64,000 nt of DNA, from contig NIVC01000012.1 of assembly GCA_002269645.1 (NCBI GenBank), positions 620,001 through 684,000 of the forward strand, given 5' to 3'. The position numbers and the translations under genes are program-made. This stretch comes from Macrostomum lignano (lineage: Eukaryota). Each line of letters starts with the position of its first letter. Positions within the stretch are counted from its first letter, which is position 1. Below, piece after piece: positions 1 through 64,000 of this stretch. The notes under the pieces are model-generated. The model was not told the DNA's origin and searched no databases. It saw nothing but the letters and a program-made list of their open reading frames with translations.

Positions 1-182
1 CGCGTGGCTTGGGGCCTGTTGGATATTTGAGAATAGCGTGTCCTTTGTATTAATTAAATATCAATGATTAAAACGGCCCTTTTGAGGGTACTAAATTCTT
101 CTTAGTCGGTTTTCCATTTTCCAATCATAAACTTGTAAGATTCACTCTAACAGAGGCATTCCACCAACCCTTATGATTCATT

Positions 183-595
183 CTCTTACCCATATGGGAG
201 TCACTCTCTTACCCATATGGGAGTCACTCTCTTACCCATATGGGAGTCACTCTCTTGCCCATATGGGAGTCACTCTCTTACCCCCATATGAGAGTCACTC
301 TCTTACCCCCATATGAGTGTCACTCTCTTGCCCCATATGAAAGTCACCCTCTTACCTCCATATAAGTCTCACTCTCTTGCCCCAGAAGAGAGTCACTCTC
401 TTACCACTTTATGACAGTAACTCTCTTAATTACCCCATATGAGAGTCACTTTCCTACTCCATATGATGGTCACTCTCTTGCCTCATATGAGAGTCACTCT
501 TTTACCCCATATGAGAGTCACTCTCCTACCCCAAATAAGAGTCACTCACCCACCCACCAAGAAACACTTTTCGACCCACTCTGAGAGTCACTCTC
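183..595. repeat. Minisatellite, ~22-25 bp unit (CCCATATGGGAGTCACTCTCTTA), degenerating rightwards
   Basis: The unit is directly visible in tandem copies. ORF 439..777 translates this repeat (LLPHMRVT). Confidence 0.9.
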
Positions 596-599
596 ACAT

Positions 600-1434
600 C
601 CTCTATGATAGTCGCCCGAAATTCTTCAAAAACGTTTTGTTCTTCGCTAACCTGGCATCGGACCATTGCATCAAGCTGCTTAAAGCTGTCCCAGCTGCCA
701 ACATCGTAGACAAAAATGATGGCATCAACTGCGCTACAGTATTCGCGTCGGAGTTCAGCGAATCGAGAATCTCCTGAGGTGTCCCAGATCTGCTGGTGGC
801 AGGTGACTCTGGATACGACATTGTGGTGAACTTTCTCTTAGCTGATAGATAATTAGTGTAGGCCCTTCCGTACACTGATATGGTGCCACTGACACTCAAT
901 TAGGAGTCACTGACACAATCAATTAGGAGTCACTGACACAATCAATTAGGAGTCACTGACACAATCAATTAGGAGTCACTGACACAATCAATTAGGAGTC
1001 ACTGACACAATCAATTAGGAGTCACTGACACAACAATTAGGAGTCACTGACACAACAATTAGGAGTCACTGACACAATCAATGAGGAGTCACTGAAACAA
1101 TCAATTAGGAGTCACTGACACAATCAATTAGGAGTCACTGACACCCAATTTAGAGTCGCTATCACTCCAATGATTGATGTAAGATATGCCGATTAGAGGA
1201 TCAAACCATTACTCACACCACTCCTCTCTCACGAGCCGTTTCCTCCTGGTGGTCACCCAGTCGCACATGGGCTAGTCGATAATCCACTCCAATTGTGGGC
1301 TCAGCCTGGGTCTCTGAACAGCTCAGGTACCTGTTGAGCAGGCTAGTCTTGCCGACACCACTCGCACCAACCAGAGCGATTCGAACTACCTCGTTACGGC
1401 GGCAAATTCTTTTGTCTGCTTCAATTTCAGTCAT
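600..1434 (-). CDS. Divergent Rab-like small GTPase A (partial; 3' exons not resolved)
   Basis: Exon 1 is 1434-1217 (MTEIEADK...RIALVGASGVGKTSLL...EPTIGVDY; P-loop and switch I), with donor GTGAGT, phase 2. Exon 2 starts at 808 (acceptor TATCCAG) in a frame not shown in the ORF track: VTCHQQIWDTSGDSRFAELRREYCSAVDAIIFVYDVGSWDSFKQLD (G3 plus the Rab beta4 motif). The end of exon 2 and the G4/G5 exons were not found; the left coordinate is approximate. Confidence 0.8.
898..1145. repeat. Minisatellite, 23 bp unit (CAATTAGGAGTCACTGACACAAT), ~11 copies, in the Rab A intron
   Basis: Tandem copies are directly visible. Confidence 0.95.
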
Positions 1435-1669
1435 TTTCGAGACTTGATTTTGTTCATCGTTTGGCAAGGAACAACTTTTGCACTTATATATTTAATGCAG
1501 AAAAAATATCAGATAAACTTATCGAACCCGTGTAGTCCGGCAGTTTTCTTAGTGCTTTCCGTGTTGCAATCTAAATTTACCTGTTGCAGTTAATTTTAGC
1601 TGGAAATACTTACGAGTACTGCGCGTGTCTAATGTGCTTATGCTACTGCAACAGGCCGACATATTTTTA

Positions 1670-1937
1670 CTCTGGCGCCACTGACACTGAAATTCTGGCG
1701 CCACCGACACTGCAACTCTGGCGCCACCGACACTGCAACTCTGGCGCCACCGACACTGCAACTCTGGCGCCACCGACACTGCAACTCTGGCGCCACCGAC
1801 ACTGCAACTCTGGCGCCACCGACACTGCAACTCTGGCGCCACCGACACTGCAACTCTGGCGCCACCGACACTGAAACTCTGGCGCCACCGACACTGCAAC
1901 TCTGGCGCCACCGACACTGCAACTCTGGCGCCACTGC
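1670..1937. repeat. Minisatellite, 21 bp unit (CTCTGGCGCCACCGACACTGCAA core), ~12 copies, between the two Rab genes
   Basis: Tandem copies are directly visible and explain the repetitive ORFs at 1549-1963. Confidence 0.95.
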
Positions 1938-2334
1938 ATAGCGATAACTTGGCGTAATTTCAATTAAATTTGACGCTTACCTGGCACCAAGAGTTCCAAT
2001 TTTACTGGCGCAACTTTTGCTCATTCTGTTCGGAAATAGTTTTCCTGTCTGTTTCTAAAAATAGATTCAGTGAGTTTTTATTTACCTATATTTGGCGTGT
2101 TTACTCCCACACAGAATCCTAGCAATCAGAGATCTGAGAGCTTCCATGCTTGTAGACGCAATGCCCCAATAACTGTTATCTACCGTATATGCTTTTGTGA
2201 ATAACCTAACAAAATTTCAAGCCCCACCCGTCCTTATCAAAGTTGAGCAATAAAAAGCAGGCTCTTAAAGTAGTTGGTGGGGTGAGTCATTTATACTGCT
2301 AATCTGTTTTTGTTTATAAAAATTGGCTGCGCTG

Positions 2335-2345
2335 TATAAATAAAA
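2335..2345 (+). promoter_or_regulatory. Possible TATA box upstream of Rab-like gene B
   Basis: TATAAATAAAA lies ~60 bp upstream of the ATG at 2401. Motif match only. Confidence 0.3.
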
Positions 2346-2400
2346 GCTGCATGAAGTTTTCAGTCAGAGTGGTTATTGAAAGCAGTTCTATTAGCTCGAT

Positions 2401-4040
2401 ATGGAAGACATACAATTCAACTCAAAGCCAAGACACTTCACTGTTCTGCTATTGGGTGACTCAGGTGTTGGCAAAACTGCGATAGTGAATCGATTGATTT
2501 TTGGTAAATTTCTTGCTTACAGCTTGCCAACTGTGGAAGCGAGCTCGCATCCGTTGGAGAAGGCGGATGGACAGGCGGATGTTCAGGTGAAGATTCAGAC
2601 ACTTTCCTATTGACTTATGTCTGTTTTACATGAATACCTGACTAGATTCCAACATGTGCGTTATTTTGATAATCGGTGTTTTAGGCGATCATTTTTGGCA
2701 CCGCAGGCACTCATTTTAGGGCCGCAGGCACTCATTTGTGGCGCCGCAGGCACTCATTTTGGCGCCGCAGGGCCCAGGCACTCATTTTAGCGCCGCAGGC
2801 ACTCACTTTTGCGCCGTAGGCACTCATTTTGGTGCCGCAGGCACTCATTTGTGGCGCCGCAGGCACTCATTTTGGCGCCTCAGACAGACACTTATTTTGG
2901 CGCCGCAAGCCCTCATTTGGTGCCTGCGGCGCCAACTGCCGCTCGGGATCATCGACAGGGGGTTGTGGCCATTTAAACTCAAGTCAAACTTTCGCATCAT
3001 TAAAAGACAAAAATCTCTTTTAAAGCCTCGAAACCTCAGCTATAACTGGCAATCTAGTGCCCCCCGTCGGGGCGCCCAGTAAGCAAGCAATGGAAATTAT
3101 TTATTTGAATCCTATATGCCTTGATACTTAAGCAATTCCCTAAGTAAGCCTTGACATCTCAGCAATTCCCCCAGTAAACTTTGACATCTCAGCAATTCCC
3201 CCAGTAGGCCTTGACATCCCAGCAATTCCCCCAGTAAGCCTTGACATCCCAGCAATTCCCCCAGTAAGCCTTGACATCCCAGCAATTCCCCCAGTAAGCC
3301 TTGACATCTCAGCAATTCCCCCAGTAGGCCTTGACATCTTAGCAATTCCTCCAGTAAGCCTTGACATCTCAGCAATTCCCCCAGTAAACCTTGACATCTC
3401 AGCAATTCCCCCAGTAAGCATCGCACGTCAACCCCTTAATTATGACGAGAGTCAGACGCGCTTACCGGGAACTACTCTGTCCTTGACTAACTAGCTATTC
3501 GTTTTACCCCCCCCCCGCCAGATTGTAGACACATCTGGTAGAGCACGATTCTGGCCTAGCATCATCAGTCGTCACCTTGCCACAGCCTCCGCTGCCATCC
3601 TCGTGTACGATGCCACCAATCGGGAGAGTCTTCGCCAGCTCGACGTCCGGCTAGCAGCCCTCCAGCTCTGCGGACGATCCGGCCTCGAGATTATCGTGGT
3701 TGGCAACAAAGCCGATCTGTGCAGCTCAGCTAACAGACAGCATCAGGTTTCGCCGGCAGAAGGCCGGCTGTGGTCTGAGCAGCGCTGTCTGAGGCACTAC
3801 TCCGTGTCGGCCAAGACTGGACTCGTTCTCGGATGCGGCAGTGGCCAAACTGTGACATCCGTGTTTGCCAATTTAATTGCCAGATTCGATGTGCAGAAGA
3901 AGCCAGAAGGCTGTCTTGCAGTCGCAGAAGACACGCGATGCCACTGGAAACCATTTCAGACTTATTGGACGTGGCTCAGCTGCTTTGCTCACTGTCAATC
4001 GCTGAGATTTCGTCGCAGATGTTCAGTGGTCCCGGCTTAA
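2401..4040 (+). CDS. Divergent Rab-like small GTPase B, 2 exons, ~234 aa
   Basis: Exon 1 is 2401-2586 (VLLLGDSGVGKTAIV; donor CAG|GTGAAG, phase 0). Exon 2 is 3522-4040 (acceptor CCGCCAG; IVDTSGRARF...AAILVYDATNRESL...IIVVGNKADL...HYSVSAKTG). G1, G3, G4 and G5 motifs are all present, and the C-terminus is Cys-rich. Confidence 0.88.
2694..2935. repeat. Minisatellite, ~21-22 bp unit (GCAGGCACTCATTTTGGCGCC), in the Rab B intron
   Basis: Tandem copies are directly visible. Confidence 0.9.
3118..3420. repeat. Minisatellite, 30 bp unit (CAGCAATTCCCCCAGTAAGCCTTGACATCT), ~10 copies, in the Rab B intron
   Basis: Tandem copies are directly visible. Confidence 0.95.
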
Positions 4041-5815
4041 CAAATGTTCAATAATTTGATATTTGGTTTAACACTGACTTAGCCCTGAAATATGCAATAA
4101 TTATTAAGTTATGATTCGAGAAATACGGTGCTTCAATTTCATACCGTTTAAAATGCAATTTTTCATCGCGCTTATCGCACGTTTGTAATTTTTTAAAATT
4201 AAAATGATTTCTTTATTTGTTTGTCTCTTACGATTTTCTGAGTAGACGTCTAATTGTTGGTCTAAAAAGACTTTAACTGGTCTAATTTAAGTCTAATTAC
4301 TGAAACTTGCAGACCTGCAGACTAGAGACTTTCGGAAGATTACGAGTATGGGAATGAAGTTTTGCTGACAGAGGCAAATGCCTGGCATGAGGGAGGGAGG
4401 GCGGGTGGAGGGGCGGCTCAGAGAGACTATGGAGCCACTCCTGTCATAAAAAGCCATACCGCCATCAAAAGGAGTCATTTAATCTAACGAAATATCCCTA
4501 TTCTACATGCATAGAAGTCCATTCGATTGAAGACTTATAGCATTGCTAACCAGCATTACCAGCAGTGGTCTGACTGAAAATGGCTATTGGTTTGCAGTTG
4601 AAGCTTGTCCCTCCCTCCCTCTCTTCCTCTCTCAATGCAGCAAACGCTCCGAATCGATACAGCGCGCAGTTACTGCAGATCGAAGCCCAAGCCGGGCATA
4701 GTTGCGTCTGAGCTCGTCACTGTGGAGCTCCGTCGGTGCGGACCCTTCCCCCAAACTGCCTCCCTCTGAGAGAGAGAGAGAGGGAGGGGAGGGAGAGAGA
4801 GAGCTGGAGCTTTGAAATCACCTGCCCCGCTTTGACTAACTGTCCAGCTAGGCAGCAGCTCCATGAGATATTGAACGGCGGTTTGGGTGGTCACCCTGGC
4901 GGATAGCGCTGAGTTAGGCTGCGCGGCAGACGGCAACGTCGGTGAATAATTGCCGGATCGTAGCTGCTTCTAGGAGCCGCAGCCGGTTGCTGGGGGGGGG
5001 GGGCGACGGTGGGTTTGGAGACGGTGGACTATGGGAAGACCACCCAACATGATCTCGTCGCGCAATTCAACCAAGGAGACCTAGCACCAGAATCTGGAGA
5101 AGCAGCTCCTCCGTAACCCCTTCCTTTTCGATACGCGAAACGGCTTACATACAGCAAATTATATGATGTTCCACATCGTAGTTTGAGTAAACTCATAGTA
5201 ACTTTGGCTTGGCTAAACCAATATTTATAAACTTGGTTTCACATTCTACTTTTCTAACGTAGAAATCAATAGACCATCAAGTCGATCATTCAAAATCCAA
5301 TAATTTGTAATAGAGATACGGAGAACTTGTTCATTTATAAACTGAAACCATTTTCAGCTCAGTTTGTCTGTCTACCTGTTGTACGAGCTATTCCAAACTG
5401 AAAAAACTACAATCAGCCTTATGGTGTCTAGAAAATGAAGGCTCGGGGGAACTGTTGGCACTCCAGGTTCGAGCTTTTAGCTCACCTTGGCTCGGCTCGG
5501 GTTTCGACCATCGGAATCGATTCAATGAGCAGCGCAACCACACGCCCATTCCTCTGCTGCGAGGAGTCACTCCGCGCCGCTCCCCAGAGCTGGTGGTTTC
5601 AACAGGCAGACAGGAGTGGGAGCTCATGGTCTGTCGCTATGCTGGTAGCGCGGCTGGGGAGGCGGTCCAGCGACAGGTGGTTGCGCTCCTGAAGTCGGCA
5701 TTTATTTCGCCCCGCAGACCCGTTCAGAGAGTTGCGACTCTTGCGCGCCAGCAAGAAACCAGCGAGTTAATATTATCTTATCCACTCTCTTCAGCTGGGA
5801 ATCTCCTTTGCAGCC

Positions 5816-8800
5816 ATGGCAGGGGTAAGTTTCTATGCTTCTATATGATGCTTTCCTAGATCAAGTTTGTAGTTCAGGTAGCATTAGATCCGTTGCATTG
5901 GGCTCAAAATGTATTCCGGTTATCATTTTTTCGAGTTTCATTGGAATCAGCATTTATCCAGTTTGTTGATCAAGTTGTTGAGTTGCATTGGACTCAAAAT
6001 GTCTTCAGTTTGTTGATTAAGTTGTTGAGTTGCATTGGACTCAAAATGTCTTCAGTTTTTTGATCAAGTTGTTGAGTTGCATTGGACTCAAAATGTCTTC
6101 AGTTTGTAGATCAAGCTGTTGAGTTGCATTGGACTCAAAATGTCTTCAGTTTGTAGATCAAGTTGTTGAGTTGCATTGGACTCAAAATGTCTTCAGTTTG
6201 TCGATCAAGTTGTTGAGTTGCATTGGACTCAAAATGTCTTCAGTTTGTAGATCAAGCTGTTGAGTTGCATTGGACTCAAAATGTCTTCAGTTTGTAGATC
6301 GTAGATCAAGTTGTTGAGTTCCATTACACTCAAAGTTTCATCAGTTAGTAGATTGTAGATCAAGTTGTTGAGCTGCATCAGACTCAAAATGTCTTCAGTT
6401 TGTAGATCAAGTAGTGCTTCGATAGAAACTTGAGTATATTCAGTCTCTAACTAAATAATACGATGCAACAATTTCGTCAGCCAAGTCTTAGCTAAGTAGC
6501 TTTTGTCATTGATGACGCTCCACTGTTTTTCAATCCCCAAACAGCTCAAAGGAATCTTCCTGCTGACGGTAGTCACTCTGGCGCTACTAACCGAATATTC
6601 GTCGGCGGTTTCGCCAACCAAGCTCTGTCCAAAAAGCTACACAAAGAAAGGAAAATGCATGAAGGAGCGCCGGGTCACCACTACGGTGCACTACGGCTAC
6701 GACCGCACGAGCGGCAACTGCGTCAAGCGTGAATCGCGGGTTGCACGCCGCTGCGGCCTTGGTAAGCTGCTGGAAATTGTTGCTGAATCGAACAAAATGC
6801 ATCGTTAACGACTCTGTAGCATTATAGGTTACTGGGACCAATAGTTCGCCAACACTTTGATTGCATGAATTTTTCTCTATGCCCATTGCAGACTCCGAGT
6901 CTGCGTGCCGATGCTACATCAGCGGCGATCCGCACTACGTCTCGTTCGACGGCCAGAACATGCACTTCTTCGGCAAGTGCACCTACGTTCTAACCAAGCC
7001 GGTCAGCGGGGCGAGCAAAGGCTGCAGATGGAGCATCTTGGGCAAGAACCGCATGCGCGGCGGCAGTCCCTACACCTACCTGGAGGAGCTCATCGTCAAC
7101 ATCAACGGGAAGGCCTACCGGCTGTCCCAGAAGCGGCGCCTCTACATCGGCAAGGTGTTCCACGGGCTGCCTTATCGCGTCCACAAACCGGATGTGATGG
7201 TGCAGTACATGGGCAACAAGATCGTGCTCCACTCCAGGCAGTGCGGAATCCGCGTCTCCTTTGACGGCGACGCCGAGGCCATCATTAAGGTGCAGGCCAG
7301 GTACCGCAACAAGCTGTCTGGTATCTGCGGCAACTGCGACGGCAAGCGGAATGACCTAAGGTGAGTTGATGTCATTGAAACGCGACGCAAAAGTTAATTG
7401 CCGGCAACACTTGTTGGATCCGATGAAAGCGATGAACTGCACACTTCAAGTAACAACGCTCGTAGCTAAATTTTGTCCTAAATCTATTTTTTACTCTTGC
7501 AGCCTCGTCTCTTCCCTTACTTTTCTATTCTGATCCACGATTATGAGGATACGTTAGTTTACCTGTATGTATGATTTAGCATGCTAAAGCTTGCATCAAT
7601 ACTACTGGCTTTATTATCGTTCGCTTTCAGAACTGCGTCTGGTCGCAACGTGAGCGGAATGAAGAACAAGTTCACCCTGATCGGCAACTCCTACCTGGCT
7701 CCCGGCACCTCGAAATCCTGCAGCGGCCCGAACTCTGTCCGGTGCAGCTCCGCCCAGATGTCCAAAGCCATGAAGGCCTGCAAAAGTCTCATCAACTCCG
7801 CCTCCCCGTTCCGTCGGTGCATGAAGAATGGCGGCCTTAGCCTGGACAGATACTACACGTGAGTCAGGGGAATTTTCAAATTCAGAGCTAGACAAATGGA
7901 TAGACAGATGGAAATAACTCAAGTTTGTTTAGAGATGTAGAAAAGCTGTCGCCCACGTCGGATTGCTGTACGGGTATGATGCTGATGAGGGCTAACCTTG
8001 CAGACACCAAGTGTGTCCGTGTCTGGTGACAAGAAAGTCATAGCCGATGTGCACCTCTTGTGAGTGTATGACTGCCGACGTATTCGCGTGTGTGTGTTCG
8101 GGGCTCAGGGGTCAGAGGGATGGGCATGGCTATGGCTGCGGGTCTACTATCATCTTGATTTCCAGATAGTGCCTGAAGCTGTCTAGAAAACTTTGTCATT
8201 GAAATATTAACAGTTGTCGAGAAAGGCAAATAACAGCATGGTTTTACTATAATCACTTACGACATGAATATGCGTAGACCCACCAGTCCAAATACTTTCC
8301 AAACTCTGCTTCTTCAGCGACTGCATGCAGGACATGTGCGCCGCTTCGCACTTCGCCCGGAAATCGCTGATCCGCGAGGCCCGCTGCCAGAGCTACGCCG
8401 CTGCCGCCGAGATCTGCGCCAGCAAAGGCTTCCCCAGCAAGGACTGGCGCAGCGCAGCGGGCTGCCCGCTTCGCTGCCCGAGCGGAATGCGCTACGAGTC
8501 CAACAGGAAGACCTGTCAGAAGACCTGCGAGAGCTTGTTCTTCGGCGTCAACTCTTGTCCGCAAATGCGCAGCGAGGGCTGCTTCTGCAAGCCCGGCCTC
8601 GTGCTGGACGGTAACCTGTGCGTCAAGAAGGAGGACTGTCGCTGTCTCCGTGAGTGTTGCACTGTCTACTGATATAGTAGTACTGTTGGGCGTGATTTTC
8701 TATCGTTGATGATAGATTATAGCCAGCTTCAACGATAGCTTTATAGGTAGATTGTAGTTAGCTTCAATGATTCAGATTGGCTCTTGACTGTTGTATTTAT

Positions 8801-11800
8801 ACTGTACAATCACATACATGTAGTAACGAATCGGAGTTGGAAATTGCATAGTATGAAGTTAGCCTGAAAAAATATGTGACTAATTAATGTTCGTCTCAAG
8901 TTAAACTATTCTTCTCTTTGCAGAATGCGCCGATCTTCGCAGCCCGTCAGACTGCGCCAGCTGGAAGTTAAAGGGCCGGTGCAGCAGCGAGCCGGAGGTG
9001 ATGTACAAGTACTGTCGGCTCACTTGCAACATGTGTCAGAAGCGTAAGTTTCAGTGTCAATGCTGTTAACCTGTAGCTATGGCTTGGTTTCGGATCTTAA
9101 ACTTTGATTTAAAATTTTGTCCAAACAGACAAATGCGTCGATCTGATCGCCACCAACACCTGTCTGGAGAAAAAACGAGCAGGAAAATGCGAGGACAGCT
9201 TCTACAAGGAGTTCTGCGGACTCACCTGTCATTGGAAGTCGTGCCAGTGTCCGGAAGAAGGCAGTCACTACGATCGAGGCAACTGCGAGTCTCCGCGAAT
9301 GGTTCGAAAAGTTACCAAGACAACCGTTTTCAGGTCCGTTGTCTCGGGAGTCTGCACAAAGTCTTCGGTGTTCTACTATGAACCCTGCGGAGGTAAGTCT
9401 TGCAGTGCTGTCAATGAATTCAATGAGAAGAATTATTATTTAAGGGAATCTTGCATACATCAGGGGCCGGGAAACTTTTTTACTTAAGGGCTAGATAAAG
9501 AATTCAGCTCATGACTGCGAGTCAGGTGAGAAAGGAAAGGCGAGAAATAGAATATGAGAGATAAGAGAGGCGATAGATAGGATCAGAGAAGAGATAAGAG
9601 AGCAGATAAGAGGATGGAAGAGGTGAGAGAGGAGAGGGGAGAGGAGCGAGGGGAGAGAGGAGAGAGAAGAGGGGGATTGAGAGAGGAGAAGAGAGAAAAA
9701 TAGCTGAGACAAACCTTGAGCGGGCCCCGTGAGGGCCCAGAGCACAGAGAGCACAGAGACTGTACTCTGTGTGAGCGTGTGGATGAGTGCGTGCTCGCAA
9801 ACAGTATTGGCGTGCTTGTACGAGCGTATGTGCTCAGGAGCCAGCGGACTGGGCAGAATTGTCTCAGCACTGGTTGTGGGCGTTGTGCCAAGTTGCTCAC
9901 TGCATTCCTGAAACATTTAATTTTATTTTACTTTCCCAGATTGCGAGGTGATCAACAAGGTAGTAGAGAAGAAACCGTGTAACTATTGCACCGGACAGCG
10001 GGTGATGGAGAAGATCAAACAGCACCGCGTTGGCATCTATTGCACCCGGAAGGTCAAAGAGTTTACCAAGGACTGCACTTGCGCCTTCCGTAACGGCAAG
10101 GTGAAATATCTGCACTCCGTCAAATGCAAAAATAACCACACGAAGGTGTTCATGTACAGAGAGAAGCGAGTCAGCAAGGACTGCAAGCGCTGCGACCTGG
10201 TCAAGTCTAACAAGGTGAAGCGAATCAAGTGCCAGTCGCCGCCGCCCACCTACAACCCATCGGACAAGTGCCCTCGCGGCTCCAACAGCCAGTCAACGTA
10301 CACCCGCACTATTTGTCGAGTGGTACCCGTGGATTGCGCCTGTTCAAAGAGCTGCCACAGTAAGACATTCGATTGTAGCTGCGGCTGCCTTGACCCTATC
10401 GGTCAGGATGAGTGCGAAATCTCGCGCCGCTGCGACCGTGTCGGCAAGCGCCTGGTGATCCGTTACAAGGCGGAGATTCTGGTCAAGGACAAGTACGGCG
10501 ACGGCGTTTGCACCAAAAAGTCGCCTATCGTGCACTCGGAAAAGAGACGTAGGTGCAATATTTGCCTTTTTGAAGCTCCCTTATTCTGCAAAATGTTTCC
10601 GGTTGCCTTACTACAATCTTATTTATTACCTTGACTATAAGCCCTTGACCATAGGAAAAAATATTAAATTTTCCACATTGAATGTTGTTAATAATATACC
10701 TCGAAGACATTTAGATTCTTCTTTTATACATTGTGTAATGTGTAACACTTTTTCTGAAAGAAAATATGTTTAAAATAGTTATGAGCAGCAGCACTAAGAC
10801 TTGACGTTTGCTCCTAATTGCTTTCAGCCTGCAACTACAAACGCATTGCCTATTACACCTGCGACAAGGACAAGTCGGGCAAGCTGATTGGCTGCCCAAC
10901 TACCAAGGACAAAAACTGGCCGCCCCGATGGTACAACTACAAGGAAGGCTATCTAGACGACGACTGCAACTGCAAGACTAAAAACGCGAAGAAGGTGTAC
11001 CAAGACAACTACTGCTGTTGTCCAAAGCCGTACGTCATTCGCGAGCCGAATGAGGAGTACGGCACTGGAAAGTGCGAGAAGGCCGAATCTCACTATCGCA
11101 TGCTGGTTGTGCGGATCTCCTACGTGCACAACTCGGAAAGTGGAGAGTGCGTCAAGCAGAAGTCCGAATGGTACGAGGTGTGCCGATGCGACGATAAGCC
11201 CGAACGGGAGGAGTGCATCGACAAGCCGAACTACGGCCTGTTCGTACGATACCGACCGCACTGCAAATTGGTCGACGCGAACACGTCCAACGCTCGCTGC
11301 GAATGCGGCGAGACGCTCAAATCGCGAAAAGTCTACTGCCGAAAGGCGCCGCGCTATCTTCAGCGCAAGGGCAAGTGCGACATCAAACGCGGCCGAGCAA
11401 TCTACCGCCGGGTGTACAAGGAGATCACCTACCGCAAGAAGTGCGCCTGCCGAACACGAGTTGAGCCAGAGCTGGAGCCTTGCAAGGAATGCGTTCCAAA
11501 GGAGAATAAGGAGTTGATTCCGTGTCCAAAGAACTGCGAAAACAAGATGGGACGCTGCTCTGTGAACTGCAAGAAGTATTACGTCACTTACTTTTACTCG
11601 TGGAATGACGTAAGCAAGACATGCGTCGCACGTGAGGTGAACCGAATTCCATCGCGTTGCTGCTGCAAGCCGTACTACAGGTAAAGTTTCAATTAACCTG
11701 TTTTAATATTTCTAAAGCTACTGAACAGAGAATAATCGCAAGCTTTAGTTCGAAAATGGAAGCTGGATATGATGAGTGCACGCTCGTGAAATAATAGAAT

Positions 11801-14800
11801 TGAAAAGGTCCGCCCGTTATTGACTAGCGGTTGTATATGGCCTGGAGCTTAGCTTTTGGTTCCCTTCCGGTGCCAAAGTTAAGATCCCTAATTTTTGTTT
11901 TGCTGTCCCTCTAAGGCTGAGTGAGACCTAAAGAGATGAGATTTTCGCTGGTTCTAGACTCTCTAGACCCATAATCAGGCTTCAATTTTTATTAACTCTA
12001 GCATTCATAGCATACGTGTTGCTCGATTTTTATCCATTACAGGCCACCAAACGGACCTGGTACCGACGAAAAGCAAGAGGTCGGACCGGTTTGCCACGAG
12101 TCTGGCAAGTACTGGAAGTACTACATCAACCGACAGTACCTGTGCGGTAAAAAATACAAGAAGTGCTGCCGCAAGCGTATAAAGCGATTGGTACCGATTC
12201 CCTGCAAGACTGGAAGACGAAAAAAAGTTGTCCACTGCTCGGATGGTAAAAACATCAAGAAGTTTGTGCTGACAAGAGTCTTTCTTAAAGACTGCAAATG
12301 TCAAAAGCGAGTCCGAGTCAAGCCGTGCAAGTGTCGCTGTCCGAAATCCAAGTCCTTTGTGAAATGCGAGCACGAGACCAACACGTACGCCCACGTGCAC
12401 ATCTATTACGTGATTCGCAACTGCCGATGCCACAAGCAGGTGAACACCAAGCGAAGGCGAGAGCCATGCGAGGTGACCCGCCGACGGGAGGTGTTCAACA
12501 ATTACGACGCCTGTATGTCTGGAAAAACGTCGGGCTTTATGTATACACGAAAGTTCAGCCGGTTCTACATGAAAAACTGCGTTTGTAAAGAGCAGAAGCT
12601 TGAAAAAATCAAATGCCACTGCAGTAAGTAAAAATTTCTAGACAGTTTTTTTATTTTCTTGTGGCTTCTTTTAAAATTAATTGTTAGCACGTAATGGTTA
12701 GTAGACTACGAGCGTAAATGAGTCTTTTTAATTTAATTAAGCGACCTATTGCTAATAACTACAGAGTGCCCCAAGAAGACCACCAAAACCAAGGAACGAT
12801 GCAACGGTATGACTGGTTACCTGGAGTGGACGGTGACGAAGCAGAAGAAGTCAGGCTGTCTGTGCAAGCCGAAAACTTATAAGAGAAAGCGAGAGTTCAG
12901 TAAGTTTGCAAAATAAAAGGAAGTTTTTTGTTATGGACGTTTTTGATCATTTAAAAATAGAAATTACACAAAACACCAACCTTTGCAACAATTCAGCTTG
13001 TCCAACGCAGAGAGATCGAATCGAAGTTAGCTGTAACAAGAAGACTGGCATCCGAATCACAACTCAGTTTAACTTTCGTCGTATTGACGGAACCTGCCGA
13101 TGCGGCTGGGTGAAGGTGGACGAGCGAGAGGACCGCTGCAGTACGTGTTTGCGATCGAATAATTAATTGGTTTTGCAATTGTTCTTCATTTGCGCATTAT
13201 TCAATTCTTAACCAAATTCGAATGCAGATTGTGACCTCGAGAACATTAAGATTCAACCAACCAACAAGCACAACGAGAAGCACCCGGCCTGCCGACACAA
13301 CCGCTGGTACTACGAGACGTTCGAGTACTACATCACAGTTCGCGACGGTCTGTCCGTCTGCGTCAAACGCAGCATGGCAGGCGGCAGTGACGTGCCCTGC
13401 AATCGCGACGAGAGCGTCCTGCCTGTGGGCCGGTGCAACACTCGCACAAGGCGACAGCGCTACCAGAAAATTTGGTTCGAACTGCGTGCGTGCCACTGCA
13501 CTAAACGGTCTTCTTACTTCTTCAAGCCATGCGGCTGCCCCAAGGACAAGCCGCAGAAGCGCAGAAAGGTCGACCACGAGTGCGACGGCCAAGGAAACTG
13601 GATTCTTACCTGGGAGTTCTATAGGTGGAACGAGAAATCACAGGTGTGCGAGAGGGAAGAAGAGAAGCAGACTCGTTCAGTCACTTGCAAGCCAGAGAAA
13701 AAGCAAGTGTCCAAGACCGACTGCTACAAAGGTCACTACCAAGTCACGATTCACACTAGCAAGGTTGTCGAATCCAAATGTACCTGCAAAACGGACGAGA
13801 AGATCACTGTTCTGCCGTGCGGTGAGTGACAATATCCTCTGATGGCTACAAGAGGTTAAAAGTAAGGCATTTTAAACTAACAGAAATATTAATTAGTTAA
13901 AAAACTTTGTCTTGGTTACAGTGTGCCAAACCATCACTCGAACTGGCAAGCACTGTCACGAGGACCCCAAGACGTTGCACTCTTACCGAAAAATCACTAC
14001 CATTATTCGTAAATGGAATGACAAAAAAGAGCGCTGCGAAGTTGACAAAAAAATCGTTGAAAGGCGAATTTGCAGTAAGTATTCATTGTTTTCTTTAATC
14101 TGACTATTAGTTGCACTGATTCAAATCAATTAACTTTCTGCATTTGACAGAATGTCGCAAGCGCATTTTGGCGAAGCCCGACTGCAAAGACGGAAACTGG
14201 ATAACAAAAATCACGAAGTTCGTCATGGAGCTTAACAAAAACGGCGATCGAGTCTGCACTGAAGTGGAAAAGTTCAGATCTAAGCCGAAAAGTGAGTAGA
14301 TAAAATATAAAAATTAAACAGGTCATCCTTCTAATGTGCATCTCTTGCAAACGTTTTTGTTTACAGTCTGCAACGATCAGGTTAGATTCGAGACAACAAA
14401 GAACAAGTGCAAGAACCGTCGCACTGACACCATCTACTACTCGACGAAGAAAGATGTCCTGAAACGAGCCGATTGTACCTGTGTCGAGCGCGAGATCAAG
14501 CGCAAGCCGTGCAAGTGCTGGTGCTCCGACAGGCAAGTCTTCAAATATTCCCGTTGCCAGGACGACAAAGTGACGATTAGCTACTATGCTGTCGAACGCC
14601 TTGAGGGCTGCAAATGTGTGAAGCGCCAAATTAAGAAAATGAAGACCCTATCTTGCAAGAAAGACATCGTTAAGAGAACAAGAGGCCCGTGTAACAGACG
14701 TAACAAATGCACCAGACCCATTTTTGGCTGGGTGAATGAGGAAAAGAATTGCCAGTGCGTGCCGCGAAAGTTGCCTGAGCCCATTGGTCACGAGAAGTGC

Positions 14801-17800
14801 GACTGTTGCAAGAAGTCACGCGAGATTGGCGAGTGGTTCTGCAAGAATAAAATTTATTATCGCTATATTATTACGCGAACATGGAAGCCTGAAAAGAAGA
14901 AGTGCCTCGTCGTCAAAACAAAGGAGGCAAAGGGAGTACAGTGCCCTCCAATCAACCCGAAGAAACGTTTTGTGTACACGAAGTGCAAGAAATACCGTCG
15001 AGTTAAATACAGCTTGCACATGTACTTGAATCCCGATACCTGCGCCTGCGAAACGAAAAGAGAATTTGTCGCCGTTGTTTGGTGCCAATGTCCACCGACC
15101 AAAAAGGAGGAGATTTGCCGCAAAGACAAATTCTTGGTAACCAAAGTGACTGTATACACTCTTCGTGGCGAAAATTGTGAAAAGTCCAAGTCCTACTCAC
15201 CGCCAGTTCGCGTGCCCTGCGTCAAGCCTCCCAATAAACCCGACGGTCGCGGTGGTAAGATGAACTGCTTGCGCATTCGGTACATTCCGTATGCCAAGGT
15301 CATTGGGTGCAAGTGCCACCGAGGCTACAAAGAGGAGATGGAGGAGTACACCACAGGAGTTTGGTGCTGCAAGCACAGACCGGAGTGCAAAGACGTTAGC
15401 AAGCCTTACTGTGACAAGAAGTCTAATACTTGGTTCTCCACTGTCAGCAAGTGCGTCATCGTTAACAAGCAGTGCGTCCGACGCACATCCGAGAAGAGTG
15501 GCTTGGCCGTCAGTAAGTAGAGCAACAAATATTGATTTCATGGTCAGTTATTCGTACTAATAAAAAAGTGCATTAAGTGACAATTTTCGGATTCTCCCCT
15601 TTCAGCTTGTTCTAGCAAGCCCATTGGCAAGCCAAGCGTGTCCTGCGATCAGAAGACCAAGATCGAAGTTACAACCACAAAGTACGAGAAACCGCGCAAC
15701 TGCGAGTGCCACACCTACACAGTGACAACTACGAGTGTGTGCGGCTGCAACCCGCCGCTGAAGTTCATCAAGAATAAGGGCGGCTACTGCCACAACGATG
15801 ACACTTGGGTTGAAGAAATCGTGCAAAAAACGTGGAGACCAAAGCAGAAGATCTGTCAAGAAACTGTTATTGACCGTCGCCAAAAAAAGATCGGTATGCT
15901 ACAAGCTTATCGATTAGTTATCTCAATTAGTACGCCTCATATAGATCTTAACTTGATCGGTCATTCTCATTGACCAATGAAACTTTTAGAGTGCGTCACG
16001 AAGCCTGTCCGAACAATTCTCAAAACACGCAACGGCAAGGTCTGCTTCCGTCGAGCTGGCTATCGATTTCGAGTGCGGAACGTCGAACTGAAGTACTACG
16101 ATGCTAAGAACTGTAAGTGCGTTGTTGTACGCAAAAAGATCGTCCAGGAAAAGTGTGACTGTCCTGAGGATGAAGTCAAGCTTGGAAAATGCGATGAACA
16201 GAAAACCTGCATGCGAAACAAAGTCACCGTGTCCTACAGAGCCCAGACCGATAATAAAGGAAACATGAACTGTGTGCCAAAGTCAAAAACTGAGAAGTTG
16301 CGCTGCTGCTGCAATGAGAGGCCAACAAAGTTTAAGTACTGTGACAAGGAATCAGGCCACTATGTCACCGTCATTGAAACGCACATTTTCAAGCCGGAGC
16401 TTCTTACCTGCAAAGTATCCAAGAAAAACATCGTACACCCACTTGTTAAATGCAATAAGCGATTCCCGGCTGAGAGAAGTGCATGCAAAGTAGACAAAGA
16501 AAGCGGCATCGGATACGAGACCATCACCACCCGAGTAAGGTACCTTAACAAGCCGACTTGCGAATGTGACACCAAGACAGATGTGAAGAAATACGTGTGC
16601 TGTGAGTTTCTTATACGAGCGTAGATCTTATTAAAATTGAAACACTTTAACTCAAGGTTTAAATCCCGAAAAAGCTTAAAATATTTTTTTTATTTCAGCG
16701 TGCCCGAAGTGCGGAGAATGGGAGACTTCATGCGAAAACAACATGAACGTGATGCGTCGAGTCTGCCACAAGTTGATCAAGCCCAAGTCCGGTGAGCCCT
16801 ACTGCCGGTCTCGGGACGAGAAGAGGACGGAAACCGTACCCTGCAGCAAGAAGAAGACAGTGCACAAGGGTCGAGTGCCTAAGCGTTGCGCAAAACCAGC
16901 TTATCAGATAATCACCATAAGGTCCCACCGACTTGAGGAGTGCAAATGCGTCGACAACGAGGAAACAGTTAAAAAGATTCGATGCTGCCCGAAAAAGACA
17001 TCGAAAACTGTTTGCCACTCATCGGGCAAGTATTGGGTGAAGAACATTCTAATCTGGTCGGTTGATGAAGTCAGCAACAACTGTTCAAAGAAAAAAGTGG
17101 CTAAAGTGATCGCTGTCCGTAAGTATAGTCTACTTAGTCCCTTACTTGTGCATGGAAACCGGAATTTCCTAACAATTACAACTCATTTCTAAATTTTAAC
17201 GCAATTTATTTCAGCCTGCACCAGATTCAAGCAATTTTATTCTCCATGGAGCTGCTCCTCCCACCGAAAGCGCTGCAGTCGACGGCCATTTAACTACATC
17301 GTCAAGCAGTGGTATCGCGTACGCAAATGTCACTGCAAGCTGCACAGGGAGAAGCGCTACAAAAACATGTGCTGCTGCACTAAGAAGCGCAATACAAAGA
17401 AGTGCGATTGTCTGGCTGGCAGAATCGTGACAAAGAACTTTTACGAGGTTCTGAAGACGCGCAAAAACAGGCCAAATATCTGTACACAGGCAGTTAGCAC
17501 CAAGCTTGGACCGAAAATTCGATGCCAGGAAAAGTACAAAGCCATTCCTGTGGGATCGTGTCCAAAGTACAAGTCGGGCATGAAGATTCCAATGCAGAAG
17601 TTCATCATCAGGCGCGGAAGACGCGACTGCTGCAAGTGCGTAACATCTAAAAAGACAGTTAAAAGGCCCTGCCACTGTGGCTACAAGATCCGCTATTCGG
17701 GCAGCTGCGACGATGGCGACACCTACCGACGAGTGTACCTTGTCATTGGCACCATGCGCTACGATAAAACTGGCCTACCGAGCTGCGACTACAAGAAGCA

Positions 17801-20800
17801 GATTTTCATCGGCAGGGATTACTGCAAGTGCACCCCGGATGAGGAGCACAAAGTTTTGAAGAGCAAGCGATGCGAAGGCGATAGCTTTATGTACACGTAT
17901 GAATATGAGGTGATGAAGACCAAATGTAAAAAAGTGTCTGGACAGCGCATATGCATCAACCAATGCATCAGAAAGCAGACCACCAAACGATTTCCCGTCG
18001 GTAAGTTTTATTTTGTTGGTTATTTTCCTAGCTATTTTTCCTTAAAGCCATAACACCTTAATGATGCAAATCCAGAGTGCGAATCTACTGGCCTTGTCTT
18101 CCGCGGCAACTGCATCAATCAGAAGCGAAACGTTTGCAGGCAGGTGCCTTACGTCAAAAAGTGTGTCTGCAAGCACAGAAAAGATTGCTTTAAGAAAGAA
18201 GCCTGCGGTAAGTTGCATTTTCGAAAGCAGTTATAATGTAGTAGGTCCAGCTTAGTAACAGTTTATATAATATGTTAGTGTTATTATTCTATATTAAGAG
18301 CTTTGACTTTACAATTTCAGATTGCAAAAACTCACGAAAGCACTATTGCGACGCCAAGACAAACACCAAGGTGACGAAATTCACCACCTGTACGCCCGTA
18401 AAAGATGAGTGTGTCTGCCGAGTTCGATATGACAGGAATAAGGTTGATTGCGACAAACCGAGGACAAAGCGACTCAGCGATTGCGAGGTGAAGCGCGGCT
18501 ACGCTTTCTACCACTTGGATGAAACGACCATACGTATTCCCAAAAGCTGTACTTGCGTTCCCAGAACAAGAAGGAAGTTGATTTTCTGTCGTTGCAAGAA
18601 GAGCCACAAATCGAATACTAACTGTATTGACGGTCGAATCTGGAGAAGCACGATAACTGAATACATCCATTCTGGTGGCAAGCTCGGCTGCGTCCGACGA
18701 GTCAAGGTCTCGGAAAATCCCGTCTCCTGCCCGGAGAATCCGCAGCTTGTGCCTGGAGCCCTCAACCGAAAGACCTGTACTCGAAACAATATCGTCATTT
18801 ACAACGAATTGAAGGCTTGCAAGTGCAAGAAAAAGTCAGTACACGTTAAAGCTCATGCCATTAACTGCTGCCTGCAGAGCGGCTTCAGCACGCCAGCGAG
18901 ATGCAACAAGCGCACAAACGTTTTTGTAACGGAGCACTACCGCTACGTGACTTCATTCAACGGGTACGTGTTTGAGCTCGGTAAGGTGCGCATTCCAACG
19001 TACAAATGCGTTAGGACTCTTGCTAGACGCACAAAAAAGCCGACTATCTGTCCGAAGACGAAAGTGATGGAAAGCTGTAACAACAAGGAAGGAGAAGACG
19101 GTGTTTGGACAAAAACAATTACAACCTACAGAAAGAAGGACTGTCGCTGCATTCACACAGTGAAAACTATTTCTGGCCACTGCCGGTGTCCCATCTCCTA
19201 CATTGAGAGGCGCACTAATTGTATCAACAACTTCCGCACAATTTACTGGAAAATGTACGCGAGGCGACCGGACAAGAACCACAAATGCTCGTCCAAGATT
19301 GTTCCAAAGAGGGAGCGCTGCGGTTGCAATCGTGAGGAGCGCAAAAGCAAGAAGTGCGACAAGCGCGGAAACTGGGTGACAACAATGTACTACAAAAAAT
19401 TCAACGCCAAGTTGAAGCAATGCGAACAAATTGTCAGCGTAGTCTCCGTGGTTCAAGCCCGTAAGTGACGCGTGGCAAATATTTTAATGCATGATTTATA
19501 AAATTTCAATCGCCTACCTAGAAACTCGTTGCATTGGTTGTAAAAATTTTAGAATGCAAAGAGAACCGATACGAAGTGCCACCAAAGCGTTGCAGCCGCA
19601 AGAAGACCAAGTGCGTGAAAGCGTACAGGGACGTGATTTACACCTTGAATCCCGTTAACTGCAGCTGCAAAAAGTCCGTGAAGGTCTCTAAAAAGAGACG
19701 ATGCTGTAAGTTTTTGGCAAAGAAATTGAGATACAAGCACTCGTACTTACTTTGGCATGCTTGCTCGTGCACTTAAAGATTTTTTAAAACGTATTGTGTT
19801 TTGATACTGGGCTAGCAAATTTACCGCCACCTCTGAAAGTTGAACCGGATTAGCACGCAGCTGAGTAGACTGAGCCCAAACCCTCAAAGTAGCCTTTGTG
19901 AGCGATTGGTTCCTGCGTATTTTGTTCTATTTCTATTATTTCCTTTCTGTTTCTGATTAAAAATATTTCAGGCTGCAAAAAGTCCACCAAAGAAAAGAAG
20001 TGCGTCAACAACAGGTTCTGGAAGATCAAGGCAATTAACAGCGTCCTTGATGAAGAAGAGAAGTGCGTCGATCGCGTTGACAGGTCAACCATTCCTGTGC
20101 AGTGCCCTTCGCCATACAAGATCAAGGGCGATTGCATTGGAAATCGTAAGAGCGCTGACTGTGGCTACAGGTTGGTGAATCGCATCTATTTCAAGACGGT
20201 AAAGTGCCGCTGCATTAAGCGACAGAAGACGCAAAAGACCCTCTGCAGCAACTATTGCGATCTATGCCGAAAACCACTGAAGGATGTTCGCAAGTGCAAC
20301 AAGAAGGACGGCGGAAAGACATACATCACTAAGAGCTTTGAGTACAGGCTTAAGCGAAACAAGAACTCGCCAATTTGCAGAACTGTTGTCAGCTCGACTT
20401 CGATGGAGAAAGTTGGTAAGCTTTAGTCTTTTTTGTAAGCCCTTTAGTAGAAACACTATTAGACTGAAGATCCCGTCTCAAGCTTAAAGCAACAGTACAG
20501 TTTCCAGTCAGCATTAGCTCGATTTAACTTTCAGAGTGCAATCCGTCTAGGGTGGAGAAGAGCACTTATGAGAAGTGCGGCAAAAAGACCGGATGCAAGT
20601 TCAACATTTTCTACTACAAGATGGTTCCGCGAGGCTGCAAATGCGTTCGTCAGCTGCAGCCAAAAAAGACGAGGCGCAATCTGAAGTGCAGCTGCAACTG
20701 CGAAAAGGCCCGTCACAAAGTGGAGTGCCGTCGAAACAAGTACCTCACATACATCTCCAGGACATATATTCTTAAAAATTTCCGCTGCAAAGAGAAGGTG

Positions 20801-23800
20801 GTTAAGAAGTACAAAACAGTAAGCTGCGATTCGCGACCTGACGGTTGGGTGTTCAAAAACAAGTGCGTCCGTCACTTGATGCGCTACACACCCAGAATTC
20901 GCAACTGCAAGTGCTCGTACTCTTCGCGGCGCATTAAGACCTGCAGATTTGTCGACGAGAGCTGTTGTCCGAAGCCACACCGAAAGGCAGTTTGTGTAAA
21001 GAATGATATCAGGATTTTTTACCTTTATCACTACATCCCTGGCTGCAAGTCCTGCAAGAAGGTGAAAACTGTACAGAAAACCAAGGTGAAGTGCAGCGCA
21101 CCCAAAGTAAAGCTAGTTAAGGTGTTATCTACACCGGATGGATCCGTGTGGCGGCTTTTCAAGAAAACCATCTACCGAGTCTCCAATTGCGTCTGTAAGC
21201 CAAACGATTCGTTCATCCGAATCCCGTACAAATGTCAACCACCAAAAACAATTCAGAAGAATACATGCAAGAAGACAAAGAAATCCTGTCATCCGACTAA
21301 AAACGTCTACGGAGTAATGATGAAGGTCTTCTACGGTGTCAAAACATCGTCTGGCTATCCCGACAAAAGTATGAAGTGCGAAGAGATAAATAGAATCGAA
21401 ATTCGCTATCCATGCTTGTGCATCTGCAAGAAGAAAAACAAGCTTTGTTATAAAAACAAGTACTGGAGACTCACGACAGTGAAGTATATCAAGAACTCGC
21501 GCAAGTGCGTCAGAAGAGAATCATCTAAGGTCGTTCCGGCTGAGCCGAAGTGCAGAAGGCGAGAAAGAGAATATCGTATGGAGAAGGAATGCCCAAAATC
21601 GGGCTTCTACACTATCATGCAGTCTTTCTACGTGTGGAATAACTGCGAATGCACGAAGCGAGTGATAAAGGTGGGCACTGAAATCTGCCGCTGCCAGAGG
21701 GCGATAGCAAGCGCGTTTGCAATAAGGCTGGCGACGCTTACGTCGAGTACACAACACACTATCGCTTGTGCGGAGACAAGCTGGCCTGCTGCAAGCGAAT
21801 CACGAAGAAAGAAATTCCTGTTAAATGTAAGGCCGGAATTTCCAGAAGCATTAACTGCGACCAAAAGAATCACATTGAAACGGTCACTTTCACACGCTAC
21901 GATGTTAGACGCTGCAACTGCGTTAAGCGCACGTGGACTAAGCTTCAGCCGTGCGTAACCTGCTTGCCACCGCGATGTCGCGTCGGAAAGAAGGTGAAGT
22001 GCATTGAAGGAAGAATTTGGAAAGTTCAAAAGTGGTCTTGCCATCTGTACCGCAAACCAGGTGATTGGCGCACGAAGTGCATCCAGAATCACAAGGTATT
22101 TAAGCGGACAGTTAGATGCAAGGAAGGAGTTGTTTCAAAGAAAACTAAATGCGACCCACTGACAGGAGAGCAGCTTCATCTTAAGGAAATCACACGAATT
22201 ATCAAGTGTAAATGCAAAACAAAGACAGTCACTAAAAGATGCGATTGCACACCTTGCAAGAAGACTCACACCTTCAAGAGGTGTCTGAAGCTGCCAATGC
22301 GTTGGCAGAAGACGACCGTATCCTACAGCCATAATGGCTGCAGATGCATTAAACACGTCAAACGAGAGGACATTCCAATCCCGTGCAGTGGCAAAAAGTT
22401 TATTAAGAAGAGTGGAAAATGCCTCAAGAAAAAATCTGACGGTGGTATTGTCGGGTTTAGAAAGGTTACCGCATGCCGGAAGCATCTACTGAATTGCGAA
22501 TGCACAGAGGTATGCAAGGAAGAATCAAAACTCTGCTATTGCAAAGGTGTTCTCAAAACGAAAAAATGCGTTAACGACAATACATACGTAACAACTACGA
22601 TGCGTTGGGCGATGGACAGGGCGGCCAACAGCTGCGTCTGGAGAGAGGAGAGCGTTAAGCGAAAGGTTGTCAAGCCATGTCCAAAGGAAAAAGTTGAGAG
22701 AAGCGGCTGTGTGTACAAGTCAAAAACTGGTGGAGAGAACTATCGCATTGTTAAGACCACTGGCTACAAGCATCATGAGTGCAAGTGCGTGAATAAACCA
22801 ACCAAAGTGATTCGCGAAACATGCAACTGCGATCATCGTTGGATTGTCATCAAACGCAAGAACTACGGACCAAGAGGTAACTGCAAACGCGAGTACACTC
22901 TGCGCCGATATGTCAACAAGATCAAGGACGGCAAGGTCGAATGTGTGGAGGATATTCGGATTGTCACCGACAAGCACTGCTGTTCAAAAACTAAAAAGTC
23001 CAGGTCCTGTGACAAGCAACAGTGTGTCTATGTGAATATAATTACGAGCTATGTCCTCACTGGTGCCTACAGAAAACGATTCTGCCAGAAAGCCGAGGAT
23101 CGGACTATTGACGAGCCGCCGTGCGTCAGAAACAAAAACATCAAGCGCGTCAAGACTGACCGTTCATCGTGTCGAAAGAGCAACTCAATGCGAATCTCGT
23201 ACCAGAGACAGATTTGCCGCAACTGCAAGTGCATCTACGAAGAGTACCGCTACGAAACACGGGTTTGCAGGTGCAACTATGAGCGCAAGAAGTGCAAGTG
23301 CGTGCAAAAGGGCAAGAAGCAGAAGTGTCAGCACATTTACGAGCGAATGTCGGCAGACAGGAAAAAGTGCATCCGTGTCAGGAATTCTTATCTCGTTCCG
23401 GTTTCGTGTGGAAAGCGGCCTAAAGCAGAGCGCATTTGCAACATTAGGCGAAAGGACAAGAAAGGCTACGTGGACAAGTATTACACGATTAAAAAATACT
23501 TTAGAAAATGGATTTTCAACAAAAAACGTGGTACATGCAAATGCATTTGGAAGCCTGTTGTTACTAACAGACTGTGCAAGTGTCAACCGTACAATGAGGA
23601 AAAGCCGTACGATTATCATGAGTACAGGCGTAGATGCGAGAGAGGCACCAATACCTATGTTGTATTTTACAAGAAGCGAGTCCGTCGTGGAAACGAATGC
23701 GTGGAACTGATCAAGGAGAAAAGGATTGCTGTTAAATGTCATATTAGATCTTCCTGGAGACAGATTCCTGATCCGCCTTGCCCGGCAAAGAGGGACTACA

Positions 23801-26800
23801 TCCAGCGCATTTTCGAGAAAGGCTACAAGCAAAACTGCCAGTGCAAAAAGAAGCGACGAGTCAAAGCTGCAAATGCCGATGTCCCAAGGCGACACTTAAA
23901 CAGGAGTGCTACAAGGATGCCGTTCTGGCTATTTCGAAATCATATAAGCTTGTAAACTGCCAGTGCGTACCGATCGTGAAGAGACGCATGCGAAAGATCA
24001 GCTGCCCGAAGAACTCATACCGCGTAGTGAAGGCAAAGTCACCAAAGTGTACTGAAACACGACTGAGAATTACGTTCAAAAAGACTGCCTGCACTAAATG
24101 CACAAAGAAAGTGGAAAGGAGTGTCGATCACTGGTGCTGTCCAACTTTGCCGCCAAATATGAGAGAGAAGATCGAATGTGACAAGGACAATGCCATCAAG
24201 ATCATCCGGCGTTTCACCTACAAACTGATTGGAAAAACGCATCCAAATAGAGAGTGCAAAATGACTGAAACAAAAGAAACTCAGAACGTATTTTGCGATA
24301 ATCTTAGTCGCGCAGAAAAGGTTGTTAGCTCCTGCAAGAAAAAAGAAGGCTTCACTGATCGAGTTAGAAGAGTTCGCTACTATTCTGTTTCATTCAATGG
24401 CGAAGGGTGCACCTGCGTGTGGTCACGGCACTACAGATGGGACGTCTGCGGCTGCAGGCCAGACCGCACTGTGGAATCAGCCTGCAATCACAAGACTTGC
24501 ATGCAGGACATTCTGCACTACTCGTATCGCATGGTGAAGAACTATCGCGCTAGAAATGTTTGCAAAGAATCTATTAGGCGTACTAAGCGCCGCTGCGGAT
24601 GCTGCAAGAAGGACTACTCTAAAGGTCCGGACTGTGATGGAGTACGCACCTTTTTGACGTACTATTATACATTCAGGTGGAACTACAAAACTAGGACATG
24701 CATCAAGCATCGCCGGGTCGAAAGGAAAAAGGTTGAATGCGGAGAGAGGAATGTGGTCCTGACATCTAAACCCAATCGAGCCACTTGTACGTACACCATT
24801 ACCCGCATCAGAAACTCCATAAAGAAGTGTGAGTGCAAGAAAAAGATTGTGTCAAAGAAGCCATGCTATTTCTGCTGCAGACCTAGAAAGGTTAAAACTG
24901 TACGATGCATAAATCACAACATCATTGAGACTACGGTGGCCAAAGTTGTTCCAGTTGGATGTAAGTGTCGAAAAGGCAAGACAAGAAAGACACTGAAAAC
25001 AGTTAAATGCCGAAAACGGCACGTTGTCAGATGTTACAGTCGCAATTCCCGAACCTGCAAGCAGAAATGCTGTAGATTTGAATGCAAAGTACGAAACTGT
25101 AAGAAAACGAAGCCACTCATCAGGGTTAAGTGCTGGCATCGGGTGTACAAATGCTGCAATTCTGGGCTTGGTAGAATTAAGAAGTGCGACGAAAAGAAGA
25201 GAAGGCACGTGTACACTACCAGCTGGCATGTCTGGCGCCCGTGGAGATGCGACAGGCACACGAAGACCAGAGTGCAGCCAGTGGTTTGCAACCAGCGCCT
25301 GTCTATCAATCGTGGAGCCTGTAACATTAAGGGTCGACGCTCTGGCTACCTTCAGGAGGTGAAGCGCAAGGATATTCACAGAAGAGAAGTGTATGCTGAA
25401 GGCTGTCAATGCAAGGATACAACTAAGGCGAAATACTCTATCTGCGCTTGCAAAGGATACCATGACAAGGAGGTCTGTACAGCAAACACTCTCATAACCT
25501 ATCGCCAGTCCTGGGTGATCAAGCAGCTGAGAAACGGCAACACCTATTGCTCGCCAATTACCACTGTTATTACCAGCAAAGGAACCAAGTGTAAGAAGCC
25601 CTACTATAGAAAGATTGGCACCTGCAAGAAAAATGGCATGCAGACTATTCAGTTGGTTACCGAGTACGCTGATAAGTGCGCCTGCAAGAGTACGGAAACT
25701 CAATTCGAGATGGTTTGCAGTTGTCCCAAGCCTGAGAAAGACAAGCGCTGCGAGTATGAAAGGGGCAGAATGATTACAACTGTGAAAACCTACATCAAGG
25801 TGTGCCCTAGCACGCATTCCTGTCACTGCAAGAGCTCCAAGGAAACCGTTGTCCGTGATATCAAATGCCCAAAGAAGTCGCGAACCTGCCACAAAGGCCT
25901 GGTTGTTACTATCACACACAAGCGGCATGGATGCAAGTGCATTGTAAGCACTGTTTTGTCTAATTGCGTTGTGTATTTGTGTGGCTGTATTTTCTCGATT
26001 TTAAGCATATATATAGTTTAAGTACATTTGAGCTATCCATTGTTGCGTAACAGTGCAAGTAAACGTAGGCACAAAAGCCGTCGTGCACTACAGGTCATTT
26101 TCTAGCTATCCATTTTATCCAGTCAGTACGTACTCGCATGTCATTCTAGCATACGAGTCTACTTGTAAAACCCTTGTAGCATCAAAAATGTTTAGAGTCG
26201 TAAAATAGAGACAAAGACCTACACTGCGATAGAAACAAACTGTCAAACGTTTAGATTAAAATTTGATCATACTCTTACTTTTTTATTTTTTATTTCTCAT
26301 TTATTTTTCTTATTCAACCTACCTTAATTCTAGACTCGTCGCACGGAAAAATCCGTGCCATCTTGCACCGCCTGCACCGACATCGGCGAAAACTGCTCGG
26401 AGCAGAAACGTAGAGGCTATTGCGAGACCAACAAGGAGACGAAGGAAACCTGCAAGGAGACTTGCGGCTTCTGCAACGTTAAGCCGTGCCCGAAACCGAA
26501 AGTCCTGCAGTTTAAACCTCAGCGTGGAATCAGTATTAAGTCGGATCGAAGATTCAAGCGATATTTCTACATCAAAACACTTGAGAATAGGAGAGAGTCG
26601 GCTTGCATCAGAGCTTGCAAAGAGTCTCCTATTTGTAGATCATTCGATTACGACCTGCGTTCAAAAAGCTGCGTTTTAAACAGAGTTCGAATGGACGACA
26701 TCGAGACCAGAGGCTACACATGGGATGTCAGCCAGCAGAAATCTCGATACAGCGTCCACTACAACAGGGTATGCCAGGACGAGTGCGAGTGCAAAGTGAA

Positions 26801-29800
26801 GCCTATGAACAAAGGCAAATGCGTTTGCCGCGGTACCGGTGTTGAGCGCTGGTGTGCCAGAAGATTTGCCATCCTGCAGTACCACGAGACCAACGATGGA
26901 AGATGCGTGCTTGGTGAAGATTCTAGATACGTTGTCGCTGATTGTGACGAAACTTGCGTTGATGTTGGTAAAGACTGCGCCAAGAATAAGCATCTCTGCG
27001 ATCGTGACATTGTGTTTAGCCGCCGATGCGATCGCACCTGCCGCAAGGTTTGCCGCTGCGGTGAGGACAGGAAGCAGCACTTTAAGGGTCTTTGTACGCA
27101 ACGCGCCAACGGACAATGGACCATCTACCAGAGATTTGTCAAGTACCAACGAACGGATTGCGGTTTGTGCGAAATGGCTGTTGAAGAGTCCTACATAGGG
27201 TGCACACCGGGTAAGTTCACTATTTTCAACTTATAGTCAAAATATAAACGGATACTAATCAATAAAATGCTTTTAAAATAAACTTCAGAGCCTTGTGACA
27301 AGACCCCGATCAAGGTTGTTGGTGACTGTATCAAGGGCGTGAAGCTTATTTCGATCTATTCAAGAAGGCGTCACAGGGATGGTAGCTGCCCTGTCACTCT
27401 GGTCAAAGTCATCAAGGAGGATTGCATTAAGTGCTGCAAGGAAATCATGAAGGATGTTGGTCGCTGTCAGAGGTACAAGAGCAGAGGTGGCTACTACAGA
27501 CCAGTCACTCACTCTTGGTACGTCAAGCGAAAAGGAAACTGTGAACTGAAAATGGAAGTCCGCTGGTTCCGCTGCAGCAAGATTGGTAAGTTCCAATACT
27601 CAGTAAAGTGTTAGCCTGTAGATTGAAATTTTCCTTTAAAAATGAACGCTTTGTCCCTGTTTTAAACCGAGTTAATACTGATGAGAAAGCTAAAGTAATT
27701 CGAGTCTCCTGGTCAATTTGTAGCCTGTCCTCGTGACTTCACCACTAACGGCAAGTGCGAATTCGGCCGCCGACTGACCTACAACGTCTTCTACACTGTT
27801 GATAGCGAGCGAAACTGCGTCAGACATGCGAAGGCCTACAAGACCTACTGCAAACAGAAGTCTCGACCCGAGTGCAATGATGCCTACATCGATCTGCTCT
27901 CTCCACGCCAGTGTCTGCAGATTAAGAAGAAGGGCATGTGCGTTAGAAATGAGGGTGCCAGTCTCTGCGCCAGAACATGCAACTTCTGCGTTATCAAGAA
28001 GTTCTGCACAAAGAAGATGGGCCCAGTTGACTTGGTCCTCACTGTCGATGCCTCCGACTCAACCGAGTTAGTTACATTTGAGAACTACGTTGTACCATTC
28101 TTAAGGGCGATTGTCGGAAAGATGGGTCGAACTGTTAAAGTGTCCGTCATTCAGTACGGTTCATCACCAAAGACAGTATTCAGGCTTGGTGACGAGGTGT
28201 ATCCACGCAACATGATGACGAGGATCAATCACATGGACTTAAGCGGTGGTTCCTCATACACTGCTCGGGCCTTGTATGCTGCCTCAGAAGAGTTCAGGCT
28301 GAGAGGCAGACGTGCAGCCCATAAGGTATCCATCCTAGTTACAGACGGTAGAAACAGTGGCAAAATGTTGATTAAGCCGGCAGTGAAGAGACTAAAACGC
28401 TATGCTGATACTTCCATCGTTGTTGGCATAGGACGCCACGTGAGCGAGAACGAAATGCGTCTAATTGCATCCGATTACGCCTCAGACGAAATCAGGATAT
28501 CGAACTTTAGACAGCTAGCTGGAATTGTTGACAAGGTGGTGAGAAAAATCTGTCCTAAGGGAGGCAAGCCAGTCAGGCCCAAGCCCGGACCAAAACCCGG
28601 ACCCAAGCCTGGCCCACGACCAGGACCAAAACCAGGACCGACGCCAGTACCAGGACCCAAACCGGGACCGAAACCAGGACCAAAGCCGGGACCAAAGCCA
28701 GGACCAAAGCCGGGACCAAAGCCGGGACCATCAAATGGCATTGATCTTTACTTCGTTGTTGACTCAAGCAGTTCTGTAACTTCAGATGAGTTCAACTTGA
28801 TCAAGCAATACATTAAGTCATATGTCAACTCTATCGTAGTCTCGCCAGAAGACACTAGAGTCAGTATTATTCAATACTGGGATCAAGTAACAACGACAGT
28901 CGACATCGAAGAATACAGAACCGTGAATGATCTTATCCCTGCGATTGAGAACTTGAAGTATTTCAACGGTCAAAGATCCGTTCTTGGTGATGCGCTAATC
29001 CTCACATCCAAAATGATTGCAAGGAATGAGCGAAACGTACCAAAGGTTGTTATTGTCATCGCTGGAACACCGCCAACAAACGGGGAAGCAATCAAAGACG
29101 CTGCGCCGAAGCTTATCTACTATGCTGATAAGGTTATTGCTATTGGCGTCAAGAACCACATGCCCAAGACTGAATTGCTGCTGATTTCTACTACCGTGGA
29201 GGACACTATCATTATTGAAGAGTACTCGAAACTGCACGACACCATCCCTGTTATCATCGAGAAGACCAAGATCAGCGAGCGAAAGAAGCGACCTGCTCCT
29301 GGTGGAACTGGTCAAGACATCGTGTTCATTGTGGACAGCAGTGACTCAATTGGCCAGACCAATTGGAATGTGTACATCAAGGGCCTGCTTAAAGTAATCA
29401 CTGAATACGTTGTTGTCTCACCATCAGACACTAGGTTCGCACTTATCCAGTTCTCGAAGCCAGCACAGGTTGTATTCGGCTTCAAAGACTACACTGACGG
29501 AGAAAGTCTTCGAAGGGCTATCAATAAGCTGAAGCCATACCATAGGAGCACCTACCCGTCAATCGGAAACGCACTGAAAGTTGCGGTTGACTATGTCAAG
29601 ACGAAGAAGCGTTCCGGTGTGCCAACTTCAGCCATTATTATCACTGCTAGCACTTCCTCACCCAGAGTTGGGAAGCCGATTGAAGAGGTCATCACAGAAG
29701 TCCAAGAGTTGTTCGACTACATTATCCCGGTGGCCATCCGTAACCGAGTGGACTTGCCCGACCTAGAGAAGCTTGCCAAGCCGGATTCGTCGATGATTAT

Positions 29801-32800
29801 CACCACAGAGGAGCTAGATGAATTGATCCCGCTATCTAAGCGAATCATTTCTCTTACGACAGTTCGGCTAAGGCAGAGGCCACTTGTTTGCAGAAAACGA
29901 AGTCGCGGTGACTTTATCTTTGTCATTGGAGCTAGCTCTAAAACTATTAAGCATCGATACTTTGAAGAAATCAAGAGCTTTATTAAAGGTTTCTCATCTG
30001 AATACGAGATCGATGAGGGTGCATCCAGAGGTGGAGTCTTCATTCTGGGATCAAGCTCTCAGAAGGAAATTGGATTGAACATGTTTAGAAGCGACATAGA
30101 CTTTAGGGCAAGCATCAATAGACTATCTGCTCCGAGCTCCAGCACCGTGCACTTCCGATCTGGAATGGAAAAAGTTATGCGCTATGCCAGACGAAGCCGA
30201 ACAAAGAAGAGACCAGCTACAATGATTTACATTTCGGATGGCAGTGAAGTAACGAAGAATGTTTACTCTGTGGCTCCTAAGCTCGCGTCTTCAATCCGAA
30301 AGACAATTGTTGTTGGTCTTAAACCAACAATAAAGAGAAGAGCACTTCTAAGAACAATGGTCACGGATGTTCGTAATGATTTTGTAAATGTACGTAGAAT
30401 CCGAGATCTTAGACGAGTCGCGAAAACAATCTCTGGAATGACTTGCACTAGAACTAAAAAAGCAGCTAAAGTTAAGAAGACAGAGCCAGGTGTTAAGCGC
30501 ATCATTATGAAAGAAAGCAAGCGCTCAGTCACCAAAAACGGCTCTAAAAGGCAAAAGACAAAGACCACCAAACGAAAAACTGTCACAAAGAAGCAGACAA
30601 AGAGACAGAAAAAGACGACAGTGAAAATCGAGGGCCAGGGAGGCAAAAATCGAAAGCGTATTTCCAAGAAGATTATTAACAAGAATCGAAGAAAGATGAA
30701 AAAGAAGATGTCAGTTATCTACGGAACAACAATCATTAGGGGTTCGCCACGCAGATACATCAAGAAAATTAAATTCGGCAAACGATGGTTTAAGACTCGG
30801 GTAATTCGCGTCGTCAAAGGACATGGAAAGAGACGTCGAGCGAGACGATATCTGCAGATCAGATACAGGAAAAAATGGATTCGATTCAATGTCAAGCGAA
30901 AAAGAGTCCAGTTCAGACGCCGATGGTACAAAATCCGAGTTACACGTCGAAGATTTTTTATTAGAATGAGAAGAAGATGGCGTGCGCTCCAAACAGCAAG
31001 AGGAAAGGCATTTGTGACTATCAAGGGTCGAAAGCGCATCCTGACTAACAGGAAGCGACGCCACCGAAGACAAAGGAAGCATCAACGTCATATCAAAATT
31101 AGATACACCACTAAGATCGTAAAGCACAAAAAGATACGAGTTCCGTCAAACGTAAAACTCGGTTTCAAAAAGGTTCCAGTGAAAGTCGTTTCAAGAAACG
31201 GCGCAAAAAAAGGGAAAACGTTTAAAACATTGATTCGCATCGGTCGTCGTTGGGTGAGATTCAGTGCTAGACAAAGGCGAGTAAGAATCGGAAAAGGATG
31301 GTTCCGAGTGACCTACAGAAGAAAAGGACCAGGTGTTGTGCATCGAAGAAAATGGTATAAGATTAGGGTGACAAAGAAAGGTTTCAAGATTCGCGTGGCA
31401 AGAAAATGGCGAGGGCTAATTACTACTCGGCGAAAGCTCTATATTCAATATAGAGGAAAAATCTCCCGAGTTGGAAAGCCACTTGTCGTTCGCTCGCTGA
31501 ATGGAAAATTTAAGAAGAGAAACAATAAAAAGCGAGTTAGCAAGAACCCAAAGCGGCGACATGGTCGATCTAGAAAAAACAAAAGGCGCCACCGGAAAAC
31601 AAATAAGAAGATAAATAGCAAAAAGCCCAAACGCCAGAGAAAAATCACAAAAATCAGTCGCCGAAGCTTTACCAAGGTGAGCGGACGACCTCCGATCCGA
31701 ATCCGTTTCACCATGAGAACGATTAACGGCAAGAAGGTTCGCGTACCCAAAACAGTCAGACTTGGCAGGAAGGTCGTTCGAGTGAAGATCCAACCGCAAA
31801 TCATAGTTAGACGAGGAAAGCGCATCGTCAAAAAAAGAGTCCTTGTTCGCGTTCAAAAGCGCTGGCACCCGTTCAGCGTTCGTCGCAAAAAGATCAAGGT
31901 TGGAAAGACGTGGGTTACCGCATACTACAGGAAAAAAGGCTTCGGACTCAGATACAAGCGTAGATGGGTCAAAACACGCATCACAAGGAGAAAAATCAGA
32001 GTTCGTGTCTACGGAAAGTGGAGACAAGTCATCACTAAGAGACGCAAAATTTACATTCGCGGGCGCAAAAACAAGCGATACTACACTGGAATAAAAATTC
32101 CCAAGCATCTAAGAGGACGCAGACGTAAAAGATTATCAAAAAAGCTTCGCGGAAGCTTTACCAAGGTGAGCGGACGACCTCCGATCCGAATCCGTTTCAC
32201 CATGAGAACGATTAACGGCAAGAAGGTTCGCGTACCCAAAACAGTCAGACTTGGCAGGAAGGTCGTTCGAGTGAAGATCCAACCGCGAATCATAGTTAGA
32301 CGAGGAAAGCGCATCGTCAAAAAAAGAGTCCTTGTTCGCGTTCAAAAGCGCTGGCACCCGTTCAGCGTTCGTCGCAAAAAGATCAAGGTTGGAAAGACGT
32401 GGGTTACCGCATACTACAGGAAAAAAGGCTTCGGACTCAGATACAAGCGTAGATGGGTCAAAACACGCATCACAAGGAGAAAAATCAGAGTTCGTGTCTA
32501 CGGAAAGTGGAGACAAGTCATCACAAAGAGACGCAAAATTTACATTCGCAGGCGCAAAAACAAGCGATACTACACTGGAATAAAAATTCCCAAGCATCTA
32601 AGAAGACGAAGCCGAAAGATCCGCTTCCGCAAAGGAAAAGGCGTCGTAAGACGATCACGAAAGATCCGCTTCCGCAAAGGGAAAAGCGTCGTGAAACGAT
32701 CTCGAAAGATCCGCTTTCGCAAAGGAAAACGCGTCGTGAGACGATCACGAAAGATCCGCTTCCGCAAAGGAAAAGGCGTCATGAAACGATCACACAAGAT

Positions 32801-33719
32801 CCGCTTCCGCAAAGGAAAAGGCGTCGTAAGACGATCACGAAAGATTCGCTTCCGCAAAGGAAAAGGCGTCATGAGACGATCTCGAAAGATCCGCTTCCGC
32901 AAAGGAAAACGCGTCGTGAGACGATCACGAAAGATCCGCTTCCGCAAAGGAAAAGGCGTCATGAGACGATCTCGAAAGATCCGCTTCCGCAAAGGAAAAC
33001 GCGTCGTGAGACGATCACAAAAGATCCGCTTCCGCAAAGGAAAACGCGTCGTGAGACGATCACGAAAGATCCGCTTCCGCAAAGGAAAAGGCGTCATGAG
33101 ACGATCTCGAAAGATCCGCTTTCGCAAAGGAAAACGCGTCGTGAGACGATCACGAAAGATCCGCTTCCGCAAAGGAAAACGCGTCGTGAGACGATCACGA
33201 AAGATCCGCTTCCGCAAAGGAAAAGGCGTCGTGAAACGATCACGAAAGATCCGCTTCCGCAAAGGAAAACGCGTCGTGAGACGATCACGAAAGATCCGTT
33301 TCCGCAAAGGAAAAGGCGTCGTGAAACGATCACGAAAGATCCGCTTTCGCAAAGGAAAAGGCGTAGTGAAAAAGCTTGCTGGCAGACACTCGAAGCACAA
33401 GGCCCGAGCTGCCTTCGTGAAGAGAAAATGGTATCACACGAAAGGAGGAGTTGTCGTTGAGAACGGTCGCAAAATTGTCCTGAATCGACGCGGAAAGATG
33501 CGCCGCAGCAGCAGTAGTCGCAAAATCATGACAAGTTCCCATAGCAGCCAGTCGCACAGAATTAAATTTCACAAGTCAGGAAACGCCTCCTCTGGCTCGT
33601 CCTCCAGCAGCAGCATGACACACGAAAGCCACTCGGTTGTAATGGGCAAGCCGAAAGTGCACGACTCTGGTTGGATAACCACTCATAAAAGCTCGTCTAC
33701 CTCCTCGAGCAAGACGTAA
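5816..33719 (+). CDS. Giant secreted multidomain protein, 28 coding exons, ~7,516 aa after correcting two 1-nt frameshifts: SP-VWD-C8-TIL-2xShKT-(Cys/Lys/Arg module)x~100-ShKT-PAN-ShKT-ShKT-vWA-(PGPK)n-3xvWA-Arg/Lys repeats-Ser/His tail
   Basis: GT-AG exons with compatible phases: 5816-5824, 6545-6761, 6892-7360, 7631-7858, 8318-8649, 8924-9043, 9129-9392, 9940-10548, 10828-11680, 12043-12623, 12765-12899, 12997-13140, 13228-13821, 13922-14074, 14151-14291, 14367-15512, 15606-15893, 15990-16601, 16699-17118, 17215-18000, 18076-18207, 18321-19460, 19553-19705, 19972-20415, 20535-25943 (frame shifts at ~21694 and ~23864), 26334-27210, 27289-27585, 27724-33719. The N-terminus MAG|LKGIFLLTVVTLALLTEYSSA is signal-peptide-like. 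The spliced CDS is 22,551 nt with two bases restored. Confidence 0.88.
5968..6412. repeat. Minisatellite, 47 bp unit (GATCAAGTTGTTGAGTTGCATTGGACTCAAAATGTCTTCAGTTTGTA), ~9 copies, in intron 1 of the giant gene
   Basis: Tandem copies are directly visible. Confidence 0.95.
6892..8649 (+). other. VWD-C8-TIL cassette of the giant protein (exons 3-5)
   Basis: VWD: CYISGDPHYVSFDG...CTYVL...LSGICGNCDG...IGNSY. C8: CMQDMC...RCQSYAAAAEICASKG...DWRSAAGC. TIL: CPSGMRYE...CQKTC...EGCFCKPGLVLDGNLCVKKEDC. These are standard mucin/vWF-family signatures. Confidence 0.92.
8924..9250 (+). other. Two ShKT domains (exons 6 and 7; not in the ORF track)
   Basis: CADLRSPSDCASWKLKGRCSSEPEVMYKYCRLTCNMC and CVDLIATNTCLEKKRAGKCEDSFYKEFCGLTCHWKSC fit the six-Cys ShKT pattern CxD...C...C...CxxTCxxC. 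Confidence 0.85.
9520..9705. repeat. GA-rich low-complexity tract in intron 7 of the giant gene
   Basis: Almost pure A/G run. The antisense Ser/Leu/Pro ORFs are artefacts of it. Confidence 0.85.
26370..27990 (+). other. ShKT - PAN/Apple - ShKT ... ShKT segment of the giant protein
   Basis: ShKT: CTDIGENC...GYC...CKETCGFC. PAN: ESACIRACKESPICRSFDYDLRSKSCVLN. ShKT: CVDVGKDC...CDRTCRKVC. ShKT: CNDAY...C...GMC...CARTCNFC. Confidence 0.8.
28018..30450 (+). other. Four vWA domains, with a (PGPK)n linker (28564-28731) after the first
   Basis: Beta1/MIDAS motifs are VDLVLTVDASDS, IDLYFVVDSSSS, QDIVFIVDSSDS and the degenerate GDFIFVIGASSK. vWA-typical motifs include VSVIQY, VSIIQY and FALIQF, and ILVTDG. 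Confidence 0.9.
31663..32602 (+). repeat. Near-identical coding tandem duplication, period 489 bp (163 aa), in the basic tail
   Basis: GAAGCTTTACCAAGGTGAGCGG occurs at 31663 and 32152. ATAAAAATTCCCAAGCATCTAAGA occurs at 32091 and 32580. Confidence 0.95.
32603..33370 (+). repeat. Coding 45-bp tandem repeat, 17 copies of (R/K)RSRKIRFRKGK(G/R)V(V/M)
   Basis: Copies counted in the 27936..33719 translation. Confidence 0.97.
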
Positions 33720-33975
33720 ATTTAATGTTGGCAAGCTACAGGACTAGCCTAAATGATTGTGGCTAACAAAAAAAACGATAAACTCGAATTCTAATACTTT
33801 TTAAACAGTTTTTTGGGTGTCGGTTGAGAACTTAAGAAGCTTTAACGTATCCAAGTTTTCCTCTGATTCCAATTTCAATTTTATTTTATTATTATTGTTC
33901 CAGTTATTTGTGTTTTGATGACGGGTAATGGGAAGCAGATCGATTTCGGAAAATTTCAAAGTTGGAACAAAGTTA

Positions 33976-33981
33976 AATAAA
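33976..33981 (+). terminator. Candidate polyadenylation signal of the giant gene
   Basis: AATAAA ~255 nt after the stop codon in an AT-rich 3' UTR. Motif match only. Confidence 0.4.
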
Positions 33982-34918
33982 ATATTTTAAAACGCTAAGG
34001 CTCAAAACTCTCAGCTTGGATCTATCCAAAACTTTCTGCTGCTCAATATCTGCTCAGCTCAGCCCATGCACGTATTGAAAGCTATATACCAGGAATCCTG
34101 TTTTTTCTCTTAAATTTAAGCAACATTTTCTCTCAAATAAAATGACGAAAAAAGACAAAACGCTTCTTTTGCTTGCTCGCTCAATTTTAAAATGAATGCC
34201 TTTGCTGTCTTTTGTGTTGAAGATATCAATCAGATTTCAAATCCAGATGCATTGATGCCTGCTACAGGTATTAGAAACGCTAAGGGCATGTCAACTTACA
34301 TGTAAGCACTGAAATTCGGCTAGGTAAAGCTATGAACCAAACCGATTACACTCAACTTGCTTGCCTATAGATTTCTTTTTAATTTCAAAATCGGTATTGT
34401 TTAGCACTTATTTTTAAAGGTGCAGAAGTAAAATGAAGCGTGCATTGAAATTTTAAAAGATATCTAGAGCTTTCGAGGCTGCAACAATCGTCTCTGGTTT
34501 CTTACAAGCAGACCCATTAAATTAGCCTCTTTATCCTGTTTTACCGACTCCAGACTGCCTTACACTCAAAATTAAAAACTCAAATTAATCCAGTGCATGT
34601 GCATAGCGAGCAAGAGAGAAAAAGGGGTGGCGCCATGGATGAATAAAACCCTAGCTGGATTGCTCGTTGGCCTTAAATTTGGGGGGCGTAACGTGAAGCC
34701 TCTTTCGCACTGATTGGCTATTGAAGATCCGTTAGTTTTCTATGGTAAAAACGTTATAAGCTGCAGTGCTTTTGAACAGAAAGTCTCCTAGAGCTTAGTA
34801 TATAGCTCATAACAGTTTTCTAGCTAGCTACTTGAAATGTATCTTCACATTAAATAAATAATGTTTATACCAGCTACTTACGCTATTGTTAAGTAGAGGA
34901 TTAAACATACGTAGAAAT

Positions 34919-35300
34919 CAGGGACGGCTAAAACACTCGGGACGCGAAACGAGCCAATCATGGTGAAAAAAGTTGGGGGCTCGTTTTAGTCTATGGGCGC
35001 CCAGTTTTTCATGCATTACGATCAGCTTAAGCTGCTGAAAAGACTAAAGCCACAGTTCTTTGTTCTTTAATTGTTCGGCTTTCTTCTGAGTTATGATTTC
35101 ATCTGCAATTAAAAACGCAGCAATTTATCGGCATTTTTTACATTCACACAAGAGTTGAGGGTATGTTATTTGCCCTCACACTTCTTGAGACTTGAGAGTT
35201 GCGATTGGAATGGCCATAGAACACTGCTTTTAAACGAGTCCCCAACTTTTTTCACCATCATTTGGCTCGTTTCGCGTCCCGAGTGTTTTAGCTGTCCCTG
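34919..35300. mobile_element. Non-autonomous hAT-type MITE (382 bp)
   Basis: ~67-bp TIRs (CAGGGACGGCTAAAACACTCGGGACGCGAAACGAGCC... / ...GGCTCGTTTCGCGTCCCGAGTGTTTTAGCTGTCCCTG). The 8-bp flanks GTAGAAAT and ATAGAAAT match at 7 of 8 positions. CAGGG termini with an 8-bp TSD are typical of hAT. Confidence 0.85.
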
Positions 35301-37479
35301 ATAGAAATAAATATTTCACGTGAATATCTTATATATGCACTATAGATAGACCACTCGATAGTGGCACCCAGCCAAACCATTGAGTCTATGGAAAGCATTC
35401 CAAGAAGCGGTGGTTTTAGCTAGTTTTCAGTAGTTAATGTGCTTATTCTGCAGTAGTTGAAACGAGTATTAAATTACATTTTTATTCAGCCGTCTACGTC
35501 AGCGTAAGAATTGGGATGCCTTTGCATTACCAGCGTAAGATTATAATCAGCAGAGTGCGTTTTGAGAAAAATAAATCGAATTTTCCCAGGGTCAGAAGGC
35601 TGTTGGACAGCAGGTATTTTTTAACGAAAACTGAAAGCAGTTGGCGTAAACAATTACGTAAACGATATACGAGCTATATAACTACCTGAACTTGATGAGA
35701 TGTGGATGCTGTGCATCAAATTTAAAGAAACCCTTGAATACTCGGACACGTACGTGAATTCATGATTTTGGGCAATTCAATATGTAGAGTGTAAACACCG
35801 ACTACTTTAACATTTATCGCTAGTGTCTGTTCTGCCAAAATGTTTTGCTGCGTTATTCTATTGCGATTAAATACGTTTATATTTTTTTCGTCTAGCAATG
35901 TCCTGCATAGACTACTAACGATAAGTTAATTTCAGCAGGTCAACCCAAAGATCATATACACAAGATAGGCCACTCATTAACCGCTTCTATGTAGCCATAG
36001 AAGCTAAAGTAAAAAAATTTGCATCTCACGACAGCGCGTCAGTAGTCTCTGCAGTGAATTGATGTTTGGCATCTTTGACAGAATTTGCAAATAATGACGC
36101 CATCGCAGTTGGCTCACCGTTCCATATTGCATGACAAATCGAGTTGTCTGTGACTTGCTTTCTCGATTTGATTCATACGCTTGGCCATTGAATTCTATAG
36201 CCGTTCCGTTTTGCATGCCCACTGTTCCACATATCGCGACAAAACCAATACACTACTGGCTAGTGACTATTGACATGATATCATCAAGTCTATGGCAAAT
36301 AATACGCTTGTAATTTAAAACAAAAAAATGCTAACAAAATTACATATTTCGCTGCGTCGCCAAAAACAGAATCGAATGCAGTATATATAACGTCGAGAAG
36401 GAAATATATTTATGTAATAGATATAATACATTTACAAAAGGAAACGTTGGACTAAATTATTTTGAATAATTTCACGCGGATTAATGGCATTTATAAATAA
36501 TAATTAGCTGCAAAGGTTAACAAACAAGACTATGTGTACAGGCACTCCATTGTTAATGAAGATTTCTGATGACTTATATTAGTGGCTTATGAATTGCGTA
36601 AAACAAATATTCGATCAAAAAAACAATTATACTGCATGTGACCAGTAGCTCGTACTGTCGTAATAAAAAAAGACTATATAGAGCTTTTAACAATAGAAAA
36701 CTTTCAATTTGGGATTGCTTCTAATTAAAGAATGGTACCGATTTTGTCATCATCAGCTATTAGTGATTCAGCTATTTGTGATTCAAATCTGTTTTGTTTA
36801 GTTAAGGCTGTATAAACGAATCAGTGTTTTGACACGGAGAAACTAAAACCTGTTTAAAATATATAACTAAACTGGTTTAAACCTAAAGCTTTGTTATTTT
36901 AGATGGCCTTTAACTTGCAAAGCTCAGCTACTTCTAAGCCTTCTCTCCAGAGGGGGAGACACCAATTTTGGTGCCTTCAGTGTTAATAAACGCTGAAATA
37001 AATATGTAATAATGTCAAAAAAGAAACTAGATAAAAGTATATGGCATCGAATGTTCGGATAAGCGTTGATGCATAACGCAGAGGAAAGTATTCAAATTAG
37101 ACAACATAAAAACCACAAATAACCGTCTTGTTTTTCGCTTTGTCGATTGTTTATAGTCAATTCGACAATTCACCATCTGTGTATCTGGAAGATCTTAATG
37201 AAACCTTTTATTTCCCGGAATCTTTGCAGATAGCTTTTGTTTTAGTTAAAACAGTAGGCGTGGACTAGAACAGATCTAAGGTAAAAAAACACACGTTAAA
37301 ATCCGTTTAACGTATCTAGTAGAGCGAAATTTTGCTTACAGATGAATCGCAGCAGTCTATTTTAATGCATAGCAGGTCTAAATAAATTTGGTCAACAAGT
37401 GGATTCGTACAAGCTACACAACCGACCAGTGCATCGGAAAGCCAGACTGATTGCAACAGGTGCTCATATGGCCGTCGAA

Positions 37480-43031
<5,552 letters not shown>

Positions 43032-43924
43032 TTTAATTTTCGCGGACGTTAATTCGAAAGAAAGAAGTATACGAGGGTATCACAAAACAGTTTGAATTCG
43101 GAACGAACACTCAACACAGAGAGAAAGAGAAAAAGTTGTTTAGCGTTCTCCTTATAAAGATCGTTCTTTTTCCAAATTTCCTTTCAGTTAGTTAACGTGC
43201 TGGGTGACGATGAGTTTAGAAGTTTGAAGGGCAGTTGACTGAAAGAAACGAGTGTGTGTGTGCGAATGCAAAAGAAAATAAGTATAAAATGATTTTTCGC
43301 ATTGAATTTGTATAATTGAGTGTAAATAACATGATTTAAAAAACTATCTGCTTTGAAAAATATATTATAATTTCTACATTTTATAATAATAATAATCTTT
43401 CCTATAAATAATTAACAACTCTTATTTAACGTCCTATTTTTTATTTTGTTAAAACATGTTTAGTTAGCACGATAACTCTTGTATGTTCGTAGGTATACTT
43501 GGATCCCATCAAATTTTTTCACTAAGTCAAATTTCGTTGCTATAATCATAAATACATATAAAATACGTTACTATTTTTTATGTATTAATTTAACTGCCAA
43601 GACTACCATGACGTCAGTTAATGGCAGACCAACGTCATGTCATACATCAATGTGTAATTCCATATCCAACAAATGTTGCATAGCATACGAATGAATTCGC
43701 ATAAATTCGCATGATTGGATAAATGTACAAAACTAAAAACCTTTTTATACAATTTATTTAAAATTATAACCACAAATAATCTTTGACATCCATTTTTCTG
43801 TTATTGCACAATTTATTGTACTGCCGGTACGAGCTGGAGCGTACCAATGTACATGTTAATTAACGCTGTATGTACGTGTTTGACACAAGGACTACTCAAG
43901 TTGTTCTTGGTTTGACATGTACTA

Positions 43925-44419
43925 CACCTTTTTGCGTTCCATTTAGATAAAACTGCATTCAATTTCGGCAAACTGGCTTTCATTTTCGGCATCAGCAACG
44001 GGCCGCACATCCAAACTGCATTCAATTTCGACAGCGCCAATCTAAAAGGAGAATAAAGACAGAAGAGGGATTTCTTAGATTCTGCACAAGTACTGAATTT
44101 TGGAGTACAGTTAAGGTGTAATTGAACACGTAAAAACCTGTGCACTCATCAGCAAGCAGAACGAACAAAGCGCATATCCAGAAACAATTTACACAGTATG
44201 TACATAGTATTTCGTGCACAAGTGATACGCATTCAATTACACCTTAACTGTACTCCAAATGCAATAATTGTGCAAACTCTACCTAAGTCCAAAGTCCTCT
44301 TTTTGTCTTTATTCCCCTTTTAGATTGGCGATGCCGAAATTGAATGCAGTTTCCCGAATTTGAACATTCAGTTTGTCTAAATAAAAACTCGACTTGCCGA
44401 AATGGAACGCAAAAAGGTG
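43925..44419. mobile_element. Foldback MITE with TA target duplication (Tc1/mariner-like termini), 495 bp
   Basis: Perfect 20-bp termini CACCTTTTTGCGTTCCATTT / AAATGGAACGCAAAAAGGTG are flanked by TA on both sides. The imperfect inverted arms extend ~210 bp inward around a ~65 bp spacer. Confidence 0.8.
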
Positions 44420-45131
44420 TACGAGTTACGGCTAAATATAAGGAAATTAAAAGTGTCCCAGAAGTTTATGTGTAACTTAGATTCATTAGAAAGATTTACT
44501 CGTATTTGAAACGGTGGCTCTAAAAACACAAAAATATACCAATGCACTTTTAAATTGCGAATTCTCCATCAACCATGTATAAGAGACAAGCGGTTAAAGC
44601 CCTTAATTACAAAAGCAGCCTTCAGAAGGGCTTTAGAACGAACATAAGAACTCCATGTACGCAGTATAAACATGTAAGTGGGCTAGCATCAGCTGACGAC
44701 ATTCGTCAGGTCCTACTCCCTGTCACACTAAGGTTTTGCTTTAATAATTCTTATAGAATCCAGCTTTCTGCAACACGTACGCTGCTTTAAATGTAAGTGC
44801 AATCCAATGAATTACTACTTTCTGGCGTCTCTTTCTAGCCATGCTAATTTACAAAATTTCAAATTTGCGTACCTGTATGTAACAACAAAAATATTTACGC
44901 TCATATTGACATGTAAAGAAAATTTAGAGTTCGCGATTTATAACAGTCAATATACATGGACAAAAAGTATTCTGCAATTCTTTTTTAAAAGTTGCACCAC
45001 AAGTACATGCGCTCTGAAGCGATGCTTAAGTACTAAACAAAATATTTTTAAAGCAGGTAGACACTGCTTTGTGTTTTCTATACACAGCCGACATTGATGG
45101 AAGTTGTATACAAGCGCGCTAATGGCATCGC

Positions 45132-45350
45132 GCTGGCGCCCCTGATGCTGGCGCCCCTGGTGCTGGCGCCCCTGGTGCTGGCGCCCCTGGTGCTAAAGCC
45201 CCTGGTGCTAAAGCCCCTGGTGCTAAAGCCCCTGGTGCTAAAGCCCCTGGTGCTAAAGCCCCTGGTGCTAAAGCCCCTGGTGCTGGCGCCTTTGGTGCTA
45301 AAGCCCCTGGTGCTGGCGCCTTTGGTGCTGGCGCCCCTGGTGCTAAAGCC
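45132..45350. repeat. Minisatellite, 15 bp unit (GGCGCCCCTGGTGCT / AAAGCCCCTGGTGCT), ~14 copies
   Basis: Tandem copies are directly visible. Confidence 0.95.
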
Positions 45351-45659
45351 CCAAAAGGCGCAGTGCTTCTGTATTACACGATTGAGAAACCATTTTTTGC
45401 AAAACATCAAGACTGTGCGCCTTTAATATAAGGAATTGTACAGTAGTTTGTCTTACAGCGCAAAAGTTTCCGTGGGAAACTTAGGCGCCCGAACGTTACA
45501 TTGAACGAAACTTTAATGTTTCCAAAGCAAGCAGTACGAGCGTACGGTCGGAAGAATACTTATAAAATGTTTTCATTGCTTCATATGATTGCATGGTAAA
45601 CTGACAACCAATGGCTGATGACAGCATTTGTTCCTCGATATGTCTACTTTAAATATCTG

Positions 45660-46190
45660 CTACTCTTCCAGCTCCTCTCGCCTCTCCTATCTCTCTCTCT
45701 TCTCCTCTCTCCTTTACTCTCTCTCTTCTCCTCTCTCCTTTACTCTCTCGTCTCTTCTCTCCTCTCCTCTACTCTCCTTTCCTTTCCTATCCTCTCTCGT
45801 CTCTCTCGTCTCTCCTCTCTCTCCTCTCTCCTCTCTCTCTCCTCTCTCCTCTCCTCTCCTCTCCTCTCCTCTCTCTTCTGTCCTCTACTCTCCTTTCCTT
45901 TCCTCTCCTCTCCTCTCTTGTCTCCTTTCTCCTTTCCTCTCTCGTCTCTTCTTTCCTCTCCTCTCCTCTCTCTTCTCCTCTCTTCTCCTCTACTCTCCTC
46001 TCATTTCCTCTCCTCTCTCCTCTTCTCTCCTTTCTCCTCTTCTCTCCTCTCTCCTCTTCTCTATCCTTTCTTCTCTCGTCTCCTTTCTTCCTTCCTCTCT
46101 TCTCTCCTTTCTTCTTCCTTCTCACTCCTCTCTTCTCCTGAGTCTCTTGTAGTCTCTTGTATTCTACTCGAATCTCCTCTTTTCTTCCGC
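45660..46190. repeat. CT-rich (polypyrimidine) low-complexity tract
   Basis: ~530 bp of almost pure C/T. Confidence 0.92.
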
Positions 46191-46696
46191 TTCAACTCCT
46201 ATTCCGCTCGATCAAGACTGAAAGCAACACACTAATATTTGTTATAATTCAGCTTTAAAATGTTCCAAATTTTTCAATCGCTTCAAAAAGAATTGCCAAC
46301 GCCGCGATTTTTATTGCTCGCATTAAATCCGAGCATTAAAGCTGGCAGTGATTTACGACTTAGTCCACATAAAAATGGCTATTTTTCATCTTATCTCTTC
46401 TCATACTGGGCCCAGCTTGACCTTCAATCTATATAGTTGAGGCTAGAATCTAGCGACTTGGGCCATTTACTAACCCCGAGTATTTGCTCAACATTGTACG
46501 GTATAGCTAATGCTTCAGATAGCTAAACTAATGTTTGCACATTTGTGTACATGATCCGGGATATGCATCAGGCTCAAGCTAGACTCCAGTCACTGTGTCT
46601 TAAGCTCGGTTGAGCAGTTCTCTGTTTGCGGCTATTTTATGAATTGATTTATGATCCATCTATGCCTGAGTGGCTTACAGATATGAAGCTAATGAG

Positions 46697-47280
46697 AGAA
46701 GAGAGGAGAGAGAGGAAGAAAGAGGAATGGGGAAGGAGGAAAGAGAGGAGAGACGAGGAGAGATTATAATAGAGAAAAAGGTAAGAGATTAGATTAGAAG
46801 GAAAGGGGTGAGATGAGATTAGAAGGAAAGGGGTGAGATGAGATTAAAAAGAAAGGGGTGAGATGAGATTAGAAAGAAAGGGCTGAGATAAGATTAGAGA
46901 GAAAGGGGTGAGATGAGATTAGAGAGAAAGGGGTGAGATGAGATTAGAATGAAAGGGGTGAGATGAGATTAGAAAGAAAGGGTTGAGATGAGATTAAAAA
47001 GAAAGGGGTGAGATGAAATTTGAAAGAAAGGGGTGAGATAAGATTAGAGAGAAAGGGGTGAGATGAGATTAGAGAGAAAAGGGGTGAGAGGCCGAGAGGG
47101 ACCAAACTTTACAACCCCAGGGAAACAGCTAAAAAAGGGGTTAAAATAAAAGGGGTGAGATGAGATTAGAGAGAAAGGGATGAGATGGGATTAGAAAGAA
47201 AAAGGGGTGAGATGAGATTAGAATGAAAGGGTGAGAGGCCGAGAGGGACCAAACTTTACAACCCCAGGAAAACAGTTAAA
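46697..47280. repeat. GA-rich tract with a ~23 bp unit (GAGATGAGATTAGAAGGAAAGGGGT) and a duplicated ~40-bp block
   Basis: Tandem copies are visible. GTGAGAGGCCGAGAGGGACCAAACTTTACAACCCCAGG occurs twice (~47084 and ~47232). Confidence 0.88.
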
Positions 47281-47717
47281 CTGCTACATGCATGGTAAGC
47301 ATCCAATTTTAAAGCATGTGATGATACATGTACATGTACATGCACGAGCGTACATTTACATCTACCTCGAAAACTTGTGCAAAACAAGAAAGATGGCAAA
47401 CAAAGAAAGAAAGAAAATTAAGAAAACTGATAAACTTCGCTTTTAGGATCGCGCTTCTTAGATTTGCGATGCCAGAGTTACGTAACTGGTTCACAGAACA
47501 GAAGCAGAAATCACAGAACAGTCTGCTTACGCAATATAGTCTCTTTTTACTAAGCAAATTTTAACGTTTGCTGCTGTGATTCGGTTTTGTTTGGGAATGT
47601 TTTAACATTTTCATTTTTTGACATTTGCACTGCATGCGTTTGTTCAAGTTTTTCCTGATTCCTCTTGCGGGAACGTGTTGAAAACATTTTTGAACATTGT
47701 TGAAAATGATTAAAAAT

Positions 47718-48053
47718 GATGTGGGGCGATTCTCTAAGATTATGGGGCGATTTTCTAAAAGTGTCTTGGGGCGATTCTCGAAGATTGCGGGCGATTCCCG
47801 AAGATTGTGGGCGATTCCCGAAGATTGTGGGCGATTCCCGAAGATTGTGGGCGATTCCCGAAGATTGTGGGCGATTCCCGAAGATTGTGGGCGATTCCCG
47901 AAGATTGTGGGCGATTCCCGAAGATTGTGGGCGATTCCCGAAGATTGTGGGCGATTCCCGAAGATTGTGGGCGATTCCCGAAGATTGTGGGCGATTCCCG
48001 AAGATTGTGGGCGATTCCCGAAGATTGTGGGCGATTCCCGAAGATTGTGGGGC
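47718..48053. repeat. Minisatellite, 20 bp unit (GGGCGATTCCCGAAGATTGT), ~13 perfect copies plus degenerate leading copies
   Basis: Tandem copies are directly visible. Confidence 0.97.
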
Positions 48054-49562
48054 GATCGTTGGTGAGTCTGTAATTTATCCAGAGAATGTTTTAGACATTT
48101 TCAAGTGCAATATTGTAAGAACGTTTATAGGGCCGTTATTCAAGAGGCCCTCCATCAAAATTTCGATGGTGATTGTTCAAGATATTAACAAAGGCGATCT
48201 AATTAAGTCGATGCAGACGCTTAATGATTGTCAAGAGCATTTTAAGCTGTCAGGGATGTCATAAAAAAACAAAGGAAGTGCTACAAGTTTACTGATTTAA
48301 TATTTAATAATGCTTTATACTTTCTTCTAGAAAGTAAATAATCTTTGCAGATATGCAGTTAGTAAATGAAGATAATTAATAATGTTCATTTCTCGTGAAG
48401 CCTGCAGCGAAGCAATAAGTAACAAAACAAAAACAAATATTACACAGATCCATCACTCAGTCAGTAGTTAGAAACAATTGCAAAATCCCATATCAATTAA
48501 GAGCAATAAATTACCAAGATAGCTGTTTGGTTAATTAGATATTTACTTATAAAAATACATTTAATAAAGTGCAGCATGCCAATGATGGAATAAACACATT
48601 CTGTGGATACCATAATTAAATTTCTTCCAGATGAAAACGTCACTATAGACCTGCTTTCAGACTAGATTTTGTTTAGCATAAAATAAGCTAGTGTCGCTGA
48701 CAATTAATAACCATAAATTTACCAACAAAAAGACCACAAATGAAAAATTCATGCAAACGTAAAGACTCCAGAGTCTTCTATGGACAAAATAAATTTCTAT
48801 AAACGTTTAGTTAGCTGTAAAGGGAGAATTAAAACAAATATTAAGGCCCAATGACATTCGCAACTTTACAAGAATATCAGCTGCAATGCTAAGGCAATTA
48901 ATATAAATTTAACAAAACATCTGCTGGATTATTAAGCTACAACTTATAATAAATCTTAGTATACTCAAATTTCCACACCGAATCTTTGCTGATCGACGCA
49001 CTATTTGACGGCGCGAAATCGTGTTAAAGGTAATAAAAAATAATTTACGCTCGTAGTAAGTTAATGATTGAAGCAGCTATTGATCCGAGTTAAAAAAACT
49101 GATATATCCATAAACGTTAACAAAGCCACAAAGATATTCCAGATAAAATATATGCGATACGAAAGCAATATGAAACATTTGAATATGCACACATTAAATA
49201 AATATCAGCTTGTTATCTGATAATATCCAATGAAACAGTTTTGACCCAGAAAAATAGACGTACAAGTTAAGAGGTTGATGCAATATATCGGTACAAAATG
49301 CCTAAAGCAGGATGGAAGGAAGAGAGGTACAAGACAGATAGATGCATGAGATTTGAGGGCGAGGGAAGAGCTTGGAGGTCAAGAGGTGAGATTAGGGCGA
49401 GGGGTTGAGACTAGAGGGCGAGTGATGATGGGATCGAATATGGGACTCGGATTGAATGAGAATAGAAGAAGGAAAAAACCTTACGGGGCAAGTTGAAGCG
49501 ATCTTGAATCTTGAAGACGCAGACTGAAGAGAGTGCAAATAAACATCCAATGCTTCACTTCA

Positions 49563-52214
49563 CTAGGCTTGGTGATCTCGACTGCCCGTCAGACGATGAA
49601 ACATTTGTTCGTTAATTTCCTGACTCCGGTCGGGCTTTCTCAGGCTGAGGAACACATAGCCGCCGACCATTTCGGCCAGCGTTTTGCACACGGACAGCCG
49701 GGAGGCGAAGAATGGGCTGGGGACCAAAGTCATCTCGTGCGGCGGCCGGTTGAGGGTCAGACGGAAGCTCATTACCTCCCAGTTGACGGTCCAGGAGGCG
49801 AGTTCCTGGGTTCGAGTTGGAAACAAATTCAATGTGTTTGCTGATGATGATTAGGGCAACAAATATTTCAATAGAAGTTTTTCCCGGTTACAGGTAACAT
49901 AGTTAAAAGACGACAGATAGTTTCATGTAGCTAAAGCACCGGTTCCCGGATTTTCTCACCTGGTATCGCCAGGTATTGAGGATATCCCCGGTCTGCACGT
50001 CCAGCCGCATGATCCTGTTAAACGCTACGCCAAACAGGGCGTCGTGATTTTTGCGTCGCTCTTTACGAAACTCGCTAAACGTCATCGGCTTGGAGCGACT
50101 CTCCGTGTAATTAACCAGGAAATACGCCACCCCGTGCATTGGCAATCGTTGCCAGGTGCGAATGTACTCCAGCTTCGACTCGAGTAAATTTAGACTCAGT
50201 ACGTTTGCGTGGCGCTCCAAAATGCCCTGAGTACGAGGATTGAGCAAGCGAAATTTGTATTTATGCACAAAGTACTTAATAATCAGATTATCAGACTACC
50301 CCTTCAACAAAGCACAGTTGAGCAGAAAAATCTACAACTTCAGCAAAACAAAATATCCGAAGTATTTACCTGCAACAGAGCCCGACTCTTGTGCTTCTTT
50401 AGGCAGCGCAAGGCAACGAAATCGGCCACATCAATGCTGGGCATGCTGTCAACAGTCAGCATTGGCTGCGGCCTTGGCGCCTGCATGTCCAGCCTTGTCA
50501 GGGTCTCCTTCAGCTCGCTGTCATAGAGACTCTTGCTAGCCAAAGTTTTGCCCCGAGACGCCAGGGAGATTGCAGCAACCCACTGGGCGTACTGGTCTTT
50601 GGTCTCGCAGCGGAGCCACACCTCTTGCATTAGTCCGGACTGGGTCAGGATGAACAAGCGGATGCCAAACTTTCTGGTAGTCATGTTCAAATCCGGCACA
50701 ACTTCGGCATTTTTTAAATTGAACGACTCAACAAAGGCGGCCATTTGACTAGCTGCGGCCTGGTCCGGGTACAGGTAGAGCGTCGTATCTCGCAGGGCAA
50801 AGAAGTACCGTTTGTAGTTCTTCAGAGTGAAACGTTTGGGTTTGAAAAATTTCAGGTAGCCAGAAAGTTCGGGCACCTCGCGCACCTCTGGCTGCTTCTG
50901 CTGAAGATGCTGTTGCTCCGACTGCTGACGCGACAAGTTCCCGATGCCATAGTGCGCGTCCGACATCAGCGACATCTCTAGATCGGCCAGTGCAGCGTCG
51001 ATTTCGTCATCAGCAGCCGTGTCCTCCTCTGTGACTGTAGCCGCCGCAGCGGCAGCGGATGCCGCAGCGCCGGAATTTGACGATGTTGCTCGTTGAGGAT
51101 CATTTGCCTGTAGATGGGCCTGCAACTGCAGAGCAGCGAGCAGCATCATTTCCTCATCGGTGCAGTCGATCTCCTCAGTGAGAAGGGACCATTTGACCTG
51201 CTCGTAGATCTGGTTGATGCGAATAGCGTCATATTTGATGTTCAAATCGTAGAATGCAAAGTATTTGAATCGCAGCAGCAGTTCCTCTTCGCAGCCAGGT
51301 CGGACGCCCTGCTCCATTAGCGACTTGGACGAGTCCAGCCACGTGACTGACAGCATTGCTCGTTCGGTGTTGCTTCTCAACCGCTGAAGACCCTTCTCAG
51401 TCAGGGCCGTCTGCAACGGCACGTGTGGACTATTGGCCAAATAGCTCTCGTTGGCACCCTCGAAAGCCAGCGAGTTGATGGACATCGGCGACATGAGGTT
51501 GGCGGACTCTCCTAGCCGAGGACTGCCAGGCGACTTTACGAGGCTGTCCGCTCCGTTTCCGTAGGGCAAGGTGCCCGCCGTCATTGAAGGCGCCTTCGGA
51601 ACCAGCGGATTAAAGGCGTCGCTTCGTCTATTGTTAGATAAGCGCTTTCGCGAGTCCATAGTGTCGTTGCCGCCGTTTCTATTGATCGATCGCGATCGGC
51701 GCATGCTGCTAAACCGGCTGGACTTGGTTGTCCCGACGCTGTACGCGTAGCCGTCGCCGCCGCCGCCGCCGCCGCCCAGACCGAAATCTGCCGTGTCCAT
51801 TCGGCGCTTCAGTGAGAGCTCCTCCGGGTGCCGGATGCCCAGATCCTTGCAGATGCTCATCACTACGCTGAATACAGTCTGGGAAAAATTAACTCTAAGC
51901 TCCTTCTCCTGGAGATCGGGAAGCTGGAGGCGCAGCCAGTTGTGCATCCGATGGAACTCCAGCTTGGCGTCGGCTTGCACACCATTTTGGTCGAGAGTCT
52001 GTCGAGTTTTCAGCAACCAACAGTTCCTCTCGGGCCACCAGAGCCCATGGTCCGACCAATCCAGCTTAACATCGATTGCTTCGACGAGTTTCAGCATGAC
52101 GCCGCCGATGTGCGTCTCGCCGGAGACGCGGATGCGCTTGACAATTTGCAGGTCTTCGACTAGTATGCTGAGCTCCCAGCTGCCGTCAACGTAAATTTCA
52201 TGGCCGAGGTCCAT
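49563..52214 (-). CDS. FERMT: Kindlin / fermitin family FERM-PH protein, 3 coding exons, ~784 aa
   Basis: Exons are 52214-50370, 50226-49960 and 49805-49563, all with phase-0 GT-AG junctions. F0: DGSWELSILVEDL...HIGGVMLKLVE...WSDHGLWW. F1: WLDSSKSLMEQG...LRFKYFAFYDLN. F2: INQIYEQVKWSLLTEEIDCTDEEM. PH: PELSGYLKFFKPK. F3: WTVNWE...MVGGYVFLSLR. Confidence 0.96.
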
Positions 52215-52696
52215 GACAGAGAATCTCAGGCTCAAACTGAACTAGACTGTCGACTGTGTTGTTTATAATATCGTATGGTGGTTTTAGCTCGCGCGCTCGT
52301 GTCTTCTAAAAGCAAATGCTTTCTTGATCAAAGTAGCTCAACTATCCGTTGCTTTCGGAGTTGCAGAGTCCATAAGTAAATTTATTGATTCGTAAAATAT
52401 TATAATAGATGCTTTTGCTAATAACTATTTTTTCGTCTCTCAACGTAAACGCACTAAGCGCTGTCGATTGTATTTCCGTGCAGGAGTAAGTGAACGGCTT
52501 TTCCGCTAAGAGCAAAGCAGTAGAACTCGCGATAGAAATGTATGCTGGCAAACGGACCCTGGCACTAATACTACATATAAAGCCAAAGAAGAGCTCTCTT
52601 TTTTGTTTCTGCTCTGAGTTCGTTTCCGTTCTACTCTTATCAGGCAAAGCCAGGCGTGCTTGAGCGGCCGCGAAGGGAGGGGGTTAGTGTTATAAC

Positions 52697-52706
<10 letters not shown>

Positions 52707-52743
<37 letters not shown>
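52707..52743. repeat. (CT)n microsatellite upstream of kindlin
   Basis: Directly visible. Confidence 0.95.

Positions 52744-52745
<2 letters not shown>

Positions 52746-64000: not shown

What the first reader, a model, noticed from the sequence alone, without database searches (positions are those of the whole stretch)
5816..33719. ~7,500-aa secreted polycationic protein with an unusual architecture: candidate glue, cement or matrix component
Seen in sequence: the fragmented ORFs across 28 kb splice into one reading frame. It combines a mucin-type VWD-C8-TIL cassette, five ShKT domains, ~4,600 aa of Cys/Lys/Arg modules, a PAN domain, four vWA domains and ~1,000 aa of Arg/Lys repeats. Established knowledge: VWD-C8-TIL drives polymerisation in mucins and vWF, vWA domains bind matrix ligands, and very large Lys/Arg-rich VWD-containing secreted proteins are described from flatworm and echinoderm adhesive systems. 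Unlike gel mucins, it has no Pro/Thr/Ser glycosylation domain; a disulfide-rich cationic rod occupies that position. I do not recognise this domain order from any named protein. Inference: a polymerising cationic structural secretion that complexes with polyanions (adhesive, egg or cocoon cement, mucus or rhabdite material).
Basis: partly seen in the sequence, partly recalled or inferred. Interest (0 to 1): 0.92.

Follow-up and report, generated by a model that had tools for sequence, protein, structure and literature searches.

The report
Giant cationic secreted flatworm gland protein
The window holds a real 28-exon gene of the flatworm Macrostomum lignano that encodes a roughly 7,500-residue, strongly positively charged, cysteine-rich secreted protein built largely from an undescribed 47-residue module; it resembles the worm's known glue proteins in kind but is a different gene, and its role is untested.

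Summary
A + strand gene runs from ATG 5816 to the stop at 33717-33719. It has 28 coding exons and 27 GT-AG introns, and it encodes 7,516 aa (about 877 kDa mature, pI 10.1, net charge about +1330). They look like homopolymer assembly errors. The organism is Macrostomum lignano. UniProt A0A1I8GE37, an uncharacterised partial model, matches the first 2,045 aa.

The domain inventory is confirmed:
- signal peptide
- one FCGBP-like VWD-C8-TIL unit
- five ShKT-like units (two pass Pfam)
- a 4,581-aa array of a 47-aa Cys/Lys/Arg module
- PAN
- four vWA
- a 985-aa Lys/Arg repeat region

The module has no Pfam or PDB relative. AlphaFold2 folds it confidently as a three-stranded beta unit. Across 1.84 billion representative proteins it appears almost only in uncharacterised M. 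lignano proteins.

The gene is neither Mlig-ap1 nor Mlig-ap2. The most likely role is a disulfide-stabilised polycationic matrix component of a gland secretion. The tissue is unknown, and a mucin-like polymerising machinery is not present. This is a new variant of a known kind, of moderate interest.

The parts
5816..33719 (+). Whole coding span of the gene. 28 coding exons: 5816-5824, 6545-6761, 6892-7360, 7631-7858, 8318-8649, 8924-9043, 9129-9392, 9940-10548, 10828-11680, 12043-12623, 12765-12899, 12997-13140, 13228-13821, 13922-14074, 14151-14291, 14367-15512, 15606-15893, 15990-16601, 16699-17118, 17215-18000, 18076-18207, 18321-19460, 19553-19705, 19972-20415, 20535-25943, 26334-27210, 27289-27585, 27724-33719.
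   Evidence: Gene model. All introns are GT-AG. Exons 1-17 match UniProt A0A1I8GE37.
5816..6607 (+). Start codon in a Kozak-like context (GCCATGG), 2 nt after a CAG acceptor-like site. Signal peptide MAGLKGIFLLTVVTLALLTEYSSA, split by intron 1 (5825-6544).
   Evidence: This is the only hydrophobic window in the protein.
6626..6757 (+). First copy of the 47-aa Cys/Lys/Arg module, lying upstream of the VWD domain.
   Evidence: Module HMM score 19.6-27.6.
6912..8639 (+). Single D assembly: VWD (6912-7643, with GDPH at 6924-6935), C8 (7779-8468) and TIL (8475-8639), spread over exons 3-5.
   Evidence: Pfam VWD 9.8e-26, C8 4e-10, TIL 1.6e-7. Closest solved structures are FCGBP, MUC5AC and VWF.
8926..9244 (+). 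ShKT-like units 1 (8926-9036) and 2 (9134-9244).
   Evidence: Unit 1: Pfam ShK 9e-10. Unit 2: six-Cys pattern only, no Pfam hit.
9392..25943 (+). Array of a 47-aa module, C-x9-C-x~22-C-x12-C with optional extra Cys that give CxC motifs. About 80-95 copies, aa 547-5127, exons 8-25; 9.8% Cys, 25% K+R, net +725.
   Evidence: Iterated HMM. Composition. No Pfam family at E<=1. AlphaFold2 pLDDT 92.5, three beta strands. No PDB fold or sequence match.
21694..21715 (+). Frame break 1 inside exon 25. One base is missing relative to an open frame; the likely site is the GGG run in CAGAGGGCG.
   Evidence: Open frame of 1,167 nt before the break and 2,148 nt after it.
23845..23870 (+). Frame break 2 inside exon 25. 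One base is missing; the likely site is the A5 run in TGCAAAAAGAAG, or a few codons downstream.
   Evidence: Open frame of 2,094 nt after the break.
26373..27053 (+). ShKT-like 3 (26373-26474), PAN/apple domain (26487-26699), an unassigned Cys-rich stretch, and ShKT-like 4 (26955-27053).
   Evidence: Pfam ShK 4e-4 (21.3 bits) and PAN_1 2e-7. Unit 4 is recognised by Cys pattern only.
27294..27989 (+). Three further 47-aa modules (27294-27854, across exons 27-28) and ShKT-like 5 (27873-27989).
   Evidence: ShK scores 18.9 bits, just under the cut-off.
28026..30443 (+). Four vWA domains (28026-28550, 28740-29273, 29313-29861, 29907-30443), with a (PGPK)n linker at 28557-28730. The MIDAS motif DxSxS is present in vWA1-3 and lost in vWA4.
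   Evidence: Pfam VWA 1.2e-88 in 4 stretches. DxSxS sites. Linker repeat. Closest relatives are collagen VI-like vWA arrays at about 22% identity.
30444..33398 (+). Lys/Arg repeat region (aa 6426-7410; K 20%, R 25%, D+E 0.3%, net +441). It holds four copies of a 140-163-aa unit (30678-31091, 31092-31541, 31665-32153, 32154-32642; the last two 98% identical in DNA), then 16.8 copies of a 45-nt unit encoding RKIRFRKGKGVVRRS (32613-33369).
   Evidence: AlphaFold2 predicts the 163-aa unit as all-beta hairpins with pLDDT 70.7. No PDB match.
33399..33719 (+). Basic, Ser-rich C-terminal tail and TAA stop. An AATAAA signal lies at 33976.

Best explanation
The locus is one gene of Macrostomum lignano. 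It encodes a secreted structural protein of about 877 kDa and carries two single-base frame breaks that are probably assembly errors. From the N-terminus the protein has:
- a signal peptide
- one FCGBP/mucin-type D assembly
- ShKT units
- a rod of about 80-95 small, disulfide-stapled, three-stranded beta modules rich in Lys and Arg
- a PAN domain
- four vWA domains, three with metal-binding motifs
- an almost purely cationic 985-aa beta-hairpin repeat region

I propose that it is made in an exocrine gland cell and stored charge-neutralised with a polyanionic partner such as a sulphated glycan. After release it would act as the cohesive or matrix component of a secretion (egg cement, rhabdite or mucus material, or an accessory to the adhesive). 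Network formation would use three routes:
- electrostatic complexation through the Lys/Arg regions
- protein-protein contacts through the vWA, PAN and D-assembly domains
- disulfide bonding

What is shown: the gene structure, the secretion signal, the domain set, the charge and the predicted module fold. What is inferred: single-transcript status, expression in a gland, the polyanion partner and the cohesive role.
For: Gene structure:
- The model has 27 consensus GT-AG introns and matches an independent UniProt model over 2,045 aa.
- Exons 26-28 have no start codon or signal peptide of their own, and the exon 26 reading frame opens exactly at the acceptor. One gene is therefore the simplest reading.

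Protein properties:
- The signal peptide is the only hydrophobic span. Net charge is about +1330, there are 546 Cys, and only 10 N-glycosylation sequons.
- The D assembly resembles FCGBP, MUC5AC and VWF.
- There are four vWA domains, three with DxSxS.

Evidence that the gene is maintained:
- The module array is diverged (mean column identity 17-25%) yet stays open for 13.7 kb of coding sequence.
- The module is predicted to fold with pLDDT 92.5.

Precedents in the same animal and in relatives:
- Mlig-ap1 is a giant Lys/Arg-rich VWD-C8-TIL cohesive protein. Its function is blocked by heparin, and detachment is blocked by free polycations (PMC6410801).
- A shell/cement-gland-specific 16-kb transcript, RNA815_13, encodes a secreted VWD plus vWA-array protein (PMC4490696).
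- Planarian rhabdites are scaffolded by sulphated GAGs with an uncharacterised protein content (PMC5450325).
Against: - There is no expression, proteomic or localisation evidence for this gene, and no paper describing it was found.
- All ten adhesive-organ transcripts from earlier screens were assigned to ap1 or ap2, so a role in the duo-gland glue is unlikely.
- Two frame breaks sit in exon 25. If they are real, the protein would be truncated.
- There is only one D assembly and no cystine knot, so covalent polymerisation is not established.
- The vWA and PAN domains fit an extracellular-matrix protein equally well.
Confidence: 0.5

Rival explanations
1. The protein is an extracellular-matrix or basement-membrane structural protein that stays in the body, a collagen VI-, hemicentin- or SCO-spondin-like scaffold, rather than an exported gland secretion.
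For: The best database matches of the C-terminal third are collagen VI and XII-type vWA arrays. PAN, vWA and VWD domains are common in matrix proteins. No tissue data exist.
Against: No collagen triple helix, EGF, TSP1 or LDLa domains were found. Identity to collagen VI is only about 22% and confined to vWA. Among the proteins compared here, a net charge of +1330 and a 985-aa region with 45% K+R and 0.3% acidic residues have a parallel only in the secreted glue protein Mlig-ap1, not in the matrix proteins matched.
Confidence: 0.15
2. The protein is a defensive polyprotein. The 15-aa RKIRFRKGKGVVRRS repeats and other Lys/Arg units would be cut at dibasic sites into cationic antimicrobial peptides, and the ShKT units would act as toxin-like modules in surface mucus.
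For: There are 16.8 near-identical 15-aa cationic repeats flanked by RR/KR and five ShKT-like units. In limpet mucus an ShKT-bearing protein was proposed to be antimicrobial (PMC7333891).
Against: The peptide repeats make up about 3% of an 877-kDa protein dominated by structural domains. The larger Lys/Arg units are predicted to fold as beta hairpins rather than as spacers. Dibasic sites occur everywhere, so they do not mark specific cleavage. No homology to a known antimicrobial peptide precursor was found.
Confidence: 0.1
3. The locus is a recently inactivated pseudogene, or a non-functional copy in a duplicated genome, and the two frameshifts are real.
For: Two frame breaks lie within 2.2 kb of each other in exon 25. 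No gene model from the NCBI-annotated assembly appeared in any of the three searches.
Against: After each break the new frame stays open for more than 2 kb (P about 1e-15 each) and continues to encode modules. There are no other stops or broken splice sites in 22.5 kb of coding sequence. Both breaks sit at or near homopolymer runs. The N-terminal third differs by only 2 of about 2,033 residues from the UniProt copy.
Confidence: 0.08
4. The span holds two or more adjacent genes, for example exons 1-25 and exons 26-28, or produces alternative isoforms rather than one 7,516-aa product.
For: The exon 25 donor is one of the weaker ones (PWM 3.3), and its junction is one of only two phase-0 introns. 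Read-through of that donor adds a 25-aa hydrophobic tail and a stop at 26019-26021. The UniProt model stops after exon 17.
Against: Exons 26-28 lack an in-frame ATG with a signal peptide, and the exon 26 frame opens at its acceptor. The 47-aa modules continue on both sides of the junction. Reading phase is compatible throughout.
Confidence: 0.12

Closest known systems
Mlig-ap1, the cohesive protein of the M. lignano duo-gland adhesive (Wunderer et al. 2019, PMC6410801)
   Same: Same species. Both are giant secreted proteins with a VWD-C8-TIL unit, a Cys-rich domain core and very long Lys/Arg repeat regions. The experimentally supported mechanism for Mlig-ap1 is electrostatic: heparin blocks attachment and polycations block release.
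   Different: Mlig-ap1 is 5,407 aa. Its KR regions flank both ends of a core of C-type lectin, VWD-C8-TIL and 17 EGF domains. The window protein has no lectin or EGF. It has ShKT, PAN, four vWA and a 4.6-kaa module array, and its KR repeats lie only at the C-terminus. None of the published ap1 or ap2 epitope peptides occurs in it. It is a different gene with no detectable homology outside the D assembly.
FCGBP / zonadhesin-type D assemblies (PDB 8rde, 8r0t); MUC5AC, MUC2, VWF
   Same: The VWD-C8-TIL unit aligns over its full length at 28-35% identity and carries the GDPH motif at the start of VWD.
   Different: These proteins have many tandem D assemblies (FCGBP), or D1-D2-D'D3 plus a cystine knot and PTS domains (mucins, VWF). 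The window protein has one D assembly, no cystine knot and no PTS domain.
Collagen VI alpha-3-like vWA arrays
   Same: Tandem vWA domains; these are the best database hits for the last exon.
   Different: Identity is only about 22% and limited to vWA. There is no triple-helical Gly-X-Y region. The PGPK linker has a 4-residue period.
M. lignano RNA815_13, a shell/cement-gland-specific 16,136-nt transcript (Arbore et al. 2015, PMC4490696)
   Same: Same species. It is a very long secreted protein with an N-terminal VWD-like domain and vWA-array BLAST hits, and its gland-specific expression was shown by in situ hybridisation.
   Different: It is a different gene. Its 5' sequence and probe primers are absent from the window. 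Whether it contains the 47-aa module is unknown, because only 400 nt are published in the supplement held.
Uncharacterised M. lignano proteins carrying the same 47-aa module (A0A1I8HBH7, A0A1I8HCF7, A0A1I8JML5, A0A267FTF9/PAA76252.1)
   Same: They are built from tandem copies of the same Cys/Lys/Arg module.
   Different: They are 25-30% identical to the window protein, lie at other loci (for example NIVC01000834.1), and are partial models with no known function.
Sea star Sfp1 and other VWD/C8/TIL-bearing aquatic adhesive proteins
   Same: They are large, Cys-rich, secreted, carry VWD-C8 and have a cohesive role (as summarised in PMC6410801 and PMC8621496).
   Different: They have different accessory domains (galactose-binding lectin, EGF). 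They have no Lys/Arg repeat region or 47-aa module array. This comparison rests on the papers' descriptions; no sequence comparison was made here.

Membership tests
Gel-forming mucin / VWF-type polymerising glycoproteins | N-terminal D1-D2-D'D3 set (three or more VWD assemblies) that drives multimerisation | tested here: not met
   Pfam finds a single VWD-C8-TIL unit in the whole protein.
Gel-forming mucin / VWF-type polymerising glycoproteins | C-terminal cystine-knot (CTCK) dimerisation domain | tested here: not met
   No cystine-knot family appeared in the Pfam scan of the last exon. The C-terminal 1,900 aa hold only 3 Cys.
Gel-forming mucin / VWF-type polymerising glycoproteins | Long central Pro/Thr/Ser O-glycosylated domain | tested here: not met
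   The highest PTS density is 41 per 100 aa, in the 58-aa PGPK linker. The central region is the Cys/Lys/Arg array, with S+T+P at 16.5%.
FCGBP / zonadhesin-type D-assembly proteins | VWD-C8-TIL unit with sequence similarity and a GDPH motif | tested here: met
   phmmer against PDB: FCGBP summed E 2e-180, best stretch covering the full unit. Identity to FCGBP and zonadhesin is 28-35%. GDPH lies at aa 87-90.
FCGBP / zonadhesin-type D-assembly proteins | Tandem array of several D assemblies | tested here: not met
   Only one D assembly is present.
Mlig-ap1 (flatworm cohesive adhesion protein) orthologue or identity | Core of C-type lectin + VWD-C8-TIL + multiple calcium-binding EGF domains | tested here: not met
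   No lectin or EGF family passes in any Pfam scan. The ap1 architecture is taken from PMC6410801.
Mlig-ap1 (flatworm cohesive adhesion protein) orthologue or identity | Published repeat peptides (SRKPRRKNRKSRKP, KNNKRRVRKARKNN, KSRKVN) | tested here: not met
   None is present in the 7,516-aa model.
Mlig-ap1 (flatworm cohesive adhesion protein) orthologue or identity | Very long Lys/Arg-rich repeat regions with an extreme positive charge | tested here: met
   985 aa with K 20%, R 25%, D+E 0.3% and net +441. The match is in composition only; no sequence homology was found.
Mlig-ap1 (flatworm cohesive adhesion protein) orthologue or identity | Expression in adhesive gland cells and presence in footprints | not testable with these tools
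   No expression data are accessible. Earlier screens assigned all ten adhesive-organ transcripts to ap1 or ap2.
Collagen VI-like vWA-array matrix proteins | Tandem vWA domains | tested here: met
   Four vWA domains, Pfam 1.2e-88.
Collagen VI-like vWA-array matrix proteins | Collagen triple-helical Gly-X-Y region | tested here: not met
   No Collagen family hit. The only Pro/Gly repeat has a 12-nt (PGPK) period.
ShKT (SXC) domain proteins | Six-Cys ShK fold signature | tested here: met
   Two units pass the Pfam cut-off (39.4 and 21.3 bits against 20.9), one scores 18.9 bits, and two show the Cys pattern only. UniProt names the partial model 'ShKT domain-containing protein'.

The most novel reading that the evidence does not exclude
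The 47-aa Cys/Lys/Arg unit is a previously undescribed extracellular domain family, essentially confined to macrostomid flatworms. It would form a disulfide-stapled cationic beta-rod. This 877-kDa protein would be the polycation that condenses sulphated glycans in a flatworm secretory granule (rhabdite or egg-cement granule) and sets on release as a polyelectrolyte complex. That would make it a second glue or matrix system in M. lignano, independent of Mlig-ap1 and Mlig-ap2.
Probability: 0.25. Interest if true: 0.75.

Novelty: new variant of a known kind. Interest (0 to 1): 0.5.

Why it matters
M. lignano is the best-developed model for reversible underwater adhesion. Its two known glue proteins were defined from fragmentary transcripts that had to be joined using the genome.

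This locus adds a third giant polycationic VWD-bearing secreted protein. Public databases hold it only as a truncated, unnamed model.

It also defines a compact, confidently folding, disulfide-rich cationic module with no Pfam or PDB relative. That module could be expressed and tested as a building block for polyelectrolyte adhesives or coatings.

If the protein proves to be the protein partner of sulphated glycans in rhabdites or egg cement, it would give a molecular handle on secretions whose protein composition is unknown. If it is instead a matrix protein or a dead copy, the finding reduces to a curated gene model.

Tried and rejected
Rejected: every other intron is at least 75 nt, it would delete the closing CxC of a module, and with a 40-nt minimum the model prefers a frameshift.
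- A model extension past the stop, through a 531-nt 'intron' (33716-34246) that adds 9 codons. Rejected as an artefact of local scoring. TAA at 33717 followed by AATAAA at 33976 is the simpler end.
- My first donor choices for exons 2, 16 and 27. Replaced by stronger GTAAG donors, two of which are confirmed by the UniProt model.
- The 36-nt intron inside VWD in the UniProt model. Rejected: with the 12 residues retained, Pfam VWD aligns over positions 1-155 of 156.
- Attempts to fetch an independent assembly of the locus to check the frame breaks. Exact look-ups of P0001, the terminal ORF, P0017 and P0019 found nothing. No NCBI gene model for this gene appeared in the searches.
- Pfam at E<=1 on 3,145 aa of the module array gave only sub-threshold noise, including CXCXC.
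- Foldseek against PDB for the module and the KR unit gave nothing at E<=0.001. A profile search against PDB sequences gave nothing.
- Antisense ORFs inside the gene have no Pfam family.
- Literature searches for this gene, for ShKT, vWA, cement-gland or rhabdite proteins in Macrostomum, and for supplements of in situ screens gave no match. RNA815_13 looked promising but is a different gene. Lengerer et al. 2018 is not in the held library.

Full report
**What is in the sequence**

Stop-to-stop ORFs on the + strand between about 5.8 and 33.7 kb are dense, long and rich in Cys, Lys and Arg. I built a splice-aware dynamic-programming model. It was trained first on the obvious ORFs and then on its own splice sites. 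It gives one + strand gene:
- a 9-nt first coding exon (ATGGCAGGG|GTAAGT)
- 28 coding exons and 27 GT-AG introns of 75-720 nt
- stop at 33717-33719, with an AATAAA 257 nt downstream

Twenty-two of the 27 introns are phase 1, and most fall just before a Cys codon at a module boundary. This is the pattern expected of a gene grown by duplication of module exons.

The product is 7,516 aa. The mature protein is about 877 kDa, with pI 10.1, 14.4% Lys, 11.3% Arg, 7.3% Cys and a net charge of about +1330.

The 5.4-kb exon 25 (20535-25943) changes frame twice. The first change is at about 21,694-21,715, in or next to CAGAGGGCG. The second is at about 23,845-23,870, in or next to TGCAAAAAGAAG. Each break is cured by adding one base.

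After each break the new frame stays open for more than 2 kb (chance about 1e-15 each) and goes on encoding the same modules. There is no other stop or damaged splice site in 22.5 kb of coding sequence. I therefore read the breaks as homopolymer indel errors of a long-read assembly. I could not obtain an independent copy of the locus to prove it.

**Organism and independent support**

A database search with 1,503 aa of the module array returned a single protein, UniProt A0A1I8GE37. It is named 'ShKT domain-containing protein', comes from Macrostomum lignano, is 2,037 aa long and is 99% identical. It matches my model from the signal peptide to exon 17, apart from two substitutions and one 12-aa skip that I judge a mis-called mini-intron. 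It corrected three of my first donor choices.

The rest of the gene has no counterpart in the 5.8-billion-protein collection. Two thirds of the protein is therefore absent from that collection.

**Domain inventory**

| Feature | Result |
|---|---|
| VWD | Pfam 9.8e-26 |
| C8 | Pfam 4e-10 |
| TIL | Pfam 1.6e-7 |
| PAN_1 | Pfam 2e-7 |
| vWA | four domains, Pfam 1.2e-88; DxSxS in the first three, lost in the fourth |
| (PGPK)n linker | 58 aa, between vWA1 and vWA2 |
| ShKT-like units | five carry the six-Cys pattern; two pass Pfam, one is just under, two are pattern only |

The D assembly is closest to those of FCGBP, then MUC5AC and VWF, and to zonadhesin-like proteins at 28-35% identity. It starts with GDPH. 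The signal peptide is the only hydrophobic span. There is no PTS domain and there are only ten N-glycosylation sequons.

**The Cys/Lys/Arg array**

Seeding an HMM with the small single-module exons and iterating tiles aa 547-5127 with a 47-aa unit. Extra copies lie before the VWD domain and between PAN and vWA.

Core Cys sit at consensus positions 1, 11, 34 and 47 (61-92% occupancy). Optional Cys at positions 32 and 45 create the frequent CxC motifs. The loops are Lys/Arg-rich, and the middle is a Thr/Val/Ile/Tyr beta stretch. Copies are old and diverged, with mean column identity of 17-25%.

On six-frame translations the profile hits 78 times inside the gene on the + strand. It hits four times, weakly, in the rest of the window and on the other strand.

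No Pfam family matches even at E<=1. AlphaFold2, given 28 paralogous copies as the alignment, predicts a three-stranded antiparallel beta unit with mean pLDDT 92.5. Foldseek finds no PDB match better than E = 0.37, and a sequence profile finds none.

An exhaustive HMMER scan of 1.84 billion representative proteins with the module profile found seven proteins:
- the UniProt partial model of this gene
- four other uncharacterised M. lignano proteins
- one unnamed UniParc entry
- one marginal metagenome ORF

The M. lignano paralogues are 25-30% identical to this protein and lie at other loci. As far as current data show, the module is a lineage-restricted, undescribed domain.

**The Lys/Arg region**

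Residues 6426-7410 are 20% Lys, 25% Arg and 0.3% acidic, with net charge +441. The region has internal order:
- four copies of a 140-163-aa unit, the last two 98% identical in DNA
- then 16.8 copies of a 45-nt unit encoding RKIRFRKGKGVVRRS

AlphaFold2 predicts the 163-aa unit as a run of beta hairpins. Confidence is only moderate and varies between models (best pLDDT 70.7, range 43-71). There is no PDB counterpart. The region may therefore be structured rather than a random coil, but this is weak evidence.

**Surroundings**

The antisense ORFs within the gene have no family match. The neighbours have no evident functional link to the gene:
- a Ras-like GTPase exon upstream
- a kindlin gene and an ankyrin-repeat gene downstream on the other strand
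- many tandem repeats

**What it is not**

It is not Mlig-ap1 or Mlig-ap2, the two characterised glue proteins of this worm. Ap1 is 5,407 aa, with KR regions at both ends of a C-lectin/VWD-C8-TIL/17-EGF core. Ap2 is 14,794 aa, with LDLa, TSP1 and 221/255-aa repeats (PMC6410801). None of five published epitope peptides occurs in this protein.

It is not a gel-forming mucin or a VWF-type polymeriser. It has one D assembly, no cystine knot and no PTS domain.

It is not a collagen, because there is no Gly-X-Y helix.

It is not the shell/cement-gland transcript RNA815_13, whose 5' sequence and primers are absent from the window.

**How it most likely works**

Shown: a secretion signal, a very large disulfide-rich modular body, protein-binding domains (vWA with MIDAS motifs, PAN, a D assembly), and an extreme, spatially concentrated positive charge.

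Established for the nearest analogue, Mlig-ap1: the Lys/Arg regions give cohesion, heparin or fondaparinux abolish attachment, and free polycations block release.

Reported for planarian rhabdites: sulphated GAGs form the scaffold around an uncharacterised protein content (PMC5450325).

Inference: this protein is stored charge-neutralised with a polyanion in a gland granule. After release it acts as a cohesive or matrix polycation, and vWA, PAN, D-assembly contacts and disulfides add specific cross-links.

Which gland is open. The earlier assignment of all adhesive-organ transcripts to ap1 and ap2 argues against the duo-gland glue. The existence of a cement/shell-gland VWD plus vWA giant shows that such proteins are used elsewhere in the animal. 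I put 0.5 on the gland-secretion matrix reading. The remainder is split among matrix protein, peptide precursor, pseudogene and multi-gene readings.

**Novelty and verdict**

The kind is known: giant, Cys-rich, Lys/Arg-rich, VWD-bearing secreted proteins of flatworm glands. This member has a new architecture and is built mostly from a module with no described relative. Public databases hold only its N-terminal third, unnamed, and the literature I could search does not describe it.

It is a solid, well-delimited candidate for experimental follow-up in an established model, not a categorically new system. Its score of 0.92 is too high for a protein with no functional evidence, and I give 0.5.

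Noticed in passing
window 25944-26021: If the exon 25 donor (GTAAGC at 25944) is not used, the frame reads on into a 25-aa hydrophobic tail (VSTVLSNCVVYLCGCIFSILSIYIV) and a stop at 26019-26021. This could be a shorter isoform of about 5,150 aa with a membrane-anchor-like end, or simply intron sequence.
   Followed up: partly
window 5892-6412: Intron 1 of the gene is largely a 47-nt tandem repeat (10.9 copies, 86% matches).
   Followed up: no
window 61101-62065 and 63014-64000: Two arrays of a 4-nt repeat, each about 1 kb, lie in opposite orientation ((ATCT)241 and (GATA)247) and flank about 950 bp. They account for the sharp GC-skew flip at the end of the window.
   Followed up: no
window 39198-40505: A 21-nt tandem repeat of 62 copies at 90% identity. 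It gives long spurious ORFs on both strands.
   Followed up: no
window 50343-52241 (-) and 57088-59772 (-): Two unrelated genes lie downstream on the other strand. One is a kindlin (Kindlin_2_N 8e-32, FERM_M, PH) with a 633-aa open exon. The other is an ankyrin-repeat protein with an 895-aa open exon.
   Followed up: partly
window 3131-4037 (+): A 30-nt tandem repeat (9.6 copies, 3131-3419) is followed immediately by an exon encoding the C-terminal two thirds of a Ras-family GTPase domain (Pfam Ras 5.5e-13, 3495-4037). This is probably the last exon of the upstream neighbour.
   Followed up: partly
locus L002 (M. lignano GCA_002269645.1, NIVC01000834.1:97864-128124): A paralogous locus carries at least 14 copies of the same 47-aa module on one strand, spread over about 12 kb. 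It is annotated only as a 616-aa hypothetical protein (PAA76252.1), which suggests a second large under-annotated gene of this family.
   Followed up: partly
locus L001 (JGI metagenome 3300078644, contig Ga0620977_001561): A metagenome ORF (P0020, 670 aa) has repeated four-Cys units (C-x9-C-x~20-C-x11-C) separated by acidic linkers. It is a marginal match to the module profile (E 8e-4 summed), with no single hit scoring 5 or more. Its source organism is unknown.
   Followed up: partly
PMC4490696 supplements (transcript RNA815_13): The shell/cement-gland-specific M. lignano transcript RNA815_13 is 16,136 nt long. It starts with a signal peptide and a VWD-like domain containing a His/Lys-rich insert, and it hits vWA-array proteins. 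This is another giant secreted protein that appears not to have been characterised further.
   Followed up: partly

Follow-up and report, generated by a model that had tools for sequence, protein, structure and literature searches.

Contig NIVC01000012.1 of the Macrostomum lignano assembly Mlig_3_7 holds a gene, BOX15_Mlig026472g1, in which a long series of small cysteine-rich modules follows a VWD domain. This raises the question of what the module is and what kind of protein it builds. The whole stretch of DNA that was analysed, 64,000 nucleotides, is called the window, and all positions refer to it; it matches this contig (GCA_002269645.1) with 100% identity. The gene was modelled with a splice-aware DP using GTRAGT donors and YAG acceptors; its features are listed in Table 1.

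The earlier note had placed about 100 copies of a ~48-aa module at 9250-25943. The array opens with the residues CQCPEEGSHYDRGNC at 9248 and reaches to 25943, the end of its final exon. Parsing by cysteine gaps gave 90 modules with a median length of 49 aa plus ~326 aa of degenerate stretches, hence ~96 copies in 4,599 aa. Three single modules that had been quoted are present at 12755-12895, 12987-13139, and 18075-18206; owing to a split codon, the first two begin with another residue than the one quoted. The copy said to precede the VWD domain was found as well. The range holds for the array, but six further modules lie outside it, at 26784-27851. As had been proposed, the copies are highly diverged: neither TRF nor a further repeat search detected DNA-level repeats in the array, and di-modules share 14-24% protein identity pairwise. 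The C1 codon, following a phase-1 intron, opens 17 of the ~19 array exons. The array is basic (pI 9.76, K+R 24.8%) and contains 9.7% Cys, 7.2% T, 5.2% S, 4.3% P, and 1.2% Trp.

Cysteine autocorrelation has its maxima at lags of 45-48 and 96-98, and there are two alternating module types. Type A follows the pattern C-x11-C-x20-CxC-x11-C with five Cys, and type B the pattern xC-x10-C-x21-C-x13 with three. The single consensus proposed earlier describes only half of the modules, those of type A; in the other half, those of type B, there is no CxC behind strand 2, but one stands before the module. Hence, the unit is the A/B pair, a super-repeat of ~95 aa with eight Cys. Type A and type B match each other weakly by hhalign. 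An HMM from 3 seeds picked up nothing and one from 17 seeds only ~18 modules (the modules are very diverged). A periodic alignment could nevertheless be built. With the resulting di-module profile, 44 domains reach i-E ≤ 1 and 37 of them ≤ 0.05, and all lie within this gene; minus-strand ORFs yielded 2-5 domains, and shuffled copies 0. Profiles from the aligned modules also recover relatives in other species.

Table 1 Positions in the window of the predicted gene, its domains, and its frame breaks
Feature	Position	Strand	Evidence or remark
Whole gene, predicted	6512..33715	+	~30 exons, ~7,580 aa; splice-aware DP model
Single Cys module between signal peptide and VWD	6620..6766	+	First half of di-module HMM, i-E 3.7e-6
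VWD domain, main exon	6892..7360	+	Pfam VWD, E 4e-24, spliced N-terminus
C8 and TIL domains	8318..8649	+	Pfam C8, TIL
ShK domain	8926-9036	+	Pfam ShK, E 1.7e-9
Second ShK-like Cys motif	9134-9229	+	By eye; Pfam gave a single ShK stretch in the spliced N-terminus
Cys-module array	9248..25943	+	~96 modules, types A/B alternating, 4,599 coding aa
Top-scoring A-B di-module	13389..13685	+	HMM 57.5 bits; structure-prediction target
First 1-nt frame break	21695..21700	+	Inside largest exon, between tgccgctgc and cagag; public model out of frame onward
Second 1-nt frame break	23862..23867	+	Between gtcaaa and gctgc; module pattern resumes in next frame
Post-array cassette	26373..27989	+	ShK, PAN, ShK-like motifs, and modules
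Post-array ShK	26373-26474	+	E 0.0028, under Pfam gathering score
Post-array PAN	26553-26687	+	Pfam PAN_1, E 1.9e-6
Post-array modules	26784-26945, 27051-27203, 27294-27425, 27432-27575, 27726-27851	+	Cys pattern only
Post-array ShK-like motifs	26955-27053 and 27873-27989	+	Cys pattern only
Four VWA domains	28029..30450	+	Pfam VWA, E 1.2e-88, 4 stretches
(PGPK)n linker within VWA region	28566-28733	+	
C-terminal region	30456..33713	+	K+R 42.8%, long repeats, many tandem SRKIRFRKGKGVV-type 14-aa units

Flatworm relatives and proposed role

When 1.84 billion proteins were searched with a profile, 73 relatives were found, with up to 52 matching stretches per protein. All 30 of the organism-named match clusters that were looked up are flatworm (Platyhelminthes) proteins. 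The family occurs in free-living flatworms and in three parasitic classes, the cestodes, trematodes, and monogeneans; it was found in Macrostomum, Echinococcus, Paragonimus, Dicrocoelium, and monogeneans. By BLASTP, the M. lignano paralogue P0021, one of several in this species, shares 24.8% identity over 3,346 aa (E 1e-132), and an Echinococcus protein 21.9% over 1,263 aa (E 4e-35). The A/B alternation and the gap series are also seen in homologues, where the A1 profile matches many stretches, and the arrays of relatives are likewise followed by the ShK-PAN-ShK cassette. Among 40 family members tabulated, the pI ranges from 8.1 to 12.0. The module family is already present, without a name, in public flatworm proteomes. 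The names of the flatworm relatives refer only to their VWA, VWD, or ShK domains, and one member is called “collagen alpha-3(VI)” because the family carries VWA domains. Naming the module would correct such misleading labels, e.g., that of an Echinococcus granulosus protein as “collagen alpha-3(VI) chain”.

We propose, with a probability of about 0.55, that the array is the central polycationic rod of a giant (~7,600 aa) secreted polymer-type flatworm protein that serves as a cohesive load-bearing material. Each module, a flat sheet of ~47 aa, would carry one disulfide cluster at each end. From the eight Cys per pair, five in A and three in B, we infer that the module-module junctions are disulfide-stapled, which would give a stiff chain. 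At ~4 nm per module, the 96 modules would form a rod with an estimated length of a few hundred nanometres. The VWD-C8-TIL assembly multimerises VWF and mucins, and the gene carries this D-assembly. The protein is likely to be secreted and may polymerise or cross-link via its terminal domains. The C-terminal region, in which no Pfam family matched, is even more basic than the array, and both rod and tail could bind polyanionic glycans. The product may thus act as a cohesive load-bearing part of flatworm glue, mucus, or matrix. In M. lignano glue, the K/R-rich regions of Mlig-ap1 are the heparin-sensitive cohesive part (PMC6410801).

The same molecule could instead be a flatworm-specific component of the body ECM or basement membrane, or of reproduction or the egg, with no part in external glue or mucus. 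We regard this as possible, albeit less likely. The occurrence of the family in free-living flatworms and all three parasitic classes would fit, as would the VWA domains, the collagen-like name of one member, and the several paralogues in M. lignano. The protein is also absent from the sets of adhesive proteins that have been published for three flatworms. Against the matrix reading stands the combination of an extreme K/R tail with a VWD-C8-TIL head, which is common to the cohesive glue protein Mlig-ap1. Cestodes, trematodes, and monogeneans are not known to have a duo-gland adhesive system; the conservation of the family in these classes speaks against temporary adhesion as its sole role. 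Mlig026472 is not mentioned in the searchable texts and supplements, and no expression, localisation, or biochemical data for the gene were found.

If the proposed polycationic rod exists, these giant VWD/VWA/ShK proteins may constitute a central structural material that only flatworms have. The flatworm-only cationic family is common to M. lignano, a laboratory model accessible to RNAi, in situ hybridisation, and transgenesis, and to parasites of medical and veterinary importance. As a lineage-restricted secreted repetitive protein, it is a candidate for studies of flatworm matrix and adhesion and for a diagnostic marker.

Predicted fold and known domain families

Structures were predicted with AF2 from alignments of internal repeats only (19 and 21 rows). 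The model of the top-scoring A-B di-module has a pLDDT of 92.6 and six strands. The A half alone reached 93.0, with strand positions identical to those in the di-module run. Strands are predicted at residues 9-17, 22-33, and 36-47 of the module. Hence, each module is modelled as a three-stranded antiparallel β-sheet with Cys bounding every strand. A statistical feature of the sequences supports this topology. There are 174 canonical A-B units in the whole family. An extra Cys 3-6 residues past C2 goes along with CCC in place of CxC where A passes into B (odds ratio 21, p 2e-35), and in the AF2 model the two positions lie at one end of the sheet.

The earlier note had suspected an unrecognised family with a loose likeness to TSP1 but without the WSxW ladder, and both parts agree with our results. 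The predicted module has an elongated three-stranded antiparallel fold like that of TSP1. The only disulfide-rich neighbour found by Foldseek is the TSR-like C-domain of pleiotrophin, with TM values of 0.50-0.55 but no significance. For 8voi_B, TMq is 0.55 and TMt 0.50, with an rmsd of 3.4 over 44 columns, probability 0.85, E 0.99, and 20% identity; for 2n6f, the pleiotrophin C-domain, TM is 0.52. Generic β-meanders, e.g., in ribosomal proteins, reach TM values like that of pleiotrophin. Cys spacing is C-x9-C-x21-C-x9-C in the pleiotrophin C-domain and C-x10-C-x20-C-x11-13-C in the module. Pleiotrophin domains are TSR-like heparin binders, three-stranded and stabilised by disulfides (PMC8955691). 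In their strongly basic character, the sheets of the array resemble such heparin-binding domains of pleiotrophin and midkine.

These likenesses allow the reading that the module is an extremely diverged thrombospondin type-1 or pleiotrophin-midkine-type repeat and the gene a flatworm counterpart of SCO-spondin. SCO-spondin-like proteins join VWD-C8-TIL to a long TSR array, an architecture that recurs here with another repeat, and one member in the cluster of a paralogue is named a CTCK-domain protein. We consider this doubtful, as the profile evidence speaks against it. The scanned Pfam library included TSP_1, PTN_MK_N, and PTN_MK_C, yet no family matched the modules at E ≤ 1 in ten translated reading frames that contain exons of the gene or at E ≤ 0.01 in three homologues; this includes TSP_1 (PF00090). 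PDB profile searches with the module profiles were empty at E ≤ 10, and hhalign against the PTN/MK C-domain gave a probability of ≤ 0.2%. Of the TSP1 signature motifs, WxxW occurs once and CSxTCG not at all in the 4,599-aa array. With the Foldseek E of 0.99, homology to TSR is not shown, and the results support a family that is recognised by none of the domain or structure libraries searched.

Taken as a domain of its own, the module is probably specific to Platyhelminthes and undescribed, namely, a basic three-stranded sheet in two alternating disulfide variants that forms rods of 20-100 stapled modules and defines a giant VWD/VWA/ShK family. In that case, the domain catalogue would gain a confidently modelled extracellular module.

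Integrity of the gene

The public model of the gene spans only 5816-21958, and its protein, PAA94294.1, terminates in an out-of-frame read-through past the first frame break. Since the model halts at this break, ~3,850 residues of the gene are unannotated; one 1-nt frame break thus cost the annotation half of a ~7,600-aa gene. It is unlikely that the break at ~21698 is real, with a product limited to the initial ~3,700 residues and 85 aa of nonsense sequence, and a decaying remnant behind it. PAA94294.1 does end in exactly that read-through, no gene is called in the following 10 kb, and both Illumina and RNA-seq reads went into the polishing of the assembly (PMC5730564). However, the frames stay open with the module pattern past the breaks, for 721 codons, 693 codons, and ~2,400 over five further exons. 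Both breaks lie at short homopolymers of a PacBio/Canu assembly, of which 64% of bases are error-free by REAPR (PMC5730564), and the cassette after the array is kept in relatives. Because of the two frame breaks, the full-length protein is a prediction and not a proven product.

That there is no genuine domain and the periodicity is a side effect of Cys- and Lys-rich composition is very improbable: the poor yield of the first two HMMs and the weak A-B match would agree with it, but it conflicts with the 44 matches against the controls, the gap series 11, 19, 2, 11, 2, 10, 21, 13 repeated in cestode, trematode, and monogenean proteins, the coincidence of exon boundaries with C1, and the pLDDT of 93.

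Comparison with known systems

The C-domains of pleiotrophin and midkine (2n6f, 8voi_B, 1mkc) resemble the module in that they have ~45-50 aa, three antiparallel strands bounded by Cys, and a strongly basic character. Their four Cys are spaced by ~9/21/9 and form 1-3 and 2-4 disulfides; here, the spacing fits and the same pairing is conceivable. These small cytokines contain two domains each, whereas the array consists of ~100 tandem modules. Moreover, the A/B alternation with its extra CxC cysteines has no counterpart in PTN/MK, no sequence or profile similarity is detectable, and the structural E is not significant.

The TSP1 arrays of SCO-spondin are also long tandem arrays of elongated three-stranded modules in giant secreted proteins. 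Phase-1 module exons and an N-terminal VWD-C8-TIL are common to them and this gene. The module differs from TSP1 by the number and pattern of its Cys and has no Trp ladder, CSxTCG, or Pfam match.

VWF and gel-forming mucins place VWD-C8-TIL at the N-terminus before a very long central repeat region, as does this gene. Unlike them, it has a single D assembly, and Pfam found no CTCK in its last exon. In place of the PTS/O-glycan region of mucins, it has a basic Cys-rich central array; there are 7 NxS/T sites.

A disulfide-stapled polycationic rod combined with VWD/VWA cross-linking domains would also be a design to compare with the known flatworm glues. Mlig-ap1 and Mlig-ap2 are proteins of the same species that are likewise giant and secreted, with VWD-C8-TIL, long repeats, and extreme K/R regions (PMC6410801). 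They are other genes, and their published descriptions do not contain this module (PMC6410801). Mlig-ap1 combines a C-type lectin with 17 EGF domains, and Mlig-ap2 has LDLa, TSP1, and 221-255-aa repeats; Pfam found none of these domains here. Homologues of both were reported from flatworms only; the present family extends to the parasitic flatworms as well.

The module array and its two repeat types

The earlier note, made from the sequence alone, had described about 100 disulfide modules of ~48 aa, a number estimated from length. The three modules it quoted were found at 12755-12895, 12987-13139 and 18075-18206. The coding length of the array is 4,599 residues, and a dynamic-programming parse on Cys spacing recovers 90 modules (median 49 aa). 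Degenerate stretches outside the parsed modules amount to about 326 aa, which brings the total to about 96 copies. The Cys indicator is autocorrelated at lags 45-48 and 96-98. A repeat profile, run iteratively against every stop-to-stop ORF on either strand, found 44 domains at i-E<=1, 37 of them at <=0.05, all inside the array gene. As controls, the minus strand gave 2-5 domains with the same profile, and shuffled copies gave none. Because of the modules, the parse, the periodicity, the profile and these controls, the array is real, non-random and located (9248-25943) where the earlier note had placed it. The copies are also old: TRF and an exact-seed search found no DNA-level repeats in the array except an intronic purine microsatellite, and the di-modules are 14–24% identical among themselves, with the cysteines as the only invariant residues.

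Type A: This module follows C1-x(~11)-C2-x(~20)-C3-x-C4-x(~11)-C5. The single consensus proposed in the earlier note fits type A.

Type B: This module starts one residue after A and follows C1-x(~10)-C2-x(~21)-C3-x(~13), to which that consensus does not apply. Together, an A-B pair (di-module, ~95 aa) holds eight Cys in the recurrent gap series 11, 19-20, 2, 11, 2, 10, 21-22, 13. The match between the two types is weak in hhalign (P 0.019); a common origin is suggested by the Cys frame and predicted fold that they have in common rather than by sequence statistics.

Third subtype: Some type-A modules have one more Cys, located 3-6 residues past C2. In family-wide Cys statistics, this tends to go together with an A-to-B junction that reads CCC in place of CxC (odds ratio 21, p 2e-35). 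The extra Cys pair, with the gap series 5, 14, 2, 11, 1, 1, is present in many type-A modules of the cestode, trematode and monogenean relatives P0001, P0003, P0004, P0016 and P0023. These modules form a third subtype, in which the A-to-B junction probably has an additional disulfide.

According to the gene model, the C1 codon directly after a phase-1 intron opens 17 of ~19 array exons, and in 14 array exons in a row the length is a multiple of three. This layout is classical for a shuffled extracellular module. The phase-1 introns at C1 thus fix the module border independently.

An HMM from the three quoted modules recruited nothing, and one from 17 modules picked up only about 18 copies. Single modules hold too little information, and we, therefore, switched to the di-module. 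When units in A-B and B-A order were pooled on an A-B-A target, the alignment came out in the wrong register and was dropped.

Searches for known domains and relatives

Pfam-A (models to 2025) left the modules unmatched at E<=1 in ten exon-containing reading-frame translations, while the flanking TIL, C8, ShK and PAN domains were matched. On three homologues, the modules were unmatched at E<=0.01. No PDB sequence matched a profile of either the di-module alignment (A1) or the single-module alignment (A2) at E<=10. Hence, the modules can still be called unrecognised. The motifs that define TSP1, to which a loose likeness had been noted, are lacking: the 4,599 aa contain a single WxxW and no CSxTCG.

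Relatives were obtained by an exhaustive profile search covering 1.84 billion representative proteins, which gave 73 proteins at E<=1e-3 (41 at <=1e-10) with up to 52 matched stretches each. A word-indexed protein search with A1 found nothing, and one with the Echinostoma homologue found only two further proteins. The word index is too insensitive for this Cys-module family; the exhaustive profile search alone worked. Among 30 clusters looked up, all organism-named matches are Platyhelminthes, and the rest are contigs from sequencing-run and metagenome assemblies. The organism-named matches are several Macrostomum lignano paralogues and proteins from Echinococcus granulosus (EUB62272.1, which owes the name "collagen alpha-3(VI) chain" to a VWA domain), from Sparganum proliferum and Dibothriocephalus latus, from Echinostoma caproni, Paragonimus kellicotti and Dicrocoelium dendriticum, and from the monogenean Cichlidogyrus casuarinus. 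In BLASTP, the window protein matched its paralogue P0021 with E 1e-132 and the Echinococcus protein with E 4e-35.

The relatives share the gap series and the 45/90-aa periodicity with the array, and the flanking ShK-PAN-ShK, VWA and VWD domains also occur in them. The 40 tabulated relatives are basic (pI 8.1-12.0). As their source names give only VWFA, VWFD, ShKT or CTCK, the module appears to be unannotated (domain library scanned: Pfam). Residues 3555-3689 of P0003 (Sparganum proliferum BHF74423.1) form a C-terminal lysine-methyltransferase domain (Methyltransf_16, E 2.5e-13), which is probably a gene-model fusion with an adjoining gene. Mlig026472, its paralogues and the Echinococcus accession are not mentioned in the searchable literature, and no Mlig026472 entry was found in the supplements of four M. 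lignano papers.

The giant gene and its missing half

The array belongs to one very large eukaryotic gene on the + strand (~6512 to 33715) with short GTAAGT...YAG introns. The splice-aware model comprises about 30 exons, which encode about 7,580 residues. Window bases 1-31958 are 100% identical to NIVC01000012.1 of GCA_002269645.1 (Mlig_3_7), and the gene is BOX15_Mlig026472g1, with the public protein PAA94294.1 (3,797 aa). PAA94294.1 (95–96% BLAST identity) was considered as a paralogue or second genomic copy and rejected, as it is the same locus with differing exon models.

Features of the array gene and the rest of the window
Feature	Position	Strand	Remarks
Ras/Rab-family small GTPase exons	1216-1491; 2395-2610; 3495-4037	-; +; +	Pfam Ras, Roc
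Tandem repeats	about 1550-1980; about 3115-3490		interleave with small-GTPase exons
Signal peptide	N-terminus	+	ahead of the 6620-6766 module
Single Cys module	6620-6766	+	after signal peptide, before VWD
VWD, then C8, TIL		+	after single module; Pfam; VWD E 4e-24
One ShK domain and a second ShK-like Cys motif		+	between TIL and array
Cys-module array	9248-25943	+	
Purine-rich microsatellite	9557-9696		in intron of array gene
Cassette	26373-27989	+	one ShK, PAN, two ShK-like motifs, six more modules
Four VWA domains		+	after cassette
(PGPK)n linker	28566-28733	+	between VWA domains 1 and 2
C-terminal tail	30456-33713	+	1,087 aa, 42.8% K+R
Kindlin/fermitin-like gene	50343-52241	-	one long ORF; Pfam Kindlin_2_N 8e-32, FERM_M, PH
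Tandem repeat	55560-56106		12-codon unit
895-aa single ORF	57088-59772	-	N-terminal ankyrin repeats (Ank_2 5e-35), then hydrophobic segments; may be a TRP-like channel or other ANK membrane protein
Kilobase-scale microsatellites	61041-62175; 62903-64000	opposite strands	(IYLS)n in translation

Cys is nearly absent from the C-terminal tail, in which Pfam found no match. Two long repeats in the tail are nearly identical (...SFTKVSGRPPIRIRFTMRTINGKKVRVPKTVRLGRKVV...), and one run holds many tandem 14-aa units of the SRKIRFRKGKGVV type. The W/Y/F/V pattern of the tail hints at something beyond plain low complexity.

The largest exon (about 5.4 kb) has two 1-nt frame breaks, 21695-21700 (at about 21698, between tgccgctgc and cagag) and 23862-23867 (at about 23864, between gtcaaa and gctgc), both at short homopolymers. 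Past each break, the next frame is open and stop-free, and the module pattern continues. PAA94294.1 ends with an 85-residue out-of-frame read-through of the first break. No genes are called in the 10 kb after this end, and a word-indexed search of 5.8 billion proteins with the 757-aa exon behind the break returned nothing. Hence, about 3,850 residues are missing from the public protein sets. The corresponding codons (21959-33715) comprise the final third of the array, followed by the ShK/PAN cassette, the four VWA domains and the tail rich in K/R. Mlig_3_7 was assembled from PacBio reads with Canu and polished with Pilon, and REAPR called 64% of its bases error-free (PMC5730564). In our view, assembly indels would be the likelier cause of the frame breaks.

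Predicted structure and proposed working

AlphaFold2 was run on alignments made solely of the window's repeats. The di-module (19 rows) gave a mean pLDDT of 92.6 and a pTM of 0.65, and the type-A module (21 rows) 93.0 and 0.66. The strands agree exactly between both runs (9-17, 22-33, 36-47; second module 59-65, 70-81, 86-97). Thus, each inter-Cys interval corresponds to one strand of a three-stranded antiparallel meander, with the cysteines predicted at both sheet ends. The co-occurrence of the extra Cys with CCC agrees with this topology because the model puts both positions at the same sheet end.

Foldseek against the PDB gave nothing significant. The di-module model matched only GFP-barrel strands (E>=0.1, TM 0.3), and the single-module model was more informative. 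Its only match to a disulfide-rich small domain was the TSR-like C-terminal domain of pleiotrophin (8voi_B: prob 0.85, TM 0.55/0.50, rmsd 3.4 Å over 44 columns, E 0.99; 2n6f: TM 0.52).

Taken together, the Cys counts (five in type A, three in type B), the topology of the model, the charge and the domains on either side lead us to infer that the array would form a stiff, disulfide-stapled, polycationic rod. If the 1-3/2-4 pairing of pleiotrophin holds, C1 of type A would pair with C3 or C4, and C2 with C5. In type B, C1 would pair with C3, and C2 with the CxC of the following A module, by which the modules would be covalently linked. Domains of the VWD-C8-TIL and VWA kinds serve to multimerise and cross-link proteins such as VWF, mucins and those of the matrix. 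Sulfated or acidic glycans may be bound by the basic sheets and by the tail (43% K+R). In Mlig-ap1, a glue protein of M. lignano, glycan binding by the K/R regions has been shown by experiment, and heparin blocks function (PMC6410801). The gene itself is neither Mlig-ap1 nor Mlig-ap2 because the domain sets differ, and it is not among the published flatworm glue proteins. As the family occurs in parasitic classes, its extracellular structural role, which we infer, is suggested to be more general than temporary adhesion.

With these refinements, the earlier interpretation holds. The module is a new small disulfide-rich beta-sheet repeat in a giant secreted protein of the VWD/VWA type, so far restricted to flatworms. 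In predicted architecture, it appears closest to the TSR-like domains of pleiotrophin and midkine. Between the module profiles and the C-domains of both proteins, hhalign gives a probability of <=0.2%, i.e., no sequence relationship, and with the Foldseek E of 0.99 the likeness to pleiotrophin is best regarded as an architectural resemblance. The pleiotrophin domain consists of three antiparallel, disulfide-stabilised strands, is homologous to TSR and binds heparin (PMC8955691). Its Cys spacing, C-x9-C-x21-C-x9-C as checked in the sequence, is very near the module frame.
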